This document shows, piece by piece, positions 1 to 64,000 of a stretch of 64,000 bases of DNA. The position numbers and the translations under genes are program-made. The notes beneath the pieces are model-generated. The model saw only the letters and a list, made by a program, of their open reading frames with translations, was not told the origin of the DNA and made no database searches. The stretch's first letter is position 1, and the number at the start of each line of letters is the position of its first letter. The stretch comes from a virus, in IMG/VR virus record IMGVR_UViG_3300045944_000276, positions 2,514 to 66,513 of that record; one strand, given 5' to 3'.

Positions 1-1086
1 CACGATGCGCGGCAGAAGTGCCTGCGCGCGCAGCATGTCCATGAATTGCCCGTAACCCGTGCGCGTCAATTCCTGCGCCCATCCCGCCACGTTGCTCATC
101 GCGGGATTAACTGCCGCCTTGACGATGGTTTCGACGGCTTGCGAATTCGGAAAGCGCCGCGCCGCTACTGTTTCAACGTCCATCGACTTGACGCTGCTCT
201 CGTAGATACAGAGCGCCAGCTTCCCGAAGAGATTCTCCGTGTCCTTCGACTTGTCGCGGAACTGGACGATGTTCGCGCTTCCGACCTGCTCGCTCACCGG
301 TTGCGCGCCATTCGCCAGGCGGGCCTCGGCGGCTTTCAGCGAAGCGAGCTTGCCGTCGACCGCCTGCAGCTCGGCGTCGATGCCATCGACGATGGCCTTC
401 TGCGTGGTGAACTCGTCCGTGCCGGCGGCGCTCTCGCCAAGCTTCCCTGATTCGACCGCGAGCCGGTCGACCAGCTCGACTTGCTTTTCCTGCGTCTCGA
501 CGACAAGTTGAGAAATGGTCTTGCCCATTGCTTTACTCCGTTTGGGACTGCTGCTAGCGGCAACTGCCGACGGGGAGGACGACGCCGGAGCGCCGATCGC
601 GGGCAGCTGCCCTACGGCGTCCAGCGAGAAACCGAATTGCTTGGCGATCTGCACCGCGCGCGGGTGCGCAGGCACGCTGACGATCGAGGTCTCGAGGAGC
701 TCGAGCTCCCGGAAGTGAAGGCCGCCGATGTCATTCGGCTCGCCCTTGGCGCGGAAGCCGATCGAGGCGCCCAGGGGCACCCCGTCCGCAATGAGGGTTT
801 TCACCATCTGCGCGAGCGCGGTCGAGGCGAACTTGATCTCGCCAACCAGGGCGCCGGCCTCGACTTTCAGGTTTTGCCAGTAGCCGATCGGCTTCTCGCG
901 CTCGTGCTGCCAAAGGGCGATGAGCCGCTTGCGGAGATGCGGCTGGTAGGCGGCCGGGTCGATCGTGTCCTTGACGCGATCGGGCGAGGAGGCGGAAAGG
1001 ACGAAGCGCGCGTCGAATTCCGGCGCGGCGGACTTCTCGAGGGTGAGCGGGAAGCTTTTGACTAGGTCAGCGATGGCGGCGGGCAC
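1..1086 (-). CDS. Prohead protease-major capsid fusion (5' part; runs off the window)
   Basis: Translated by hand from GTG 1086. DARFVLSASSPDRVKDTID...GASIGF...ETSIVSVPAHPRA is an HK97-type protease. It continues in frame into MGKTISQLVV (ATG 528). Homologous to 32608-34524. Confidence 0.9.
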   Translation of the reverse strand, partial: MPAAIADLVKSFPLTLEKSAAPEFDARFVLSASSPDRVKDTIDPAAYQPHLRKRLIALWQHEREKPIGYWQNLKVEAGALVGEIKFASTALAQMVKTLIADGVPLGASIGFRAKGEPNDIGGLHFRELELLETSIVSVPAHPRAVQIAKQFGFSLDAVGQLPAIGAPASSSPSAVAASSSPKRSKAMGKTISQLVVETQEKQVELVDRLAVESGKLGESAAGTDEFTTQKAIVDGIDAELQAVDGKLASLKAAEARLANGAQPVSEQVGSANIVQFRDKSKDTENLFGKLALCIYESSVKSMDVETVAARRFPNSQAVETIVKAAVNPAMSNVAGWAQELTRTGYGQFMDMLRAQALLPRIV

Positions 1087-1202
1087 CGGTGAACTCCCGA
1101 GGAGCCACCGACCGCTCGCGCGATGGATTTACGCTGTGATTGATCGTCCTGCTTGCGCCGCTCGTCCTCGCGCTCGCGCCTGCCTGGACGATTGGAGGTC
1201 AT
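1062..1202 (-). CDS. Conserved Arg/Glu-rich micro-ORF (46 aa)
   Basis: MTSNRPGRREREDERRKQDDQSQRKSIA. The homologue at 34503-34640 differs over the first 30 codons mainly by synonymous changes (cgt/cgg, cca/ccc, gag/gaa). Confidence 0.65.
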   Translation of the reverse strand: MTSNRPGRREREDERRKQDDQSQRKSIARAVGGSSGVHRCPPPSLT

Positions 1203-1300
1203 TGGGAGCGGAGCCTTCCCTGCCCCTTGACCCCTGCTTGCCGACGCGCCCTGCGCGCTCCAGGCAAGCCGCAGGGGCATTCCTGATATGACTCAGACAT
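1199..1300 (-). CDS. Possible 33-aa leader peptide overlapping a hairpin
   Basis: Start, stop and length are conserved with 34637-34738, and the stop overlaps the next start. Amino-acid conservation is weak. Confidence 0.35.
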   Translation of the reverse strand: MSESYQECPCGLPGARRARRQAGVKGQGRLRSQ

Positions 1301-1331
1301 GCCCGGGATTGTGCGCGCGAGTCTGGGCGCA
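1301..1331 (-). promoter_or_regulatory. Candidate late promoter (CACAAT -10 element)
   Basis: gcgccc(a/g)gactcgcgcgcacaatccc is conserved with about 34743-34768. CACAAT lies 7 nt before the ATG in both copies. Confidence 0.45.
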
Positions 1332-1342
1332 GCACAATCGTA

Positions 1343-1645
1343 TTATTGTGTGATTTTTCCTGCGCTCGATTTCGCATAAAAATACGTTTCATGTGGAACC
1401 TCGCCGCGCAGGCAGTCGAGCACCCTGAGTAGTCGGCGGGCGAGTAGGTCGCGCGGTTCCGCGTTGCGGCCGGAGCGAAGGGCGGCCAGGGCCGACCACG
1501 AAGTTCCGACGGCGCGCGCGAGTTCGGAAGCCCGCAGGCCGCGGGCGTCGATCTCGTTAAGGATCGCCGGCCAGTCGATAGGCGCGGACACACTGGCCGC
1601 TTCAGCGGCGCGTGTTTCGATTTCGCGTTTTCTGTCCGGGTTCAT
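1343..1645 (-). CDS. XRE-type HTH protein coupled to terL
   Basis: GLRASELARAVGTSWSALAALRSGRNAEP fits an HTH pattern. ATGA overlap with terL. Homologue at 34784-35083. Confidence 0.75.
   Translation of the reverse strand: MNPDRKREIETRAAEAASVSAPIDWPAILNEIDARGLRASELARAVGTSWSALAALRSGRNAEPRDLLARRLLRVLDCLRGEVPHETYFYAKSSAGKITQ
1385..1400. promoter_or_regulatory. parS-like palindrome CGTTTCATGTGGAACC
   Basis: One mismatch to the core GTTNCACGTGNAAC. Same position as 34838-34853 in the other copy. Confidence 0.5.
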
Positions 1646-3162
1646 GCGATCAGGGCGGCGACATCGAACGCTGGCGCCGTAACCATGAAGACACCTACAG
1701 CCATCACCGCGGCCACCAGCGGGTCAATACGCTGTGTCGTGTGCGACTTGTCGAGCTTCCTGTTTCCCGCCGCATCGCGCACCACGATCGCGCTGGCGGC
1801 CGCCATGTTGAGCAGCGGATGGGCGCCGTGGCGCAGCTTCTGCTGCAAGAGGAGGGTCTCGAAGTGCTCCACGCGCGGGCTCATCGACTGGTAGCCCTGG
1901 CCGACTTCCAACCAGGTGTTGACTACGAAGCCGTTACGCTCGGCGGCCGACTTCGCCTCGACGATGCGCCAGCGGTCGAACGCGCAAACATCGACCCGCA
2001 CGCCCAGGTCGTCCAGGCGGATGCGCAGCCACTGGAAGAGGAAATCGTAGTCGATCGTGGCGCCCGGCACTGCGACCAGGTGTCCGCTCGCGACCCAGGC
2101 GGTGTACGGTGCCCGGTCCCGGAGCTCGCGTTCGGGCAACCCGCGCTCGGGCGTGAAGACGAACGGCAGGAGGTGGACGCTGCCGGCGTCGTCCTGGGCG
2201 GCCAGCACGCAGGCGGTCAGGTCGTTCCGCTGCGAGAGGTCGAGCCCGGCAGCCACCGTGCGCCCGTCCGCGAAGATCGCCTGATCAGGAGCGGCGCCGC
2301 ACGCCTTCCACACGCCGGGGGCCAGCCACTGGTGCTCGAGCGCCACGCGCTGGTTCAACACGTGGTTGCGGTACGCCGCCTCGGCGCCAGGCAGGCGCTT
2401 CGCCTCCGCGGCCTGGCGCAGCATCTCGCCCTGGTTCATGAACTCGCCGAAGTGCGGATTGGCCGCCTTGATCGCCTTCAGCCCGAATGGGTCCAGGTCA
2501 GCGGCCGCCGTGTAGAGCTCGATCTTCCTCTCCCGCTCCTCCCCGCGCAGCGCGTCGTCGATCAGCACCGACAGGAGATCGGCATCGCCCGGCGCCTGCG
2601 TGCTGATGACGATCGAGAGCGGCCGCGGCTGCTTCGCCTGCGCCGTCTCGAGCGCCTCGTAGAGCTCCGAGCGCGGTCCGCGCACCCGCCCGAGCTCGTC
2701 GTGCACCACGAAGGCCGGCGAGAGCCCGTGCGCCGTCGAGGCGTCCGCGGAGAGCGCCCGGTAGAGCGTCCCGAGTTTCGGGCACGCCAGCTGTTTCGCG
2801 GTCTCGCGCACGACCACCACTGCGGCCAGGTCCACCGACAGGCGCACGCACTTGGCCGCATACCCGAAGAGGATCGCCGCCTGGTCACGGGACTGCGCCG
2901 CCGAGAAGAGCTGGCTATTGGGCAGCGCTTCGTGACCGCACAGGTGCAGGAGCAGCAGGAACGCCGCGAACGCTGTCTTGGCGTTGCCCCGTCCCATCGA
3001 CAGGATGAAGGTCCGCGTCGGCGTGTCGTAGATCCGGCGCAGCCACCGCTTCTGGTGCGCCGTCAGCTTCACCGGCCGGCCGACGAGCCGGCCCTCCGGT
3101 ATCCGGCAGTAGTCCTCGATCCAGGCGGCGTTGCGCTGCCCGCGCGTCACTCGCTTGCCCAC
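1642..3162 (-). CDS. terL: Terminase large subunit
   Basis: Walker A-like GRGNAKT, Walker B VVHDELG, coupling motif ISTQ, nuclease motifs GLDLS and RIDPLVA. Confidence 0.95.
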   Translation of the reverse strand: MGKRVTRGQRNAAWIEDYCRIPEGRLVGRPVKLTAHQKRWLRRIYDTPTRTFILSMGRGNAKTAFAAFLLLLHLCGHEALPNSQLFSAAQSRDQAAILFGYAAKCVRLSVDLAAVVVVRETAKQLACPKLGTLYRALSADASTAHGLSPAFVVHDELGRVRGPRSELYEALETAQAKQPRPLSIVISTQAPGDADLLSVLIDDALRGEERERKIELYTAAADLDPFGLKAIKAANPHFGEFMNQGEMLRQAAEAKRLPGAEAAYRNHVLNQRVALEHQWLAPGVWKACGAAPDQAIFADGRTVAAGLDLSQRNDLTACVLAAQDDAGSVHLLPFVFTPERGLPERELRDRAPYTAWVASGHLVAVPGATIDYDFLFQWLRIRLDDLGVRVDVCAFDRWRIVEAKSAAERNGFVVNTWLEVGQGYQSMSPRVEHFETLLLQQKLRHGAHPLLNMAAASAIVVRDAAGNRKLDKSHTTQRIDPLVAAVMAVGVFMVTAPAFDVAALIA

Positions 3163-3575
3163 GGCAGGCGCCTGGGTTCCTGCTCGACGCTCGTCGCCGA
3201 GGCCTCGGCGCGATAAAGCGTCACCTGCGCGAGCCGCATCGAGTGCGCCAGCCTTTGCACCGCCCTGGTCTCGGCGAGCAGCAGCCGGCGCAGGCGCTCG
3301 TAGCGCGCGAGCCCTTCGTCGCCCTCCAGGGATGTCGGGTCAACCCGGTCCAACTGCGCGGCGATCACGTCCGCTCCCACGACGTGCCGGCAGTAATTCG
3401 CGAGCAACGGCTCGTGTTCGGGCCCGAACCATTCCGCAGGCCGGGAATTGACCGTGCGCAGCCACACCGCGCGCTCGGCCCCGTGTATCAGGCTAGCCGG
3501 CGGCCCGAGGCGGGTGACGCCCCGAATATCGGTCGCGACGACCGCCAGCGAAGATTTACGACCCCTCTGCTTCAT
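3147..3575 (-). CDS. terS: Terminase small subunit
   Basis: Directly upstream of terL. MKQRGRKS...PP...AVW...LLANYC resembles the P27 family. Confidence 0.8.
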   Translation of the reverse strand: MKQRGRKSSLAVVATDIRGVTRLGPPASLIHGAERAVWLRTVNSRPAEWFGPEHEPLLANYCRHVVGADVIAAQLDRVDPTSLEGDEGLARYERLRRLLLAETRAVQRLAHSMRLAQVTLYRAEASATSVEQEPRRLPWASE

Positions 3576-3581
3576 ACCGAT

Positions 3582-4040
3582 TTAGCGAAGGAACCTATCG
3601 GCCGCCGGTGCGCCGGCTCGCTTCGAGTCGTTCGCTTCCCCCCCGCCGGACTCGGTCGCACTCCCCCGTCGATTTGGCTTCGACCGCCGCCGCTTTCTCA
3701 GATCCGCCAGCATTTCCGTGATGAATTCGTCGCGGCCACGGATCTCCGTCGATAGATTCTCAATCACATAGCCTTCTGCAGTCAGAATGCCGATCCTTTG
3801 AGTCGAGCACGGCGCATACGCAAGAATCGGCCTCGCTATCCCACATCCGGCATTGAGGTCGTAGTGATCGAACAACCATCCGACGATAGGCACCTCATCT
3901 TCATGATAGTCGTCGTCATCGAGTAGTGTCACCACAAGCGCAGTATGACCAGTGCATGCGGGGATCATATGCTTCGCCGTCAAGCGCTCGACCTCGGCCT
4001 CACGCAGCTGACGCTCGGTAAGCTCTCTCAAGCGGGTCAT
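3582..4040 (-). CDS. Hypothetical phage protein
   Basis: ORF preceded by a GGAG RBS, between the HNH gene and terS. Confidence 0.55.
   Translation of the reverse strand: MTRLRELTERQLREAEVERLTAKHMIPACTGHTALVVTLLDDDDYHEDEVPIVGWLFDHYDLNAGCGIARPILAYAPCSTQRIGILTAEGYVIENLSTEIRGRDEFITEMLADLRKRRRSKPNRRGSATESGGGEANDSKRAGAPAADRFLR
3599..3665. other. Candidate cos/packaging site, copy 1
   Basis: 63 of 67 bp identical to 37069-37135, with unrelated flanks. Lies between the HNH gene and terS. Contains a gccgg-tgcg-ccggc dyad and a C7 run. Confidence 0.65.
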
Positions 4041-4044
4041 GGCG

Positions 4045-4338
4045 TTATCTCCAACCTGACGGCAGCCCATCGATCGCGACCGGCATGCGCTCGACATGGT
4101 TGCCGCCTTTCGCACTGTGCCGCTTCGCATCGCAGTCTATGCACAACGTGCGCAGGTTCGACAGCACGAGCGCCAGGTCAGGCCGCTTGCGCCTCGGCTC
4201 GACGTGATCAACCCGGCTTTCGCCCTTGCCGCGCACGCTGCGTTCGCAGATCGTGCATTTCCAGTGATCACGCTTGAGCGCCTTGTAGCGCAGCTCCCGC
4301 CAGGCGTTCGAGGAATAGAACGGGTCCGTGCCCTTCAT
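4045..4338 (-). CDS. Terminase-associated HNH endonuclease (HK97 gp74-like)
   Basis: FYSSNAWRELR...CTIC...VDHVEP...SNLRTLCIDCD, located upstream of terS. Confidence 0.9.
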   Translation of the reverse strand: MKGTDPFYSSNAWRELRYKALKRDHWKCTICERSVRGKGESRVDHVEPRRKRPDLALVLSNLRTLCIDCDAKRHSAKGGNHVERMPVAIDGLPSGWR

Positions 4339-4466
4339 GATCGTCCTTCCCACACGTCGTTGAGCAGCGCCAATTCTGCGTTCGTCGGCAGTCTGCCCGC
4401 AATTCTGCGAAGTTTCCACGACAGCCACAGGTAGCGGATGTGGCGGATGAGCGGCCAGCGCTTCAC
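4335..4466 (-). CDS. Conserved small protein (MKRWPLIRHIRYLW)
   Basis: Nearly identical to 38051-38182. Confidence 0.75.
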   Translation of the reverse strand: MKRWPLIRHIRYLWLSWKLRRIAGRLPTNAELALLNDVWEGRS

Positions 4467-4582
4467 GGCTTCTCCTTCCTTCTTCTCTGGTAATACTTGA
4501 AGTGAAGGAAGCCGTGCGACATACCGCACGATCTGTAGCGAACGTGCTTGCCGCAATTACTGCATCGCGTCCGGTATCTCAC
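4463..4582 (-). CDS. Small CxxC protein
   Basis: GTGA overlaps at both ends. Contains CSNC. Confidence 0.45.
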   Translation of the reverse strand: MRYRTRCSNCGKHVRYRSCGMSHGFLHFKYYQRRRKEKP

Positions 4583-4610
4583 GCGAGCACCCACGCCAGC
4601 ACGTCGGGCT

Positions 4611-4796
4611 TCATCGCTTCCACCACGACGGCAGCACCACGTCAAACCAGTGCGTCCACTGGCGCGTCCTCGTGCCGCACGTTACCGCGCAACTCCACGT
4701 CTTATAGACCTTGCGCTTATGGATGCGGAAACTCGGCATCTGCTGGCGGATGAAGCCGATAAACACACGTCCAGGTAGGCGCATGATCCGGATCAT
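4611..4796 (-). CDS. Hypothetical basic protein
   Basis: ATGA overlaps at both ends. Confidence 0.45.
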   Translation of the reverse strand: MIRIMRLPGRVFIGFIRQQMPSFRIHKRKVYKTWSCAVTCGTRTRQWTHWFDVVLPSWWKR

Positions 4797-4888
4797 GCCA
4801 GCACCCACGCCAGCACGAAGGCAGAGACCATCAGCACGATCGCCGCGATGACGATGAAGGGCAGGTTGTCCTCCTCGTCGTGTTTCAT
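4793..4888 (-). CDS. Single-TM micro-protein (31 aa)
   Basis: [31 protein letters not shown] with a GGAGG RBS. Homologue at 38893-38991. Confidence 0.75.
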   Translation of the reverse strand: MKHDEEDNLPFIVIAAIVLMVSAFVLAWVLA

Positions 4889-4970
4889 GCGGCCACCTCC
4901 GGACCACCTGACGGACCACCTATGCATGACGAGGTGGTCCGTAAATTCACGTTTCGATTCATGGCTTGAA

Positions 4971-5136
4971 CCCACCTAACCCAACTAACCCTCCTTTTCT
5001 CTATGTGTTCTCCCATATATCTATAACCTCTTTATCCTTTAGGTGGGTTAGGTGGGTTAGGTGGGTAAAGTAGTTGGTTTAAAACCGGAAATGTGCGGAC
5101 CACCTACTAACCCACCTGGATGGAGGTGGGTTAGGT
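4971..5136. repeat. Iteron cluster, probable replication origin 1
   Basis: Several AACCCACCT/AGGTGGGTT copies in both orientations around an AT-rich stretch, downstream of the VirE gene. Confidence 0.65.
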
Positions 5137-5404
5137 TCGGTGACTCGCGCCGAGTGTATTCCGCCACCCATTTCACCGCCTGGCTGACCGCCTGCTCATA
5201 GGCAAGTTCGCGCGCCCGGACATTCGGCGCACCGCGAGCCTGCGCCGTCACCATCGCCTGCCACGCCCGCCAGATCCTCACTTCCAGGCCCGGCACGTTC
5301 TTGCCCAACAACTTCCAGCACCGTTTGCACAGGCCATGCCACCGCTGCGAGTGCCCGCAGGGCTCGAGAGTTATCTCGCGCTCTAGCTCGTCTCGTTCGT
5401 CCAT
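5057..5404 (-). CDS. Hypothetical Cys-containing protein
   Basis: MDERDELE...PCGH...CKRC. Follows the VirE gene. Confidence 0.5.
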   Translation of the reverse strand: MDERDELEREITLEPCGHSQRWHGLCKRCWKLLGKNVPGLEVRIWRAWQAMVTAQARGAPNVRARELAYEQAVSQAVKWVAEYTRRESPNLTHLHPGGLVGGPHISGFKPTTLPT

Positions 5405-6744
5405 AGCCGCAGATACCTGCCCTTCTCCCACTGACGGGACTTTCTCCAGCCGTGCGCCGTCAGCACATCGGCCACCCGCATCTGTGCCTGCTTGTCGAAG
5501 TGCTTCACCTCCAGCCCTAGATCCCCCAGCACATCCGGTATCGACACCCGTGTCCTGAGCGAGACGAACGACAGGATCGCGTCTTCCCACGGATCGGCAT
5601 GGCGCCGGTCCTCCTGCGCCTGGCGCGTGGCCTCCTCCGGCATCTGCCACCACGGCTCGCCTCGCCGGAAACGCGCCACCGCCTCCGCGAACAACTGCTC
5701 GCGCTGCTCGCGCAGGAGCTCCAGCCGGATCTCTCCGCAGCGCACCGGCCAGAAACGCCGCGCCCCGGTCGCATCGCGCAGGTAGCCGTTGTCGTTGGTG
5801 GTGCCGCAGAACACGGTAAAGCGCGGGTGATCCTGCGAGCGCGCCCCGTAGGGCGAGCGGTAGCGATCGACCCGGCACGTCACCACCTGTTTCACGCGCG
5901 CGGTGTCGGCACGTCCGAAGGCGTCCATCTCGGTGATCTCGACCAGGAGCTTCCCCTGCAACGACAGAAAAAAATCCTTGTCGCGCAGGCTTTCGTGCGC
6001 CTCCGAATACCAATCACCCCCGACCAGGCGCAGCGCGCTCGACTTGCCGATGCCCTGCGCGCCCTCGAGAATCAGCATGTTGTCCACCTGGCAGCCTGGC
6101 TGGAGCGCCCGAGCGGCGAGCGACAACCAGAAATTGCGCGACGCGCAGCGCGTGTACTCATCATCGGCCGAGCCCATTACGTCGGTCAGGAAGTGCTCTA
6201 GGCGCTCGATGCCGTCGTGATGGAGCGATTCGAGCCAGTTGCGGCATTCGTTCTGGGTGTTCTTGCGCGCGACCAGGTTGACCGCCCGGCGCACGATGTC
6301 TACCCCCATCTTCGGCATCCCGCAGTCGCGCTGCACCCATACCGCGGCCTCGATGTCGTCGGTGTCGAGCCACTGCTCGGGAACGGCCGCGCCGTTCAGG
6401 CGATAGACGCGGCCATGAAATTCATCGAACCAGATCCGCGTTTTCCAGTCCGGGTGGTTCTGCAGCAACTGGCAGGCGTTTCGCTCGTTGCAGAACGGGA
6501 CTTGCCTGTCGTTCAATTCAAGGCCGCATTCGCGCCACATCGACAGGCGTTCCACTATCGACTCCACCATTGCCGTGGCCGGCGTGGGAAAGAGCGCGTT
6601 CACTCGACGTTTCTTGCCCCTCGAGGCCTTGCGCTTGGCGAGTACGTTCGCCGCATGATTGACCAGGCTCCCATCGGTGCCGTCGCCGTAGAAATCGGCA
6701 GAGGCCCCCGGGTCCGACGACCCGGGCTTCTGGGACTTGCTCAT
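5383..6744 (-). CDS. VirE/VapE-family ATPase (primase-associated helicase)
   Basis: PGCQVDNMLILEGAQGIGKSS Walker A. DRYRSPYG and GTTN...YLRDATGARRFWPV signatures. Confidence 0.9.
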   Translation of the reverse strand: MSKSQKPGSSDPGASADFYGDGTDGSLVNHAANVLAKRKASRGKKRRVNALFPTPATAMVESIVERLSMWRECGLELNDRQVPFCNERNACQLLQNHPDWKTRIWFDEFHGRVYRLNGAAVPEQWLDTDDIEAAVWVQRDCGMPKMGVDIVRRAVNLVARKNTQNECRNWLESLHHDGIERLEHFLTDVMGSADDEYTRCASRNFWLSLAARALQPGCQVDNMLILEGAQGIGKSSALRLVGGDWYSEAHESLRDKDFFLSLQGKLLVEITEMDAFGRADTARVKQVVTCRVDRYRSPYGARSQDHPRFTVFCGTTNDNGYLRDATGARRFWPVRCGEIRLELLREQREQLFAEAVARFRRGEPWWQMPEEATRQAQEDRRHADPWEDAILSFVSLRTRVSIPDVLGDLGLEVKHFDKQAQMRVADVLTAHGWRKSRQWEKGRYLRLWTNETS

Positions 6745-7190
6745 TAACTCCCCAATATCGACAAGGCATCTTCAATACTTCGCGCGACACCGGCGACGCC
6801 GTGATTGGCCCTGCACTTGGCGAGCATGAATTCCTGCTCGTCGGTGAGCCGTCCCTTTTCCGCCTTGCACTCGATCATCAGGATGCGCCCGTCCGTCAAC
6901 TGCCCCAGGAGGTCAGGGCAGCCGGGGAAACCGAAGCGCACGAACCGCCCGTCCGGGGTCTTGTAGGCGCCCGAATTGATTCTCGCGAACCAGACCACCT
7001 TCGGGTGATAGCGCAGCGTCTTCATGACCGCGTTGAGCACGCCCTGCTCCAAGTGTTTGTTCGTTCGTTTAGGCCCAGGATCGTGGGCACCGATCGCCGT
7101 CGGATCACCCCAGAGGAGGCCTGACTGCCACAACTCCCGGTTACTGATCTTCACGCCTTCAGGTCCTCGAGCAGCACCACGACCCCACAC
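6744..7190 (-). CDS. VRR-NUC domain nuclease
   Basis: GCPDLLG...IECKAEKGRLTDEQ PD-(D/E)xK motif. Start is uncertain. Confidence 0.85.
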   Translation of the reverse strand: MWGRGAARGPEGVKISNRELWQSGLLWGDPTAIGAHDPGPKRTNKHLEQGVLNAVMKTLRYHPKVVWFARINSGAYKTPDGRFVRFGFPGCPDLLGQLTDGRILMIECKAEKGRLTDEQEFMLAKCRANHGVAGVARSIEDALSILGS

Positions 7191-7393
7191 GTCTTACACG
7201 CCACCTCCTGCGCGCACGTCACGTCCTGGAACTCACTTCCATCGCAATGTGGGCAGTGCGGGACATTGATCCCGAGCGCGACATACTGATACGAGCCCTT
7301 CTCATCCCAATGCGTGACGAGGCGCTCGGGGACGGTGACGGGGATGGGCTCCTCGGTGCCGTACAGACGCACGGTGACGGGCTCCTCGGTCAT
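7151..7393 (-). CDS. Small zinc-ribbon protein
   Basis: CPHC...CKTC. ATGA overlap with the upstream gene. Confidence 0.55.
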   Translation of the reverse strand: MTEEPVTVRLYGTEEPIPVTVPERLVTHWDEKGSYQYVALGINVPHCPHCDGSEFQDVTCAQEVACKTCGVVVLLEDLKA

Positions 7394-7578
7394 GCGGCCC
7401 TCCTCCGCGCCTGCCGGCACGCGGTGCACCGGCTCTGGCCGTTGGCATCGACCCAGGTGTTGTACGCCCTGGCGTGACCGCAACCGAAGGTTTCGATCAC
7501 GATCACGCGGACCGGGCGCTTGCCGGCCAGGCGCTCGAGGAGTTCGCGGTGGAGCTGCTCGCGGGTCGTGCGGTTCAT
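7390..7578 (-). CDS. Conserved small Cys protein
   Basis: Near-identical homologue at 41774-41974. Confidence 0.75.
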   Translation of the reverse strand: MNRTTREQLHRELLERLAGKRPVRVIVIETFGCGHARAYNTWVDANGQSRCTACRQARRRAA

Positions 7579-7605
7579 CGCCTAGCCTTCCGTGCCCAGG
7601 GCTTG

Positions 7606-7848
7606 CTAGGGATGCCCGACCAGGTCGCCGGCGGTGAGGGCGACCGCTTTCGCGTGCGCGAGCTTTAGAAGCGTCCAGTGATATTTCGCCGGGATGAGCC
7701 CCGCGCCACCCTTGCTTATCTGCCATTTGCTGACGGCAGAGGGGTCGAGGCTGAGCTCGCGCGCGAGGGCGCGCACGCCGCCGAACTTGGCGATGACCGA
7801 GGCGGCCGGCTCGCACCGCTGGCCGGTCATTTTTCCCGTCTGATTCAT
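7606..7848 (-). CDS. Cro/YdaS-like regulator
   Basis: VIAKFGGVRALARELSLDPSAVSKW...IP. Divergent from the repressor gene. Confidence 0.85.
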   Translation of the reverse strand: MNQTGKMTGQRCEPAASVIAKFGGVRALARELSLDPSAVSKWQISKGGAGLIPAKYHWTLLKLAHAKAVALTAGDLVGHP

Positions 7849-7933
7849 GCAGTTAGTGCCATATAATGGCTCTGTTGACCGATTCGCTACGAAAAGGCAC
7901 AATGGTATGAATCGTAGAGTTAAGCGCAATTAT

Positions 7934-7950
7934 ATTGAGAAAACCTCAAC
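7934..7950. promoter_or_regulatory. Operator ATTGAG-N5-CTCAAC
   Basis: Dyad between cro and cI. Matches GTTGAG-N5-CTCAAT at 8670-8686. Confidence 0.6.
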
Positions 7951-7999
7951 GCGCAACCGCCGAATACGGGGTGGAGGAAAAAAGAAGGGAAACCGCCGT

Positions 8000-8599
8000 A
8001 TGAGCAGAGGACGATTCGATAGATTATGGTTTCAGCAGCGCTTTCGCGAATGTGGCCTCCTGACGCAACGCAGCGTCGCGAAGCTACTCGGTTGCGATCC
8101 CGCGTCGGTCTCCATGCTGTACCAGGGCAAGCGCGCGCTGCGCATCGACGAGGCGCGCATCATCTCGGCCCAGATCGGGAGAGGCGTGCAGGAAGTGCTC
8201 AAGCGCGCGGGCATCGACATCGCGCCACAGGTGAAACTCATTGGACGGGTCGAGAGCGACGGCGCTGTGACCCTGCTCGCGAAGGGCGACGAGGCCGAGG
8301 TCGACGCGCCGCGCGACCTGCCGCAAGGAGCCTATGCGCTCCAGGTGCGCACGCATTTCTCCCGCCTCGCCGCCTTCGATCGCTGGATCTTGTTCGTCTC
8401 GGGCTTGCGCGAGGAGCCGGCGCAACTGCTGAATCGGCTCGCGCTGATCGGCGAGCACGACGGCAAGATGTGGCTCGGCTATCTGACCGAAGGCTACAAG
8501 AGCGGCACCGTAAGCATCCAGCTCGCCGACAATATCCGCCAGAATGTGACGGCGATCTGGGCCATGCGCGTGCTCTCTGCAGACGGCCCTCGGAGTTAG
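8000..8599 (+). CDS. CI-like repressor (HTH plus degenerate S24-like domain)
   Basis: LTQRSVAKLLGCDPASVSMLYQGKR HTH, followed by VKLIGRV...GAYALQVR. Confidence 0.8.
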   Translation: MSRGRFDRLWFQQRFRECGLLTQRSVAKLLGCDPASVSMLYQGKRALRIDEARIISAQIGRGVQEVLKRAGIDIAPQVKLIGRVESDGAVTLLAKGDEAEVDAPRDLPQGAYALQVRTHFSRLAAFDRWILFVSGLREEPAQLLNRLALIGEHDGKMWLGYLTEGYKSGTVSIQLADNIRQNVTAIWAMRVLSADGPRS

Positions 8600-8669
8600 G
8601 CAACGAATGACCCCCTTTCCCCTGGAGGCCCGCGGCGGGTCCGTGACGCTTCCCTTTTTTCTGCATTGC

Positions 8670-8706
8670 GTTGAGCATGTCTCAATGACGTTGGCGTTAT
8701 CACAAT
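8670..8706. promoter_or_regulatory. Early-operon operator region
   Basis: GTTGAGCATGTCTCAAT plus a degenerate copy GTTGGCGTTATCACAAT, after a hairpin and T-run. Confidence 0.55.
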
Positions 8707-8732
8707 CTCCCGATAATCCTCGGAGGTGCCCC

Positions 8733-8990
8733 ATGACCCGCAACCGCAGCCTGGTGGAGAAACTCAAGGTCCGAGAACGCCGGCGCCCGGCTAAGAGCGA
8801 CACCCCCAGGGTGGACAACTTCGTGGCGCAGTTGCCGGCGCTGGTCCTCGACCCTGCCGATCTCGCCGACCACAACGCCTTAGTGCGCACAACGGTACGG
8901 ATACGCGAGCAAATGATCTGGTGGGCCGAATTCGCCCGCCAGCTCGAGCGCGAGCTCATGCAGTCAACGCCCAGGGAGTGGAAGAAGTGA
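8733..8990 (+). CDS. Early hypothetical protein (uninterrupted form)
   Basis: GGAGG RBS. Homologous to the split pair 45403-45939 and 45923-46126. Confidence 0.75.
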   Translation: MTRNRSLVEKLKVRERRRPAKSDTPRVDNFVAQLPALVLDPADLADHNALVRTTVRIREQMIWWAEFARQLERELMQSTPREWKK

Positions 8991-9232
8991 GCGCAAAGCG
9001 AGGGAGCTACGACTCCCGCTGCCACGACCTCGCGCTCTGCTTCCTCGACGACGAGGACTTGCCTACGGAGATCTTGGTTGATGCCGCGAACGTCCTGGCG
9101 CAGCACATTCAGAGAGCCATAGAAGACTTCCTGGAATTCGACCTGGCCGAGATTCGCAAGGATCTCGAGGACCGCGACGAGCATCTGAAGGAAGAGGCCG
9201 CGCTGCTGAAGCGGCAGGAGCGTCGGCCGTGA
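8987..9232 (+). CDS. Hypothetical acidic protein
   Basis: GTGA overlaps within the early operon. Confidence 0.6.
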   Translation: MSAKRGSYDSRCHDLALCFLDDEDLPTEILVDAANVLAQHIQRAIEDFLEFDLAEIRKDLEDRDEHLKEEAALLKRQERRP

Positions 9233-9333
9233 CCTGGCTAGAGGTCGCCCTCCTCGTCGTCGTGTTCGCTCTGCTCAGGGCCTGCTACGTCGCCACGCGC
9301 GAGATCGACGCCGAGAGGAAGGGGAAGTCATGA
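9229..9333 (+). CDS. Single-TM micro-protein
   Basis: MTWLEVALLVVVFALLRACY. AGGAG RBS and overlaps at both ends. Confidence 0.55.
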   Translation: MTWLEVALLVVVFALLRACYVATREIDAERKGKS

Positions 9334-9542
9334 CAGACATTCCGGCATTTCCGAGACCGTTTGGCGGACCCACGGGGCATGAGGGCATGAGCCTGCGCGA
9401 TTACTTCGCGGCAGCGGCGCTAACCGGTTTCTGCGGAAACACGGATCTGGATACCAGGGAAGAGAAGGCTGCAGCATTTGCAAACGACGCTTATGCCTTC
9501 GCCGACGCCATGCTGGCCGAGCGGTTGAAGACGAAGAAATGA
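9330..9542 (+). CDS. Phage protein with GMSLRDYFAA motif
   Basis: PAFP...GMSLRDYFAA...AYAFADAMLAER is a common phage motif. Confidence 0.8.
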   Translation: MTDIPAFPRPFGGPTGHEGMSLRDYFAAAALTGFCGNTDLDTREEKAAAFANDAYAFADAMLAERLKTKK

Positions 9543-9676
9543 CCCTCCGCATCGCGCTTTACTTGGCGTTCGTCCTGGCTGCGTTCGCCATCGCCGGCGC
9601 GGTCGACCTGGCCGAGGAGGAAAGGCTGTCGTTCCCCGGCTATCTGGCCGAGCGCGTCGAGCTCGCCACACACTGA
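9539..9676 (+). CDS. Single-TM small protein
   Basis: AGAVDLAEEERLS is shared with 45254-45406. Confidence 0.65.
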   Translation: MTLRIALYLAFVLAAFAIAGAVDLAEEERLSFPGYLAERVELATH

Positions 9677-9689
9677 ATAGGAGACCCTC

Positions 9690-10556
9690 ATGGCCGCAGC
9701 AGACAGGAACTTCCCGGCGTTGCTCGAGCAGCAGAAGGCGCAGATCGCACTCGCGCTGCCCAAGCACCTCAACGCCGATCGCATGACGCGCATCGCCCTC
9801 ACCTGCTACCGCATGACGCCCCAGCTCGCCCAGTGCGACCCTACATCCGTCTTCGCCGCGGTCATCCAGGCCGCGCAGCTCGGGCTCGAGCCGGGACTGA
9901 ACGGCCGCTGCTACTTGATTCCCTACGGCAACGTCTGCCAGTTCGTGCCCGGCTGGAAGGGTCTGGTGGAGCTCGCCAACCGCTCGGGGCGCGCGTCAGT
10001 GTGGACCGGGGTCATCTACGAGGGGCAGAAATTCGAGTACCAGCAGGGCGACTCGCCCATGCTCAAGGTGACCGAGATCACGCGGGAGGAAGACCCCACG
10101 CGCATCGCCTACGCCTACGCCGTCGGGCGCGTCAAAGGCTCGGACTGGCCGGTCATCGAGCTCTGGTCGGCCGGGCGCATCAGGAAGCACCGCGACCGCT
10201 TCAACAAGATCGGCAAGAAGCACTACAGCTTCGAGAACTGGGAGATGTACGCGCGCAAGGTGCCGCTCCTGCAGGTGCTGAAGTACCTGCCGGCGACACC
10301 GGAGCTCGAGGCCGCGATCATCCTGCACGATAGCGCCGAAGTGGGCACCCAGCGCCTCACCATCCAGGACGCGATCGACGGGACGTTCGTGCCGGTGGCG
10401 CCCGAGGACGTGGTGAACGAACACGACGGGCTCAGGGCGGCGAAGTCGGTGAAGGAGCTGGCGCAGATCTTCCAGGGCCTCACCCCGGAGGAGAAGAAGA
10501 CCTACAAGACTTTCTACGACGTGCGCCACGCCGAGTTTACCGAGGCGGCGGCGTGA
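9690..10556 (+). CDS. recT: RecT-family single-strand annealing protein
   Basis: ALPKHLNADRMTRIA...AAQLGLEP...CYLIPYG...GWKGLVELA...EMYARK...LKYLP. Confidence 0.93.
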   Translation: MAAADRNFPALLEQQKAQIALALPKHLNADRMTRIALTCYRMTPQLAQCDPTSVFAAVIQAAQLGLEPGLNGRCYLIPYGNVCQFVPGWKGLVELANRSGRASVWTGVIYEGQKFEYQQGDSPMLKVTEITREEDPTRIAYAYAVGRVKGSDWPVIELWSAGRIRKHRDRFNKIGKKHYSFENWEMYARKVPLLQVLKYLPATPELEAAIILHDSAEVGTQRLTIQDAIDGTFVPVAPEDVVNEHDGLRAAKSVKELAQIFQGLTPEEKKTYKTFYDVRHAEFTEAAA

Positions 10557-11188
10557 GCATCGAGCTGGCCCAGGGCAGCCCCGAGTGGTTCGTCGCGCGC
10601 TGCGGCTACTGTACCGCGAGCCGCTTCGCCGACGTGCTGGCGACAATCAGGAGCGGCGAGGCGGCGACCCGGAGGAACTACCGCGCCGAGGTCGTGTGCG
10701 AGCGTTTGACCGGCGTGCCGGCCGAGCACTTCCAGTCAGCCGAGATGCGCTTCGGCACGGAACAGGAACCGTATGCGAGGATCGCCTACGAAAGCACGAC
10801 CGGCAACATGGTCTCGCAGTGCGGGTTCCTGAAGCACCCGCAGCTCGCGGCCGGCGCCTCGCCCGACGGATTGATCGGGTCGGACGGCGGCCTCGAGATC
10901 AAGGTGCCCAATACCGCGACCCACCTTGACGCGCTTCTCAAAGGCATGGACCGCGGCCACCTGCCACAGATCCAGGGCGGCCTGTGGATAACCGGGCGCC
11001 GGTGGTGGGACTTCGTCTCCTACGACCCGCGCATGCCCGAGCGCTTCCAGCTCTACGTGCAGCGGGTCGAGCGCGACCAGGCCTACATCGACAACCTGGA
11101 GCGCGAGGTACGCAAGTTTCTGGCGGAAGTCGAGGACGTCATCGGGCAGCTTGAGCGCCTGGGGGACGTGACCAGGGCGGCCGCATAG
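10553..11188 (+). CDS. Lambda exonuclease/YqaJ family nuclease
   Basis: QGSPEWFVAR...TAS, GASPDGL, LEIKVP, QIQG, WWDFVSYDPR. Confidence 0.93.
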   Translation: MSIELAQGSPEWFVARCGYCTASRFADVLATIRSGEAATRRNYRAEVVCERLTGVPAEHFQSAEMRFGTEQEPYARIAYESTTGNMVSQCGFLKHPQLAAGASPDGLIGSDGGLEIKVPNTATHLDALLKGMDRGHLPQIQGGLWITGRRWWDFVSYDPRMPERFQLYVQRVERDQAYIDNLEREVRKFLAEVEDVIGQLERLGDVTRAAA

Positions 11189-11204
11189 GAGAAGGGACAA
11201 CGCA

Positions 11205-11462
11205 ATGACGAACGAGAGCTCACTGCTCACGCCTTCCGAGCTCGTGGAACTGACCGGCAAGCGCCGCTACAAGGCGCAGCAGCGCGTGCTTTCGAAGATG
11301 GGTGTGCGCCATGCCGTACGCCCGGACGGCTCGCCGGTTGTCTCGCGAGCCCTCGTCGCCGCCATGCTGGCGCGCTTTAGCGAGACGCCGCCCGAGCCCG
11401 CGAGCGCCGAGCCTGTACTGAACCTCGGGGCGCTGGCCGGGAAGCGGTCCCGCGGCGGCTGA
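11205..11462 (+). CDS. DUF4224-like putative excisionase
   Basis: LTPSELVELTG...Q...L...G...RPDGSPVV, directly before the integrase. Confidence 0.8.
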   Translation: MTNESSLLTPSELVELTGKRRYKAQQRVLSKMGVRHAVRPDGSPVVSRALVAAMLARFSETPPEPASAEPVLNLGALAGKRSRGG

Positions 11463-11485
11463 GTTATTTCTAACGAAAGGGCAAC

Positions 11486-12514
11486 ATGGCACGACCACGC
11501 AAACCCGGAAACGCCGGACTCCCGCGCTACGTGCATCAAAAGCACGGCGCGTTTCACTACGTCTACAAAGGCAAGTGGACGCGGCTCGCAACCAACATCG
11601 CGGATGCATTCCTCGCCCTCTCGAAGGTAATTGCGGCCCAGGGCGGGCAACGCGAGGGCCCGATGTCGATGCCGCAATTGCTGGCGCACGCGCTGCCGGT
11701 CATTACCGCCGGCAAGTCGAAGGGCACGGAGATCCAGTACGCCTGGGCGATCAAGACACTCACGGCCAGCTTCGAGAAGTTCACCGTCGAGCAGGTCGAG
11801 CCGAAGCACATCTATGCGATGCGCCGGCAGCTACGCGGCCAGCCGGCGAAGTTCAACCTATACCTGAGCGTCATCCGGCTCGCGCTGGAGCTCGCGGTCG
11901 AGGATGGCGTGATCAAGTCGAGCCCGGCCCTCGAGGTGAGCCCGCTGCAAACCGTCCGGCGCGATCGCTACATCACGCACGAGGAGTACGCGACGATCTA
12001 CCGCCAGGCCTCGCCGCTCCTGCAGATCGTCATGGAGCTCGCCTACCGCACCGGCCAGCGCATCCAGGACGTGCTGCGCATCGAGCTCGCCCAGCTGGTC
12101 GATCAGGGCATCTGGTTCCTGCCGCAGAAGACCAGGCGCATGGGGAAGAAGATCATCGTCGCCTGGACCCCGGAGCTCCGCGAGGCGGTGCAGCGCGCCC
12201 GGGATCTGTCCGGCAAGGTCCAGCCGATCACGCGCTACCTGCTGCCCATGCGCAAGGGCCAGGCCATGCGCTACGACATGTTGCGCACCGAGTGGGCGCA
12301 GACCGTCGCCGCCTCTGGCGTGCCCAAGGCGAACTTGAACGACCTGCGAGCTAAGGCAGCGAGCGATCTTGAGACCGAGGCTGGATTGCTGCCGGGTCAG
12401 GGACTCGCGAACGCGCAGGCATTGCTCGCGCACTCGGCGAGCTCGACGACGAAGATTTACACGCGCAACCGGCAGGCCACGCTCGTGCATGGACCGCGAG
12501 GCAAGGCGGGCTGA
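11486..12514 (+). CDS. int: Tyrosine integrase 1
   Basis: TGQRIQDV, NDLRAKAASD, LLAH...TTKIY catalytic motifs. Confidence 0.92.
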   Translation: MARPRKPGNAGLPRYVHQKHGAFHYVYKGKWTRLATNIADAFLALSKVIAAQGGQREGPMSMPQLLAHALPVITAGKSKGTEIQYAWAIKTLTASFEKFTVEQVEPKHIYAMRRQLRGQPAKFNLYLSVIRLALELAVEDGVIKSSPALEVSPLQTVRRDRYITHEEYATIYRQASPLLQIVMELAYRTGQRIQDVLRIELAQLVDQGIWFLPQKTRRMGKKIIVAWTPELREAVQRARDLSGKVQPITRYLLPMRKGQAMRYDMLRTEWAQTVAASGVPKANLNDLRAKAASDLETEAGLLPGQGLANAQALLAHSASSTTKIYTRNRQATLVHGPRGKAG

Positions 12515-12532
12515 ATGACACTGGAATAGGAA

Positions 12533-12738
12533 TAATAGACAATTATAGACAAAACGAGCCTAAGTACTTGATTCTAAGTTACTCCATAAAAGGTGACATT
12601 CTACTTCAAAATGAAGATAAACGACTGATACTCAGGCGTTTTTGGTCGTCGAGTGTCTATTATTCTGGCGCTATGAACGCGGAGTTCTCAGCCCATAACC
12701 CTTTGATCGAACAGATAGCGGAAAATGAGTAATAGACA
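12533..12738. other. attP of integrase 1 (intact)
   Basis: Arm-type T(A/T)ATAGACA at 12533 and 12543, inverted at 12654, and again at 12730. IHF consensus at 12561-12573. AT-rich putative core at about 12575-12615. Confidence 0.7.
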
Positions 12739-12759
12739 GTTTCCGGTGCCGGCCGCGAC

Positions 12760-13011
12760 ATGAGACCGACTCGCAAACTGACTGACAGCCGCTGCCAGTG
12801 CTCGGGCGGCGGGGAGTACTTCAGTTCGGACGCCGCCTTCGACATGCACCGGGTCGGGCGCTTTGGCGTGGACCGGCGCTGCATGACGCCGGCTGACATG
12901 CGCGCCGCCGGCATGGCAAAGACGTCTGATGATTGGTGGGTTACCAGGCCCTACGATGGCCCCGTGCGCTCCGACGGTGACGCGCAGGACGCATTGGTAG
13001 GGGCCGGGTAG
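12760..13011 (+). CDS. FDxHR-type zinc-binding phage protein
   Basis: CQCS...FSSDAAFDMHRVG...RRC. Homologue at 49044-49298. Confidence 0.8.
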   Translation: MRPTRKLTDSRCQCSGGGEYFSSDAAFDMHRVGRFGVDRRCMTPADMRAAGMAKTSDDWWVTRPYDGPVRSDGDAQDALVGAG

Positions 13012-13072
13012 CCCTACCCCACAGCCCCCCCCCGGCCGGCGCGGCTTTTAAAGGCTCGGGGACACTGCACCT

Positions 13073-14062
13073 CTATGTCGCTTCGTTCAGGGGCAACTCA
13101 AGCGTGCTGCCTTTCTTCGGTGAGGCACGGTTGAGCATAACCAGAAAGGACTTCCATCCGTCGGCAGCATCCATCAGGAACATCAAGTTCAGGATGTGCT
13201 GCTTCAGTTCGGGGATGCCATAGTCAGTAGTAAAAAACTGGTGATGCTTTTCCTTTCTGTATCCCTTCTCAGTCCTCGGGTTTAGCTCGTCCAGTTTGTC
13301 CAGCACTCCCGGCGCAAGCCGGTCATAGACGATGTTGTTGGTGAGCTTGCCGACCAAAGGCGGGCGCTTTACCGACATGGGGTTGTATTCCCATTTCCGG
13401 AGCCGGAATAGCTTCTTATAGAAATCATCGGGAAAGGTCTTTGCCCACTTCGCTTTCTCGGCGGTCAGGTACTTGTCGAGGATTGCTTGGAGGGCCTGCC
13501 GGTCCCGTACATCCTGGTAGCCGGTCGCCTCGTCAACGAGCGCGACTATGCCGATCTTGGAGAGGCTACGCACCAATATCTCAGCCTGAGCGGCTGTTGG
13601 CATTTGCCCCGGAGTCAAAGCGCCACCTTCGGCCCTTGCAGCGAGGTACACATCGCAGACCAGCGGGAGTAATTCAGCGCGATAACCCAAGATCTTCTTG
13701 CCCTTGATCGGCTGGTATTCAATGGGCTGCAGTACATCACGCAACTCTTGATTTATGAACGGTAAGAGGTTACTTGCGCCGATAAAATTGGGCAGTCCGG
13801 TACGCTTGTAAGTGCCCTTCCACGGACGGCCCAGCGCAGTCATTAACGCCTTGCTGGTGAGCACGCGAACGCCTCCCGACAGCACCGCGACCGGCAGTTG
13901 TAGTTCTCCTATCTTCAGATTCCCTTCGTGAGTTGCCTTGGGCACTGACGCATCCCACCGCGCTTGGGCAGCTTTGGCGGCAATCTCGGATCGCTGCTCC
14001 GGAGTTAGCGCCTCCGCCCGCGCTACCCCACCCCTTGCCCTGCCTGTAACTTCGTCTTCCAT
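13073..14062 (-). CDS. P63C-domain protein (cargo)
   Basis: GGVARAEALTPEQRSEIA N-terminus. GIVALVDEATGYQ, WAKTFPDDFY and KHHQF motifs. Lower GC. Confidence 0.85.
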   Translation of the reverse strand: MEDEVTGRARGGVARAEALTPEQRSEIAAKAAQARWDASVPKATHEGNLKIGELQLPVAVLSGGVRVLTSKALMTALGRPWKGTYKRTGLPNFIGASNLLPFINQELRDVLQPIEYQPIKGKKILGYRAELLPLVCDVYLAARAEGGALTPGQMPTAAQAEILVRSLSKIGIVALVDEATGYQDVRDRQALQAILDKYLTAEKAKWAKTFPDDFYKKLFRLRKWEYNPMSVKRPPLVGKLTNNIVYDRLAPGVLDKLDELNPRTEKGYRKEKHHQFFTTDYGIPELKQHILNLMFLMDAADGWKSFLVMLNRASPKKGSTLELPLNEAT

Positions 14063-14136
14063 GCTTGCATTCTCCTCATGAAGTGCTTGCATTATTACTG
14101 TGTACATGCAAGCATGTCAACTCAGAATGCAAGCAT
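14061..14136. promoter_or_regulatory. Nested inverted TGCTTGCAT repeats over the P63C promoter
   Basis: Two TGCTTGCAT face two ATGCAAGCA. TTGACA on the minus strand at 14115-14120. Confidence 0.6.
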
Positions 14137-14245
14137 AGGACTTCAGGGGAGCCCACAGACGTCCGACTCGATCCTCAACGCTCGACCCTAAGCGTGGAAA
14201 CTCCCTGTGAGTCGTGCTTCGCAATGCACGGACAGGAGAACCGAC

Positions 14246-14707
14246 ATGAAACGCACTCTTTTTGCCTCAACAAGGATCGCACGTACCGCCGCTATCACCG
14301 GAGTGCTCGCGATCACAATGGCTGGTTGTGCACCCACCACTGCGGTTGGTGTGCGGGAAATGGGGCCGGAGCGACGCTATGAATTCGTCGCGCCCGAAAA
14401 CTATCAGCCGGTCTACCGAAAAATTCTTGAACAGGCCCGAAAGTGCCACCAAACCGGCTTGATCACCGCACAAATGGTGGTTCAAGGTGATCTCTATCAC
14501 GACACTAAGAGCGGAACGATTACTGTCGCGCTCCATGGTGGACTCGGCGTAGACACCTATCAGGTAATAGACGTAGCTGCGATCGACGAACAGCAAACGA
14601 GAGTGGTTGGACACTACTCTCTCGGTCCCGTGGAGAAGATCGGCGACACGCTAAAGGAATGGGTGCTCGAAAATTCGAAAGAATGTGCACCCAAGAAAAA
14701 GCAATAG
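14246..14707 (+). CDS. Lipoprotein (cargo)
   Basis: AGGAG RBS. Signal peptide ending in a MAGC lipobox. Confidence 0.75.
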   Translation: MKRTLFASTRIARTAAITGVLAITMAGCAPTTAVGVREMGPERRYEFVAPENYQPVYRKILEQARKCHQTGLITAQMVVQGDLYHDTKSGTITVALHGGLGVDTYQVIDVAAIDEQQTRVVGHYSLGPVEKIGDTLKEWVLENSKECAPKKKQ

Positions 14708-14727
14708 CGAGTCCCGGCCGTGACCAT

Positions 14728-14755
14728 GGCCCCGCTTCGGTGGGGCTTTTTATTT
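14728..14755 (+). terminator. Intrinsic terminator
   Basis: gccccgc-ttcg-gtggggc followed by a T-run. Confidence 0.75.
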
Positions 14756-14898
14756 CCAGCAAGGCGCTATCGCCAAATGTCCGGCTCAGTGGCGCAATCG
14801 GTCAAACGAATGGCGCGGGAGGGAAAGCGCCCTGGGGCGCTGGCCCCTATAGTCCCCGAGTCGGCAATGGGCCGGATGACCAAGGAGCGATTACTTTT

Positions 14899-15513
14899 AT
14901 GGGGTCCAACTTTTTTACGCGGCAGGCCGGGCAATACCGCAATCAACTCGTGCAATCCTGCAGCGAGCTCCTGGGCGTTGCTGAAGGGCTAATCATCGAT
15001 CGCAACCTGAGCGACGATGAAATCAAATTTCTTGATCGCTGGCTCGAGACTCACTCGGTCGTGTCATGCGACTGGCCAGGAGACGTTCTGCACGCCCGCG
15101 TCAAGGCCGTTCTAGCAGATGGCATCATTGCCGACGTCGAGCGCGACCACCTGCTGGAAACGCTGCGCCAGATCATCGGGGGGAGACTCGACGCTATTGC
15201 CGAGTCTCCCCGAGTGAACGAACTCGCCCTGGATAAGGTATCGAGCATCACCTTCGAAGGGGCAAGCTTCTGCATGACCGCAGAATTCCTGTTTGGACCG
15301 CGCACAATCTGCGAGGCAGCGACCGTTAAACGTGGCGGGGTCATCAGCAAAGGTGTGAACAAGCGCCTGACCTACCTCGTGGTAGGCGGCCTGGGCAGCG
15401 ACGAGTGGAAGCACGGCAGTTGGGGCACCAAGATCGATAAGGCAATGAAACACAAGCGCAACGGCGTCCCGCTGCAAATCATCCACGAAGACGTTTGGGC
15501 AGCATCAATGTAG
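14899..15513 (+). CDS. Helical-domain plus BRCT protein (cargo)
   Basis: ELLGVAEGLIID...EIKFLDRWL N-terminus. FCMT...GG...LTYLVVG...W..GSWGTKIDKA...IIHEDVW BRCT pattern. Confidence 0.8.
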   Translation: MGSNFFTRQAGQYRNQLVQSCSELLGVAEGLIIDRNLSDDEIKFLDRWLETHSVVSCDWPGDVLHARVKAVLADGIIADVERDHLLETLRQIIGGRLDAIAESPRVNELALDKVSSITFEGASFCMTAEFLFGPRTICEAATVKRGGVISKGVNKRLTYLVVGGLGSDEWKHGSWGTKIDKAMKHKRNGVPLQIIHEDVWAASM

Positions 15514-15523
15514 CGATTGTCGG

Positions 15524-15739
15524 CTACTCCGGCGCGCTCCCCGGCGCGACGCGGGTGTGCTCCAGGGTGCTGCCGGGCTCGCACTGGTAGGAGGTCTCGA
15601 CCGTCCGCGTATAGGTGCAGGCGCCCTCCACCTTGAGCGATGAGCAGCCGGTCATCGCCATCACGACGAACGCGAGCACAAGCGCGACGACCGCGACGGC
15701 CCACAGCGGCGGCTCGCCGCGTTCATCCTCGCGCTTCAT
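15524..15739 (-). CDS. Small lipoprotein at the end of the late operon
   Basis: Hydrophobic stretch plus MTGC. KVEGACTY.RTV.TSYQC is conserved with 49562-49759. Confidence 0.75.
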   Translation of the reverse strand: MKREDERGEPPLWAVAVVALVLAFVVMAMTGCSSLKVEGACTYTRTVETSYQCEPGSTLEHTRVAPGSAPE

Positions 15740-15896
15740 GCGGTGGCCCCGGCACCGTCGGCGAGTTCGGTCCCACCTTCACGACTTCCTGTCCCGTCAG
15801 CTTGAGCCACAGCGGCAGCGCCTCGCCGAGCGGGCGGGTCGTCAGCACCTGCACCAGGTAGGCGACCTCCTGGTCCTCGAGCTTGCCGTTGGTCAT
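15723..15896 (-). CDS. Small protein after the tail fibre
   Basis: QVL..RPL.E.L.LWLKLTGQE is conserved with 49764-49934. ATGA overlap. Confidence 0.7.
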   Translation of the reverse strand: MTNGKLEDQEVAYLVQVLTTRPLGEALPLWLKLTGQEVVKVGPNSPTVPGPPHEARG

Positions 15897-17362
15897 GCGG
15901 GCGCGCCCTCCAGTGTCTTGAGTCGTGTATCGAGCTCGCGGATCGCCTCGATGATCGGCGCGGCGAGCGCCATGTAATTCAGCGACGCGAATTTGCGACT
16001 CGGCTGATCCGCTTCGAGCGGAGCGGGTTCGTTATTGAAAACGAGTTCAGGAAATTCCGGTTCCACGTCCTGCGCGACTAGACCGATATCTTCACGCTGC
16101 GAAAACGGATTGAAATAACGAATGCCATGCAAGCGCAGCACCTTGTCCAGCGATGGACCCAATGAACGAATGTTCTGTTTAAGACTGCGATCCGAAACCG
16201 GATTGACTGAACCGACAGTCAGTTGACCCGTTCCTCCCGTGAGATACATATCCCATCCGCCAGCGGGACCGTTTGCAGACGAACGTCCCCAATACATGCC
16301 GCCGGTCTGAGTGTGTATCGACCACGAAACAATTCCGGGTTCCAGAAAACCTATCGAAGGTTGCCCGCCGCTGACGCCTTCGAGCAACAACGGCGCTTGA
16401 TCGTTGAGGGCTATGGAGCCAGCCCAATTCCCAAGTATCCTGACTTGCGGATGCCCAGACGCGACTCTCCGTATGGACATGTCACCGGCAGTGTTGAACG
16501 AGCCTGTGCGATTGATAGTGAATCGTATGCTGCCGGTATTGGTCGCAGTTTCTACCAGATCGATTCCGGCATAGACCGTTCCGAGCGTTTGATGAAATGT
16601 TTTCAGCGAAGCGCCTGCATTGCCGCCATCATATGCGCCGCCCTGAACAAGCAAGCAAGCGCCGCCGGACAGATTGCCGAACGTGTGATCGCCGTTAGAT
16701 GATCCGGCACCTATGGGAACCCATGCATACGGCGTCACTACACCGAGGCCTCGCAGATTGCTCGTTGACTTGAGCCTTATAGGACCAAATATGTTTGAGC
16801 TCCCACTACAAAATTCCACGGAATCGTTCCAGACGCCGACACCGGGAACATCCGGCACCTGCGTTCCAGTGCTATACATGCCATTCAGTCTGTTGAATCC
16901 ATTCGCAGTCAAAGTGCCCGTCACGTTTGCCGGGCCGTTGAGCGTAGTGGCGATCCCGGTCCCAGTAGCCAACGCCGTCGCTGTAACGCCTAACACGCCG
17001 ACGCCGCTCACGATCATTTGCATCGAACCCGCAGCGGAACGGATGATGCCCATCGTCGGCTCGTTCGCCCATGTGATACCGGGCGCAGCGATCGTGCCGT
17101 CAGGAAATGGCTGCGGTATGCCGATGTTCGTCGTCGGATTCATGCCGCCGATGATCACGTCGCCGGTTGCCGTCGCCATCTTCAATCGCCAATCCGTGCT
17201 GCTGACTTGATCGACCCACAGCATTCCGGGCGTCGCATACGGGGGACGCGCTGCGCCCGCGTGCGTGGAGTGCAGCGCCGTGCGCCACTGATTCAGATCG
17301 GCGGCGAGTTGCGTGCCGGTCTTTACGTTTGGATCAATCGTGCCGAAATCGAATTGACTCAT
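15893..17362 (-). CDS. Tail fibre/receptor-binding protein with C-terminal S74 chaperone
   Basis: Starts MSQFDFGTIDP. Ends SDRSLKQNI...IGLVAQDVE...FPELV...IEAIREL. Confidence 0.88.
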   Translation of the reverse strand: MSQFDFGTIDPNVKTGTQLAADLNQWRTALHSTHAGAARPPYATPGMLWVDQVSSTDWRLKMATATGDVIIGGMNPTTNIGIPQPFPDGTIAAPGITWANEPTMGIIRSAAGSMQMIVSGVGVLGVTATALATGTGIATTLNGPANVTGTLTANGFNRLNGMYSTGTQVPDVPGVGVWNDSVEFCSGSSNIFGPIRLKSTSNLRGLGVVTPYAWVPIGAGSSNGDHTFGNLSGGACLLVQGGAYDGGNAGASLKTFHQTLGTVYAGIDLVETATNTGSIRFTINRTGSFNTAGDMSIRRVASGHPQVRILGNWAGSIALNDQAPLLLEGVSGGQPSIGFLEPGIVSWSIHTQTGGMYWGRSSANGPAGGWDMYLTGGTGQLTVGSVNPVSDRSLKQNIRSLGPSLDKVLRLHGIRYFNPFSQREDIGLVAQDVEPEFPELVFNNEPAPLEADQPSRKFASLNYMALAAPIIEAIRELDTRLKTLEGAPA

Positions 17363-20300
17363 GCTGCCCTCCGTGTGATGACGCGTCGCGCTGGTTGCCG
17401 CGCGCCCTTGACCGTAAGCGCGTCGATCACGCGCGTTGATTCCATGCCGTAGCCCTTCGCTAGCCAATCGAACTGCCGCGCGACCGATCCTGCGCCGTTC
17501 AGGAACTCGATGTCGAAGCCGTTCCTGTCGGCGTTGCTGATGACGTGCCGATCCCCCACGCTCACGGTGTCGCCCGTGATCCCGAGCGCGGGCCGTTCCT
17601 TGAACGCGGGCTGATAAAGAACGCGCATGCCGCCAGCGGGACAGGCTACGTCGTATTGACCGTCAACCCTGTCCGTCATATCGATCTCGATCCACGCCTC
17701 GCCGATCAGCGCGCCCACGTCGGGCACGGCATCCGGCCCGATGTATTCAGCGACGAGACGGAACTGGAATTGCTGCCCGATGTAGTCGCCGACCTGGAAA
17801 CGCCGCCACGCGCCGAAGTTCGATTCGCCTAGTCCGATTGGGATCGCCGATGCGAGCGGTGTCCATTCCGACATCGTGCCCTCGGCGGTTACCCATCTGA
17901 TCTCGTGCCACACGTCCACGAGTTCCGCGATTGCGGATACCGCGCCCGTGTCGAGCACGACCGAGCCGCCGATGGGCGTCGCGCTCGCAAGCGGAAGCCA
18001 CGTTGCCATGACCGAATTCGCCGCGACTGCGCCGCCCGCAATCTTGCTCGTGAAGCGCGTCTGGAAGATCGCGCCGCCGTCGTAGAGGTCCGCGTAGTAA
18101 TACTCCGCGCGCTGCGCGTAGGTTCCCGGCGTAAGCTGCTCCGTCTCTAACGCGCCGCCCGCGAGCTTGAAATTGCTCTTGCTCCCCGGCCAGCCCTCTG
18201 GCTTGTCGTCCCACGTGGCGATTACGTTCAGTTGCCAGATGTTCTCCCCCGGCGTGAACGAGCTCGCGAATTCATCCGAGCGGTTGCCGCTCGTGTCGAT
18301 GGTCTTGATGTAATACGTTCCCAATCTGCTCGGCACATCCATCGAGCGCGTCGGGTAAGCGATCTGCGGCGCGAGAAGCGTCGATGCGCCATACGTCGCG
18401 CCATCGACGCGCGGATCGTAGCGGACCTCGTAGAAGTCGATATCCGGATCGCCGGGGTGCTCCCAGTTGAGCGTGATGGAATCGCGCTTCAAATCGAGAT
18501 CGAAGATAGGCGGCGCATTGGGCTTCGTGAAATCGCCAATCAGGTTGTCACACGTAGCGGGCGTCTCGGCGAGCGTGCGCTTCGCGCCGAAGGCATTGAC
18601 GCCGAGAACCCACACGCAGAAGTGCGTGCCGGGATAGGAGCGCAGCACGGACAAGTCGATGTCCTGCAGCCACTCCAGGTGCGGCGCATTGGAGCGCCCG
18701 AGGAGGACCGGCGTGCCGCCCTCGTGCAGATCCCACGCGAGCCACACTTCGTAGTTGACGTGCGTCGGCGCTACGTAGTCGCGCCAGTCGAAGGAGACCG
18801 TCAGGAGCGGCCGGCGATTCGCGTAGACGATTTTCTGCAGGATCGTGACGCGCGCGATCGGCGGGGGCGCGATGATGGACAGGTCGTGATCGACGACCGG
18901 ATCGTAGGGCGGGATCGCGCCGGTGTCCGCGCCGAAGATCGCCGCGCCCGCGTAGGGCACGAGCGTGAGCGACGCCGCCAGGTCGGGCTGCGGATTGATC
19001 GCGGCGACCAGGAACGGGTAAGTGACGCGGGACATTTCTCCCCACACGTGGAGATCGCCGACTCTGACGTTGCCCGTCGGGACCGGCGCCTGGGGAACGA
19101 CGGTGTAGGCGTCAACTTGCGCGCCGTATTGCCCCTGGTGGATGAGTCCGTCCTGCGCGCGGATCGTGAATCCGAAAGCGTTCGGCGTGCCCCCAAAATC
19201 GACCGGCTCCGTCAGCGTCCACTGATCGGCATATCCATCGCCGTTGTAGTGGACGTCTTTCAGACGCGACGGCAGTCCGCCGAGCATGGGCACGTCGTGC
19301 GCGACATGCACGAGATCGCCACGCGTGCAGATGAGGTTCTCGAGGTCCACGTCGAGCGTCCATGACTCCTGCCGGTGGATGCCCTGCGCCATGCGGTAGC
19401 GCGCATCGCACCATACCTGGTAGTCGCGCGTGACGCCGGGGAACTCGATCTGCTCGAATACGCTCGCATTGCCGAAGTTGTAGCCGTCGTTGTAGACGAC
19501 GAACTCCTCGACCTTCCAGGTGTGCCGGTTCATGAACTTCGCGCGGAACGCGTGCGGCGCTTCGATGAAGGTGCGCGTCCCTTGGAAGCCCCTGGAGTTG
19601 TGCGGCGTGAATACCTGAACCGGCGTCGTCCTGGGCTGGTCGATGATGACGCGCAGTCTCCCGTCTCCCGGCGTGAGCGTCGCGCGCCCCGCGGCCGTGA
19701 TGGTCTGCGCGAGCGCGAAGATCGTCGTGTTGTAGTCCACGACGTGATCGAACTTCGCGCGCATGTTGCCCGTCGCCGGATGGATGGAATCGCAGTAGTC
19801 GGCCCAATCGATGAAACTCTGCCAGTCGATCTTCGCGTCCGTGATGGGGCGCTTGTTCTGCTTTCCGCGCAGCACCTCGAGGAGACACCACGCCGGATTG
19901 TTGGAGATTTCGTAGCGCCACGCCCCGGCGCGATACACCATTAGATACGACTGCGCGAAGCATGAGAGCTCCTCCAGGACGCCGCTCACCTGGTCATTCG
20001 CCTTCACGCGCAGTTCGAGCAACGTGTGCTCGGTTCGCAGATTGATCGCGGGCACGGTTGCGAGGATCGTCGTCACGCCCGCAAGGATCATGTCGCCGTA
20101 GACCGTGCGGTCGTCGCCGAAGCCCGCCGCTTGCAGCGCGCGGATCGTGTAGCGCCGGCCCGTAACCATTTCCGCCGTCGGGCGCACCGTGACCGAGAGC
20201 GCCAATTGCTGGATGCGTGAGTCGCGGATTTCGTAAGTGCCGCCGACATCGTAGAGCGTGACGAGCGGCGGCGAAGCGTAGGTCTCCGTCGTGTATCCAT

Positions 20301-21690
20301 CCTCGCCCGTTACGTTGAGATATACCTGCGTCACGATTTCCGTTTGCAGCGGCGGCGATATGCCGACCATGACGGGCGTCGTGCCGACGTTCCCCTGTAT
20401 CGTGTAAGTCGTGCCGTTGTATGCGAAGTGCGCGCCAGCGCCCATCGCGAAGGTCGTCGCGCGCAGCGTGATCGCTGTCGTGCCGACTGGGTAGCCGTCC
20501 GTGGAAGTGTAGGTGCGCGGCCGGATCACGCGCTCCCCAACGCGCGGCACGCGCAGGTCGCCACCGTCCGTTCGATCTGGCGGCGGTCCTCCCCATGATC
20601 CCTCCGGGTCATCCGGATTGGGGCTGGCGGAATAATCCGAGCGCAGTTGTTGGCCGCCCGTCACTTCCGCATTCGTGCCCGACGCCTGATTGATCGGGCG
20701 CGAGGACCACCACTGATAGGAACCCTCGACGGGTCGCCAGTTCTCCTGTTCGTAGTCGGCATATTGCAGGTAGAACTTGACGATGTTCTGGAGCGCCCCG
20801 CCGCTCGCCTGGTCGATTGCCGCGACGCCCTGCGGGAATACGAACGTGACGACGAAGTAGCCTGCATCCGTCACGGTATCGACCTGATGCCACGCGCCGT
20901 CACTCAATTGCAGGTTGTATTGGTCGTCGTGACGCGCGCCCCAATACCATGCGAGACCCGGCGTCCTGGTGTTGCGGTGGACGTAGTAGCTCGCGTTCTG
21001 GAAATAGCTGATGTGGCTCGCGCCGATGCGAACGTCGCTCACTTCGTAGTCGCCCGCGCCGATGTCGTAGAGCGTCGTCATGTATTGATCGTCGCCGTAG
21101 ACTTCCACGATGGGACGACCGACGACGACCGGCCAGACGCGATGCGTGCCGAATACGCGGCGCACCGGCCCGAACGGATCGAGGACGTTACTTTGCCCCT
21201 GCAGCGAGTAGGTCGGCGACGCGGACGCGCTGCTGGTGGATGCGCTCGCCGCCGAGATCGACGGCGTCGAGGGCTTGAAGAGCGCGCCCAATGCGAGGTT
21301 CGCCGCCATGCCGATCGCCCCGCTCAGCGCCGCCGTGTAGGTGACGCCGAAGGCGATCGTCGCTCCTCCGGCGTAGGCCGTTCCCGCGAGCAGCGCGCCC
21401 GCCACATACGGCGCGACGACGGCAATCGCAATCGAGGCGATCAGCGCAAGCGCGTTCTTTTTACCGCCACCGCCCTTGCCCGGGACGATGGCGACGATGA
21501 CCGTCGCGTGTGCCTTCGGCGTGACGCTCGGCCACCACTCGCGCGGGATCTCGACGCCGTTCACCGCGACGACGATGAACTCCGCGTCGATCGACGGGGC
21601 GAAAGCCTCGACCAGTTGCGCACAGGTCATGCCCTCCTCGGCGAAGCCTCTCGAGCGACGCTTGTCGAGCCGCTGCGTTAGAACTTCCAC
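17359..21690 (-). CDS. Tail tip/host-specificity protein (lambda I/J-like fusion)
   Basis: 1443 aa. Ubiquitin-like N-terminus plus hydrophobic glycine-rich region, SNNPAWCL motif, FN3-like C-terminal domains. Confidence 0.88.
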   Translation of the reverse strand: MEVLTQRLDKRRSRGFAEEGMTCAQLVEAFAPSIDAEFIVVAVNGVEIPREWWPSVTPKAHATVIVAIVPGKGGGGKKNALALIASIAIAVVAPYVAGALLAGTAYAGGATIAFGVTYTAALSGAIGMAANLALGALFKPSTPSISAASASTSSASASPTYSLQGQSNVLDPFGPVRRVFGTHRVWPVVVGRPIVEVYGDDQYMTTLYDIGAGDYEVSDVRIGASHISYFQNASYYVHRNTRTPGLAWYWGARHDDQYNLQLSDGAWHQVDTVTDAGYFVVTFVFPQGVAAIDQASGGALQNIVKFYLQYADYEQENWRPVEGSYQWWSSRPINQASGTNAEVTGGQQLRSDYSASPNPDDPEGSWGGPPPDRTDGGDLRVPRVGERVIRPRTYTSTDGYPVGTTAITLRATTFAMGAGAHFAYNGTTYTIQGNVGTTPVMVGISPPLQTEIVTQVYLNVTGEDGYTTETYASPPLVTLYDVGGTYEIRDSRIQQLALSVTVRPTAEMVTGRRYTIRALQAAGFGDDRTVYGDMILAGVTTILATVPAINLRTEHTLLELRVKANDQVSGVLEELSCFAQSYLMVYRAGAWRYEISNNPAWCLLEVLRGKQNKRPITDAKIDWQSFIDWADYCDSIHPATGNMRAKFDHVVDYNTTIFALAQTITAAGRATLTPGDGRLRVIIDQPRTTPVQVFTPHNSRGFQGTRTFIEAPHAFRAKFMNRHTWKVEEFVVYNDGYNFGNASVFEQIEFPGVTRDYQVWCDARYRMAQGIHRQESWTLDVDLENLICTRGDLVHVAHDVPMLGGLPSRLKDVHYNGDGYADQWTLTEPVDFGGTPNAFGFTIRAQDGLIHQGQYGAQVDAYTVVPQAPVPTGNVRVGDLHVWGEMSRVTYPFLVAAINPQPDLAASLTLVPYAGAAIFGADTGAIPPYDPVVDHDLSIIAPPPIARVTILQKIVYANRRPLLTVSFDWRDYVAPTHVNYEVWLAWDLHEGGTPVLLGRSNAPHLEWLQDIDLSVLRSYPGTHFCVWVLGVNAFGAKRTLAETPATCDNLIGDFTKPNAPPIFDLDLKRDSITLNWEHPGDPDIDFYEVRYDPRVDGATYGASTLLAPQIAYPTRSMDVPSRLGTYYIKTIDTSGNRSDEFASSFTPGENIWQLNVIATWDDKPEGWPGSKSNFKLAGGALETEQLTPGTYAQRAEYYYADLYDGGAIFQTRFTSKIAGGAVAANSVMATWLPLASATPIGGSVVLDTGAVSAIAELVDVWHEIRWVTAEGTMSEWTPLASAIPIGLGESNFGAWRRFQVGDYIGQQFQFRLVAEYIGPDAVPDVGALIGEAWIEIDMTDRVDGQYDVACPAGGMRVLYQPAFKERPALGITGDTVSVGDRHVISNADRNGFDIEFLNGAGSVARQFDWLAKGYGMESTRVIDALTVKGARQPARRVITRRAA

Positions 21691-22076
21691 CGATAGGCTC
21701 CGTAGAAGCGATCGCGCCAGCGCACTGACCCTATCGGCTCGATGACCGAGCCGTGTCCCTCGTCCGTGTGCAGCATGCGCCCGCCGTCCAGGAAAATCCC
21801 CGTGTGCCAGGGCGCGCGCGTGATGCGGAATACCAGCACGTCGCCAAAGAGCGGCGGATCGACCGCCACCCAGTCGGGGATCGCGCGCACGATGGCGCCG
21901 CTCGCTTCCTCGAAGCTCAAAGAGGAGCGGTAGAACGCCATGTAATCGGGGATCGTCTTGCCGAGCTCCTCGCGGTAGAAGAAGCGCACCAGTTGCCAGC
22001 AGTCGAGGCCGCGCGCGGGATCGGCTCCCTTGTCCACGTAAGGAATGCCGACGTATTGACTGAGATCGCGCATCAC
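21678..22076 (-). CDS. NlpC/P60 tail tip protein
   Basis: YVGIPY...GLDCWQLV...HTGI...MLH. Confidence 0.9.
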   Translation of the reverse strand: MMRDLSQYVGIPYVDKGADPARGLDCWQLVRFFYREELGKTIPDYMAFYRSSLSFEEASGAIVRAIPDWVAVDPPLFGDVLVFRITRAPWHTGIFLDGGRMLHTDEGHGSVIEPIGSVRWRDRFYGAYRWKF

Positions 22077-22546
22077 GCGAAGACGCTCGGAAACTGCGCC
22101 GGGTCGTAGCTGTCGGCGGGATAAGGCGCGTTCAAGAGATCGCCCGAGATCAACCGCCCGCTGATCGACTGCATGTCGTAGCTGATGTCGATGATCTGCA
22201 GGTCCTCGAGCCGCATCTCGATCACGTCGGGCTGAGTGCTGAGAACCAGGTAGAGATTGATCGAGGGCGCACTCGGTAGCCCGCGGATGACCTCGATCAG
22301 CATCCGGTCGACGTTGTCGAACTTGACCTCGACGCTCGGGATGGTCTGCCCGTCATCGACGGCGAGCGTCAATTCGAACGGATACGCGGTCCAGAGATTG
22401 CCGAGCGCAACCACGTTTTGGGTGTTGTTGACGAACAGATACGGCGTGGGCAATTCCGGATGATGAATGCTAATCAGGAAAAACCACGCGCTGCCGGTCT
22501 GGAGTGCATTAAGCGATGCGACCGCCTGCCCGGATAGCGTCCTCAC
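22073..22546 (-). CDS. Minor tail protein (DUF1833-like)
   Basis: ISIHHP...VNNT...AYPFELTL...DNV...P.QFP. Synteny. Confidence 0.8.
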   Translation of the reverse strand: MRTLSGQAVASLNALQTGSAWFFLISIHHPELPTPYLFVNNTQNVVALGNLWTAYPFELTLAVDDGQTIPSVEVKFDNVDRMLIEVIRGLPSAPSINLYLVLSTQPDVIEMRLEDLQIIDISYDMQSISGRLISGDLLNAPYPADSYDPAQFPSVFA

Positions 22547-22899
22547 GGCAGCGCTTCCAGCCGGAACGCCGCGCGCCAGGCGATGCCGAGCGCGGAGAAC
22601 TGCGGCGGCGCGGCGAAGCGAAAGGAGGTCTGCACCCCGGTGATCGGGTGCGGCATCAGGATCGTGTCGGTGCCGCCCTGGCAGATGATGTAGTAGAAGT
22701 CGCGGAGCTTCTGATACTCGGCGGCGTTCCGCAGCACGATCGAGCACTCGTAGGTGCGCACCGGGTTGATGAATCGCCGGCGCACCTTGGGCGGGCCGGT
22801 GTCCATGTCGGTGCGGATGGTGACTTCCTGCGGCGTCTCGCTGAACGCGTCGGAGGTGAACGCCTTGCTGATCTCGGGGGGCCAGGGGTTATTGGGCAT
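22543..22899 (-). CDS. Distal tail protein
   Basis: WP...IRTDMDTGPPKVRRR, directly after the tape measure gene. Confidence 0.8.
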   Translation of the reverse strand: MPNNPWPPEISKAFTSDAFSETPQEVTIRTDMDTGPPKVRRRFINPVRTYECSIVLRNAAEYQKLRDFYYIICQGGTDTILMPHPITGVQTSFRFAAPPQFSALGIAWRAAFRLEALP

Positions 22900-24920
22900 C
22901 AGCGCGCTCCCTGGCGGTTCAGTCCGTAGGTCGTGCCCATCACGCCGTCGAACGCGCCCGAGCGGAATCCCGCGCTGACGGCGTCCTTGACCATCAACTC
23001 GATGATTCGCCGGCCGTTAACGTCGCTCCGCGTCTGCGTCGTCACTTCCGCCTTGGACTCGTTGTAAACATTGACGATGACGCCCGAGCCGCTCGCGTCC
23101 ACGCCGAGCGAGCCGTCGGCCCCGCGTTTCAACGGCATGATCGCTTCCGGCCCCGCCTCGGCGAATACGCCGGCGCCCTGCGCGAACTTGAAAAGACGCG
23201 GGCTGTCGTAGACCCCGCCCGAGTAGCGCGAGAGCGAGGCCGAGTTGTAGACCCCGCCGAGCGCACTCGGCGTCAACATGCCGCCGGCGCCCCCTTTGAT
23301 CCAGCCCTTGAATCCGGCCATCAGCGGCTCGATCAAGAGCATCTGCGTTGCCATCTTTGCCAGGTCTCGCAGGATCGAGGTCGCCATGTCGCTGAACGAC
23401 TTCTTCGCGTCGTCCGCCCCGCTCGCGAAGTCGACCAGGGAATCGCTGATGGACTTCGCGTAGCCGTCCACCTTGTCGGCGAGCGTCTCGAGCATCCGTT
23501 CCATGTCGCTCGTGGTCTTGGTCGTCTCGCGCGTGATGCGGTTTATCCGGTCGAGTCCGTTCTCATACATCTGCAGCGTGATCTCGCCGTTGAAGTAAGC
23601 CTCATCGAGGAGTGTCGTCAGTTCGATCAGCTTCACCACGCCGGCCGCGCCCGTGAGCTCGTCGAGCGTCCTCTTCCGTTTCTCCTCCTCGATCCGCATC
23701 GCCTCGGTGCCGCTCTTGCCGTCGTTCAGCGCGAGGCCCAGCTCGCGCTCGGCAGCGATCTGCAGGTCGATGCTCTCGACGAGCGACCTGATGCCCTCCT
23801 CGCGCTCCCTCCTCTGCCGCTCCGCTTCCTTTCTCGCTTCCTCTGCCGCCTTCCTGGCCGCGTCACCGCTTCCCGGCTTCCTGAAGTCGAGTTCCTTATC
23901 GCCCGTTTCCATGCCGCGCGTATCGCGGCGCTGATGCGGCGGCAGGAGCGCGAGCGCCTGCTCCTGCGACTGCATCTTGAGGAATTCAATCTGCCGCTTG
24001 ATCGCTGCGTTCTGCGCCTCGTAGGCAGGAATTACGCCCGCTCGCCCCTGCGAGATGGCTTTCGCCATCAGTTGTTGATTCTTCTCCAGACGCTCGTTCA
24101 GCGACTTGATGTTCTCCTGCGGATTCTTGAACGGGTTGATCGTGCCGAACTCGAACAGCGATCGCCAGAAACCGCCAGAGATTTGGATGCCTTTCTGCAT
24201 CTCGTCGGTCGCCTTTTGCAGCATCGGGATCAATTCGCGCGCGAGCGCCTGCGCGCCCTCGATCCACGAGTTCTCCAGACGGCGCATCGACTTCTGCAAT
24301 TCCTCCGCGGCCGCCGCCTGCTCTTTCGTCACCTTCGCGGTCACGCCCTGCTCGGTCGCCAGGTCGCGCATGAAAGGCAGCGCTTCCTGCGCGCTCTTAC
24401 CCGTGAGCGCCATGATCGCCGCCGTCTTGGCCCCGCTGTCCGCGAACTGGTTGAACGCGAGGGCGACCTGCTTCATGGCATCGGCCGGGTCCATCGCGCG
24501 CAGTTCCGCGACCGAGAGGCCGACCGCCTTCAGCGCAGCGGCGCCGGCCTTGCCTTCCTCGTCGGACTCGTGCAGTGCCTTGTTGAGCTTCACCAGGAAG
24601 TCCTCGACGACGCCCATGTCGGTGCCCGATATGCGCGCGACCTGCTGGAGCACCGACAGGTTCTCCACGCTCGCGCCGGTTTTCTCTGAGAGGTCGTCGA
24701 GCGCCGCCGCAGCGTCGATGCTCTTATTCACAAACGCAGTCAACGCGCCGACGGAGAGCGCGGGGAGGAGCGCCAGGGCAAAGCCCTGGACCGCGTTCGT
24801 CATGGCGGAAATCTGCTTCTCTATCGCCCCGGTGGACGACTGCAGCTTCTTCAGCTGCGCGAGGGAGTCCTGCGCGAGCTTTACCTGGAGCTCGTAGATC
24901 CGGGTCGTGGTCTCGGCCAT
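22899..24920 (-). CDS. Tail tape measure protein
   Basis: 673 aa, helical. C-terminus FSDMATSILRDL...ALGG...EAGPEAIMPLKRG. Confidence 0.92.
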   Translation of the reverse strand: MAETTTRIYELQVKLAQDSLAQLKKLQSSTGAIEKQISAMTNAVQGFALALLPALSVGALTAFVNKSIDAAAALDDLSEKTGASVENLSVLQQVARISGTDMGVVEDFLVKLNKALHESDEEGKAGAAALKAVGLSVAELRAMDPADAMKQVALAFNQFADSGAKTAAIMALTGKSAQEALPFMRDLATEQGVTAKVTKEQAAAAEELQKSMRRLENSWIEGAQALARELIPMLQKATDEMQKGIQISGGFWRSLFEFGTINPFKNPQENIKSLNERLEKNQQLMAKAISQGRAGVIPAYEAQNAAIKRQIEFLKMQSQEQALALLPPHQRRDTRGMETGDKELDFRKPGSGDAARKAAEEARKEAERQRREREEGIRSLVESIDLQIAAERELGLALNDGKSGTEAMRIEEEKRKRTLDELTGAAGVVKLIELTTLLDEAYFNGEITLQMYENGLDRINRITRETTKTTSDMERMLETLADKVDGYAKSISDSLVDFASGADDAKKSFSDMATSILRDLAKMATQMLLIEPLMAGFKGWIKGGAGGMLTPSALGGVYNSASLSRYSGGVYDSPRLFKFAQGAGVFAEAGPEAIMPLKRGADGSLGVDASGSGVIVNVYNESKAEVTTQTRSDVNGRRIIELMVKDAVSAGFRSGAFDGVMGTTYGLNRQGAR

Positions 24921-25648
24921 CAGTGCCCCCGCCCGCGCACTTTCATGCAGACCTTGATCGCCGGTATCCGGTCGACGCTAGTGCGCCCGCCCACGTTGAG
25001 ATTCGACACCTGGACGTAGATGTCCTTCACGTCCAGGCTCGGGTAGCGCCGCTGCACCTGCTTCGCGCTCGTCTCGAATACGGATTTCGAGACCATGCGC
25101 ACCTTGCCCGTGCCCCTTTCATAGCGCCGCTTCTTGTCGCGCGAGCGGCGCATGCCGCGCTCGCCGCTCTTCGTGAGCCACTGCCACTTGCGCACATGCA
25201 CGATCGGGAGCGCTACGTAGAGATCGAGCGCGGCAGGATTCTGCACCGACATGGCAATCGCCCGCGGCTCACCCGGCGTGATCCCTCGTTCCTTGCCGAT
25301 GCTGTAGTAGAACTTGAGCGCGCCAAGCGTTGCGCCGGTCACGCGCCGCCCGTTCGCCATCAGGGCCTCGCGCGCGGCTATCGTGGCATTGGCGAGCGCC
25401 TGGCGGTCGGCGAACCACACGCGCACCGAGCGCTCGACCTCTTCGATGTCCTTCCCGCGCCGGCCGTCCACGAGCATGCCGGTCGGCTTGTTGCCCATGT
25501 CGGACTGCGCGGCGACCTCCTGCAGCGCGATCGTGCGCAGGACGTGTCTGTAGTCGCGCTCGGCGACCTGCAGGATGTCCTTGTAGACCAAGCCGCGCTG
25601 CGCCGAGCTAATTACGGGGATTGCCGCTACCGCGGGGAGTGCTTGCAC
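24920..25648 (-). CDS. Conserved basic tail-region protein
   Basis: Homologue at 59074-59808. Position between the chaperones and the tape measure gene. Confidence 0.7.
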   Translation of the reverse strand: MQALPAVAAIPVISSAQRGLVYKDILQVAERDYRHVLRTIALQEVAAQSDMGNKPTGMLVDGRRGKDIEEVERSVRVWFADRQALANATIAAREALMANGRRVTGATLGALKFYYSIGKERGITPGEPRAIAMSVQNPAALDLYVALPIVHVRKWQWLTKSGERGMRRSRDKKRRYERGTGKVRMVSKSVFETSAKQVQRRYPSLDVKDIYVQVSNLNVGGRTSVDRIPAIKVCMKVRGRGH

Positions 25649-25934
25649 GCTTTGCCTTCCTCAGTTGTTTCTGGTGATCCTCAAGCATCGACGCCGCGCG
25701 CCGCAGCACCGGCAGCAACCATTCGAGTTCTATCCCGTAGTAGTCACCCCACTCGCGGATCGGCATCCACTCGACGTTGCCGCCAAGGTCGCGCCACGCA
25801 TCGAGCGCCGGCACGAGCCACAGCGGCACATCCGGGCGCGCCTCGAGCGCCGGCACTCTCTTGCCGCGCGCTTGCGCCTTCTCCAGTTCTTCAATGTGTT
25901 CGCCATATTGCTCATGCCAGATCAGGATTTTCCC
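25608..25934 (-). CDS. Tail assembly chaperone, -1 frameshift extension (GT-like)
   Basis: No start of its own. Entered at the slippery GGGAAAA (25928-25934). Conserved at 59768-60094. Confidence 0.75.
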   Translation of the reverse strand, partial: GKILIWHEQYGEHIEELEKAQARGKRVPALEARPDVPLWLVPALDAWRDLGGNVEWMPIREWGDYYGIELEWLLPVLRRAASMLEDHQKQLRKAKRASTPRGSGNPRN

Positions 25935-26341
25935 AACTGCTCGCCGTCCTCCCGCACGGTCACGAGCCGGAAGCGCGCCTCGTCGAGCGCGGCCTCCTTG
26001 ATCCTTTCCCAGATCCTCGGACAATCCTGCATCAGCTCGATGCAGTTCTGACGGTTGAATTCCAGCGGCTGGTCGTGGCCGTTGGTGACGTTGCGCCAGC
26101 CGATGATCACGCTCTCCGCGAACGCCTCGATCAGGATGTCCTCGATCACCGCGTGCGCCCGCGCGCCGCCGGCGTTCAACTCGGCCCGGCGCTTGTCCGC
26201 GGCGAGCGCTCTCGCATAGTTGTATTGGCGATTGATCTCGAGCGACGAGCGGACGATGAACTCCCACTCGTCGAACTGGACGACCGCGCCCGCCTTTTCG
26301 GCCTCGCGGTCAACGCCATACTTGTCGCGCGGATTGCTCAT
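25922..26341 (-). CDS. Tail assembly chaperone (G-like)
   Basis: Follows the major tail gene. GWRNV...F.R.NC..L. Ends LGKS. Confidence 0.8.
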   Translation of the reverse strand: MSNPRDKYGVDREAEKAGAVVQFDEWEFIVRSSLEINRQYNYARALAADKRRAELNAGGARAHAVIEDILIEAFAESVIIGWRNVTNGHDQPLEFNRQNCIELMQDCPRIWERIKEAALDEARFRLVTVREDGEQLGKS

Positions 26342-27330
26342 GCGGTAGCGAATTGCACCTGCAACTCGGGCTGGACTGTCGCAGCAGTGACGATGCTCGC
26401 TCCGCGCGTGACCTTGACCGTGCATTGCTCGGTCTCGTCGTAGAGCGCCTGCACTTCCATTGCGACCGTCACGTCGGTGTCGGTGCCCGGTGCCGTGACC
26501 GGCGCGGCAGTCATCTTGCAGCGCGGGAAGTCGAAGAGATATTCCAGCACGCCCGCCGCATCGTTCAACTGGACCGAGACCGGAAATTCCGACTGGTCGA
26601 TCAACGCCTGGACCGGCTCATTAGTGGCGTAGTAGAGCGTCGCGCTGATCGTCGCGTTCAAGCGCCCGCGCACGGTCTCTTTCGTCCCGAGCGTGCCGAT
26701 GCATTGGATGGAACGCGAGTTGGAATCGAAGCTCATCTCCACCGCGTTGAAGCACGCCGTTGCCGCGATACCGCCCATCGAGACGACGACATTCTGCGGC
26801 ACCAGCACCGGCTCGACGCCGGGGTCGGGATAGGTCGCGCCCGTGATGATCGTGCTCCCGAGCGTGAGTTCGCCGCCGATCGTGCCCACGCTCCCGGTGA
26901 TCGGTTCGGCCGGCGCGATCGAGATCGTCATCGTGGCGAACGCGGTCTTGTCGAAGCGGTGATAGGAGTCCGTGCCCGCCGTCGGAATGTCGGGGAAGGT
27001 CTTCTCGAGCAGATACTGGCGCAGCGTCGAGCCGTTCTTGAGCACGTCCGCGGTCCACGCGCCGCCGAGCACGGCTTGCAGATACGCCTCGAACGCATCA
27101 TGGTCGGACAACTCCAGCGACAGGTCGCCGGTCGACTCCCCGCCCGTCAGGATGGAATCGCGGATGTTGCCGCTCGCGTCGAACTCCTGCGAGGTCGTCA
27201 CGGTCGGCGCGAAGGCGACGCCCTCGCCCGTCAAACGCGCGACGGTGAATACCGGGGTGGCGGGCACGGCGGGCGGCGCACCGGTCATTTCGACGAATGC
27301 AACTCTTACCAGGTCAGCGGCGAGGGGCAT
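26338..27330 (-). CDS. Major tail tube protein
   Basis: 330 aa, beta-rich, GGAG RBS, synteny. Confidence 0.85.
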   Translation of the reverse strand: MPLAADLVRVAFVEMTGAPPAVPATPVFTVARLTGEGVAFAPTVTTSQEFDASGNIRDSILTGGESTGDLSLELSDHDAFEAYLQAVLGGAWTADVLKNGSTLRQYLLEKTFPDIPTAGTDSYHRFDKTAFATMTISIAPAEPITGSVGTIGGELTLGSTIITGATYPDPGVEPVLVPQNVVVSMGGIAATACFNAVEMSFDSNSRSIQCIGTLGTKETVRGRLNATISATLYYATNEPVQALIDQSEFPVSVQLNDAAGVLEYLFDFPRCKMTAAPVTAPGTDTDVTVAMEVQALYDETEQCTVKVTRGASIVTAATVQPELQVQFATA

Positions 27331-27340
27331 GATGGAGCTC

Positions 27341-27745
27341 CTATACGTAGTAGTCGTGCGCAAACGCGAAATCGACGGCACAGATGAGCCATCTGCCATC
27401 AGAGAAATCGGACGGCGCGGGCGGGATCGCGCCCATGACGCGAATCCCGTTCATGCGAAATCTGCGGAAGTGCGCGAGGACCGCGCTCGCCTGGTCGATG
27501 ATCGCGACCTCGCCGGCGCCGGTCTTGCCGACGACGTAGACGCGGAACGTGCCCATTTCGCGACAGCAGGTCGGCGTGCCGATGGCGACCGCGTTGTCCG
27601 AGATCGGAATGAAGTCCGTCGTGGCCCACAGGTCGGGCAGCAGCGTGTTGTCCACGCGCACGCCCAGGGTGTCGTACTGCGGCAGCGCCGGGAAGGCGGC
27701 GGCGAGTTCGGCGCGGAAGGCGATACGTGCGGTGGCCGAGCTCAT
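27341..27745 (-). CDS. Tail terminator/completion protein
   Basis: Synteny. Homologue at 61473-61883. Confidence 0.7.
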   Translation of the reverse strand: MSSATARIAFRAELAAAFPALPQYDTLGVRVDNTLLPDLWATTDFIPISDNAVAIGTPTCCREMGTFRVYVVGKTGAGEVAIIDQASAVLAHFRRFRMNGIRVMGAIPPAPSDFSDGRWLICAVDFAFAHDYYV

Positions 27746-28101
27746 CAGTTGCCCCGGATGGAAGCGATCAGGAGCGGCAAGTGGTCTTCCGCCGTCACCG
27801 GATGCACTTCGAGGATCGTGTAGATGCGCTTGAACCCGTCGACATCAAGAGTCAGCGTGTCGAATTGCTGCGGCATCCGATTGGGCGCAACGAAGTCACC
27901 CGGCGATAGCACCGCCTTGGCGCTCTCGCTGTTCAAGTCCTGCAAGAGAGCCGCCGGGTCGGTGTCGCGATAGATGTAGGTTTTCAGCAGGCGCCCGCTC
28001 GCAGCGCCCTGCTCGGTAAATGTGACCGTCGAGCCGGCGAACGCGATCAGCTCGCGCGCGCGCGCCTTGATCTCGTTCCAATCGATCGCCGGGAGCGCCA
28101 T
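27745..28101 (-). CDS. Head closure/head-tail joining protein
   Basis: Synteny. Homologue at 61883-62233. Confidence 0.7.
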   Translation of the reverse strand: MALPAIDWNEIKARARELIAFAGSTVTFTEQGAASGRLLKTYIYRDTDPAALLQDLNSESAKAVLSPGDFVAPNRMPQQFDTLTLDVDGFKRIYTILEVHPVTAEDHLPLLIASIRGN

Positions 28102-28763
28102 CAGACGTAGTCCTTCACCCGGTAGCCCTCGAGCGTGTAGAGGTAGGGCGCGAGGAGCGGGGGCACGCTGCTGGTGTCGTAGCTCGAGCGCGCCGCGGTG
28201 CCCGTGTCGAAGGCGACGGTCAACGCCCCCGAGCCCAGGCCGAGGCTCTTAAGCGGCGCGCCCCCGCCGCTGCTGGAACTCGACCCGGCATAGGACACGC
28301 CCGCGAGATCGGCGCTGCAGCGCGCGAAGGCGAGCGCCAGATCGGCGGGCACCTCGTCCTCGGGATAACCGCCCGAGTAGGTGACGCGCGCGAAGCCGCC
28401 CCACCAGGTACCCCAGCCCGGTCCCGTGTAGGGACGGCCTCCATACGGCCACGTCGAATACGGATAGATGAAGCCGCGCGCCTGGTCGAGTTGCGGCGGA
28501 ACGGGCGCCGGATCGAGCGCGGCGCCGTCGATCGCGAGCTCCACGACCGCATCGACCGGAAACCGGAAGAGCGGCAGGCGCTCGACCGCGACGATGCGGC
28601 TCTCCTCCACGACCGGGTCCACGTAGGCGAGCCCGCGCCTGCAGTGGTTCTCGAAATACGCAGTGATGACCGGCAGCGCCGCGGTAAGCGCGTCGTCCTC
28701 GTCGGTGCCGCTGATCCCGAGGAGCACCTTCACCATCTCGAGCGGGAGCAGAACCGGGCTCAC
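28101..28763 (-). CDS. Head-tail connector (adaptor)
   Basis: LEMVKVLLGI...DDAL...ENHCRR...VTYSGGY..DEVPADL...L..YR. Confidence 0.8.
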   Translation of the reverse strand: MSPVLLPLEMVKVLLGISGTDEDDALTAALPVITAYFENHCRRGLAYVDPVVEESRIVAVERLPLFRFPVDAVVELAIDGAALDPAPVPPQLDQARGFIYPYSTWPYGGRPYTGPGWGTWWGGFARVTYSGGYPEDEVPADLALAFARCSADLAGVSYAGSSSSSGGGAPLKSLGLGSGALTVAFDTGTAARSSYDTSSVPPLLAPYLYTLEGYRVKDYV

Positions 28764-29539
28764 GGCTGCCTCGGCGGTGGCAACGGTTTGCGATTCTGCG
28801 GGTCTGGCAGCGGCGGCAAATGACCAGTCATGAGTTCGCTCCGCAGTTCGGCGAGCGCGTCGCGCAGAACTTCGCGAATTGCGGGACCGAAATCCGCCTC
28901 GATGTGATCGATCGCCCCGTCGGCGTCCTGCTGCACCAGGACGAGTTTGAATCCCTGCACCTGCGCGCCGATGATCGTCCCCCCGTCGCGCCCGTCCCTG
29001 CCCGGTGCGCCATGCGGGCCGCGCTCGCCTGGCTTGCCGAGCGCCCCGCGCCCCGCCAGCAGCACGGGCGTCCCGCGCACGACGCAGAAGGTGCCGTAGT
29101 CCTTGACGTAGAGGTCGCCGTCCAGGTACCGCGCGTCGGCGTCGAAGGCGCCGCGATGGCGGAAGCCCCACGAGCCGATGCGCTCCCAGTGCGCCTCGTC
29201 GTCGGTCGGGCTCGCCGTGTCGCGCTTCGCGACGAAGTGCTGGCCCAAGTTCGCCACCACGACCGAACCCTCCCGGTACACCGCGCCCGGCTCCCACTGC
29301 GGGGCGGCGATGCCAGCGCCGTCCGCGCCATTGGCGCCGTCCCTGCCCGGCGCGCCCAGGAGCTTGCCGACGAAGGCGTCATTCGCCGCCAGGCGCTGCG
29401 CCACGAGGTCGGGATCGGCATCCTGCCCCGGTGCGCCCTGCGGGCCGGGCGTGAGTTGAAGCGCCGCGACCTGCTTTTCCAACCTGACGATGTCGTCGAC
29501 CAACGGTTCGACCGCCGCCGCGATCACTTTCTCGATCAT
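28760..29539 (-). CDS. Portal-adjacent protein with collagen-like Gly-X-Y segments
   Basis: GPQGAPGQD and GKPGERGPHGAPGRDG flank a WEPGAVYREG...W module. Homologue at 62868-63605. Confidence 0.75.
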   Translation of the reverse strand: MIEKVIAAAVEPLVDDIVRLEKQVAALQLTPGPQGAPGQDADPDLVAQRLAANDAFVGKLLGAPGRDGANGADGAGIAAPQWEPGAVYREGSVVVANLGQHFVAKRDTASPTDDEAHWERIGSWGFRHRGAFDADARYLDGDLYVKDYGTFCVVRGTPVLLAGRGALGKPGERGPHGAPGRDGRDGGTIIGAQVQGFKLVLVQQDADGAIDHIEADFGPAIREVLRDALAELRSELMTGHLPPLPDPQNRKPLPPPRQP

Positions 29540-30936
29540 GCGGCCCTCCGCTTGTAGTCACGCATGTCGATGACGATCGCCTTCGCGACAATCGCCTTTC
29601 GCTCGACGTCTTCCTCCGCGGAGGGCTCCTCGGGATCCTCTGGCAGTTCAGGCTGCTGGGCAGCGGCGGCCGCTGGCCTGTTCTTCGCGGCGATGGTCGC
29701 GGCGTGGAGCTCGGCGAGCATGTCGATCGACACCATCTGCTGCTGCAGGAAAACCGTGTCACCGCCCGCGACGGGCGGCAGGCCTTCGCCGAAGCGCCCC
29801 TCGTTCGGGGCCATCACGCCGCCTTGTATCGCCTTGGTGATGGCGTCGATGCGCACCACGTAGTCCATGCGCAGCAGAGCGCTCTCGTCGAACTCGATGT
29901 ATTCGTCGGCGGGCAGGTTGAAGCCGGCGTCGAAGCTCCTCTCGAGGTTCTCCAGGAGCGAGCCCAGGTCGAACGCGAGCCAGGAGTTGATCGTCGCCTC
30001 GACGTTGGTCATGGTCGCCTTGGAGAGGTCGCCGTAGAGCGGCGGCGGCACTCCGAAACAGCGCCCCACGTCCTCGATCGACATCCTCTGCGCCTCGATG
30101 AGTTGCGCGTCCTGCGAGCTGATGCCCATCGGGGAGAACGCGAGCCCGGCGGACAGCACCGGGATTTTCCCGGCGTTCATGCCATGCGCCTGTTCGTCGA
30201 ACGCCTCGCGCAGTTGCCTCATCTGATCGCGCGTGAGGATTTCCTTGGTCGAGAGAATCCCGCTCGGGCGGTTCATGTTCGTGTAGAACGCCGCCTGGTT
30301 ACCCGAGAGCGCGACGTTGACGCCCAGCGCCAGGGCCGCCGCCTTGATCGGCGACTCACCGATCAGCGGATGGCGCGGCGTGTGCTGGCGCAGGTGAATC
30401 ACGTCGCGCGCGGGCGCCAGGAGCGAGATCATCGCGGGCATCATCGGGTTCGAGCCGATCGAGTAGAAAACCTCGCCCGTCTCGGTATCGACATACGGCG
30501 CGCAGGTGCCGCGCGGCATCAGGTGCAGGGCGCGCACGGCGAAGCGGTCATCGCGCAGAATCAGGATGAATGCCTCGCCCTCGAAGAGCTCGGTCGCGAT
30601 CGCGTTAAGGATGAACTGCGGCCAGGTCTGGTAGCTGTTCGGCCGGCGCAGCACGCGCGAGGCGGGCGAGGTCGTCGAGGCGACGCGCCTGCCGCCGGCG
30701 CCGAGGACCTTGTGCGCGGGCGGGCAGGTCGCGATCGCCTTGGCGGTCGCCATCACGCACCTATACGCGATCGGCACGCACTGCGCGCTGCGGGCGTCGA
30801 GCGTGAGCCCCGCCTGGTAGCCATCGCCGAACGGGACCGGGAAGGGATTCCCCCGGTGCGACCAACCGACCGCCGGGCCGCGGTAGCTACCCTCCGCGCC
30901 AAAGAGCCAGGACTTGATGCGGTCGACGAGGATCAT
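29536..30936 (-). CDS. HK97-family portal protein
   Basis: RPNSYQT...G.SPI...RPSGIL...SSQDAQLIE...FGVPP...NEGR. Confidence 0.93.
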   Translation of the reverse strand: MILVDRIKSWLFGAEGSYRGPAVGWSHRGNPFPVPFGDGYQAGLTLDARSAQCVPIAYRCVMATAKAIATCPPAHKVLGAGGRRVASTTSPASRVLRRPNSYQTWPQFILNAIATELFEGEAFILILRDDRFAVRALHLMPRGTCAPYVDTETGEVFYSIGSNPMMPAMISLLAPARDVIHLRQHTPRHPLIGESPIKAAALALGVNVALSGNQAAFYTNMNRPSGILSTKEILTRDQMRQLREAFDEQAHGMNAGKIPVLSAGLAFSPMGISSQDAQLIEAQRMSIEDVGRCFGVPPPLYGDLSKATMTNVEATINSWLAFDLGSLLENLERSFDAGFNLPADEYIEFDESALLRMDYVVRIDAITKAIQGGVMAPNEGRFGEGLPPVAGGDTVFLQQQMVSIDMLAELHAATIAAKNRPAAAAAQQPELPEDPEEPSAEEDVERKAIVAKAIVIDMRDYKRRAA

Positions 30937-31178
30937 TTGCGCGATGCCGGCGGCTTTGGCCTCATCACCTTGGTGTCGTATTCCAGCGGCGGCGGCGCCT
31001 CGGGTTTCGCGGGCGGCACGGTGGTGCGTTCGCGCATCAGGAGGAGTCCGATCTGCGGGTCCTGCACGAGGTCGGCGCGGAGCAGGCGCTCGGCGAGCTC
31101 GTCATCGCCGCACTCGACGAAGCCCGTCTGGTTGTTCAGTTCCGGCAGCGGTCGAAACGCCCACACGGTGCGGCTCAT
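30933..31178 (-). CDS. Small head-module protein
   Basis: Overlaps its neighbours by ATGA. Ends YDTKVMRP. Confidence 0.65.
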   Translation of the reverse strand: MSRTVWAFRPLPELNNQTGFVECGDDELAERLLRADLVQDPQIGLLLMRERTTVPPAKPEAPPPLEYDTKVMRPKPPASRK

Positions 31179-31366
31179 GGATGCCCCCACCGCGGCGGCG
31201 GGAGGAGCCCCAGGAAGCCGCCGAGAATCACCAGGACGAAGACGAGGAGGACGGCGATCATCGCGATCTTGCGGAACGGCTCGGGCAGCGGCAGCAGCGT
31301 GACGATGTAATAAATCAGGCTAAACACCACGCACAAAATCAGCAGGTAAATAAGGAAATCAATCAC
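31175..31366 (-). CDS. Two-TM membrane protein
   Basis: Two hydrophobic helices joined by LPLPEPFRKIA. GGAG RBS. Confidence 0.75.
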   Translation of the reverse strand: MIDFLIYLLILCVVFSLIYYIVTLLPLPEPFRKIAMIAVLLVFVLVILGGFLGLLPPPRWGHP

Positions 31367-31784
31367 CGACGTGTCTCCAAATTGTTCGGCGACAAATGGC
31401 TGAAATGTTTGTCTGATTAACCTTGAAGCGATGTGCTATCTCTGTTTGATTCAACCCGTTCGCCCACAAGCGGCGAATTTCTTTGATGTCCGTCGGCGTC
31501 AAGGTGGACTTGCCTAGACGCTCCCCTTTCGCCTGTCGCCCTCGGGTCTGCCTATCAACAACATTCTGCTGATGCGTGCCCACATAGAGGTGATCTGGAT
31601 TGATACAGCGCGGATTGTCGCAACGGTGCAGCACCCACATGCCTTCAGGTATCGGACCGTTCGCCTGCTCCCACGCCAAGCGATGCTCGCGCACCGTTCG
31701 CCACCGGCCAGCACGGTCTTTAATGTGCAATAGACCGTAGCCGTCTTGGTCCTGATTGCCTGTCCCCACAATGCAGGGTGTCAT
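31359..31784 (-). CDS. HNH homing endonuclease with C-terminal HTH
   Basis: HRLAW...GPIPEGM.VLHRCDNPRCINPDHL...N. Lower GC. Confidence 0.9.
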   Translation of the reverse strand: MTPCIVGTGNQDQDGYGLLHIKDRAGRWRTVREHRLAWEQANGPIPEGMWVLHRCDNPRCINPDHLYVGTHQQNVVDRQTRGRQAKGERLGKSTLTPTDIKEIRRLWANGLNQTEIAHRFKVNQTNISAICRRTIWRHVGD

Positions 31785-31895
31785 GGTCTCGACTCCTGGC
31801 GCATGAAAGCCAGATCAGAAGCACCGCGCCGGGGCATCATTTCCCGGCCTGAGCGACCCTCGCCTCGCAACGCGGGAGCGGTGCATTGAGCTAGC

Positions 31896-32534
31896 TCACT
31901 TGGGACCAGGCTCTCCCGGTGCCGGGAAGTACCCCCAGCCGTAGTCCGGGTGATAGCCCCAACCGCCGTCCGGCGGTGGCGGCTTCCCGCCCTGCCCGCC
32001 TTCTGGCGGCTTCGGGAAGTCCACGGGCGGACCAGGAAGGTGAATCGGTGGATTCGGCCGCGGATCAGTCGGGCCCCAGATGTGCGGCGGCTTGGGCGGC
32101 TCACCGGGTTTCATGGGCGGCAGGAAAATCGGCGGCGTGGGGCGTGGATCGGTCGGGCCCCAAATGACGATGGGCGGCTCACCCGGCCCGTCCGGTTTCT
32201 GCGGAGGGATGAAGATCGGCGGCGTGGGCCGTGGATCGGTCGGGCCCCAAATGTGAACCGGCTGTGACGGGATGAATATCGGCGGCGTCGGCCTCGGATC
32301 GGTCGGGCCCCAGATCACCACTGGCGGCTTCGGCGTGTCGCCCGGTTTCATGGGCGGCAGGTAGATCGGTGGCGTGGGCCTCGGGTCTGTCGGCCCCCAG
32401 ATAACCACGGGCGGCTGCGGTTGGTCCGGAAGATGAATCGGGTGACTCGGGCGCGGATCGGTCGGCCCCCAGATACCGGGCGGACCAGACTCAACCGGCG
32501 TTACATCTACTACGCCTTGAATGTGGGCTTTCAT
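31896..32534 (-). CDS. Proline-rich repeat protein (6 x IWGPTDPRP)
   Basis: AAAGGAG RBS. DNA repeats vary at third codon positions. Confidence 0.8.
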   Translation of the reverse strand: MKAHIQGVVDVTPVESGPPGIWGPTDPRPSHPIHLPDQPQPPVVIWGPTDPRPTPPIYLPPMKPGDTPKPPVVIWGPTDPRPTPPIFIPSQPVHIWGPTDPRPTPPIFIPPQKPDGPGEPPIVIWGPTDPRPTPPIFLPPMKPGEPPKPPHIWGPTDPRPNPPIHLPGPPVDFPKPPEGGQGGKPPPPDGGWGYHPDYGWGYFPAPGEPGPK

Positions 32535-32548
32535 GCGAGGTCTCCTTT

Positions 32549-32592
32549 AAAAAAAACGGAGAGCAGCGCGGGGGAGGTTGCGCCGCTCTCCG
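32549..32592 (-). terminator. Intrinsic terminator after the capsid gene
   Basis: ggagagcggcgc...gcgctgctctcc stem followed by a T-run on the minus strand. Confidence 0.75.
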
Positions 32593-32607
32593 GTTACTGC
32601 TCGTTGC

Positions 32608-34524
32608 TTACCAGGCGACGCCGGTCAGCTCCTGCACCGGACCCACCGAATTGAGCTTCACCCAGTCAACGTCGAGGATCATGCGCAGCGCCCAGGTGTA
32701 TGTCTGGAAGAGCGAGCGCACGGGTGCCGCCACCACGTTGGGCGTGCCCGCCGAAGAAATCGGCAGCGGCGTCGTGTTTTCCTCGTGCAGCGTCGCGACG
32801 TTGCTCGTCACGAAATTGGGATTGCCCATCGAGAAGGCGTATTGATTGAAGTCGATCAAGAGCACGATGTTGGTGGGCATCGTCACCGACTGCACGACCG
32901 GAATCCCCGCGAGGTTCCCCGCTGCGGTCTCGGGGAACTGCGGCGAGCCGGTTGCCGTCAGCAGCATCGACACGGCGAACCAGTTCTTGGGGTGCATGAT
33001 CCAGCGCGGATTGGCGCCCATGTTCTGCGTCGCCATGGCGGTCAGCATGACCTTGATATCGGTCACGATGTTCGCCGCGGTCGCGCCCGAGCTCGCGCGC
33101 GTGTCGCCGGCCACGAGACCATTCCTCGCGCCTGCCGGGGCTGTGGCGCTGCCGGCGGTGTTGCTGATGAAGAGCGTATCGAGCGCCAGGCCGGTGTCCT
33201 GCACGATCGCGTTCTGGAAATAGCTCGCGAGGTCGATCGTCGAGCGCGCCAGCATCTCTTCGGTCGCCGTCAGGATGACCGCGCACGATTTCGGCGTGAG
33301 CGACTTCGAGGTGAACGTGAGCCCGCCAACGCGTATCGGCGCGCCTTCCGCGCGGAACGCGCCTGCCGCATCGGTCAGCGTGCCCGCGCGAACCGGCACG
33401 TAGATCGAATTCGCGCCGGCGAACGAGTAGCTATTCGCCGCCGGGATGACGCGCGGCAGGATCGCCGCCGGGCGCAGCATCTCCTGCAGTTGCGCGTAGC
33501 TGATCCGGGTCAGCTCCTGCGCGTAGCCGGGGACGGTCGTCATCGCCGGGTTCTGCGCCGCCTTCACCATCGTCTCGATCGCCTGCGAGCCGGGGAAGCG
33601 CGTCTCGGCGACGCGCTCCATCGCCATCGACTTCACGCGCGACTCATAGGTGACGAGCGCCATCTTCCCGAGCAGGTTCTCGGTGTCCTTCGCGTTGTCG
33701 CGCTTGACGAGCGCGGCCGCGGCCGGTCCGTCCTGGGCCCCGCGTGCGAGTCGCGCTTCGGAGCTCTTCAGCGTCGTCAACTTCCCCTCGAGCGCCTGCA
33801 CTTCGGCGTCGAGCTGGTCGGTGACCGCCTTCTGTCCGGTGAATTCGTCCGTGGCGATGTCGATCTCGCCCAGTTTCTGCGTTGCCTCGATCAGCCTGTC
33901 GCGCGCTGCCACCAGCGCGGCCTGGGTATCGACGACGAGTTCTGAAACGGTCTTCATGGGGTTTGCCTTGGATTTGGAACTGCTAACGGCAAGTGCCGGG
34001 GGTTGCTTCTGCTGCATGGAATCGGCGCTCGCTGACAGGTGTCCGGCGTCGTTCCACGTGAAACCGAGAGACTTCGCAATCTGCATCGCGCGCGGGTGCG
34101 CCGGCGCCGTGACGAGGGAAACCTCGAGGAGATCGATGTCATTGAAATGCATCCCGCCGTTCTCCTGGAGATCGCCCTTGCCCCTGAAGCCGATGGACGC
34201 GCCCAGGGGCACGCCCTCGTCGAGCCAGGTCTTCACGAGCTGCGCGAGCGGCGTCGAGACGAACCTGATGCCGCCGACCAGCGTGTCGCCGACGACCTTC
34301 AGCGCGTCCCAGTAGCCTATGACCTTGCCGTGCTCGTGCTCGAGGAGCGCGGGCAGGCGCTTGCCGACCCAGCGCTTGTAGGCCTTCGGGTCGATCGTGT
34401 CCCTGACCCGGTCGGGCGTTGCGGCGGAGAGGATGAAGCGCGCGTCGTCTTCCGGCGCGGCGGACTTCTCGATGAGAAGCGGGTGGTGCCTGGTTGCGCT
34501 GTCTACGACAACTTCGGGCGGCAC
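32608..34524 (-). CDS. Prohead protease-major capsid fusion (HK97 fold)
   Basis: N-terminal protease (EH...IG.W, ASIGF, LLEVSLVTAPA), linker, coiled-coil delta domain, then capsid domain (AEGAPI, WIMHP, LAGIPV). Confidence 0.92.
   Translation of the reverse strand: MPPEVVVDSATRHHPLLIEKSAAPEDDARFILSAATPDRVRDTIDPKAYKRWVGKRLPALLEHEHGKVIGYWDALKVVGDTLVGGIRFVSTPLAQLVKTWLDEGVPLGASIGFRGKGDLQENGGMHFNDIDLLEVSLVTAPAHPRAMQIAKSLGFTWNDAGHLSASADSMQQKQPPALAVSSSKSKANPMKTVSELVVDTQAALVAARDRLIEATQKLGEIDIATDEFTGQKAVTDQLDAEVQALEGKLTTLKSSEARLARGAQDGPAAAALVKRDNAKDTENLLGKMALVTYESRVKSMAMERVAETRFPGSQAIETMVKAAQNPAMTTVPGYAQELTRISYAQLQEMLRPAAILPRVIPAANSYSFAGANSIYVPVRAGTLTDAAGAFRAEGAPIRVGGLTFTSKSLTPKSCAVILTATEEMLARSTIDLASYFQNAIVQDTGLALDTLFISNTAGSATAPAGARNGLVAGDTRASSGATAANIVTDIKVMLTAMATQNMGANPRWIMHPKNWFAVSMLLTATGSPQFPETAAGNLAGIPVVQSVTMPTNIVLLIDFNQYAFSMGNPNFVTSNVATLHEENTTPLPISSAGTPNVVAAPVRSLFQTYTWALRMILDVDWVKLNSVGPVQELTGVAW
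34050..34065. promoter_or_regulatory. parS-like palindrome CGTTCCACGTGAAACC
   Basis: Exact GTTNCACGTGNAAC match, in the protease-capsid linker. Confidence 0.65.
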
Positions 34525-34640
34525 GGGTAGCTCCGGAGAGAGCCACCGACCGCTTGCGCGATGGATTTACGCTGTGATTGATCGTCCTGCTTGCGCCGTT
34601 CTTCCTCGCGCTCGCGCCTGCCGGGCCGATTGGAGGTCAC
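34503..34640 (-). CDS. Conserved Arg/Glu-rich micro-ORF (45 aa)
   Basis: MTSNRPGRREREEERRKQDDQSQRKSIA. Homologue of 1062-1202. Confidence 0.65.
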   Translation of the reverse strand: MTSNRPGRREREEERRKQDDQSQRKSIAQAVGGSLRSYPCRPKLS

Positions 34641-34783
34641 TTGGGGCGGGGCCTTCCACTCCCCTTACCCGGTGCCCGCCGAGGCGTCCTGGGCGCTTCA
34701 GGCGAGGCGCAGGGGCATCGCTGATATGTCCTGAACATGCGCGGGATTGTGCGCGCGAGTCCGGGCGCCGCGCCACCCAAGAA

Positions 34784-35083
34784 TTATTGGGTGTGCGGCT
34801 CACTCGCCGGGCCAGAAGCAGAAACCACAGAAAAATAGGGTTCACGTGGAACACTGCACAGCCAGTCGCGCACGGCCAGGATGCGCCGGGCGGAACGATC
34901 GCGCGGTTCCTGCGTGCGGCCGCAGCGGATCGCGGCGATGGCCTGCTCGGAGACTCCCACGGCGCGCGCGAGCTCGGCCATCGTTAGACCGAGGGAGTCT
35001 ATTTCATCGACGACCGCCGGCCAGTCGACAGCATCGCAGGAGAGCGCCGCCCTGGCTGCACCCAGTTCGATTTCGCGTGGCAT
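34784..35083 (-). CDS. XRE-type HTH protein after terL
   Basis: GLTMAELARAVGVSEQAIAAIRCGRTQEP. GGAGG RBS. Confidence 0.78.
   Translation of the reverse strand: MPREIELGAARAALSCDAVDWPAVVDEIDSLGLTMAELARAVGVSEQAIAAIRCGRTQEPRDRSARRILAVRDWLCSVPREPYFSVVSASGPASEPHTQ
34838..34853. promoter_or_regulatory. parS-like palindrome (TGTTCCACGTGAACCC on the minus strand)
   Basis: One mismatch to the core. Confidence 0.55.
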
Positions 35084-35095
35084 CTGATCCTCCCG

Positions 35096-36610
35096 TCAGG
35101 CAATCAGTGCACCAACGTCGAACGCAGGCGCCGTCACCATGAAGACACCTACAGCCATCACCGCGGCGACCAGCGGGTCGATCCGCTGCGTCGTGTGCGA
35201 CTTGTCGAGCTTCCTGTTTCCCGCCGCATCGCGCACCACGATCGCGCTGGCGGCCGCCATGTTGAGCAGCGGATGGGCGCCGTGGCGGATGCGCCCCTGC
35301 AGGAGGAGCGTCTCGAAGTGCTCCACGCGCGGACTCATCGACTGGTAGCCCTGGCCGACCTCGGACCAGGTGCTAACGACGAAGCCGTTACGCTCGGCGG
35401 CGCTCTTCGCCTCGACGATGCGCCAGCGGTCGAACGCGCACACATCGACCCGTACGCCCATGTCGTCCAGGCGGATCCTCAGCCACTGGAAGAGGAAGTC
35501 GTAGTCGATCGTGGCACCTGGCACCGCGATCAGGTGCCCGCTTCCGACCCAGGCGGTGTATGGTGCCCGGTCCCGGAGCTCGCGTTCGGGCAACCCGCGC
35601 TCGGGCGTGAAGACGAACGGCAGGAGGTGCACGCTGCCGGCGTCGTCCTGGGCGGCCAGCACGCACGCGGTAAGGTCGTTACGTTGCGAGAGGTCGAGCC
35701 CGGCGGCCACCGTGCGCCCGTCCGCGAAGATCGCCTGATCAGGAGCGGCGCCGCATGCCTTCCACACCGCCGGGGCGAGCCACTGGTGCTCAAGCGCCAC
35801 GCGCTGGTTGAGGACGTGGTTGCGGTACGCCGCCTCGGCGCCAGGCAGGCGCTTCGCCTCAGCCGCCTGGCGCAGCATCTCGCCTTGGTTCATGAACGCG
35901 CCGAAATGCGGATTGGCGGCCTTGATCGCCTTCACCCCGAACGGGTCCGTATCGACCGGCGCCGTGTAGAGCTCGATCTTGCGCTCCCGCTCTTCCCCGC
36001 GCAGCGCGTCGTCGATCAGCACCGACAGAAGATCGGCATCGCCCGGCGCCTGCGTGCTGATGATGATCGACAGCGGCTCCGGCTGCTTCGCCTGCGCCGT
36101 CTCGAGCGCCTCGTAGAGCTCGGAGCGCGGCCCGCGCACTCGCCCGAGCTCGTCGTGCACCACGAAGGCCGGCGACAGCCCGTGCGCCGTCGAGGCGTCC
36201 GCCGACAACGCCCGGTACAGCGTCCCGAGCTCGGGACAGGCGAGCTGCTTGGCCGTATCGCGGATCACGACGCTCCCGTCCAGGTCCGGAGAGAGCCGCA
36301 CGCACTTCGCCGCGTAGCCGAATAGAATCCCCGCCTGGTCGCGCGACTGCGCCGCTGAGAACAACTGGCTGTTCCGCCGCGCTTCGTGACCGCACAGGTG
36401 CAGGAGCAGCAGGAACGCCGCAAATGCCGTCTTCGCGTTGCCGCGGCCCATCGACAGGATGAAGGTCCGCGTCGGCGTGTCGTAGATCCGGCGCAGCCAG
36501 CGCTTCTGGTGCGCCGTCAGCTTGACCGGCTGCCCGACGAGCCTACCCTCCGGTATCCGACAGTAAGTCTCGATCCACCCGGCATTGCGCTGCCCGCGCG
36601 TTATTCCCAC
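35096..36610 (-). CDS. terL: Terminase large subunit
   Basis: Near-identical to 1642-3162. Confidence 0.95.
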   Translation of the reverse strand: MGITRGQRNAGWIETYCRIPEGRLVGQPVKLTAHQKRWLRRIYDTPTRTFILSMGRGNAKTAFAAFLLLLHLCGHEARRNSQLFSAAQSRDQAGILFGYAAKCVRLSPDLDGSVVIRDTAKQLACPELGTLYRALSADASTAHGLSPAFVVHDELGRVRGPRSELYEALETAQAKQPEPLSIIISTQAPGDADLLSVLIDDALRGEERERKIELYTAPVDTDPFGVKAIKAANPHFGAFMNQGEMLRQAAEAKRLPGAEAAYRNHVLNQRVALEHQWLAPAVWKACGAAPDQAIFADGRTVAAGLDLSQRNDLTACVLAAQDDAGSVHLLPFVFTPERGLPERELRDRAPYTAWVGSGHLIAVPGATIDYDFLFQWLRIRLDDMGVRVDVCAFDRWRIVEAKSAAERNGFVVSTWSEVGQGYQSMSPRVEHFETLLLQGRIRHGAHPLLNMAAASAIVVRDAAGNRKLDKSHTTQRIDPLVAAVMAVGVFMVTAPAFDVGALIA

Positions 36611-37029
36611 GGCCTGCTACCCGAGCCGTGCCGCTCCACGGCCCGCGACGCCTTCTGCGCCTGGTAGAGCGAATGATGCGTGAGCCGCATGGAGCGCGCC
36701 AGGTGCAGCACGGCCGTCGTCTCGTCACGCATCATCTTGCGCAGGCGCTCGTGTCGCCGGAAGCCGTCCGGGTCGGCGAGTACCTGCGACGTGACCTCGG
36801 CCAACTGGCCCGCGATCTGGTCTGCTCCCACTACGTGCCGGCAATAACTGACCAGCAATGGCACGTGTTCAGGTCCAAACCAGTCCGCAGGCCTCGCATT
36901 CACCGTGCGCAGCCAGACCGCCCGCTCGGCCTCAAGTTTCAACTCTGGAGGCGGCTCCGGACGCGAAATGCCGCGGATCGGGACGGCGATCGCCAGCGAA
37001 GCCGCCGATTTACGACCGTTCTGCCTCAT
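36601..37029 (-). CDS. terS: Terminase small subunit
   Basis: Homologue of 3147-3575. Confidence 0.8.
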   Translation of the reverse strand: MRQNGRKSAASLAIAVPIRGISRPEPPPELKLEAERAVWLRTVNARPADWFGPEHVPLLVSYCRHVVGADQIAGQLAEVTSQVLADPDGFRRHERLRKMMRDETTAVLHLARSMRLTHHSLYQAQKASRAVERHGSGSRPWE

Positions 37030-37256
37030 GTTGACTCTGGCTCATATCGACTTAGAAACGGCGTCAACCGGCCGCCGGTGCGCCGGCCCGCTTCGAGTCG
37101 CTCGCTTCCCCCCCGCCGCACTCGATCGCACTCCCGATACACTCTCGCCGCTTCCACTGCGTCACTGCGAACGACATACCACTGATAGCGGCGATCGGGA
37201 TAACGCATGACGAGGCGATAGAACCTATACGCCTTCTTTGCCCGGTCCCCTTTCAT
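37026..37256 (-). CDS. Hypothetical basic protein
   Basis: ATGA overlaps at both ends. Confidence 0.45.
   Translation of the reverse strand: MKGDRAKKAYRFYRLVMRYPDRRYQWYVVRSDAVEAARVYRECDRVRRGGSERLEAGRRTGGRLTPFLSRYEPEST
37069..37135. other. Candidate cos/packaging site, copy 2
   Basis: 63 of 67 bp identical to 3599-3665. Confidence 0.65.
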
Positions 37257-37486
37257 GCTGCGTGGTCCATCTCGATGTAGAACGTAGGCTCGATCAGGGC
37301 GGCTGCGTGCTCCCACTCAAACGTCACGTTCTGCGTTGAGAAAACCAGTGCGCGGTCGCGGTCGGTAGTCAGGCGTGCGTGCCACTGCCCGTCGCGATGC
37401 TGCTCGAAATATTCAATCCAGATGGGGACAGGGATGCGGTAGACCTTGCCACTCACTTCGAGCCCTTGTATGCGAATGCGTGTCAT
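37253..37486 (-). CDS. Hypothetical protein
   Basis: GGAG RBS, directly after the HNH gene. Confidence 0.5.
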   Translation of the reverse strand: MTRIRIQGLEVSGKVYRIPVPIWIEYFEQHRDGQWHARLTTDRDRALVFSTQNVTFEWEHAAALIEPTFYIEMDHAA

Positions 37487-37487
37487 G

Positions 37488-37835
37488 CTATCTCCACCCT
37501 GCCGGCAACCCATCGATGGCCACGGGCTGACGCTCGACATGGTTACCGCCTTTCGCGCTGTGCCGCTTCGCATCGCAACCCACGCACAGGGTTCTGATAT
37601 TCGACAGCACCAGCGCCAGGTCAGGCCGCTTGCGCCTGTGCTCGATGTGATCGACCCTGCTTGCGCCCTTCATGCGCACACTGCGCTCGCATACTGTGCA
37701 TTTCCAGTGATCACGCTCAAGCGCCTTGTAGCGCAGTTCCCGCCAAGCGCTCGAGGAATAGAAGGGATCGGTCCCCTTGCGCTCTCGCCACTGCTCGCCG
37801 AGGAGTTTCTGCACCAGACCGCGGTTTCCGCTCAT
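37488..37835 (-). CDS. Terminase-associated HNH endonuclease
   Basis: Close homologue of 4045-4338 with an extra N-terminal peptide. Confidence 0.9.
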   Translation of the reverse strand: MSGNRGLVQKLLGEQWRERKGTDPFYSSSAWRELRYKALERDHWKCTVCERSVRMKGASRVDHIEHRRKRPDLALVLSNIRTLCVGCDAKRHSAKGGNHVERQPVAIDGLPAGWR

Positions 37836-37838
37836 GGC

Positions 37839-38054
37839 TCATTCTTCTCCCGCGCGTATGCGCTCGTTTTCGCGTGCGACGAATTTCATTCCACGGATGA
37901 ATGCGAACTTTAAAACATCGAATTGCTGTTCGGTCAGCTTTCGTCGGGTTGTTTCCCATTCGCATATGGCGAGACCGATAGCCTTAATCATCCGCTCGTG
38001 AATCCGCTTATCGAACTCTTCCCTGTCTATCGCGTCCTCGTTCAGTGTGTTCAT
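37839..38054 (-). CDS. Hypothetical protein
   Basis: ATGA overlap. Lower GC insert. Confidence 0.5.
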   Translation of the reverse strand: MNTLNEDAIDREEFDKRIHERMIKAIGLAICEWETTRRKLTEQQFDVLKFAFIRGMKFVARENERIRAGEE

Positions 38055-38182
38055 GCGCGTCCTTCCCACACATCGTTGAGTAACGCCAGTTCCTCCTGCG
38101 ATGGCAGCCTGCCCGCAATTCTACGGAGCTTCCACGAGAGCCACAGATAGCGGATGTGGCGGATGAGCGGCCAGCGTTTCAT
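38051..38182 (-). CDS. Conserved small protein (MKRWPLIRHIRYLW)
   Basis: Homologue of 4335-4466. Confidence 0.75.
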   Translation of the reverse strand: MKRWPLIRHIRYLWLSWKLRRIAGRLPSQEELALLNDVWEGRA

Positions 38183-38896
38183 GTGCCGTAGTCCAGCGTA
38201 GATTGCGCGTATACGTCGCGCACGGGTTCAGGGAATAGCTTCTGCTGCCGGTAGGCGTTCTCGATCCGCTCGCAGGCGATGTCGAAATAAGGCCCATAGA
38301 TCTCGATGCCGACAAAGGGCTGTCCGGCTTGCGTAGCAGCTACGCCTGCGCCTCCGGTCCCCATGTAGGGGTCAAGCCATACCTCGTATGGTTCCAAGGC
38401 CGCCTGCGTCATGCACCACGCCATTAGGGCTATTGGCTTCTGTGTGGGATGGGTCCGAGCCTCGCCGCGCTCTGACGCCTTGAGCATGCCGTTCCAGTAG
38501 TGGCGGAAGATGCGCGCTTGGCCTGGAAGGTTTCGTCCATGCGAGTTCACAATCCGCAAACGACAGGGATGACTCGGCCTCCCGCTTGTCCCAGACGAGC
38601 CACTTATCGACGTCCGGTAGCTTGCTGCCGTAGTGGTTCGCGCCCCACAGAATTACCTTGGGAAAGTCCAGCCACGGGGAAGGGTCGAAGGGCTTCTCGT
38701 CACCGATGACTTTATGGCCAGCAAAGGCAGTTTTATACTTGCCGCCACCAATGCCTTTCACGTCTTGACCGTGGTGCGAAAACGCAATCCCATACGGCGG
38801 GTCGGTAATCACTGCATCGACCTTGCCGAGCGTCGGCAGAATCTCCAGACAGTCGCCCAGGTATAACGTCGCCTCGCCGATGCGCTCGACTCTCAC
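38179..38896 (-). pseudogene. N6/N4 DNA methyltransferase (beta class) split by a one-base frameshift
   Basis: LYLGDCLE...TDPPYG in one frame and HPTQKP...DPYMGTGG...GIE in another. The break is near 38531-38533. Confidence 0.8.
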
Positions 38897-38991
38897 GCGA
38901 GCACCCACGCCAGCACGAACGCGGAGACGATGACCACGATCGCCGCCAGGACGATGAATGGCGTGTTGTCGTCCTCGTCGTCGTGCTTCAT
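38893..38991 (-). CDS. Single-TM micro-protein
   Basis: Homologue of 4793-4888. Confidence 0.75.
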
Positions 38992-39035
38992 GTTGCGTAC
39001 TCTTTGAGCAATTCGCTGCCTCTTAGCCAACACAT

Positions 39036-39150
39036 ACCCTAACCAACCCTAACGTCCCTAACAGTTAGGGTAGTTGTGTGTACATACTCAAAAGGGGCCG
39101 TTTTAGGGCTATTTTCGTTAGGGTCGGTATACCCTAACCGTTAGGGTCGG
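39036..39150. repeat. Iteron cluster, probable replication origin 2
   Basis: About eight CCCTAA(C)/(G)TTAGGG copies in both orientations, just downstream of the prim-pol gene. Confidence 0.65.
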
Positions 39151-39205
39151 AAGGCTGACGCATCAAAGGTCCCACCTTACGAATCCGTCGGGTTGAGGCT
39201 CCGGT

Positions 39206-40897
39206 TTAGTCTCCGTTCGGGTAGTACTTGCCGGCGTAGACGCGCATTGCGCCCTTGCCGACGATTGCCTGCAGCGCCTCATGCGCAGCCGGCTTGCTGA
39301 TGACGCGCAGCTTGGCGAGCGTGGTGGGCGTCAAGAACCCCTCGTCCCTGGCCGACTGTACGATGGCCTGCTGTGTGTGGGTGAGCGAGACGCCCTCTGA
39401 GAGCCCGACCTGGCGCCAGCCTTCCTGCGCCACGAACTCCCACAGGAAGTCGTGGTCCCACGAGGCCCAGTCCCGGCCGTCGACGTGGGCGATCCATTGA
39501 TCCTTGTCGCTGCCCTTTCGCAGAATGATGTAGGCATCCGCAGCCCCGGCGATGGCGAAGGTGCCGTTCAGGGCCTCGACCGGGTCCTCCACCACGCCCT
39601 TGCGCACATGGTGCACGACCAGCAGTGTCATGCCGTCATGGCGTTGGGTGACGCCATGCAATAGCCCCATCGTCTGGTAGTCCCCGTCATAGGCCGATAC
39701 CTTTGGGTCGCGCGCGCCGCGGAAGCGCTGCAAGACATCCACGATGACGAGGCCGGTGTCCGGGTATTGGTCCATCCAGCGGTTTAACTTTTCCACGCCC
39801 TCGAGTCCGCTGGGCCACTCATACACCAGGTGCAGGTTATCGGGCGCCTGCCCAGGTTGCAGCCCAAAGAACTCGAGCCGTTGCCGCATGCGCCGGTCGT
39901 TGTCTTCGAGCGCAATGTACAGCACGCGGCATGGCGGTACCATCATGTGCATGAACCTACCGCCAGCCGCTTTCGCAATGGCGAGCTGCAGCGCATACCA
40001 GGATTTTCTCGCCTTGGGCCTGCCGCCGATGATGACGAGACCGCACGGGACTCTACCCTCGACACAGTACTTTGCCGGGGTAACCGGCGCCGCCATGATC
40101 GTGCTCGCCGTACGGACTGCGGCGAACTCATCGGCCGGCAGCTCGTAGCGCCCGATCGATTTCGCGATATTGGCAACCTCGCGCTCGGCGAGCGGCGGGC
40201 TGCACCGTTCCAGGTTAATTTTCTGCAGCGCCGCCTCGATCACCGCAGCGCTCTGCCCCGTACGCCGAAGCTTGCCCGCCTCCCGGGACAGGAAATCGTT
40301 GCGGCGCCCCTCGACTACGCCACCCGCTGCGTCAGGGGTGTCTTTCTTCGGACGCCCGGCGCCGAATGCCCGGTCAGTGAGCCACTTGGGTGCCACGCTG
40401 ATCTGCGGCACGCCATCGGTGAGCGGGTCCCAGTCCTGGAACGAATAGCCCGAGCCGTTGACGCGCGAGCCCTCAACGCAGACATAGCCGCCATGGCCGC
40501 GAACATCGATCCCCGGCCCGACCTTGCCGGCACTGTTGCGCGCATCTGGCGATGGGTGGAAGTAGTAGTGAACGCCACCCGATGGCGTCTTTGCCGTCAG
40601 CGTTTCAGGGATCTCGCCGTGCGCATCCTCGAGCGCCGCGAGCGCCTCGTGGCCGCCGTGACGCGGATCGATGTCGAGCACCCAGAAATGGGCCCCGCAA
40701 GGCACGCCGATATTGGCGCGCGGGTTCTCACGCCACAGCTTCTGGATCATCTCCCCATCCGTCGTCGCTGCGTGAAGTCCCCGCTCCACCAAGGGTCGCT
40801 TGTCGTTCTCGCGGCATGGGAATACTGACCAACCCAGGGCGGCGTATCTCAGGGCGAACTGCACCGGGGTCGTCGTCAGTTTCTCCGCCGTGCTCAT
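39206..40897 (-). CDS. Bifunctional prim-pol + PriCT + AAA_25 (RepA-like) helicase
   Basis: ANIG...VLDID, TPSGGVHYYF, GIDVRG.GGYV; EGRRND...CSPPL; GRPKARKS, LVIVD, VVHH. Confidence 0.92.
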   Translation of the reverse strand: MSTAEKLTTTPVQFALRYAALGWSVFPCRENDKRPLVERGLHAATTDGEMIQKLWRENPRANIGVPCGAHFWVLDIDPRHGGHEALAALEDAHGEIPETLTAKTPSGGVHYYFHPSPDARNSAGKVGPGIDVRGHGGYVCVEGSRVNGSGYSFQDWDPLTDGVPQISVAPKWLTDRAFGAGRPKKDTPDAAGGVVEGRRNDFLSREAGKLRRTGQSAAVIEAALQKINLERCSPPLAEREVANIAKSIGRYELPADEFAAVRTASTIMAAPVTPAKYCVEGRVPCGLVIIGGRPKARKSWYALQLAIAKAAGGRFMHMMVPPCRVLYIALEDNDRRMRQRLEFFGLQPGQAPDNLHLVYEWPSGLEGVEKLNRWMDQYPDTGLVIVDVLQRFRGARDPKVSAYDGDYQTMGLLHGVTQRHDGMTLLVVHHVRKGVVEDPVEALNGTFAIAGAADAYIILRKGSDKDQWIAHVDGRDWASWDHDFLWEFVAQEGWRQVGLSEGVSLTHTQQAIVQSARDEGFLTPTTLAKLRVISKPAAHEALQAIVGKGAMRVYAGKYYPNGD

Positions 40898-41381
40898 CCT
40901 CGTGTTCCCCCAGTACGCCCGCGGCATAGGCAACCGCAGCGTGTAGCAGTATGGAAAGGTCCAGGAGTCTCTCCGAATTGCCGATCTTGTGCGCGAAGTC
41001 GTTGCAGGCGTGGCAGCTCGGGACGATGTTCGCTGGGTGATTGCGGATATCCGGCAGACTGTGCAGTGTGTGATAGGGGACTATGTGGCCGTCCACGAGC
41101 TCCTCGCCATAGTCCTTGAGCGCATGCGCACTGATGCCGCACCACGCGCAGCGATGGCCCCAGCGCGCAAGCATCTCGCTTCGCGAGACCGATCCCTTGC
41201 GCCGGCGTTCAGTCCTGGAAAGGCCCAGTTCGAAGCGGCTGAACCAGCGCTTTTCCTTCAGGCAGTCGCGGCACTTGCCGCCGATATTGGGGCCGACCTG
41301 GAAGAAGTTGCAGAACGTGGTGCAGCCGCACGCGCAGGGCTTGGTCGGGACGACTGCGAATTCTGGTAACTCGACGTCCAT
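40728..41381 (-). CDS. Zinc-finger plus HNH endonuclease
   Basis: CACGC...CRDC, then CAWCG...GHIVP...NIVPSCHACN. The 3' end is uncertain because it overlaps prim-pol by 170 nt. Confidence 0.7.
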   Translation of the reverse strand: MDVELPEFAVVPTKPCACGCTTFCNFFQVGPNIGGKCRDCLKEKRWFSRFELGLSRTERRRKGSVSRSEMLARWGHRCAWCGISAHALKDYGEELVDGHIVPYHTLHSLPDIRNHPANIVPSCHACNDFAHKIGNSERLLDLSILLHAAVAYAAGVLGEHEDEHGGETDDDPGAVRPEIRRPGLVSIPMPRERQATLGGAGTSRSDDGWGDDPEAVA

Positions 41382-41777
41382 CTAACCCTCCACGATCTTG
41401 AGCGCATCCGCGATCGATCTCGCCACGCCCGAGACGCCGCCATTTGCCCGGACCTTCGCGATAAAGAACTCCTGGTCATCCGTAAGACGGCCCTTCGCAG
41501 CCTTGACCTCAAGAGCGAGGAAGCGGCCGTCGACCATCTGACCCAAAATATCCGAGCAGCCGGCGAACCCGAAGCGCACGAACTGGCCCCGCGCGTCCTT
41601 GAAACCTCCAGTGTTGAACCGCGCGCACCAGGCCACGTTCGGGTGATAGCTCAGCACCTTCAACACGGCATTCAACACGCCCTGCTCCTCGTGCCGGTTG
41701 AATCGCTTCGGCACGACCGGCGCCGGATCGGCCCGGAAGAGGCAGGCCTGCCAGCGCTGGTGCAGCGTTGGCCTCAT
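41382..41777 (-). CDS. VRR-NUC domain nuclease
   Basis: GCSDILG...LEVKAAKGRLTDDQ. Homologue of 6744-7190. Confidence 0.85.
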   Translation of the reverse strand: MRPTLHQRWQACLFRADPAPVVPKRFNRHEEQGVLNAVLKVLSYHPNVAWCARFNTGGFKDARGQFVRFGFAGCSDILGQMVDGRFLALEVKAAKGRLTDDQEFFIAKVRANGGVSGVARSIADALKIVEG

Positions 41778-41974
41778 GCCGCCTTCCGCCGCGCCTGCCG
41801 GCACATCACGCACCGACTCTGCCCATTGGCATCGACCCAGGTGTTGTACGCCCTGGCGTGCCCGCAGCCGAATGTGTCGATCACGATGACGCGTACCGGT
41901 CGCTTGCCGGCCAGGCGGTCGAGGAGCTCGCGATGCAGACGCTCACGGGTCCGGAGCTGACGGCTCATTACCAC
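41774..41974 (-). CDS. Conserved small Cys protein
   Basis: Homologue of 7390-7578. Confidence 0.75.
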   Translation of the reverse strand: MVMSRQLRTRERLHRELLDRLAGKRPVRVIVIDTFGCGHARAYNTWVDANGQSRCVMCRQARRKAA

Positions 41975-41977
41975 TAC

Positions 41978-42181
41978 CTATCGCTTGCTACCGGAAGTTG
42001 TCGCGCGCGATAGCCGCTCAGCCAATATCTTGATTGCATGAGCCTTGCCCAGCAGAACTTCGGTCAGCATTTCTCGAGCAACCTCGCCCATGTCCTTGTC
42101 GCTCGCATCCGCAACGATGCGCAGTGCCTCATAGGCATCGGTAGAGAGGCGTACTTGAACGGGCTTGAGCTCGAGGCTCAT
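41978..42181 (-). CDS. Ribbon-helix-helix-like regulator in the cII position
   Basis: MSLELKPVQVRLSTDAYEAL. ATGA overlap with cro. Confidence 0.65.
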   Translation of the reverse strand: MSLELKPVQVRLSTDAYEALRIVADASDKDMGEVAREMLTEVLLGKAHAIKILAERLSRATTSGSKR

Positions 42182-42375
42182 GCGCAGGCCCTGTCCGTAT
42201 CCAGTGCCGTCGTGTCGGCCCGCAGGCGCCCTCTGGTTCGCCGCTGGATGTCGAGTTGCCGTAGAGGTGGAATACCGCGTTTTTTCCATTCCGAGATGGA
42301 CGGTTGCTTGAGGCCGAGGGACCGCGCGGCTTCCGCCTGACTGCCGAAATGGTCGATTAATTCATCGTAGGTCAT
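42178..42375 (-). CDS. cro: Cro-like regulator
   Basis: LIDHFGSQAEAARSLGLKQPSISEW..RGIP..RQ..IQ..T.G.L.A. Confidence 0.88.
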   Translation of the reverse strand: MTYDELIDHFGSQAEAARSLGLKQPSISEWKKRGIPPLRQLDIQRRTRGRLRADTTALDTDRACA

Positions 42376-42383
42376 GGTCGTCC

Positions 42384-42451
42384 ATTATAGGTCGACCTAA
42401 CGACCGGTCAAGATGATGCTTAGTCCTGCCTATTGCCACTGGCAGGATAAT
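42384..42451. promoter_or_regulatory. Immunity switch: PR-like promoter and operators
   Basis: Minus-strand TTGACC-16-TATAAT. Operators ATAGGtcgaCCTAA (42387) and TTAGTcctgCCTAT (42420). GATAAT lies 6 nt before the cI ATG, suggesting a leaderless transcript. Confidence 0.7.
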
Positions 42452-42457
42452 GGTCCT

Positions 42458-42796
42458 ATGCTTCTACCTTACGATCCCACGGCCATCGTGCGCCTGCGCG
42501 AGGCCAAGCAATGGAGCCAGGCCGAGCTCGCCCGACGTTCCGGGCTATCACAGCCCAGTGTCCACGACTTGGAAAAAGGCAATACAAAAATGCCCAAGTA
42601 CACGACCCTGAAGGCCATTGCCGACGCTCTAGGCGTGCCGATGACTGAGATCCTCGCTCGGCGCCCCAAAGGCGAATCAGCGCAGGCCCTCGAGCACTCC
42701 TTGCGCGAGACCTTCGGCGCGCTATCCCAGGACAACAAGGCGAATCTTTACGCCATAGCCCTCTCGCTATTGGCGCAGCAAAAGTCCCGCAAGTAA
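42458..42796 (+). CDS. Short XRE repressor without a peptidase domain
   Basis: LREAKQWSQAELARRSGLSQPSVHDLEKG...P...TL..IADALGV. Divergent from cro. Confidence 0.85.
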   Translation: MLLPYDPTAIVRLREAKQWSQAELARRSGLSQPSVHDLEKGNTKMPKYTTLKAIADALGVPMTEILARRPKGESAQALEHSLRETFGALSQDNKANLYAIALSLLAQQKSRK

Positions 42797-42842
42797 CCCT
42801 GGGTTTTCCCTACAGCGTGGACGCTTCCTGCCCTGGATATTA

Positions 42843-42884
42843 ATAGGCTCGCCTATTGACAATGGTCTTAGGGCCACCTATAGT
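42843..42884 (+). promoter_or_regulatory. PL-like promoter with two operators
   Basis: TTGACA (42856)-17-TATAGT (42879), overlapped by ATAGGctcgCCTAT and TTAGGgccaCCTAT. Confidence 0.8.
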
Positions 42885-42946
42885 TGCGCCAGGGCATCAC
42901 GCCCGACGCGTGCTCGACGCTATTCGAGATCAACGATGAGGGATTT

Positions 42947-43945
42947 ATGGACAGTAGTAACAAGGTAGTGAGCATCAAAGAGAACGTCGCCGATCAGGTT
43001 CTTGCCGAGATCCGCGCCGTGGCCGAGAAGGCGCCCGCGGAAGACAAGAAGCTGGCGGCTGACATCATGGCGAAGGCGAAGACCGGCAAGAAGGAAACAG
43101 AGATCCTGACGCTTACCCCGGGGGCGAGCGCCATCCTGTTTCTGGGCAGCAACATCCACAACCGGGAGTGGCGCCCGGAGCTTTCCCGCGAATACGCCCG
43201 GCGGATGACCGCAGGCCAGTGGCAGTTCAACAACGCGACGATCGGCTTCTACGGCGACGGCGCGCTGGAAGACGGCCAGCACCGGCTGGGCGGTTCCGCG
43301 ATCGCCTCCTACGCGCTCTCGAACGTGGTGGTGTACGGCATCTCCCGTACCGCGATTGCCACCGTGGACGATGTCAAGGTCCGGCACGCTTCCGACGCGG
43401 TCACGCTCGAAGGCGTCACGGAAGCGAAGGCGAAGCAGACCATCATCCGGCTCGCTTCTTCCTATCTCGTCAAGACGGGCGACAAGTCGGCCGCGCTCAA
43501 GTCGGAAGTGGACGTGGCCGTCGCGATCAGGAGCAACAACAACCTGCTCGATCTCGCCATGTCCGTCGGCGAGGGCTCGCGGCAGGGAATCGCCGATCCG
43601 GTGCTGAAGGCCACCCAGGCCCACACCGTTTCGTACCTGATGCTGACGGGCGGATGGTCCGAGCAGCGCGTGCGCGAGAAGCTCGCGCTCTTCCAGACCG
43701 GCGTATCGGCTGATGGCGAGAAGACGCCCTACTTCGTCGCGGCCGAGATCATCAAGAACGCGCGGAACCGCTGGCAGGCGCGGGAGCGTCTGAGCTCTCT
43801 CAAGGAGCTCGGTGTCGTGGTGAGCGCGATGCTCGCCGCGGAGCGGGGTACCAAGGCGATGAGCGCCAGCACCCTGAAAACAGCAGTCAAGAAAGAGCTT
43901 CCGAAGCCTGGCTATCCGGCCGAACTGACTTCGGAAGCGGCGTAA
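42947..43945 (+). CDS. ParB N-terminal-like (DGQHR motif) protein
   Basis: N..NR...YARRM..GQW..N...IGF...LEDGQHRL. Confidence 0.7.
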   Translation: MDSSNKVVSIKENVADQVLAEIRAVAEKAPAEDKKLAADIMAKAKTGKKETEILTLTPGASAILFLGSNIHNREWRPELSREYARRMTAGQWQFNNATIGFYGDGALEDGQHRLGGSAIASYALSNVVVYGISRTAIATVDDVKVRHASDAVTLEGVTEAKAKQTIIRLASSYLVKTGDKSAALKSEVDVAVAIRSNNNLLDLAMSVGEGSRQGIADPVLKATQAHTVSYLMLTGGWSEQRVREKLALFQTGVSADGEKTPYFVAAEIIKNARNRWQARERLSSLKELGVVVSAMLAAERGTKAMSASTLKTAVKKELPKPGYPAELTSEAA

Positions 43946-43958
43946 GGCAGCACCCTAT

Positions 43959-43987
43959 GGGCGGGACTGCAGCCCGCCCGTTTTTTT
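43959..43987 (+). terminator. Intrinsic terminator
   Basis: gggcggg-actgcag-cccgccc followed by T7. Confidence 0.7.
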
Positions 43988-44000
43988 CGAGGATATCACA

Positions 44001-45248
44001 GTGACAGACACCACCAACGTCGTACCGATGCCCACCCCGATGAACGTGCTCGCGGATCGCATCCGTTCGGCATACGAGCGCACCGTGCACGGTCACCAGG
44101 AGTGGATAGAGGGAACACTGGAGCTCGCCGTCGCGCTCGCCGAAGCGAGGGAGCGGTTCCCCGCTGACCGCGACTTCTCCGTCTGGCTCGCGCAGAACGA
44201 TCTCGACAGGCTTGGCGCCAATGATCGCGCGTCACTCATCAACATGGCAGAGCGTCCTGACTTGCTTCGGGAAGTACTCATCGAACAGCAGGACAAGCTG
44301 CAACCAGATTCACTCTGGCGCAAACACAAAGAGAGGTTTGGGAAGCTTCCCAAACCGGACGTCGTTTCCGAAAACGCTGAGATTTCTCCCGCAGAGCCGG
44401 CGCCGGAGCAAAAACCTTCCGCGGAAAGTGCGCCAACGAACAACCAGGATCAGTCAGTCACGATCAGGCACAACAGTCCGTTCTACGGTTTTCTGAGAGC
44501 GGACGAAGTATTCGCCATGTACGACAACACGCACGGACGAACCACAATCGGCAAGGCAATCCGCGAACGCGGAGGTAAGGATCTGTGGTCCCTGATTCTG
44601 CAGGCGCTCGACGAGAAGCTCCTCACTCGCAACAGCATCGACTTTCGGACCCTCCCGCTTCGCGTTCTGTTCCCGTGGGGACCGAAGGCCTATTGCGCCC
44701 GCTTCGATCTTTCGACCGCGAAGACCAGACAGCACGTGCGCGAGCACATCATGCCGGCAGTGGTAGCCCATCGCGAGGAGCTCCTGGCCGCGCCGGAAAC
44801 GTTGGAAGCCGTGGTGTCCCGGTACTGGAAGCAGAAGGAGGACGCCAAACGCAAGGCGAGCGAAGAGAAGAAGGCGACCGATGCACTGAGCGCGATGCCG
44901 GCCGATCAGCAGGAGATCGTGGTGTACGGCGTGCGCGTGTGGCCCCTCACCGACTTCCGGCTAGGCAGCTACGACTACTACCAGATCTGCACCGCCGTCT
45001 GGTACTTCCGCGACCTCGACAATCTGCTGCAGACCCGCAACGACAACAGTCCCGGGTCGCGCGCGATCCTGATCCGGTTCTCGACGAAGTGGCTTGAACT
45101 CTACCTGAAGCGCACGCACGAACCGGCGGAACGCGTCAGGCTGCAGCGGGTATATCAGGTGATCAACATGCTGGCCGGCCTTCTTGAGAAGAACCCGGAC
45201 GCAGAATGCATGATCCCTTCAGTTCCTATGGTCGAAGGACAGTGGTAA
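44001..45248 (+). CDS. Hypothetical protein with DUF3102-like N-terminus
   Basis: GAGG RBS. LADRIR...LELAVALAEARE...FSVWL. Confidence 0.65.
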   Translation: MTDTTNVVPMPTPMNVLADRIRSAYERTVHGHQEWIEGTLELAVALAEARERFPADRDFSVWLAQNDLDRLGANDRASLINMAERPDLLREVLIEQQDKLQPDSLWRKHKERFGKLPKPDVVSENAEISPAEPAPEQKPSAESAPTNNQDQSVTIRHNSPFYGFLRADEVFAMYDNTHGRTTIGKAIRERGGKDLWSLILQALDEKLLTRNSIDFRTLPLRVLFPWGPKAYCARFDLSTAKTRQHVREHIMPAVVAHREELLAAPETLEAVVSRYWKQKEDAKRKASEEKKATDALSAMPADQQEIVVYGVRVWPLTDFRLGSYDYYQICTAVWYFRDLDNLLQTRNDNSPGSRAILIRFSTKWLELYLKRTHEPAERVRLQRVYQVINMLAGLLEKNPDAECMIPSVPMVEGQW

Positions 45249-45253
45249 AGGCG

Positions 45254-45406
45254 ATGACCAATTACCCTTCCTGGCCGCTCATCGTGATCTACCTCGTGCT
45301 GATCCTCGGCGCCTTCGGCGCCGCCGGCGCCATCGACCTGGCCGAAGAGGAGCGGCTTTCCGTACGCAACTACGTGGCCGAACGCCTCGCAAAGGAGTGC
45401 CCATGA
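45254..45406 (+). CDS. Single-TM small protein
   Basis: Homologue of 9539-9676. Confidence 0.65.
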   Translation: MTNYPSWPLIVIYLVLILGAFGAAGAIDLAEEERLSVRNYVAERLAKECP

Positions 45407-45939
45407 AACGCAACCGTAACCTTGTTCAGAAACTAAAGGATCAGCGCAGCCGGCGCCCGGCGCCGGACACCCTCGTGAGAATCAAAGACGTCACCGATGA
45501 GGTGCTGCCTAAGCAGCGACGCCGGAGCCCGGCCAAGAGCGACACGGAAAAAGCTGAGGCGCATGAACGACGACTTGCCGCGAGTAGAGAATACAAGCGG
45601 AAGCATCGCGACGAGGTTCTCGCGTGGCAGAAAGCCCACAACGCGGCGATTCTCGCCGACCCGGAAAAGCATGCAAAGAGGTTGCAGCAGGATCGGGACT
45701 CCGCGAAGCGCAATTACGAGAAGCGACGCACTTACGACAAGGCGCGGGACAAGACGAAAGTGCTGGCCCGCAATCTGGTGCGAACCCATATCGCACGCGG
45801 GAAATTGCACCGGCAACCGTGCGAAGTATGCGGTGCGCTCGCCCACGCACATCACGAAGACTATTCGCGACCGCTTGAGGTGCGGTGGCTTTGTGCTGTT
45901 CACCATGCGAAGGAGCATCGCCATGTCGAAAACGCCTAG
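45403..45939 (+). CDS. Chimeric protein: early-gene N-terminus fused to an HNH-like domain
   Basis: CEVCG...AHHEDYSRPLEVRWLCAVHH at the C-terminus. Confidence 0.7.
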   Translation: MKRNRNLVQKLKDQRSRRPAPDTLVRIKDVTDEVLPKQRRRSPAKSDTEKAEAHERRLAASREYKRKHRDEVLAWQKAHNAAILADPEKHAKRLQQDRDSAKRNYEKRRTYDKARDKTKVLARNLVRTHIARGKLHRQPCEVCGALAHAHHEDYSRPLEVRWLCAVHHAKEHRHVENA

Positions 45940-46126
45940 AACCGACAACTTCGTCGCGCAGCTACCGGCGATCGTCCTCGATCCTGCCGATCTCGCCTAC
46001 CGTAACGGCCTGGTGCGGGCAACGATACAGATCCGCGAGCAGATGGTGGCGTGGGCTGAGTTCGCCCGCACGCTCGAGCGCGAGTTGAACATGAGCGTGC
46101 CCAGAGAATGGACGGAGAGGAAATGA
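45923..46126 (+). CDS. C-terminal half of the split early gene
   Basis: TPRTDNFVAQLPAIVLDPADL matches 8733-8990. AAGGAG RBS. Confidence 0.7.
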   Translation: MSKTPRTDNFVAQLPAIVLDPADLAYRNGLVRATIQIREQMVAWAEFARTLERELNMSVPREWTERK

Positions 46127-47082
46127 ACACCAGTACGTCGCTAGTCCCGCTGCAGGACATGCAGCGCATGGCAGAGGCGATCGCCAAGTCGCAGCTCTTC
46201 GGCATGAAGACCGCCGACCAGGCGCTCGCGTTGATGATCGTCGCGCAGGCCGAGGGCCGGCACCCTGGAAGCGTCGCTTCCGACTACCACATCATCCAGG
46301 GCCGGCCGGCGCTGAAGGCCGACGCGATCCTCGGGCGCTTCCAGGATTCCGGGGGCATCGTCAAGTGGACCGCCTACACCGATACCAAGGTGTGCGGCCA
46401 GTTCAGCCATCCGAAGAGCCCGACCCCGGTGACAGTGGAGTGGACGATCGACATGGCGCGCCGCGCCAACCTCGCCAACAAGGAAAACTGGAAAACCTAC
46501 CCGCGCGCGATGCTGCGCTCGCGCGTCATCAGCGAGGGTGTGCGAACCTGCTTCCCGTCGGTTTGCAGCGGTGTCTACACGCCGGAGGAAGTGCGGGATT
46601 TCACCAGCGTCGAGCACGACATCACCCCGGAGGTGCCGTTGCCGTCCGCCCCGATCACGCCCACGACCGGCGCCCTGGATGCACTGACCGCCGAGCGCCA
46701 GGAAGTAGTCATGGCGACCGCGGCGGGAATCCGCACGTGCTTGTCCGAGTCCCGCCCGATGGACGCCTACGCGCTCTGCGAGACCTCCGGCTTCGACAAC
46801 GACGAGAAGGTCGCGCTCTGGTCGCTCCTCGACAGCAAGGCGCGCGCGGCCATCAAGCGCATGGCCGCCGCGGAGAAGGCGGCCGAGCGCGGCGCCATCA
46901 GCGAGCCGCAGAAAAAGCGCCTGGAGGCGCTGGTGAAGGAATACCAGCTCGACCGCGAGAAGGTGAAGGACTACTGCAAGAAGGCCTACGGGAAGGAGCA
47001 CTTCGGCGACCTGACGCCGGCCGAGTACACGGACCTCGAGCAAACGCTGAAGGCGCTGAAGGAAGATCAGGAAGCGGCGTAA
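46123..47082 (+). CDS. RecT/Bet-like annealing protein
   Basis: AEAIAKS.LF...IIQGRP..KAD...A..A.L..K.NW..YPRAML.SR......R..FP....G.Y.PEE. Confidence 0.78.
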   Translation: MNTSTSLVPLQDMQRMAEAIAKSQLFGMKTADQALALMIVAQAEGRHPGSVASDYHIIQGRPALKADAILGRFQDSGGIVKWTAYTDTKVCGQFSHPKSPTPVTVEWTIDMARRANLANKENWKTYPRAMLRSRVISEGVRTCFPSVCSGVYTPEEVRDFTSVEHDITPEVPLPSAPITPTTGALDALTAERQEVVMATAAGIRTCLSESRPMDAYALCETSGFDNDEKVALWSLLDSKARAAIKRMAAAEKAAERGAISEPQKKRLEALVKEYQLDREKVKDYCKKAYGKEHFGDLTPAEYTDLEQTLKALKEDQEAA

Positions 47083-47095
47083 GGAGCGCGAGATC

Positions 47096-47392
47096 ATGGC
47101 AATCTGGAAAGACGCAGAAGCAGCCGACAAGGCTCTGGCGGTTCTGCAGACCTTCGTCCAGCGCGGCGCCCCGGCGCCCGAAGCGGTGACGCACGTGCAC
47201 CTGAACCCGGTACGCTACGTGCTGGTCCACCTGGCCGCGGCCGTCACCGGATACACGGAAGCGGCAATACGCCGCAAGATCCACGAGGGGGTGTGGCGCG
47301 AGGGCCGCGAATGGGTGCGCGCGCCCGATGAGAGAATTCTGATAGACCTGGAAGGGGTCACTAAATGGGTAGTCGAAGAACGGTCAAGGTAG
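47096..47392 (+). CDS. Excisionase-like protein
   Basis: AA.VTGYTEAAIRRKI.EGVWREG.EW.RAPD.RILID. Confidence 0.85.
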   Translation: MAIWKDAEAADKALAVLQTFVQRGAPAPEAVTHVHLNPVRYVLVHLAAAVTGYTEAAIRRKIHEGVWREGREWVRAPDERILIDLEGVTKWVVEERSR

Positions 47393-48633
47393 ATGTCCGT
47401 GCAAAAAGCATTCGCCTGATCTTTACGTGGGAGGGGGTTCAACGCTTCGAGTCCTTGCCAGGCGGCATCACCCCGCCCGAGCAGCGCGCGGCGCGTCGAG
47501 TGGCTGCGCAGTTGCTGCGCGCGCTCGAGTCGGGCACGTTTTCCTATCACGAGTTCTTCCCCGATTCGCCGAACGCAGGTGCAAGCGGCGAGCGCACGGT
47601 GCGCCACTACGGGGAGCTCTGGCACGCCTCCAAGGGCGCGCTCGCGGAAGCCACGCGCTACCAGTACCAGGGGGCGCTCGATTTCTGGTATGCGCAGCCG
47701 CTTGATCCGGGGCGGACGAGATTTCTCCTTGGAGATGCGGAGGTCACGCGCGTGCGCCACAGCCAGCTGGCCGCGCTCGTGGGGCGTCATCCATGGCCGT
47801 CAAACCGCATGATGAACAATCGACTGATACCGTTACGGGGGCTTTTCGAAATGGCATCCAAGGACTGCGGAGTATCCGATCCGTCCGATGGCATCAAGGC
47901 CGGGCGCGTGCAGAAGGCGCCGCCCGATCCGTTGGACGGCGAGGAGCGCGAGATCATCCTGGCCGATCTGGCCGAGCACTATCAGCCAAACATCGTGAAC
48001 TACTTCGAGTTCGCCTTCCTGACGGGGCTGCGCCCGGAGGAAGAGGTGGCGCTTCTGTGGCGCGACTACGAGGCGCGTCGCGGCTCGGTGCGCGTTGAGC
48101 GCGCGCGGAGCTTCCGGGGGCGGGTCAAGCCCACGAAGACCTACGAGGTCCGGGATCTCGAGTTGACCACCAGGGCGCGCGCCGTGCTCGAGCGCCAGCG
48201 CGTGCTGACCGGGAAGAGCGCCCACGGCCACATCTTCGAGAACCCGCAGACGGGGAACCCCTGGTATGACGGCCGGAGCCAGCGCGAGGAGTACTGGGAT
48301 CGCGTCTTCGAGCGGGTCGGAATCCGCGCGCGCGTGCCCTACCAGACGCGCCACACGTACGCGACGCTCGCGCTGATGGGCGGGGTGAATCCCGCCTACA
48401 TCGCGCGCCAGCTCGGGCACAAGAACACCAAGATGCTGTACGAGACCTACGCCAAGTGGATCGACGGCGCCGATCGCGGGCGCGAGCTGGCGAAACTGGA
48501 GGACGTGCACGGAGCCGTACCGGTGCGTGAGTACGTGCCGGTGCCGGCCGGGCGGCCGGCCAAGCCTGGCGCGAAGCGCTCAGATGCGAAGTTGAAACTC
48601 GTCCGCGGCGCGTTGAAGGGACCGAAGGATTGA
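47365..48633 (+). CDS. int: Tyrosine integrase 2
   Basis: SIRL.F.W arm-binding N-terminus. TGLRPEE, YQTRHTYAT, QLGH...Y motifs. Confidence 0.93.
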   Translation: MGSRRTVKVDVRAKSIRLIFTWEGVQRFESLPGGITPPEQRAARRVAAQLLRALESGTFSYHEFFPDSPNAGASGERTVRHYGELWHASKGALAEATRYQYQGALDFWYAQPLDPGRTRFLLGDAEVTRVRHSQLAALVGRHPWPSNRMMNNRLIPLRGLFEMASKDCGVSDPSDGIKAGRVQKAPPDPLDGEEREIILADLAEHYQPNIVNYFEFAFLTGLRPEEEVALLWRDYEARRGSVRVERARSFRGRVKPTKTYEVRDLELTTRARAVLERQRVLTGKSAHGHIFENPQTGNPWYDGRSQREEYWDRVFERVGIRARVPYQTRHTYATLALMGGVNPAYIARQLGHKNTKMLYETYAKWIDGADRGRELAKLEDVHGAVPVREYVPVPAGRPAKPGAKRSDAKLKLVRGALKGPKD

Positions 48634-48635
48634 CG

Positions 48636-49025
48636 ATGAGTGAGCTGAAAGACCCGAAAACACTGGAAGCGATCGACAAGATACGCGCGATCCTCACCGA
48701 GTATGACCTATGGGGCTGCATAAGCGTATGTAGCACGACGCGCACGCACTGGGCCTACCACTTCGAGTCAAGCTGGTCTTGCCTGCATTTCGACCCGGAA
48801 ACCGGGGCGGCACGCGTACGCGCCAAGCGCGCCGACTTCCAGAGCGCCACTGGACAGCATTACGTCGTCGAACAGACGGTCGGCGCGATCTTCAACACGC
48901 GCGATTACGCTGCGATGCTGTTCAAGCACATGGATATGATGGCCGAGCTGCTCGACAAGCAGGGGCTCGGCATCGAGCATCACCCATTCCAAGACGTGCA
49001 ATTCGTGCCGCCGAAGAAGCCCTGA
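48636..49025 (+). CDS. Hypothetical protein
   Basis: ORF with AAGGA RBS after the integrase. Confidence 0.6.
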   Translation: MSELKDPKTLEAIDKIRAILTEYDLWGCISVCSTTRTHWAYHFESSWSCLHFDPETGAARVRAKRADFQSATGQHYVVEQTVGAIFNTRDYAAMLFKHMDMMAELLDKQGLGIEHHPFQDVQFVPPKKP

Positions 49026-49043
49026 CGCGCGGCGCGCTGAAGG

Positions 49044-49298
49044 ATGAGACCCACTCGCAAGCTGACCGACAGCCGCTGCCAGTGCTCGGGCTGTAACGAG
49101 TATTTCAACTCCGATACCGCCTTCGACATGCACCGCACTGGTGAGTTTGGGAAAGACCGGCGTTGCATGACACCGGCTGAGATGTTGAAAGCCGGGATGG
49201 CCAAGAACGCGGACGATTGGTGGATCACCGAACCCTACGACGGATGGGCCAGGGAGCCGCGGGAGGACGCGCAGGACGCGTTGGAAGGCAACGGTTGA
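49044..49298 (+). CDS. FDxHR-type zinc-binding phage protein
   Basis: Homologue of 12760-13011. Confidence 0.8.
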   Translation: MRPTRKLTDSRCQCSGCNEYFNSDTAFDMHRTGEFGKDRRCMTPAEMLKAGMAKNADDWWITEPYDGWAREPREDAQDALEGNG

Positions 49299-49318
49299 GG
49301 GGTAGGTCTACCCGCACC

Positions 49319-49344
49319 GCCCGGACGCGCTCCGGGCTTTTTTT
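49319..49344 (+). terminator. Intrinsic terminator
   Basis: gcccgga-cgcgc-tccgggc followed by T7. Confidence 0.75.
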
Positions 49345-49352
49345 CGCGGGCC

Positions 49353-49534
49353 ATTATGCCAGTATTATGCCAGACGCTCGTAAGTCATTGATTTTATGGT
49401 AGGCGCGATTGGAATCGAATCATTAAATCAAGGACTTAGCGATATTTCCGGGTTATCGCTTCATAGATAAACAGGGATGTTCGACTACCCCCGATAACCG
49501 GGTTTTTTTGGCCATTATGCCGGCCATTATGCCA
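49353..49534. other. attP of integrase 2 (intact) with a tRNA 3'-end core
   Basis: The core 49397-49419 reads TTCGATTCCAATCGCGCCTACCA on the minus strand (T-loop to CCA, resembling proteobacterial tRNA-Val GAC). ATTATGCC pairs flank it on both sides. IHF boxes at 49381 and 49426. Confidence 0.8.
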
Positions 49535-49544
49535 GAGGGCCGAT

Positions 49545-49560
49545 CGTTCCACGTGTAACC
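49545..49560. promoter_or_regulatory. parS-like palindrome CGTTCCACGTGTAACC
   Basis: Exact GTTNCACGTGNAAC match. Intergenic, next to attP. Confidence 0.65.
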
Positions 49561-49561
49561 C

Positions 49562-49759
49562 TCACGGCTCCGGCCCGCCGGGCGCGACGCGGTAGTGCTC
49601 GAGCTGGCCGTCGGGCTGGCACTGGTAGCTCGTCGTGACGGTGCGCTCGTAGGTGCAGGCGCCCTCGACCTTGAACCCGCTGCAGCCGGCGAGGATCATC
49701 AGGACGAACGCGATCCCGATCAGCACGAGCCCGAGCGCGACCACGTAACGGAACCACAT
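49562..49759 (-). CDS. Small lipoprotein at the end of the late operon
   Basis: LAGC lipobox. Homologue of 15524-15739. Confidence 0.75.
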   Translation of the reverse strand: MWFRYVVALGLVLIGIAFVLMILAGCSGFKVEGACTYERTVTTSYQCQPDGQLEHYRVAPGGPEP

Positions 49760-49763
49760 TGGT

Positions 49764-49934
49764 TCACCCGGCGGGCGGCGGCGCGGGCGGTCCCGCCTTC
49801 ACGATTTCCTGGCCTGTCAATTTCAACCAGAGCGCCAACGATTCGGCGAGCGGACGTTGCGCCAGAACTTGCGCCACGTATTCCACTTCCTGTTCCGTCA
49901 TCGTCCCATTCGTTCCGTTCGGCTTGTCGCTCAT
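49764..49934 (-). CDS. Small protein after the tail fibre
   Basis: Homologue of 15723-15896. Confidence 0.7.
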   Translation of the reverse strand: MSDKPNGTNGTMTEQEVEYVAQVLAQRPLAESLALWLKLTGQEIVKAGPPAPPPAG

Positions 49935-51052
49935 TGTTTCGCCTCTAGCGCCTTGATCCGCGCGATAAGTCTAGGGATCACGGAATTAATGCGTTGTTGC
50001 AGCCGGTGACTGTATACGGCGCGCGTGCCCTCTACCGTCGTCACCAGCGATTGATCGAGTGCTTCCAGCTCCTGCGCGATAACGTCGTCCGTTTCGTAGG
50101 TCGGATCGCTCACGTAGCTGAACCGTTTGAACTGCAACTGCTCGACGAACGCGGTGTAATCAGGCGAGGGAACGATGTTCTGTTTCACGTTGGCATCGCT
50201 CCAGTTGGAGTTAGCAGACTGATTGTTATAGATGCCGCTGTTTGACATGACGCCAAACCTGTATCCCGCGCTGTTGGCACCCGTAATGAAATTACAGGAA
50301 CTATTATCGCCCACGCTCGGCAACATCAAATGAATTCCGTGACCACTAGTCGGCGCGCTGTTCCTGACGCGAAGCCCATACAAGCCGCCATCAACATTAT
50401 TGTTGAATTCGTGCTCACTAACTCCGGCTGCTGGGGCCTGATTGCCCACCGCTTTGAACGCGCCGGTAGCGCGAAAGATTAAGAGCGTAGTGCCAAGATC
50501 ATTGCCAGCGTCACCGAATCGGTTTAGCTGAAAATCGGAACCAGCATTGCCAGATGACTCAGCGTCGCCGTTCCCAAACATCATTCTCCAGCGCATTGAA
50601 GTGTTTGTATAACTGCGAATCTGACACGTTTTCCCGCTGCCATCATTCTGAATATCAATAAATGCGTGCCCGTTGCCGTTAGCCTTTAACGTCAGAAAGT
50701 TGGCAGCAATATTCATGGACCCCTGGCCGGACCTATAAATCCCCAATCCCGGCTCGCTCGCGAACGCAATCGACGGCGCGGCGAACGTGCCGTCAGGGAA
50801 TCGCGACACGGAAACATTCGTCGTCGGATTGATCCCGCCGATGATCGTGTCGCCGGTCGCCGTCGCGAGTTTCAGTTTCCAATCCGACGCGCTCGTCTGA
50901 TCGACCCACAGCATACCTGGCGAAGCATAGGAGGGCCGCGCTGCGCCTGCATGGGTGGAGTGGACTGCAGTGCGCCACTGATTCAGGTCGGAGGCGAGCT
51001 GCGTCCCTGTCTTGACGTTGGGGTCGATGGTTCCGAAATCGAATTGACTCAT
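49931..51052 (-). CDS. Tail fibre/receptor-binding protein with S74-like chaperone
   Basis: N-terminal about 110 aa shared with 15893-17362. Ends SDANVKQNI...VIAQELE. Confidence 0.85.
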   Translation of the reverse strand: MSQFDFGTIDPNVKTGTQLASDLNQWRTAVHSTHAGAARPSYASPGMLWVDQTSASDWKLKLATATGDTIIGGINPTTNVSVSRFPDGTFAAPSIAFASEPGLGIYRSGQGSMNIAANFLTLKANGNGHAFIDIQNDGSGKTCQIRSYTNTSMRWRMMFGNGDAESSGNAGSDFQLNRFGDAGNDLGTTLLIFRATGAFKAVGNQAPAAGVSEHEFNNNVDGGLYGLRVRNSAPTSGHGIHLMLPSVGDNSSCNFITGANSAGYRFGVMSNSGIYNNQSANSNWSDANVKQNIVPSPDYTAFVEQLQFKRFSYVSDPTYETDDVIAQELEALDQSLVTTVEGTRAVYSHRLQQRINSVIPRLIARIKALEAKQ

Positions 51053-54000
51053 GCTGCTCTCCTTGTGATGACGCGCTGTGCAGCCCCTCGCGTGCCCCTG
51101 CGTGTCAGCGCATCTATCACGCGTGTTGACTCCATGCCATAGCCCTTCGCGAGCCAGTCGAACTGGCGCGCAACCGATCCCGCGCCGTTGAAGAACTCGA
51201 GATCGAAGCCGTTACGGTCGGCGTTGCTGATGACGTGCCGATCCCCAACGCTCACGTTGTCGCCAGTGATCCCGAGCGCCGGGCGCTCCTTGAATGCAGG
51301 CTGATAGAGGATGCGCATCCCGCCGGCAGGACAGTGCACATCGTATTGACCGTCCACGCGGTCGGTCATGTCGATGTCGATCTGCGCCCCGCCGATTAAC
51401 GCGCCCACGTCGGCGACGACATCCGGCCCGATGTATTCCGCGATCAGGCGAAACTGGAATTGCTGCCCGATGTAGTCGCCGACCTGGAAGCGCCGCCAGG
51501 CCCCGAAGTTGGCCTCCCCCACGCCGATCGGATCGGCGCTCGCCAGTGGCTCCCAATCGGACATCGTGCCCTCGACCGTCACCCAGCGGATCTCGTGCCA
51601 CACGTCCACGAGCTCGGCAATCGATTCGACCGTGCCCGAGTCGAGGACGACCGAGCCGCCGATCGGCGCCGCCGCCGCCAACGGAATCCAGAATGCCATC
51701 GTGGAATTCGCGCTCACCGCACCGCCCGTGATCTTGGAAGTGAAGCGCGTCTGAAAGATCGCGCCCCCGTCGTAGATGTCGGCGTAGTAATACTCCGCGC
51801 GCCGCACGTATTCGCCTGGCGTCGTCTGCACCGTCTCGAGCGCGCCGTCCGTCACCTTGAAATTGCTCTTGATCCCGTGCCAGCCCTCCGGCTTGTCGTC
51901 CCACGTATCGATCACGTTCAACTGCCAGATGTTCTCCCCCGGCGTGAACGAGCTCGCGAACTCGTCCGAGCGGTTGCCGCTCGTATCGATCGTCTTGATG
52001 TAATACGTCCCCAGCCTGCTCGGGACATCCATGGAGCGCGTCGGGTAAGCGATCTGCGGCGCGAGGAGCGTCGATGCGCCATAGGCCGCGCCAGCGACGC
52101 GCGGGTCGTAGCGCACCTCGTAGAAGTCCACGTCCGGGTTGTCCGGATGCTCCCAGTTGAGCGTGATGGTGTCGCGCTTGAGATCGAGCTCGAACATCGG
52201 CGGCGCGCTGGGCTTGGTGAAGTCCCCGATCAGGTTGTCGCACGTCGCGGGCGTCTCGTAGATCGTGCGCTTCGCGCCGAAGGCGTTGACGCCGAGCACC
52301 CACACGCAGAAATGCGTCCCCGGATACGAGCGCAGCACGGAGAGATCCACGTCCTGCAGCCATTGCATGTTCGGCGCATTGGAGCGCCCGAGCAGGAACG
52401 GCGTGCCGCCCTCGTGAAGATCCCACGCCACCCAGACCTCGTAGGTAACAGCCGTGGGCGCTACGTAGTCGCGCCAATCGAATGACACAGTGAGCAGCGG
52501 GCGACGGTTCGCGTAGACGATCTTCTGCAGCACCGTGACGCGCGATATCGCTGGCGGCGCAATCAGCGACAGGTCCGAATCGACTACCGGATCGTAGGGC
52601 GGGATCGCGCCCGTGTCCGCGCCGTGGATCGCCGCGCCCGCGTAGGGAACGAGCGTCAACGAGGCCGCCAGGTCCGGCTGCGGGTTGATCGCCGCGACCA
52701 GGAACGGATAGGTCACGCGCGACATCTCTCCCCAGACATGGAGATCCCCGATCTCGACGTTCCCGATCGGAACGGCCGGCCGCACGGTGTAGGGATCGAT
52801 CTGCTCGGCAAACTGCCCCTGCTGGATGACGCCAGCGATCGAGCGCATCGTGAAGCCGTAGGCGCCCGGATTCCCGCCGAAGTCCACGGGCTCGGTCAGC
52901 GTCCACTGAACGGCGACGTTCCCGCTGTAGACGACATCCTTGATGCGCGAGGGGAGTCCGCCGAGCATCGGCACGTCGTGCGCGACGTGAACGAGATCGC
53001 CGCGCGTGCAGATCAAGTTCTCCAGGTCCACGTCGAGCGTCCACGTCTCCTGGCGATGGATGGCCTGCGCCATGCGGTAGCGCGCGTCGCACCAGACCTG
53101 GTAGTCGCGCGTGACGCCGGGGAACTCGATCTGCTCGAATACGGCTGCGTTGCTGAAGTCATAGCCGTCGTTGTAGACGACGAACTCCTCGATCTTCCAG
53201 GTGTGCCGGTTCATGAACTTCGCGCGGAAGCCGTGCGGCGCCTCGATGAAGGTGCGCGTCCCGCTGAAGCTTCTGGAGTTGTGCGGCGTGAATACCTGCA
53301 CAGGCGTGGACTTCGGCTGATCGATGATGACGCGCAGCTTCCCGTCGCCGGGCGTAAGCGTCGCGCGCCCGCTCGCCGTGATCGTCTGGGCCAGAGCGAA
53401 GATCGTCGTGTTGTAATCGACGACGTGATCGAACTTGGCGCGCATCTGTCCCGTCGCCGGGTGCGTGGAGTCGCAGTAGTCGGCCCAGTCGATGAAGCTC
53501 TGCCAGTCGATCTTGGCGTCCGCTATGGGGCGCTTGTTCATCTTCCCGCGCAGCACCTCGAGCAGACACCAGGCGGGATTGTTGGAGATTTCGTAGCGCC
53601 ACGCCCCGGCCCGATAGACCGTGAGATACGACTGCGCGAAGCACGAGAGCTCCTCCAGGACGCCGCTCACCTGGTCGTTGGCCTTCACGCGGAGCTCGAG
53701 GAGCGTGTGCTCGTTTCGCAGGTTGATGGTGGGCACGTTGCCGAGGATCGTCGTCACGCTCGCGAGCAGCATGTCGCCGTAGGTCGTGCGGTCGTCGCCG
53801 GCCCCCATCGTCTGCATGGCGCGGATGGAGTAACGCTTGCCACCTACCCATGAATCGTAGACCGGGCGCACCGAGACCGAGAGCGCCAGTTGCTGGATGC
53901 GCGAGTCGCGGACCTCGTAGGCGCCGCTGGTATCGTAGAGCGTGACCAGAGGCGGCGATGCGTATGTTTCGCTCTCCCCTCCGTCCTCGCCCGTCGTAAC

Positions 54001-55365
54001 GAGCCATACCTGCGTGATGATTTCCGTCTGCAGCGGCGGCGAGATACTGTGCGACTGTGCCGTGGTCGTCACCGTGCCGTTCACGGTATAGGTCGTGCCG
54101 TTGTGGGCGAACTTCGACCCGTAAGGCATCGTGATGCTGGTCGAGCGCAGCACGAGCGATGTCGCGCCGACCGGGTAGCCGTCCGTTTTCGTATAGGTGC
54201 GTTGCCTGACTATGCGCGGCCCCACGCGCGGCACGCGCAGGTCGCCGCCTTGTCCATCGTCCGGCGGGCCTCCCCAGTTGCCCTCGGAGTCGTCCGGATT
54301 CGGTGAGGAGCCGTCATAGTCGGAACGCAACTGCTGCCCGCCACTGACTTCGGCATTCGCTCCCGATGGCTGATTGATCGGGCGCGAACTCCACCACTGA
54401 TAGGCGCCCTCGACCGGTCGCCAGTTCTCCTGTCCGTAGTCGGCATACTGCAGATGGAACTTGACGATGTTCTGAAGAGTCGCGCCGGTATTCTGGTCGA
54501 TCGCCGCGATGCCGGTCGGAAACAGGAACGTAACGATGAAGTAGCCGGCGTCGATGACGGTATCGACCTGACTCCACGCCGAGCTCGAGAGCTTCAGGTT
54601 ATAGGCGTCGTCGTGACGCGCGCCCCAATACCAGGAGAGGGTCGGCGTCTTGGTGTTGCGGTGAACGTTGTAGCTCGCATTCTGGAAGTAGCCGATGTGC
54701 GAGGCGCCGATGCGAACATCGGACACTTCGTAGTCGCCCGCCCCGATGTCGTAGAGCGTCGTCATGTATTGATCGTCGCCGTAGACCTCCACGATCGGGC
54801 GGCCGACGACAGTGGGCCAGATGCGGTGCGTCCCGAAGATCCGGCGCACCGGGCCGAACGGGTCGATCAGGTTCGACTGTCCCTGCAGCGAGTAAGTCGG
54901 CGAGGCGCCCGCACTGCTGGTCGATGCGCTCGCGGCAGAGATCGACGGCTGCGAGGGCTTGAAGAGCGCGCCCAACGCCAGGTTAGCGACCATGCCGATG
55001 CCGGCGGCGAGCACCTGTCCGTAGGTGACCCCGAACGCGATCGTTGTGCCTGCCGATGCCCCGAGTATCGCGCCCGCCGCGACCGGAGCGACGACTGCAA
55101 TCGCAATCGAGGCGATCAACGCCAGCGCGTTCTTCTTCCCGCCCCCGCCCTTGCCGGGGACGATGGCAACGATGACGGTCGTGTGCTCCTTGGGCGTGAC
55201 GCTCGGCCACCACTCGCGCGGGACATCGACGCCGTTCACGGTGACGACGATGAACTCGTGGTCGATCGCGGGCGCGAAGGCCTCCACCAGGTCAGCGCAC
55301 GTCTTGCCCTCTTCGGCGAAGCCGCGCGAGCGCCGCCGGTCGAGCCGCTGCGTCAGAACTTCCAT
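51049..55365 (-). CDS. Tail tip/host-specificity protein
   Basis: Close homologue of 17359-21690. Confidence 0.88.
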   Translation of the reverse strand: MEVLTQRLDRRRSRGFAEEGKTCADLVEAFAPAIDHEFIVVTVNGVDVPREWWPSVTPKEHTTVIVAIVPGKGGGGKKNALALIASIAIAVVAPVAAGAILGASAGTTIAFGVTYGQVLAAGIGMVANLALGALFKPSQPSISAASASTSSAGASPTYSLQGQSNLIDPFGPVRRIFGTHRIWPTVVGRPIVEVYGDDQYMTTLYDIGAGDYEVSDVRIGASHIGYFQNASYNVHRNTKTPTLSWYWGARHDDAYNLKLSSSAWSQVDTVIDAGYFIVTFLFPTGIAAIDQNTGATLQNIVKFHLQYADYGQENWRPVEGAYQWWSSRPINQPSGANAEVSGGQQLRSDYDGSSPNPDDSEGNWGGPPDDGQGGDLRVPRVGPRIVRQRTYTKTDGYPVGATSLVLRSTSITMPYGSKFAHNGTTYTVNGTVTTTAQSHSISPPLQTEIITQVWLVTTGEDGGESETYASPPLVTLYDTSGAYEVRDSRIQQLALSVSVRPVYDSWVGGKRYSIRAMQTMGAGDDRTTYGDMLLASVTTILGNVPTINLRNEHTLLELRVKANDQVSGVLEELSCFAQSYLTVYRAGAWRYEISNNPAWCLLEVLRGKMNKRPIADAKIDWQSFIDWADYCDSTHPATGQMRAKFDHVVDYNTTIFALAQTITASGRATLTPGDGKLRVIIDQPKSTPVQVFTPHNSRSFSGTRTFIEAPHGFRAKFMNRHTWKIEEFVVYNDGYDFSNAAVFEQIEFPGVTRDYQVWCDARYRMAQAIHRQETWTLDVDLENLICTRGDLVHVAHDVPMLGGLPSRIKDVVYSGNVAVQWTLTEPVDFGGNPGAYGFTMRSIAGVIQQGQFAEQIDPYTVRPAVPIGNVEIGDLHVWGEMSRVTYPFLVAAINPQPDLAASLTLVPYAGAAIHGADTGAIPPYDPVVDSDLSLIAPPAISRVTVLQKIVYANRRPLLTVSFDWRDYVAPTAVTYEVWVAWDLHEGGTPFLLGRSNAPNMQWLQDVDLSVLRSYPGTHFCVWVLGVNAFGAKRTIYETPATCDNLIGDFTKPSAPPMFELDLKRDTITLNWEHPDNPDVDFYEVRYDPRVAGAAYGASTLLAPQIAYPTRSMDVPSRLGTYYIKTIDTSGNRSDEFASSFTPGENIWQLNVIDTWDDKPEGWHGIKSNFKVTDGALETVQTTPGEYVRRAEYYYADIYDGGAIFQTRFTSKITGGAVSANSTMAFWIPLAAAAPIGGSVVLDSGTVESIAELVDVWHEIRWVTVEGTMSDWEPLASADPIGVGEANFGAWRRFQVGDYIGQQFQFRLIAEYIGPDVVADVGALIGGAQIDIDMTDRVDGQYDVHCPAGGMRILYQPAFKERPALGITGDNVSVGDRHVISNADRNGFDLEFFNGAGSVARQFDWLAKGYGMESTRVIDALTRRGTRGAAQRVITRRAA

Positions 55366-55751
55366 CGGTAGGCGCCGTAGAAACGGTCGCGCCAGCGCAG
55401 CGACGATACCGGCTCGATGACCGAGCCGTGGCCTTCGTCGGTGTGCAGCATCTGCCCGTCGTCCAGACAGATCGCCGTGTGCCAGGGCGAACGCGTGATG
55501 CGGAATACCAGAACGTCACCGTATGCCGGCGGCTCGACCGGATTCCAGTCGGGGATCGCGCGCACGATGGCACCGCTCGCCTCCACGATGCTGAGAGAGG
55601 AGCGGTAGAACGCCATGTAGTCGGGGATCGTCTTCCCGAGCTCCTCGCGGTAGAAGAGGCGCACGAGCTGCCAGCAGTCGAGCCCGGTCTCGGGATCGCT
55701 TCCCTTGTCGCGATACGGTATGCCGACGTAGCGGGCAAGGTCGCGCATCAT
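55353..55751 (-). CDS. NlpC/P60 tail tip protein
   Basis: GLDCWQLV...HTAI...MLH. Confidence 0.9.
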   Translation of the reverse strand: MMRDLARYVGIPYRDKGSDPETGLDCWQLVRLFYREELGKTIPDYMAFYRSSLSIVEASGAIVRAIPDWNPVEPPAYGDVLVFRITRSPWHTAICLDDGQMLHTDEGHGSVIEPVSSLRWRDRFYGAYRWKF

Positions 55752-56242
55752 CGTCCGTGCCGTGACGTGAACCCATGCTGCGCTTCCGCCGACTTGCGGG
55801 CGCAGCAGGCTTCAAAGTAATCGGGATAGGTGCCAATGTAGACCGTGTGATTGTTCAGGCTCACATGTGCCCGCCACGATTTTCCCTTTCTGTGAACCCC
55901 ACAGATGCCGCTGCCGTTCCCACGCGGGACATTGCGCATGTTTAGTTCCTGCGGAACCACGCGCAGATTCTCGATGCGGTTGTCGGCTCTGTCGCCGTTG
56001 ATGTGATCGATCTGATATCCCTTTGGGATAGCTCCGTGATGCATCGTCCAGACGACGCGATGAACTAACACCAATCCTCCGAACTCTTTGACTCCCACTA
56101 CGAGATAGCCGCCGCCGTGCGGAGTGCGCACCTGCCGTCCAATCCAAATGCCCCTGCGCGACACCTTCCAGAACAGCCTGCCATCGCGATACTCGAACAG
56201 TTCGAGCGCCAGTTGTTGATCGATATGCTTGGCCGTTTTCAT
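55748..56242 (-). CDS. HNH-AP2 homing endonuclease
   Basis: HRVVW...IDHINGDRADNRIENLR...N, then an AP2-like SG..GV...W.A...YIG.Y....A..AR..AE domain. Absent from the other copy. Confidence 0.9.
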   Translation of the reverse strand: MKTAKHIDQQLALELFEYRDGRLFWKVSRRGIWIGRQVRTPHGGGYLVVGVKEFGGLVLVHRVVWTMHHGAIPKGYQIDHINGDRADNRIENLRVVPQELNMRNVPRGNGSGICGVHRKGKSWRAHVSLNNHTVYIGTYPDYFEACCARKSAEAQHGFTSRHGR

Positions 56243-56245
56243 GGG

Positions 56246-56722
56246 TTACGCGAACACCGAAGGGAATTGGCTCGGGTCATAACTATCCGCAGGCCATGGG
56301 GCGTTGAGCAAATCCCCGCTGATGAGCCGCCCGCTGATCGACTGCATGTCGTAGGTGATGTCCATGATCGTCATGTCGAGGAGGCTCATCTCGATCACGT
56401 TCGGCTGCGTCGAGAGCACCACATACACGTCGAGCGTCGGCGCGCTGGGGAGTCCCCGGATCACCTCGATCAGGGCGCGGTTCACGTTGTCGAAGCGGAC
56501 CTCCACGCTCGGATTCGTCTGTCCGTCATCAACCGCGAGCGTGAGATCGAACGGATACCCGACCCAGGTGTGACCGAGCGCGACAACATCGGTCGTGTTA
56601 TTGACGAAGCGATGCGGCGTATCCAGCTCCGGGTGCTGGATATGGACCAGGACGAACCACGCCGCCCCGGTCGAGAGCGAGTTGAGCGACAGGACTGCCT
56701 GCGCGGAGAGCGTGCGGCTCAC
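56246..56722 (-). CDS. Minor tail protein (DUF1833-like)
   Basis: Homologue of 22073-22546. Confidence 0.8.
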   Translation of the reverse strand: MSRTLSAQAVLSLNSLSTGAAWFVLVHIQHPELDTPHRFVNNTTDVVALGHTWVGYPFDLTLAVDDGQTNPSVEVRFDNVNRALIEVIRGLPSAPTLDVYVVLSTQPNVIEMSLLDMTIMDITYDMQSISGRLISGDLLNAPWPADSYDPSQFPSVFA

Positions 56723-57075
56723 GGCAGCGCCTCGAGCCGGAACGCCGCGCGCCAGGCGATGCCGAGCGCGGAGAACTGCGGCGGCGAGGCGAAGCGGAAC
56801 GAGGTCGCGACGCCCGTGATCGGGTGCGCCATCAGGATCGTGTCGGTGCCGCCCTGGCAGATGACGTAGTAGAAGTCGCGAAGCTCCGCATACTCGGCGG
56901 CATTCCGGAGCACGATATTGCACTCGTAGGTGCGCACCGGGTTCAAGAACCGCCGGCGCACCTTCGGCGGACCGGTGTCCATGTCGGTGCGGATCGTGAC
57001 TTCCTGCGGGCTCTCGCTGAAGGCGTCGGAGGTGAACGCCTCGCTGATGCCGGGCGGCCAGGGGTTATTTGGCAT
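56719..57075 (-). CDS. Distal tail protein
   Basis: Homologue of 22543-22899. Confidence 0.8.
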   Translation of the reverse strand: MPNNPWPPGISEAFTSDAFSESPQEVTIRTDMDTGPPKVRRRFLNPVRTYECNIVLRNAAEYAELRDFYYVICQGGTDTILMAHPITGVATSFRFASPPQFSALGIAWRAAFRLEALP

Positions 57076-57076
57076 G

Positions 57077-59074
57077 TCAGCGCGCTCCCTGGCGGTTCAA
57101 CCCGTAGGTCGTGCCCATGACGGAATCGAACGCACCCGAGCGGAAGCCTGCGGCGACGGCGTCCTTGACCATGAGCTCGATGATCCGGTTGCCGTTGATG
57201 TCGCTGCGCGAGCTCGTCGTGACCTCCGCCTTCGATTCGTTGTAGACGTTGACGACGACGCCCGAGCCGCTCGCATCCACGCCGAGCGAGCCGTCGGACC
57301 CGCGCTTTAACGGCATGATCGCTTCCGGCCCGGCTTCGGCGAATACGCCGCCCTGGGCGAAGCTGAAGAGCTTGGGCTTGTCGTAGACGCCGCCCGAGTA
57401 TTTCGAGAGCGAGGGCGAATCGTAGACGCCGCCCAAAGCGTTCGCCGTGAAGAGGCTCCCGCCGCTCGTCTTCAGCCAGCCCTTGAACCCCGTCATGAGC
57501 GGCTCGATCAAGAGCATCTGCGTCGCCATCTTTGCCATATCACGCAGGATCGAGGTCGCCATGTCGCTGAACGATTTCGCCGCGTCGTCCGCCCCGCTCG
57601 CGAAGTCGACCAGCGAATCACTGATGGACTTCGCGTAGCCGTCCACCTTGTCGGCAATGGACTCGAGCATCTTTTCCAGATCGGTCGCGGGTTTCTCGAC
57701 CTGCTTCATCGTCGTTTGCATCCGCGTGAGCGCGGTCATGTATTCCTCGAGCGAGATTTCGCCCTTTGTGTAGGCGTCATCGAGCAGCGCGATCTGGTCG
57801 ATGAGCTTCTGCGTCCCGGCGTGGCCGGTCAGCTCGTCGAGCTGCTTTTGTCTTTTCTCCGTCTCCAGGCGCATCGCTTCCGTGCCGCTCTTGCCGTCGT
57901 TCAGCGCAAGCCCCAGTTCGCGCTCTGCATCGATTTGCACATCGATCGACTCGACGAGCGATTTAATTCCCGCCTCGCGCTCCTTGCGCTGGCGCTCCGC
58001 TTCCTTCTTCGCCTCCGCGTCGCTCCCCGGCTTTTGAAACTTGAGTTCCTTGTCGCCCGTCTCCATTCCGCGCGTATCGCGGCGCTGGTGCGGCGGCAGC
58101 AACGCGAGCGCCTGCTCCTGCGATTGCATCTTCAGGAACTCGATCTGCCGCTTGATCGCTGCGTTCTGCGCCTCGTAGCCGGGAATAACGCCTGTGCGGC
58201 CTTGCGAAATGGCTTTCGCCATCAGTTGCTGATTCTTTTCCAGACGCTCGTTCAGCGACCTGATGTTCTCCTGCGGATTCTTGAACGGGTTGATCGTCCC
58301 GAACTCGAAGAGCGAGCGCCAGAAGCCGCCGGAAATCTGGATGCCTTTCTGCATCTCGTCGGTCGCCTTCTGCAGCATCGGGATCAGTTCGCGCGCGAGC
58401 GCCTGCGCGCCCTCGATCCACGAGTTCTCCAGGCGGCGCATCGACTTCTGCAATTCCTCGGCCTGCGCCGCCTGTTCCTTCGTCACCGTCGCCGCGATCC
58501 CCTGCTCGGTCGCGAGATCGCGCATGAAAGGGAGCGCCTCGGCGGCATTCTTGCCGGTCAGCGCCATGATGGCGGCGGTCTTCGCCCCGCTGTCGGCGAA
58601 CTGGTTGAACGCGAGGGCGACCCTCTTCATCGCCTCGGCCGGGTCCATCGCGCGCAGCTCCGCGAGGGAAAGACCGACCGCCTTCAGCGCCGCGGCGCCG
58701 TCCTTTCCCGCCTCGTCGGACTCGTGCAGGGCCTTGTTGAGCTTCACGAGGAAGCCTTCGACTACGCCCATGTCGGTGCCGGATATGCGCGCGACCTGCT
58801 GGAGGACCGACAGATTCTCCACGCTCGCGCCGGTTTTCTCTGAGAGGTCGTCGAGCGCCGCCGCCGCCTCGATGCTCTTGCTAACGAACGCGGTCAACGC
58901 GCCAACGGAGAGCGCCGGAAGGAGCGACTTGGCGAATCCCTCGACCGCGCTCGACGCAGCAGAGAATTGCTTCTCTATCGCCGCCGTGGACGATTGCACC
59001 CTCTTCAACTGGGCGAGAGAGTCCTGCGCGAGCTTGACCTGGAGCTCGTAAATCCGGGTCGTGGTCTCGGCCAT
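57077..59074 (-). CDS. Tail tape measure protein
   Basis: 665 aa homologue of 22899-24920. Confidence 0.92.
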   Translation of the reverse strand: MAETTTRIYELQVKLAQDSLAQLKRVQSSTAAIEKQFSAASSAVEGFAKSLLPALSVGALTAFVSKSIEAAAALDDLSEKTGASVENLSVLQQVARISGTDMGVVEGFLVKLNKALHESDEAGKDGAAALKAVGLSLAELRAMDPAEAMKRVALAFNQFADSGAKTAAIMALTGKNAAEALPFMRDLATEQGIAATVTKEQAAQAEELQKSMRRLENSWIEGAQALARELIPMLQKATDEMQKGIQISGGFWRSLFEFGTINPFKNPQENIRSLNERLEKNQQLMAKAISQGRTGVIPGYEAQNAAIKRQIEFLKMQSQEQALALLPPHQRRDTRGMETGDKELKFQKPGSDAEAKKEAERQRKEREAGIKSLVESIDVQIDAERELGLALNDGKSGTEAMRLETEKRQKQLDELTGHAGTQKLIDQIALLDDAYTKGEISLEEYMTALTRMQTTMKQVEKPATDLEKMLESIADKVDGYAKSISDSLVDFASGADDAAKSFSDMATSILRDMAKMATQMLLIEPLMTGFKGWLKTSGGSLFTANALGGVYDSPSLSKYSGGVYDKPKLFSFAQGGVFAEAGPEAIMPLKRGSDGSLGVDASGSGVVVNVYNESKAEVTTSSRSDINGNRIIELMVKDAVAAGFRSGAFDSVMGTTYGLNRQGAR

Positions 59075-59808
59075 CAGCGCCCCCGTCCGCGAACAGCCAG
59101 ACGCACCTTGATCGCCGGTATGCGGTCCACGGCGGTTTTCCCGCCGAGGTTGAGATTCGAGACGCTGAGGTATATGTCCTTTACGTCGAGCGAGCGGAAG
59201 CGCCGCTGGACCTGCTTCGCGCTCGTTTCAAACACGGACTTGGAAACCATCTGCGCCTTCTGCCCGGTCGCCCTGGCGTAGCGCAATAAGAGCTTGTTGC
59301 GGGTGCGACGCTGCCCGCGCGTGCCGCTCTTCGTGAGCCACTGCCACTTGCGCACGTGCGCGAGCGGCAGCGCCACGTAGAGGTCGAGCGCCGCGGGGTT
59401 CGGCATCGCAGCGGTGATCGCCGTCGGATCACACGGCGCAACAGTGCCGCCCTTGCCGATGCTGTAGTAGAACGCGAGCGCGCCGAGCGTGCGCCCGGTC
59501 GCGCGACGGCCGTTCTGCACGAGCGCGTCGCGCGCCGCGATAATGGCATCGGCCATCGCCTTGCGATCGGCGAACCAGACGCGCACCGAGCGTTGCGCCG
59601 CGCCGATGTCCTGGCTGCGCCGGCCGTCCACGAGCATCCCGGTCGGCTTGTTGCCCATGCTCGACTGGACGCTTATTTCCTGCAGCGCGATCGAGCGCAG
59701 CACGTGCTGGTAGTCGCGCTCGGCGACCTGCAGGATATCCCTGTAGATCGCGCCGCGCTGCGTGGAGCTAATTACGGGGATCGGGGTTACGGCGGGCAGG
59801 GCTTGCAC
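59074..59808 (-). CDS. Conserved basic tail-region protein
   Basis: Homologue of 24920-25648. Confidence 0.7.
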   Translation of the reverse strand: MQALPAVTPIPVISSTQRGAIYRDILQVAERDYQHVLRSIALQEISVQSSMGNKPTGMLVDGRRSQDIGAAQRSVRVWFADRKAMADAIIAARDALVQNGRRATGRTLGALAFYYSIGKGGTVAPCDPTAITAAMPNPAALDLYVALPLAHVRKWQWLTKSGTRGQRRTRNKLLLRYARATGQKAQMVSKSVFETSAKQVQRRFRSLDVKDIYLSVSNLNLGGKTAVDRIPAIKVRLAVRGRGR

Positions 59809-60094
59809 GTTTCTGCTTCCTCAGCTTGGCCGTATGCTCGTCGAGCATCGCGCCCGCGCGCCGCAGGACGGGCCAGAGCCACTCGAGATCGACGCCGTAG
59901 TGATCGCACCATTCGCGCACCCTCCACCACGGTGCGCTCGTGCCGAGATCACCGCACACGTCGAGACCTGGCAGGAGCCACATCGGCACATCGGGGCGCG
60001 CATCGAGCGCCGGAACTTTCCTTCCGCGTGCCCGCGCCTTCTCCAGCTCCTCGACGTGCTCGCCATAGTCGTTTTGCCAGATCAGGATTTTCCC
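59768..60094 (-). CDS. Tail assembly chaperone, -1 frameshift extension
   Basis: Slippery GGGAAAA at 60088-60094. Continues GKILIW. Confidence 0.75.
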   Translation of the reverse strand, partial: GKILIWQNDYGEHVEELEKARARGRKVPALDARPDVPMWLLPGLDVCGDLGTSAPWWRVREWCDHYGVDLEWLWPVLRRAGAMLDEHTAKLRKQKRASPARRNPDPRN

Positions 60095-60501
60095 AACTGG
60101 TCGCCGTCCTCCTTCGTCAGCGGGAACCGCTTCGAATTGGCCGCGGCGTCTTTTAGTTCGTCCCACAGTTGCGGGCAGTCGCGCAGCAGCGCGATCATGT
60201 TCTCGGGCGTGAACTCCAGCGGCGCACCGTGGCCGTTCGTGACGTTCTTCCAGCCGACCGCCACGTAGCGCGCAAAGGCTTCCATTTGCAGATCGTCTTG
60301 CAGCGCGAGCGCTTGCGGCGATTCGCCGAGCGCGAGCAGTTCATCGCGCCGGTTTCGATACAGTAGCCCGAGCCCGTAGCGATATTCCCGGTTGACGTTC
60401 GACGCCGAACGCAGGATGAACTCCCACTCGTCGAAGACGACGGGCGCGCCAGCCTTCTCGGCAAGGCGGTCAACGCCATACTTGTCGCGCGGGTTGCTCA
60501 T
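60082..60501 (-). CDS. Tail assembly chaperone (G-like)
   Basis: MSNPRDKYG...LGKS. Confidence 0.8.
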   Translation of the reverse strand: MSNPRDKYGVDRLAEKAGAPVVFDEWEFILRSASNVNREYRYGLGLLYRNRRDELLALGESPQALALQDDLQMEAFARYVAVGWKNVTNGHGAPLEFTPENMIALLRDCPQLWDELKDAAANSKRFPLTKEDGDQLGKS

Positions 60502-61463
60502 GCAGCGACAGTGGCCGCAGTGACCACGCTCGCGCCGCGCGTGACCTTGACCGTGCACTGCTCGGTCTCATCAAAGAGCGCCTGTGCCTGCATGGCGACC
60601 GTCACGTCGGAATTGGTTCCCGGCAACGTGACCGGCGCCGCCATCATCTTGCAGCGCGGGAAACTGAACTCATACTCGAGCGCGCCGGCGGCATCGTTCA
60701 ACGTGACCGTGATCGGGAATTCCGTCTGGTCGATCAGAGCCTGCAGCGGGTCATCGGACGCAAAGTAGAGCGTCGCACTGATCTGAGCGTTCAAGCGCCC
60801 GCGCACGGTCTCCCGCGTGCCAAGCGTGCCGATGCACTGGATGCCGCGACTCGAGGAATCGAAGGAGAGCTCCACCGCGTTGAAGCACGCGGTCGCCGCG
60901 ATGCCGCCCACCGAGATCACAACGTCCTGTGGCACCAGCACCGGCTCCACGCCGGGGTCGGGATAGGTCGCTCCCGCTATTGCGGCAGTATCCAGAGTCA
61001 TCGGGCCGCCCAGGACGCCCACACTGCCGGTGATCGGCGTCGCCGGCTCGATCGAGATCGTCATCGTCGAGAACGCGGTCTTATCGAAGCGGTGATAGGC
61101 GTCGGCGCCCGCGGCAGGGATGTCGGGGAAGGTCTCCTCGAGCAGATACTGGCGCAGCGTCGAGCCATTCTTGAGCACGTCCGCCGTCCAGGCGCCACCG
61201 AGCACGGCCTGCAGATACGCTTCGAAGGCGTCGTGGTCCGAGACTTCGAGCGAGAGATCGCCGGTCGTTTCGCCACCGGTCAGGATCGAGTCGCGGATAT
61301 TGCCGGAAGCGTCGAACTCGTTCGACGCGGTGACGCTTGGCGAAAAGGCGGGCGTTGCGGCCGTAAGCCGCCCGACCGTGAAAACAGGCGTTGCGGGAAT
61401 CGCGGGCGGCGAACCGGTCAATTCGACGAACGCAACTCTTACCAGGTCAGCGGCTAGCGGCAT
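60498..61463 (-). CDS. Major tail tube protein
   Basis: Homologue of 26338-27330. Confidence 0.85.
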   Translation of the reverse strand: MPLAADLVRVAFVELTGSPPAIPATPVFTVGRLTAATPAFSPSVTASNEFDASGNIRDSILTGGETTGDLSLEVSDHDAFEAYLQAVLGGAWTADVLKNGSTLRQYLLEETFPDIPAAGADAYHRFDKTAFSTMTISIEPATPITGSVGVLGGPMTLDTAAIAGATYPDPGVEPVLVPQDVVISVGGIAATACFNAVELSFDSSSRGIQCIGTLGTRETVRGRLNAQISATLYFASDDPLQALIDQTEFPITVTLNDAAGALEYEFSFPRCKMMAAPVTLPGTNSDVTVAMQAQALFDETEQCTVKVTRGASVVTAATVAA

Positions 61464-61472
61464 GGTGAACTC

Positions 61473-61883
61473 CTATGAGAAATGGTCGTGAGCGAACGCG
61501 AAATCGACGGCGCAGATGAGCCAGCGTCCGTCCGAGAACTCGGACGGCGCCGGCGGGATGTGGCCCATCACGCGGATTCTCCCGCTCGCGTCGCGCCAGT
61601 GCCGGAAGTGCGCCGCGATGAGATCGGCCTGGCCGATGATCACGCCGTCGCCGTCGCCGGTGCGCCCGACGACGTAGACGCGGAAGGTGCCCATCTCGCG
61701 GCAGCAGGTCGGCGTGCCGAGCGAGACCGCGTTATCCGAGATCGGAATGAAATCGGTCGTCGCCCACAGGTCCGGCAGAGCAGTGTTATCGATGCGAACG
61801 CCCAGCGTGTCGTATTGCGGCAGCGCCGGGAACGCCGCGGCGAGCTCCATGCGGAAGGCGTTGCGCGCGACGGCCGAGCTCAT
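61473..61883 (-). CDS. Tail terminator/completion protein
   Basis: Homologue of 27341-27745. Confidence 0.7.
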   Translation of the reverse strand: MSSAVARNAFRMELAAAFPALPQYDTLGVRIDNTALPDLWATTDFIPISDNAVSLGTPTCCREMGTFRVYVVGRTGDGDGVIIGQADLIAAHFRHWRDASGRIRVMGHIPPAPSEFSDGRWLICAVDFAFAHDHFS

Positions 61884-62233
61884 CAGTTGCCTCGGATCGT
61901 GGCGATGAGAAGGGGCAGCGTGTTCCCGGCGAGCACCGGGTGGACGTCCAGGATCGTGTATTTGCGCCGAAATCCCTCGATGTCAACGTCCAGCACGTCG
62001 AATTGCTGCGGCCGGCGATTGGGCGCGTTGAAGTCAGCAGGCGAGAGCAGTGCCTTCGCCGCTTCGCTGTTCAAGTCCTGCAGGAGCGCCGCGGGGTCCG
62101 TGTCGCGGTAAACAACGCATTGCACCGGGCGACCGCTCACCGCGCCCTGCTCGATAAACATGGCCGTCGAGCCGAGATCGGAGAGCATCCCCTGCGCGAG
62201 GTCGCGGATCAGCGGGAAATCCACGAGCGGCAT
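61883..62233 (-). CDS. Head closure protein
   Basis: Homologue of 27745-28101. Confidence 0.7.
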   Translation of the reverse strand: MPLVDFPLIRDLAQGMLSDLGSTAMFIEQGAVSGRPVQCVVYRDTDPAALLQDLNSEAAKALLSPADFNAPNRRPQQFDVLDVDIEGFRRKYTILDVHPVLAGNTLPLLIATIRGN

Positions 62234-62871
62234 CAGACGTAATCCTTCACGCGATAGGCTTCGAGCGTGTAGAGATAGGGCGCCAGGAGCGGGGGTACCG
62301 TGCTCGTGTCATAGCTCGACTTCGCCGCCTGCTGCGTGTCGAAGGAAACCGTGAGCGCGCCCGAGCCGAGCCCAAGCGACTTCAGCGGCGCGCCGCCGCC
62401 CGAGCTCGAACTGCCCGAGTAGGTGACGCCGCCGAAATCGGCGCAGCACCGGGCGAAGGCGAGCGCCAGGTCGGCCGGCATGTCGTCCTCCGGGTAGCCG
62501 CCCGAGTAGGTGACGCGGGCGAAGCTGCCGGGATACCACCACCAGGTGCCGTAGCCCCAGCCACAGGAGAGGTAGATGAACCCGCGCGCCTGGTCGAGGC
62601 TGGGCGGCACCGGCACCGGGTCGACCGCCGTCCCGTCGATGGCGAGCTCGGCGACTTCGTATACCGGGAAGCGGTAGAGCGGCAGGCGCTCGACGGCGAC
62701 GATGCGGCTCTCCTCCACGACCGGGTCCACGTAGGCGAGCCCGCGCCTGCAGTGGTTCTCGAAATACGCCGTGATGACCGGGAGCGCCGCCGTCAGTGCG
62801 TCGTCCTGGTCGGTGTCGGTGATCCCGAGGAGCGCCTTGACGGACTCGAGCGGGAGCAGTATCGGGCTCAC
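62233..62871 (-). CDS. Head-tail connector
   Basis: Homologue of 28101-28763. Confidence 0.8.
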   Translation of the reverse strand: MSPILLPLESVKALLGITDTDQDDALTAALPVITAYFENHCRRGLAYVDPVVEESRIVAVERLPLYRFPVYEVAELAIDGTAVDPVPVPPSLDQARGFIYLSCGWGYGTWWWYPGSFARVTYSGGYPEDDMPADLALAFARCCADFGGVTYSGSSSSGGGAPLKSLGLGSGALTVSFDTQQAAKSSYDTSTVPPLLAPYLYTLEAYRVKDYV

Positions 62872-63605
62872 GAGAGGAACCTCGCGACCGCTTTCTCGAT
62901 CGCTTCGGTGAGTGCCGGGCCGAAGTCGGCCGATAGCTCATCGAGTGAGCCATCGGCGTTTTTCTGCACGAGCACGAGCTCGAACCCGGTCGCCTGCGCG
63001 CCGATGATGGTCGCCCCGTCGCGCCCGTCCTTGCCCGGCGCGCCCTGCGCGCCGGGATCGCCGGGCCTGCCGGCCGCGCCGCGCCCGGCCAGCAGGACGG
63101 GCTGACCGCGAACGATGCAGAAGGTGCCCATGTCCTTCCGGTAGAGATCGCCGTCCAGGTAGCGCGCATCGGGATCGAAGGCGCCGCGATGGCGAAAGCC
63201 CCACGAGCCGATGCGCTCCCAGTGATCCGGGTCGTCCGTGTGGCTTGCGGTGTCGCGCTTGGCGACGAAGTGCTGGCCCAGGTTCGCCACCACGACCGCG
63301 CCTTCCCGGTACACCGCGCCCGGCTCCCACTGCGGCGCGGTGATGCCGGCACCCTGCGCGCCGGGAGCACCGTCCTTGCCCGGTCGACCAAGGAGCTTTC
63401 CGATAAAGGCGTCGTTCGCCGCCAGGCGCTGCGCCACGAGGTCGGGATCGGCATCCTTGCCCGGTGCGCCCTGCGGGCCGGGCGTCAGGGGCATCATGTC
63501 GAGTCGTTCGGCGGTTCGCTGGATCGTCGTGTCTAGTTTCCGTTCCAGCCGCACAAGGTCATCGATCAACGGTTCGAGCGCCGCCGCGATCGCTTTTTCG
63601 TTCAT
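62868..63605 (-). CDS. Collagen-like portal-adjacent protein
   Basis: Homologue of 28760-29539. Confidence 0.75.
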   Translation of the reverse strand: MNEKAIAAALEPLIDDLVRLERKLDTTIQRTAERLDMMPLTPGPQGAPGKDADPDLVAQRLAANDAFIGKLLGRPGKDGAPGAQGAGITAPQWEPGAVYREGAVVVANLGQHFVAKRDTASHTDDPDHWERIGSWGFRHRGAFDPDARYLDGDLYRKDMGTFCIVRGQPVLLAGRGAAGRPGDPGAQGAPGKDGRDGATIIGAQATGFELVLVQKNADGSLDELSADFGPALTEAIEKAVARFLS

Positions 63606-64000
63606 TAGGCCGCCTTCCTTTTACGTTCGCGCAATTCGATGACAAGCGCCTTCGTAATCTCCGGATCAGCCACTTTTTCCTCCTCGTCGGGCTCGTCCTG
63701 GTCGTCAGGCGCGGCGACTGGCGCAGGCGCCGGCCTGTTCTTGGCGGCGATCGTCGCGGCGTGGAGCTCGGTCAACATGTCGATCGAGACCATCTGCTGC
63801 TGCAGGAACACCGTGTCTCCGCCCGCGACGGGCGGCAGGCCTTCGCCGAAGCGACCCTCGTTCGGAGCTATCAGGCCGCCCTGTATCGCCTTGGTGATGG
63901 CGTCGATGCGCACCACGTAGTCCATGCGCAGCAGAGCGCTCTCGTCGAACTCGATGTATTCGTCGGCAGGCAGGTTGAAGCCGGCGTCGAAGCTCCTCTC
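63605..64000 (-). CDS. Portal protein (3' part only)
   Basis: Nearly identical DNA to about 29700-29943. Confidence 0.92.
   Translation of the reverse strand, partial: ERSFDAGFNLPADEYIEFDESALLRMDYVVRIDAITKAIQGGLIAPNEGRFGEGLPPVAGGDTVFLQQQMVSIDMLTELHAATIAAKNRPAPAPVAAPDDQDEPDEEEKVADPEITKALVIELRERKRKAA

Follow-up and report, generated by a model that had tools for sequence, protein, structure and literature searches.

A 66.5-kb soil virus record holds two related temperate phage genomes, probably joined in assembly at a common portal-gene segment

The 64,000-nucleotide stretch analysed here (the window) is taken from a soil virus record in IMG/VR, 66,513 bp long, of which it covers bases 2514-66513, and it consists of two related temperate phage genomes, 33-34 kb each, lying head to tail. 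The ends of the record and its switch from one genome to the other fall in a single near-identical island of the portal gene, contigs from soil runs break at this island, sequencing depth steps there in one run, and a sibling record is built in the same way. From these observations we infer that the assembler, rather than a molecule, made the join, and the record is most probably an assembly path via a repeat common to both phages and not a physical double genome. A sequence-only reading of the same DNA had proposed three possible origins, a co-infection cointegrate, a library ligation product or an assembly chimera, of which the assembly chimera is the best fit; its headline claim of a physical heteromultimer is not borne out, given breaks at the portal island among the listed contig pieces of four of four runs and a roughly two-fold coverage step in one of the four.

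That reading had described a gene map repeating about every 33.5 kb, and self-blastn blocks together with matching ORF ends confirm two collinear phage units, A and B, with the following features.

1-29943: arc 1, unit A, whose start in the full record is in the portal gene, 2,513 bp before the first window position
30447-64000: arc 2, unit B, from self-blastn and end alignment
1-1086, cut by the window start: prohead protease-major capsid fusion, unit A
32608-34524, minus strand: prohead protease-major capsid fusion, unit B
1642-3162, minus strand: terL, unit A, 93.8% amino acid identity to the unit B copy
35096-36610, minus strand: terL, unit B, from ORF ends and comparison with the unit A copy
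3147-3575, minus strand: terS, unit A, phrog_12559
36601-37029, minus strand: terS, unit B, 55% amino acid identity to the unit A copy
4045-4428, minus strand: HNH endonuclease, unit A
37488-37835, minus strand: HNH endonuclease, unit B
5383-6744, minus strand: VapE-like replication protein, unit A only
39206-40933, minus strand: Prim-Pol / AAA_25 replication protein, unit B only
15893-17467, minus strand: tail fibre, unit A, with a Peptidase_S74 C-terminus
49931-51052, minus strand: tail fibre, unit B
17359-21690, minus strand: J-like central tail fibre / tail tip, unit A
51049-55365, minus strand: J-like tail tip, unit B, 83% amino acid identity

Four self-blastn blocks pair the units: 4-3665 with 33448-37135 (77.6%), 17082-22075 with 50775-55750 (81.8%), 22100-28764 with 56273-62872 (78.9%) and 28880-29943 with 62913-64000 (80.1%), with short patches only outside them. 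Over the structural genes A and B are 70-82% identical, and their structural proteins are 62-94% identical; the terL and tail-tip stop positions reported earlier agree with the ORF ends found here. The early genes do differ, as had also been claimed, with no significant blastp match between the units for integrase, xis, RecT, replication protein or the repressor-like protein. The replication protein is VapE in unit A versus Prim-Pol in unit B, and the tail fibres, likewise said to be different, are alike over their N-terminal 115 amino acids only. Both units have a gene for a RecT-domain protein, to which unit A adds one for an exonuclease. Together with the portal island, unit A would close to a 32,959-bp circle and unit B to a 34,057-bp circle.

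By its gene set, each unit can be assigned to the HK97-like cos temperate siphoviruses, the cos ends being predicted: present are terS-terL, portal, S78 protease, HK97-fold capsid, tape measure, J-like tip, a cos-adjoining HNH gene and an integrase. TerL shares 57% amino acid identity with that of Pseudomonas phage PAJU2 and 44% with that of HK022. The HNH gene beside terS, the S78 protease, HK97-fold capsid, tape measure, J-like tip and tyrosine integrase are features held in common with PAJU2 and the HK97/HK022-like siphoviruses, whereas the fusion of protease to capsid and the position of the portal gene downstream of the capsid gene set the units apart. The nearest cultured phages by TerL have genomes of 29-47 kb, and two circular relatives, G002 (41.5 kb) and G003 (29.4 kb), each possess a single structural module. 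Megablast of window 1-25000 retrieved no nucleotide-level match from a set of 50,697 phage records. Biologically the pair is unremarkable: both are new relatives, from soil, of HK97/PAJU2-type temperate phages, and they have in common a portal-gene segment that was exchanged recently.

The geometry of the record centers on that piece. Base 1 of the record aligns to record position 32960 and its last base, 66513, to 32456, such that start and end both fall in the portal gene, with 503 bp between them when measured on one unit, and flank a stretch present only once, in mid-record. Both ends are thereby placed within the same ~1.1-kb island as the A-to-B switch, at window 29.7-30.8 kb. The sequence-only reading had placed the start of the window in a capsid gene, which is correct (the protease-capsid fusion), but the full record extends 2,513 bp further upstream and starts, as it ends, in the portal gene.

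29536-30936, minus strand: portal gene, the sole complete copy, 466 aa (PF04860, E 5e-73)
29710-30846: near-identical portal-gene island, the site of the A-to-B switch and also, when mapped onto one unit, of the start and end of the record
29912-30086: S1, a 175-bp run without a unit-distinguishing marker; the record 3' end lies 32 bp into its equivalent
30087-30247 (record 32600-32760): variable patch with 9 SNPs, in allele state R in this record and R' in G005
30248-30558: S2, a 311-bp run without a distinguishing marker; the record 5' end lies 112 bp before its end

Identity across the island is 0.92-1.00 per 100 bp (about 90-100%), compared with 0.55-0.85 in the flanks; both the genome switch and the contig ends are thus inside a segment that is near-identical between the two genomes. 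In unit B itself, S1 is represented by window-equivalent 29912-29943 only. The first 112 bp of the record are an exact copy of record 32960-33071, which is the longest exact repeat in the record and is cut off by the record start, and the last 200 bp match at 192 of 200 positions; no exact repeat of at least 127 bp was found within the record, whereas sibling records have 127-bp terminal repeats.

These positions are consistent with a figure-eight assembly graph. Phages A (~32,959 bp) and B (~34,057 bp), related temperate HK97-like cos siphophages, would co-occur in soil and would have recently exchanged a near-identical portal-gene stretch of ~1.1 kb, which a short-read de Bruijn assembler would merge into a single node. 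The graph would then consist of two circles with one node in common, and the record would be one pass through it: along arc A, once through the node, along arc B, and to a halt on meeting the node again. The outcome would be a 66.5-kb contig that resembles a head-to-tail heterodimer minus ~503 bp. The loop handling of SPAdes traverses such a loop once. Repeat regions can yield fragmented assemblies and chimeric contigs, and some unitigs are common to several mosaic phage genomes, as stated in the Phables paper (PMC10104058). In likeness to other chimeric or looped de Bruijn contigs, the join and the contig ends here lie inside a near-identical segment common to both genomes, island depth equals the sum of the flanks in one run (X2), unitigs break at the island borders, and parts of such contigs occur alone in other samples. 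The record differs from them in being unusually tidy, with almost exactly one full turn of each genome, and it therefore mimics a head-to-tail dimer and scores 100% complete. A circular heterodimer, on the other hand, would produce an identical collapsed graph with an identical 503-bp gap.

The exact ends of the record count against the figure-eight path, as would any use of read pairs by the assembler to choose that path. The distances of the two ends from the closest markers, 112 bp and 32 bp, are too small for clean k=127 edges, by 15 and 95 bp.

A sibling record provides a second case. G001 (56,556 bp) contains all 29,420 bp of G003 at 99.98%, and G003 was assembled from another sample as a circular genome with a 127-bp terminal repeat. 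Removal of the G003 loop from G001 at a 144-bp exact repeat leaves G004, a record from a third sample; the 23,940 bp before the loop or after it show 2 mismatches and the 3,467 bp across from them show none, and the lengths add up exactly (27,263 + 29,420 - 127 = 56,556). The 56.6-kb "dimer" is one phage plus one full turn of another, each assembled alone elsewhere.

Depth and contig breaks were assessed in Logan contigs from four soil runs, X1-X4, for which 32 of 272 pieces were listed; depths are contig depths, not raw-read depths. A piece joining arc 1 to arc 2 is absent among these 32 listed pieces. The listed pieces from X1, X2 and X4 include a separate 627-bp piece spanning 29762-30388, and in X3 they end at 29791 and restart at 30764. 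A graph break at the portal gene, which the earlier reading had named as a mark of a chimera, is therefore present in all four runs among the listed pieces. Another such mark, a coverage step, is seen at about two-fold in X2 but not in the other three runs. In X2, the listed pieces have depths of 13.2-23.4 for arc 1, 23.6 and 25 for the island, and 8.93 for arc 2, and the island depth is the sum of its flanks (16.3 + 8.93 = 25.2). In X4, depth is about 5, then 8.15 and 9.73 (island), then 5.2-6.6. By our own arithmetic on the listed pieces, the A:B depth ratio is ~1.96 in X2, 1.07 in X1, 0.87 in X3 and 0.84 in X4. The fixed 1:1 stoichiometry of a physical cointegrate was thus not found, X2 being at about 2:1. 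X1 is the run closest to the record, with 0.99 of words and an identical island, and is the probable source run. Its arcs are near-equal in depth (6.7-12.7 versus 9.7) and its island is raised only ~1.4-1.5x over the arcs, not 2x, and its depths are compatible with a 1:1 dimer; by listed contig depths, the island is raised yet the flanks are near equal in both X1 and X4.

One alternative is a real 67-kb molecule: a circular or concatemeric (rolling-circle) A-B heterodimer, formed by RecT-type homologous recombination at the portal island between two soil temperate phages during co-infection or co-induction, and sampled as replicating DNA. We regard this as unlikely. Both cos-like elements and both attP-like regions are spanned, as in replicative or circular DNA, the two arcs differ little in depth in X1, X3 and X4, the RecT-domain proteins and the unit A exonuclease are suited to such an origin, and the island itself is evidence of past DNA exchange between A and B. 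In addition, the X4 island pieces have arc-2-end alleles on the left and R' with arc-1-start alleles on the right, a combination that suggests the second, reciprocal junction that a circular heterodimer needs, but these are bubble-popped contigs. Because Logan contigs pop bubbles, allele linkage in X4 is unreliable. Set against the heterodimer are the 2:1 depth step at the island in X2, the variation of the A:B ratio among runs, and the finding of both parts of the sibling dimer alone in other samples. Moreover, with a cos-like element present in A and in B, terminase should cleave the heterodimer to monomers, and dimers would be a small, transient share of the DNA, and therefore unlikely to dominate a ~10x assembly. 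If the heterodimer were real, then cutting at its two cos sites would release reciprocal recombinants with whole early and lysogeny modules swapped, and the record would be a phage module-exchange intermediate caught in nature, a rare direct view of the step behind mosaicism; G001, as a second case, would mean that cointegrates recur in this HK97-like phage group. Haplotype linkage from Logan contigs was discarded as proof in either direction, given that bubbles are popped; at the variable patch, X2, X3 and X4 have three different island allele mixes.

The cos-like and attP-like sites bear on the remaining explanations.

3599-3665: cos-like element, unit A, conserved, non-coding, 67 bp, upstream of terS
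37069-37135: cos-like element, unit B, conserved, non-coding, upstream of terS
11205-12514, plus strand: excisionase and tyrosine integrase, unit A
47096-48633, plus strand: excisionase and integrase, unit B, the integrase with an Arm-DNA-bind_2 domain
12515-12740: attP-like AT-rich region, unit A, with 10-11-nt repeats on both sides
49340-49540: attP-like region, unit B, with four copies of ATTATGCCAG flanking an inverted repeat

The conserved 67-bp non-coding elements are offset by 33,470 bp, the spacing reported earlier. They are nearly identical between A and B, which would fit two linear virion DNAs ligated or annealed in vitro at compatible cos ends during library preparation. However, it is the portal gene, and not cos, in which the record starts and ends and in which the near-identical island is found, and short-insert shotgun libraries would not be expected to keep 33-kb ligation products as contigs, which makes this explanation very improbable. 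Of the joining routes put forward from sequence, a join within a conserved structural gene (portal) is supported and one at the cos ends is not. Cos phages such as lambda and HK97 replicate as concatemers that are repeats of one genome. The record is like them in that cos-like elements separate its units, with terS-terL adjoining cos on one side and the HNH gene on the other, but its units are 18-30% diverged, with differing early modules.

In unit A, AATAATAGACA-type motifs at 12531, 12541, 12654 (inverted) and 12728 flank an AT-rich center adjoining int, and in unit B ATTATGCCAG occurs at 49353, 49364, 49514 and 49526 around an inverted repeat at 49381-49438. Motif sets and centers are unrelated between A and B, in agreement with the proposal of arm repeats on each side of unrelated cores. 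Because both attP-like regions are uncut and unrelated, the units were not joined at att, as the sequence-only reading had concluded. Tandem double lysogens of lambdoid phages arise by Campbell integration at att or by recombination into a resident prophage. The record resembles these in having two temperate genomes head to tail, each with an integrase, but it lacks host flanks, split att sites and a common core, its attP-like sites being intact. That the units were tandem prophages in a bacterial chromosome, formed at att or by recombination of phage B into a resident prophage A, is accordingly highly improbable, even though both have integrase and excisionase: phage genes and arm-type repeats flank each attP-like region on both sides, the putative cores are unrelated, and gene order is vegetative rather than that of a prophage. 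Neither attL/attR hybrid sites with host DNA at the outer ends nor an att core common to the inner junction and outer sites was found, and the integrases are unrelated. The absence of host DNA noted before also holds, with no tRNA found in the window and none of the scanned proteins recognisable as cellular. When prokaryote genomes, one for every species, were searched with the portal protein, 56 pattern matches came up but not one was confirmed, and neither a host nor a prophage form was found.

Most probably, then, a public virus record scored 100% complete combines two genomes, and the same fault recurs in a sibling. Such records would skew statistics on genome size, clustering, host range and gene content, and checks for identical-copy concatemers would miss them because the copies are only ~78% identical.

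Unit A was also encountered elsewhere, without unit B. A 6.7-kb piece of it, G005, was assembled from a different sample; it is 99.98% identical to record 1-6122 and runs back into the island, to which the arc 1 end is linked in G005 by one SNP in 54 bp only. It ends at window 3609, inside the cos-like element, with nothing beyond cos, and is thus uninformative on a cos join. A 32-mer from the island hit only G005 in IMG/VR and had 0 hits in metagenome_contigs. For unit B, two specific 30-mers gave 0 hits and the Prim-Pol had no relative in IMG/VR, where the unit A VapE has only a 46% relative. A further run, X6, contains 0.49 of the words of window 27000-33000, which could mean that one unit is present there without the other.

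The window spans bases 2514-66513 of an IMG/VR virus record. That 66,513-bp record, classed as linear with a completeness estimate of 100% and carrying neither N nor a terminal repeat anywhere along its length, presents two related phage genomes (units A and B) head to tail. The sequence-only reading took this for a physical heteromultimer. An assembly product is probable instead, because the record ends and the A-to-B switch lie in a near-identical portal-gene stretch (the island), depth steps two-fold there in one soil run (X2), and a sibling "dimer" record resolves into two separate phages. The gene map itself had been described correctly, including its repeat at about 33.5 kb: self-blastn gives two collinear units at that offset, with only short patches in common between 4.3-17 kb and 37.8-50.8 kb. 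G+C is 59-70% across the window. In gene content A and B both look like whole temperate siphophages, their genes running in the vegetative order on the minus strand.

Matching blocks between the units (self-blastn)
4-3665 and 33448-37135, 77.6%
17082-22075 and 50775-55750, 81.8%
22100-28764 and 56273-62872, 78.9%
28880-29943 and 62913-64000, 80.1%

Gene content of each unit
Packaging, minus strand: HNH endonuclease, conserved non-coding element, terS, terL
Head, minus strand: prohead-protease/major-capsid fusion, small genes, portal
Tail, minus strand: connector and tail genes, tape measure, minor tail proteins, J-like tip, fibre
Accessory and integration: accessory region, attP-like site, integrase and excisionase (these two on the plus strand)
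Recombination, regulation and replication: recombination genes, repressor-like HTH protein, resolvase, replication protein

Structural proteins of A and B are 62-94% identical (TerL 93.8%, tape measure 84%, tip 83%, terS 55%). As had been claimed, the units differ elsewhere: there is no significant match between their integrases (342 vs 422 aa), excisionases, RecT proteins, replication proteins (VapE-like vs Prim-Pol/AAA_25) or repressor-like proteins, and their fibres have only the first 115 residues in common. Host DNA was likewise correctly reported absent, with no tRNA in the window and no cellular-looking protein among those scanned.

Two pairs of sites bear on where the units were joined.

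12515-12740: attP-like AT-rich stretch of unit A, directly after integrase A; AATAATAGACA-type motifs at 12531, 12541 and 12728, and inverted at 12654
49353, 49364, 49514, 49526: four ATTATGCCAG motifs of unit B, flanking an 18-nt inverted repeat at 49381-49438
3599-3665 and 37069-37135: conserved 67-bp non-coding cos-like element upstream of each terS, offset 33,470

The arm repeats do lie on both sides of both att centres, and the two motif sets are unrelated. With phage genes on both sides of each, the two sites resemble uncut attP in their sequence. A search of the portal protein against one genome per prokaryote species gave 56 pattern matches, not one of which was confirmed, and no host attB. 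Tandem prophages fit poorly, and we consider them scarcely credible. The cos-like elements, 33,470 bp apart as had been noted, stand where HK97-type phages have cos. G005, a 6,679-bp piece of unit A from another sample, stops at 3609, 10 nt into this element; virion DNA of unit A may have its physical cos end there, or coverage may just break off.

Decisive for the join are 2.5 kb of record sequence that the window leaves out. The first base of the record aligns to its position 32960 and the final one, 66513, to 32456, so the portal gene holds both ends. In unit terms 503 bp separate them, and the stretch between them is present once, within the complete mid-record portal gene (29536-30936). 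The first 112 bp are an exact copy of record 32960-33071, the longest exact repeat in the record and one truncated by the record start; the last 200 bp match at 192 positions. Across the island (about 29710-30846) A and B are 92-100% identical per 100 bp, against 55-85% directly outside. The record is thus arc 1 (A), a shared node and arc 2 (B), with each end halting in the shared node, which is how a path should run through a figure-eight graph when two circular genomes have one segment in common (closed circles of 32,959 bp for A and 34,057 bp for B). In such an assembly the near-identical portal segment would become a single graph node, and a path from arc 1 through it to arc 2 would leave each contig end within it. 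The Phables paper describes repeats in mosaic phage genomes that can give chimeric contigs, and unitigs common to several genomes (PMC10104058). Sibling records of the same sample family carry 127-bp terminal repeats, which we infer to be the mark of k=127 de Bruijn assembly; the present record has no exact repeat of at least 127 bp. A circular heterodimer would collapse to the same graph, so geometry alone cannot choose between the two. It does place the join in the portal island and not at cos or att: the earlier proposal is supported in discarding att and in naming conserved structural genes, and not supported as to cos ends. An in-vitro join at cos fits this geometry poorly and is very unlikely. 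Whatever made the join, the island is real evidence of recent exchange of part of the portal gene between A and B, which is ordinary phage mosaicism.

Read depth bears on the remaining readings. Six soil runs contain 27000-33000, led by X1, the probable source run (0.99 of words), and X2 (0.97). Run depths are those of Logan contigs, placed on 26000-34000 for X1-X4; no piece among the 32 listed of 272 connects the two arcs. A separate 627-bp piece spans 29762-30388 in each of X1, X2 and X4, and the X3 pieces listed end at 29791 and restart at 30764.

Logan contig depths, with A:B ratios from our own arithmetic on the listed pieces
X1: arc 1 10.5, 6.7, 11.3, 10.6, 12.7; island 15.2, 13.7; arc 2 9.7; A:B ~1.07
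X2: arc 1 16, 23.4, 18.7, 13.2, 16.3; island 23.6, 25; arc 2 8.93; A:B ~1.96
X3: arc 1 7.18, 8.66, 6, 5.26; island not among the listed pieces; arc 2 9, 7.3, 7.1, 7.8; A:B ~0.87
X4: arc 1 4.9, 5.27, 4.9; island 8.15, 9.73; arc 2 5.2, 6.1, 6.6; A:B ~0.84

The unit-by-unit coverage comparison that had been proposed gives a divided answer. In X2 a two-fold step falls exactly at the island, whose depth equals the sum of its flanks, as for a chimera; in X1, the run that best matches the record, the arcs are nearly equal and the island only ~1.4-1.5x, which counts against assembly and for a genuine cointegrate, produced by recombination within the island. X4 also favours a cointegrate, its island pieces combining arc-2-end alleles (29797-29911), a G005-type middle patch and arc-1-start alleles (30559-30649), the reciprocal junction that a circular dimer requires. 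However, Logan contigs pop bubbles and the island allele mixes differ among X2, X3 and X4, so this linkage carries little weight either way. If A and B each occurred once per molecule, the ratio should be 1:1 in every run, whereas it varies among runs and reaches ~1.96 in X2. A cointegrate is unlikely. SNP combinations at 30087-30247 and 30400-30412 differ among X2, X3 and X4, with three sites peculiar to X3, and these mixes suggest that at least three related phage lineages live in these soils, or that exchange there has been repeated.

Related records, from 11 loci found by a portal search of IMG/VR, provide a parallel for the assembly reading. G001 (IMGVR_UViG_3300045944_000167; loci L014-L016) is linear, 56,556 bp, scored 100% complete, and has two portal genes at a distance of 29 kb. 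The whole of G003 (29,420 bp), which is a circular record with a 127-bp repeat in another sample, lies within it at 99.98%, between copies of a 144-bp exact repeat (23797 and 53090). What is left once this loop is taken out equals G004, assembled from a third sample, with 2 mismatches over 23,940 bp to one side and 0 over 3,467 bp to the other, and the lengths agree exactly (27,263 + 29,420 - 127 = 56,556). This "dimer" from the same phage group is thus one phage plus one turn of another, with a short exact repeat as the point of entry; each part assembled alone elsewhere. For unit A, G005 matches record 1-6122 at 99.98% and reaches another 557 bp back into the island, where 9 SNPs (record 32600-32760) are all that separates it from the mid-record copy. 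Over its first 54 bp it has the sequence of the end of arc 1 and differs by one base from that of arc 2, a hint that unit A closes on itself. The circular relatives G002 (41.5 kb) and G003 have one structural module each, and the nearest cultured phages by TerL are PAJU2 (57% aa identity) and HK022 (44%), those listed having genomes of 29-47 kb.

The head-gene order is unusual in both units: terS-terL is followed by a 638-aa Peptidase_S78 prohead protease/major capsid fusion, several small genes and only then the portal gene (29536-34524 in unit B). It is not an assembly effect, since circular G002 and G003 are collinear with it. Unit B has, between capsid and portal genes, a 212-aa ORF (31896-32534, minus strand) that matches nothing in Pfam or PHROG and holds an imperfect tandem repeat (32056-32399; period 87 or 150 bp, 76-78% matches); the equivalent part of unit A (record 950-1670) shows no homology. 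The accessory region of unit A (13073-15513), between its attP-like site and fibre genes, has lower G+C (~59%) and no counterpart in unit B; its genes include one for a P63C-domain protein (phrog_2384, matching anti-repressor Ant weakly) and, on the opposite strand, one for a phrog_3989 protein. In unit B, a short ORF at 38372-38908 (minus strand) partially matches DNA methyltransferase families (phrog_67, E 1e-13) and may be a fragment.

Follow-up and report, generated by a model that had tools for sequence, protein, structure and literature searches.

Described systems with parS on mobile DNA

The closest described case is phi29, whose genome is reported to contain five host-type parS sites, with Spo0J involved in segregating it into the prespore (PMC2731898). 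The likeness to the locus analysed here lies in a phage without a ParB of its own carrying, in that report's account, several copies of the host chromosomal parS. The two cases differ in that phi29, described as lytic, is a small protein-primed podophage with a spore-forming host and entrapment in the spore as the purpose, whereas the present phages are integrase-bearing, HK97-like siphophages, probably with a non-sporulating Gram-negative host, and have fewer and less perfect sites (14/16 at best). In the KorB system of plasmid RK2, parS-like palindromes are likewise dispersed along a mobile element, some of them at operon borders, but RK2-type elements encode their own ParB-family protein and the present record does not. 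A centromere on the phage genome is also a feature of the plasmid prophages (P1, N15 and the extrachromosomal mycobacteriophages), which encode their own ParA and ParB, are not known to have an integrase route and use a private parS distinct from the chromosomal consensus.

Chromosomal parS of the TGTTNCACGTGAAACA type, as in Burkholderiales and Pseudomonas, has the 14-bp core that the sites described below match exactly or with one mismatch; one of them (34051) is identical to a common host variant, and the arms of the phage sites agree with heptamers bound by the ParB of P. aeruginosa. They differ from chromosomal parS in being distant from the origin, unclustered, without adjacent parAB and mostly without the outer T and A. 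We found no report in the literature of host-type parS in integrase-type phages of Gram-negative hosts. The idea put forward in an earlier note on this DNA is only partly new, since phage-borne host parS is already known from phi29, so far the one phage for which binding of this kind has been shown.

Four parS-like sites in two phage genomes

The DNA analysed (the window, 64,000 nucleotides) belongs to an IMG/VR record of 66,513 bases (window plus 2513) in which two related integrase-type siphophage genomes follow one another end to end, with two parS-like sites per genome. The record spans both genomes except for about 0.5 kb inside a portal gene, and positions 4-3665 of phage 1 are 77.6% identical to 33448-37135 of phage 2. 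Both are soil phages, HK97-like and integrase-bearing. The main genes and the sites are as follows.

1386-1399, minus strand: one-mismatch site of phage 1, GTTTCATGTGGAAC (minus strand GTTCCACATGAAAC)
1642-3162: large terminase of phage 1
11486-12514: integrase of phage 1 (Pfam)
32608-34524, minus strand: fusion of prohead protease (Peptidase_S78) and major capsid protein (Phage_capsid) of phage 2, 638 aa, containing site 34051
34051-34064: site of phage 2 with the exact core GTTCCACGTGAAAC, flanks C..C
34839-34852, minus strand: one-mismatch site of phage 2, GGTTCACGTGGAAC (minus strand GTTCCACGTGAACC)
35096-36610, minus strand: large terminase of phage 2 (Pfam), the query for finding relatives
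47365-48633, plus strand: tyrosine integrase of phage 2, with arm-binding domain (Pfam)
49298-49561: attP-like non-coding region following the phage 2 integrase module
49546-49559: intergenic site of phage 1, GTTCCACGTGTAAC, which fits the pattern exactly and has flanks C..C
49562-49759, minus strand: last late gene of phage 1, lipoprotein-like, 65 aa, its stop codon 2 bases from site 49546

A scan of the window with the pattern GTTNCACGTGNAAC returned two exact and two one-mismatch sites. These are where the earlier note had placed them, with the 16-mers of the two exact cores starting at 34050 and 49545, and the remaining two have, as it had said, one mismatch each at the same place in otherwise diverged DNA. 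Site 34051 falls in the codons for G-F-T-W-N, directly 3' of the protease domain in the protease-capsid fusion gene. Site 49546 lies 2 bases past the stop codon of phage 1's last late gene, next to arm repeats in the attP-like region. That region has four repeats of the GGCATAATGGCC type and a core (49397-49422) resembling the 3' end of tRNA-Val(GAC), a likeness seen in 180 of the 301 Burkholderiales genomes sampled. Contigs from four runs span 49061-51391 or more with no differences. At the phage 2 counterpart of this site (15514-15523) there is no parS-like site.

Sites 1386 and 34839 are homologous and fall at equivalent places towards the 3' end of a short ORF with a helix-turn-helix (HTH) domain, with 19/22 bases identical; in frame they read V-P-H-E in phage 1 and, after the HTH domain, V-P-R-E in phage 2. 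Spacing of the sites on phage DNA ranges from 0.8 to about 19 kb. They do not form an origin-proximal cluster beside parAB, no parAB being found near them, and no promoter-like sites were found at any of the four. The flanks C..C, which are not those of parS, are common to three of the four sites, and parS does not account for a conserved TATTTTT beside the 1386/34839 site.

Excess over chance and constraint on the DNA

The motifs are real and in excess of chance. No exact match appeared in 100 dinucleotide shuffles of the window (mean 0.00, against 2 observed), in agreement with the earlier estimate of far less than one. With up to one mismatch the shuffles averaged 0.07 (maximum 1) and none of the 100 reached the observed 4; up to two mismatches gave only 2 more sites, 6 in all, with a shuffle mean of 1.56. 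Among 180 palindromes of the same composition, which averaged 0.017 exact and 0.12 one-mismatch occurrences in the window, the parS core ranked first. Shuffling of synonymous codons within each of 72 ORFs (means of 0.022 exact and 0.40 one-mismatch sites) did not reach the three sites observed inside ORFs in any of 3000 trials. Sites 1386 and 34839 represent a single evolutionary event when counting.

The sites are under constraint at the DNA level and are not a coding by-product. The 1386/34839 element is built of rare A/T-ending codons (GTT, 7.5% of Val; CCA, 5.4% of Pro; CGT, 6.4% of Arg; GAA, 22.6%; TAT, 21.8%; TTT, 7.9%), and all five residues shared by the two copies keep identical A/T-ending codons, against 29/47 elsewhere in the gene. 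Each copy is one base away from GTTCCACGTGAAAC, and not the same base in both, which makes a perfect ancestral site probable. At the position of 34051, phage 1 has G-F-S-L-D and the relative L004 has G-I-T-L-S-D, both without a site, so that 34051 is a derived gain in the capsid linker; it required several amino-acid-changing substitutions, every one towards the motif. The sister phages share a site position only at the HTH gene, where both copies are imperfect. Each phage has one full-strength core and one weakened older copy, which suggests that position turns over while presence is kept.

An accident that stands out only because known motifs were looked for in a large number of windows, with the exact matches and the near-match of 1386/34839 unrelated to each other, is in our view unlikely. 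With an independent-base expectation of about 0.002 exact matches per window, some 250,000 windows would yield roughly one with two exact matches; moreover, the sister phages do not share positions, the outer T/A are absent, half-sites are not enriched in the window (GTTCCAC occurs 7 times and GTTTCAC 5 times, where permutations average 8.4 and 5.4) and a second set of relatives, 79 IMG/VR loci, gave a negative result. Such an accident does not sit well, however, with rare codons holding the element in two diverged copies, with the codon shuffles, with the run of substitutions at 34051, with a further independent near-match in the relatives G363 and G364, or with the scarcity of CACGTG itself, which occurs 12 times in the window where hexamers of the same composition average 47.

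The HTH gene beside the sites

The ORF that ends at the 1386/34839 site lies, in phage 2, between the large terminase and capsid genes, and in both phages an inverted repeat lies at its stop codon.

1333-1350: inverted repeat CACAAT-N6-ATTGTG of phage 1, one copy in the window
1343-1645: HTH ORF homologue of phage 1
34774-34793: inverted repeat CACCCAA-N6-TTGGGTG over the HTH ORF stop codon of phage 2, one copy in the window
34784-35083, minus strand: HTH ORF of phage 2, 99 aa, 434-repressor-like

Its product matches Pfam HTH_3 (E=1.2e-4) and the profile of the 434 repressor DNA-binding domain (E=2e-5 to 2e-4). The gene, with about 180 further bases, is an insertion that L004, L006 and L007 do not have.

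The sites might accordingly be bound by a protein other than host ParB, either this HTH protein or another phage or host factor, in which case their likeness to parS would be coincidental or the binder would also target host parS. Proteins of the 434-repressor type bind palindromes of 14-18 bp, and a gene of the Cro/CI type ends at the 1386/34839 site; the conserved element also runs on beyond the palindrome into TATTTTT, and three sites share C..C flanks foreign to parS. Nevertheless, the motif is unchanged although the two HTH copies have different recognition helices (VSEQAIAA and TSWSALAA), and a better operator candidate is available in the stop-codon inverted repeats, 35-45 bases from the motif, whose arms differ between the phages yet remain complementary. 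Furthermore, site 49546 and the HTH gene of phage 1 are by estimate about 19 kb apart on that genome, L004 (in record G363) has a parS-like site elsewhere without having the insertion, and an arbitrary operator matching 12/12 fixed parS bases twice is very unlikely. We regard binding by some other protein as improbable overall, and the HTH protein in particular as a poor, disfavoured candidate on the basis of these comparisons. The earlier interpretation is upheld as far as real, constrained motifs of the host parS type on phages without parA or parB are concerned; the unchanged motif and the separate covarying repeat speak against its fallback, in which the neighbouring HTH protein would bind the sites as operators.

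Search for partition genes

A six-frame search of the whole 66,513-base record gave no matches for ParB_N (PF02195), AAA_31 (PF13614) or CbiA (PF01656), bearing out the earlier statement that parA and parB are missing. The same families had no Pfam matches among 66 ORFs, nor any at E<=1 in the 16 ORFs left unexplained. A private ParB or KorB-type system whose ParB gene was overlooked is therefore highly improbable and close to refuted: the unexplained ORFs have no Pfam hint even at that threshold, and the missing 0.5 kb or so falls in a portal gene.

Comparison with host parS

Genomes holding related prophages stood in for the host. Five such genomes of Burkholderiales type (29.1 Mb) contained 24 exact cores, of which 23 lay in one origin cluster of 0.4-4.2 kb per genome and one at 47 kb from its cluster, and the core motif was present in 10/10 genomes holding related prophages. 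The motif broadly agrees with the parS type of plausible hosts. The host variants GTT[T/C]CACGTG[A/G]AAC include the sequence of site 34051, the only one of the four to be identical to a host variant; site 49546 agrees at each of the 12 fixed bases, with a T at the second N that is found in 0/23 host sites. The phages do carry sites of the host-consensus type without a ParB of their own, imperfect at the outer positions: the T1 and A16 that bound the 16-mer are present at 1/8 positions in the phage sites versus 42/46 in the 23 host sites. Since functional parS sites of M. xanthus and P. aeruginosa are described as varying at position 16 (PMC7022226), the missing outer bases weaken the case for parS and do not exclude it. 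Among ten arms (those of the four sites and of GATCCACGTGAAAC, found in relatives), eight belong to six heptamers whose reported enrichment at the summits of P. aeruginosa ParB ChIP peaks is 4-fold or more (bioRxiv 10.1101/280743). Both arms of site 1386 (GTTTCAT and GTTCCAC) are among the six; arm GGTTCAC of site 34839 is outside them.

Possible role of the sites

We tentatively propose, at a little short of an even chance, that the four motifs act as orphan parS sites of the host type, on which host ParB loads; this binding and all its downstream consequences we infer from the DNA. The phages would evolve and keep short palindromes as binding targets for the chromosomal ParB of the host, probably a Burkholderiales-like, non-sporulating Gram-negative soil bacterium; the protein would load on phage DNA as a CTP clamp. 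Phage 2 would keep the full-strength core at 34051 and phage 1 that at 49546, and both would also retain, where the HTH insertion ends, an older site in weakened form. The most likely consequence would be that unintegrated phage DNA is treated like centromere-bearing DNA and is positioned or segregated by host ParA/ParB, possibly with SMC loaded on it, in parallel to the use of Spo0J by phi29. Alternatively, ParB may spread over the late genes, which the earlier note had linked to damping of the late promoter and the attP region, or host ParB may be titrated.

If host ParB does load, centromere mimicry would reach beyond phi29 and sporulation, as a strategy used more widely by the integrase-type phages of Gram-negative soil bacteria. 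It would bear on the persistence of unintegrated phage circles in dividing cells (carrier states, pseudolysogeny), prophages could perturb chromosome folding through ectopic parS, and the reading of ParB ChIP peaks and of ectopic parS matches in genomes would be affected. Should ParB fail to bind, what is left is a conserved cis element beside a small phage repressor-like gene.

Relatives and other phage DNA

The closest relatives, G363 (two genomes) and G364, carry the one-mismatch GATCCACGTGAAAC upstream of their HNH-terminase module, at a spot that differs from those in the window and is homologous between them. Enrichment in terminase relatives, which the earlier note had proposed to look for, was seen in one set and not in the other: 86 GTDB loci had 2 exact and 6 one-mismatch sites (rank 1 of 180 palindromes), whereas 79 IMG/VR loci had 0 exact and 4 one-mismatch sites (rank 19 of 180) and did not replicate it. 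No exact core was found in five related prophages of G001-G005.

That temperate tailed phages of ParABS hosts repeatedly evolve orphan host centromeres to load ParB-CTP clamps, and perhaps SMC, as a general interface is a doubtful proposition, though a conceivable one. Orphan parS would then often lie at the borders of the packaging or late gene block, and the interface might set the position of the phage genome, its inheritance before integration or the degree of late-gene silencing. Candidate examples beyond phi29 would be the window's phages, G363/G364, contig C66 of G006, and G361. Contig C66, ParB-less phage DNA, has two perfect 16-mers, one at each end of the late operon and both between genes; in G006, an 8.8-Mb metagenome bin whose phage contigs may come from another cell than its ParB, ParB_N lies 13 kb from the parS pair. 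G361, a ParB-less phage contig, has three perfect 16-mers within 1.1 kb of head genes, and phi29-like IMG/VR contigs have 2-4. Only 2 of 50 IMG/VR records bearing a perfect 16-mer encode ParB_N, and the perfect 16-mer occurs in at least 126 stretches in IMG/VR versus 59 for the reversed control.

The four sites exceed chance

The earlier note had placed four parS-like palindromes in the window, and all four were found where it put them, two exact and two with one mismatch:

34051-34064, exact parS core
49546-49559, exact parS core
1386-1399, parS core with one mismatch
34839-34852, parS core with one mismatch

Shuffling predicts 0.00 exact sites in the window and 0.07 when one mismatch is allowed; the observed counts are 2 and 4. 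Allowing up to two mismatches added two further sites only. The parS core ranked first in the window among 180 palindromes of the same half-site composition. CACGTG is scarce in the window (12 copies, compared to a mean of 47 for hexamers of the same composition), 3 of the 12 copies fall within parS-like sites, and half-site enrichment was absent. It is confirmed that the four sites exceed chance.

Match to host-type parS

In its core, the phage motif appears identical to parS on the chromosomes of plausible hosts, as judged from 29.1 Mb of five genomes that each contain related prophages (Bordetella, Achromobacter, Caballeronia, Janthinobacterium and Nitrosospira). Each genome has a single short cluster, and these clusters together contain 23 of the 24 exact cores. 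Cluster variants follow GTT[T/C]CACGTG[A/G]AAC, with a flanking T in 21/23 and a flanking A in 21/23 sites; these outer T and A of the 16-mer are present at one of eight positions of the window's phage sites. The 49546 site carries a T at the second variable base, which is unusual. [quoted passage not shown] Eight of the 10 arms from the window's sites and the site of the relative G363 are among these six heptamers, and one arm of 34839 is outside them. This arm, the T in 49546 and the poor agreement at the outer bases speak against the phage sites being simply identical to host parS. Functional consensus sites tabulated in PMC7022226 vary at position 16.

Record structure and gene layout

The source is a 66,513-base IMG/VR virus record, the window being its bases 2514-66513, and two related siphophage genomes stand end to end in it: phage 2 (15524-49561) and phage 1 (49562-64000 plus 1-15513), with matching segments 33.4-34.2 kb apart at about 72-90% identity. 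When placed on the other copy, the record's two terminal bases fall within its portal gene, about 0.5 kb from one another, so the record corresponds to two genome lengths minus about 0.5 kb. The same double build was found in the relative record G363 (56,556 bases, two genomes). It probably arose from an assembler passing twice round two co-occurring variants, rather than from a true tandem.

Each phage has its own tyrosine integrase. The late genes, on the minus strand, follow the order HNH nuclease, small terminase (PHROG 12559), large terminase, a helix-turn-helix (HTH) ORF of 99-100 aa, about 260 bases with a small basic ORF, a prohead-protease/major-capsid fusion, portal and tail genes. 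The features considered here are:

13073-15513, lower-G+C cargo between the phage 1 integrase module and the phage 2 tail end
31359-31784, minus strand, HNH_3 homing-endonuclease-like gene among the phage 2 head genes
32608-34524 (phage 2) and also 1-1086, minus strand, prohead protease (Peptidase_S78) and major capsid protein (Phage_capsid) in one 638-aa open frame
34784-35083, minus strand (phage 2), and 1343-1645 (phage 1), HTH ORF
38179-39022, minus strand, phage 2 DNA methyltransferase with a DPPY motif, split over two reading frames, without a ParB domain
49298-49561, attP-like region after the phage 2 integrase, with a core resembling the 3' end of tRNA-Val(GAC) and four repeats of the GGCATAATGGCC type

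The phage 2 methyltransferase is apparently frameshifted. Encoded in the cargo are an ORF of 166 aa, a protein with a P63C domain and a member of PHROG 3989 (284 aa) whose match to BRCT is weak.

In the attP-like region the core lies between two pairs of GGCATAATGGCC-type repeats, and it has matches at E<=0.01 in 180 of 301 genomes of Burkholderiales, the one order sampled (1 of the 301 is unpublished). Contigs of four soil-metagenome runs bridged 49061-51391 or further with zero differences, so the junction between attP and tail gene is real in those assemblies. Among the datasets listed as carrying this DNA, none was of RNA. No variation fell at the four sites among the rows listed, which leave out 640 others and carry no weight on this point. 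The intact look of attP suggests that the DNA was assembled from an excised or replicating form. A search for integrase relatives bearing on the attP-side site returned 4 loci, at 37-39% identity too distant to use.

Placement and origin of the sites

Of the two sites in each phage genome, one is a full core and the other a decayed copy of an older site. The full core at 34051 occupies codons G-F-T-W-N of the protease-capsid fusion, just past the Peptidase_S78 domain (residues 39-147). The residues opposite it are G-F-S-L-D in phage 1 and G-I-T-L-S-D in the G363 locus L004; as both differ at this position, phage 2 has gained the site as a derived feature. This gain needed several amino-acid-changing substitutions, every one of them towards the motif. 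The other full core, 49546, is intergenic, two bases past the stop codon that ends the last phage 1 late gene and beside the attP-like arm repeats. No site is present in the corresponding 10-base gap of phage 2.

The sites at 1386 and 34839 are homologous (19/22 bases identical), in agreement with the earlier claim that they occupy the same place in otherwise diverged DNA. Both are in frame as V-P-H/R-E, directly after the end of the 434-repressor-like HTH domain. Read on the minus strand they are GTTCCACATGAAAC (1386) and GTTCCACGTGAACC (34839), each with one mismatch to GTTCCACGTGAAAC at a different base, which points to a perfect core as the probable ancestor of both. No Rfam family matched 33800-35200 at E<=1, promoter and terminator scans of 33900-35200 detected none, and a scan of 49200-49800 detected two terminator-like hairpins, neither at the 49546 site.

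DNA-level constraint at the HTH-linked element

Codon usage was taken from 20 confident window genes, where GTT (7.5% of Val), CCA (5.4% of Pro) and CGT (6.4% of Arg) are rare, and GAA, TAT and TTT account for 22.6% of Glu, 21.8% of Tyr and 7.9% of Phe, respectively. Both diverged HTH genes retain GTT CCA C.T GAA ... TAT TTT, and identical A/T-ending codons were found at 5/5 shared residues at the element compared to 29/47 elsewhere in the gene. Moreover, none of 3000 synonymous-codon shuffles of 72 ORFs reached the three in-ORF sites. Codon retention and shuffles together identify the HTH-linked element as a constrained DNA element, and both speak against chance, amplified by the scanning of many windows, which we regard as an unlikely source of the sites. 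The conserved TATTTTT tail of the element is not accounted for by parS.

The single further HTH homologue found, the protein P0002 (71% identity), has S in place of the P of phage 2 in V-P-R-E. At the DNA level, HTH-gene homologues amounted to one weak locus among the metagenome matches listed, and to 19 loci, distant only, in a viral scan.

Candidate binding proteins

The DNA-binding domain of the 434 repressor is matched by the HTH protein (E 2e-5 to 2e-4). That the motif is bound by a protein other than ParB, this one included, is an unlikely alternative. The HTH protein is a doubtful binder, as the recognition helices of its two copies differ (VSEQAIAA vs TSWSALAA) but the parS-like motif is shared by both phages, and a better operator candidate is a separate inverted repeat that overlaps the stop codon of the HTH ORF:

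1333-1350, phage 1, inverted repeat CACAAT/ATTGTG
34774-34793, phage 2, inverted repeat CACCCAA/TTGGGTG

The arms differ between the phages yet are complementary, with one copy in each phage and no further copies of either. The repeat is likely the cognate operator, or a hairpin, of the 434-like HTH insertion. The insertion comprises the HTH gene and about 180 further bases and is missing from the relatives L004, L006 and L007. After the HTH gene comes a G+C-rich non-coding stretch of about 140 bases (~34645-34784 and 1190-1343) with no Rfam match, which, in an alignment judged by eye, seems better conserved between the phages than the gene itself. The small basic ORF that follows is present in L006 and L007 too.

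The absence of parA and parB asserted previously was upheld by a six-frame search of the whole 66,513-base record, with no ParB_N, AAA_31 or CbiA, and by Pfam scans that found no ParB or ParA domains in 66 ORFs, or at E<=1 in 16 unexplained ORFs. A phage-encoded ParB or ParA was rejected as a candidate on these results, and with zero ParB_N in six frames it is most improbable that a phage ParB was missed.

We tentatively read the four motifs as orphan parS sites of host type on which host ParB would load onto phage DNA, with the sites turning over between lineages, and give this reading slightly less than an even chance. Loaded ParB might position the unintegrated circle or secure its inheritance, might coat the late genes, or might be titrated by the sites. 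The parS sites of phi29 and its use of Spo0J reportedly go back to Meijer et al. 2005. According to PMC2731898, there are five parS sites on phi29, and the phage makes use of host Spo0J to become entrapped in the spore. By likeness, the window's phages would belong with phi29-type centromere mimicry, as a variant of that type. A full-text literature search, mainly of listings, did not turn up orphan parS of host type on any integrase-type phage with a Gram-negative host.

Sites in relatives and in other phages

The closest relatives are G363 (two genomes) and G364, with a large terminase protein 88% identical. They carry the following sites, each directly after the stop of a small hydrophobic ORF:

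G363, 792 and 28678, GATCCACGTGAAAC
G364, 26459, GATCCACGTGAAAC

The adjoining ORF is conserved and lies upstream of the HNH-terminase module, and the site is kept in two diverged copies; the window's phages lack GATCCACGTGAAAC at this spot.

Enrichment among relatives, raised in the earlier note, was borne out in one set of terminase relatives and not in the other. In 86 GTDB loci (~0.96 Mb) there were 2 exact and 6 one-mismatch sites, compared to means of 0.05 and 1.9 (rank 1/180), with intergenic examples in the loci L069, L088 and L054 and no ParB beside them. In 79 IMG/VR loci (0.79 Mb) there were 0 exact and 4 one-mismatch sites (rank 19/180), which is not significant, and family-wide enrichment is thus weak and sporadic. 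The related prophages in the five comparison genomes (G001-G005) have no exact core.

Of five exact cores in the bin G006, three are on phage contigs whose bin membership is uncertain, one in the related prophage and two on C66; the chromosomal parS pair has the bin's only strong ParB_N match 13 kb away. C66 (L380/L381) is an unrelated 38.7-kb phage contig with Terminase_3, portal, Rz, RecT and SSB, and no ParB_N. Its two perfect 16-mers, at 10180 and 31481, are both intergenic and stand at the two ends of the late operon, one in the gap that separates a stop codon from the start of the small terminase and the other after the lysis gene.

Across IMG/VR the perfect 16-mer was found in at least 126 stretches, many multi-copy, compared to 59 single matches for the reversed control. 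ParB_N is encoded by 2 of 50 perfect-16-mer records, and by 1 of 11 among those with a completeness of 90% or more. Several of the records with more than one copy resemble phi29 (Phi29_MCP, Gp16, Phi29 SSB), showing that the scan recovers known biology. The viral record G361 (L153; 68% G+C, Mu-F-like head gene, no ParB_N) has three perfect TGTTTCACGTGAAACA sites at 21145-22269, grouped in a 1.1-kb stretch of head-gene coding sequence.
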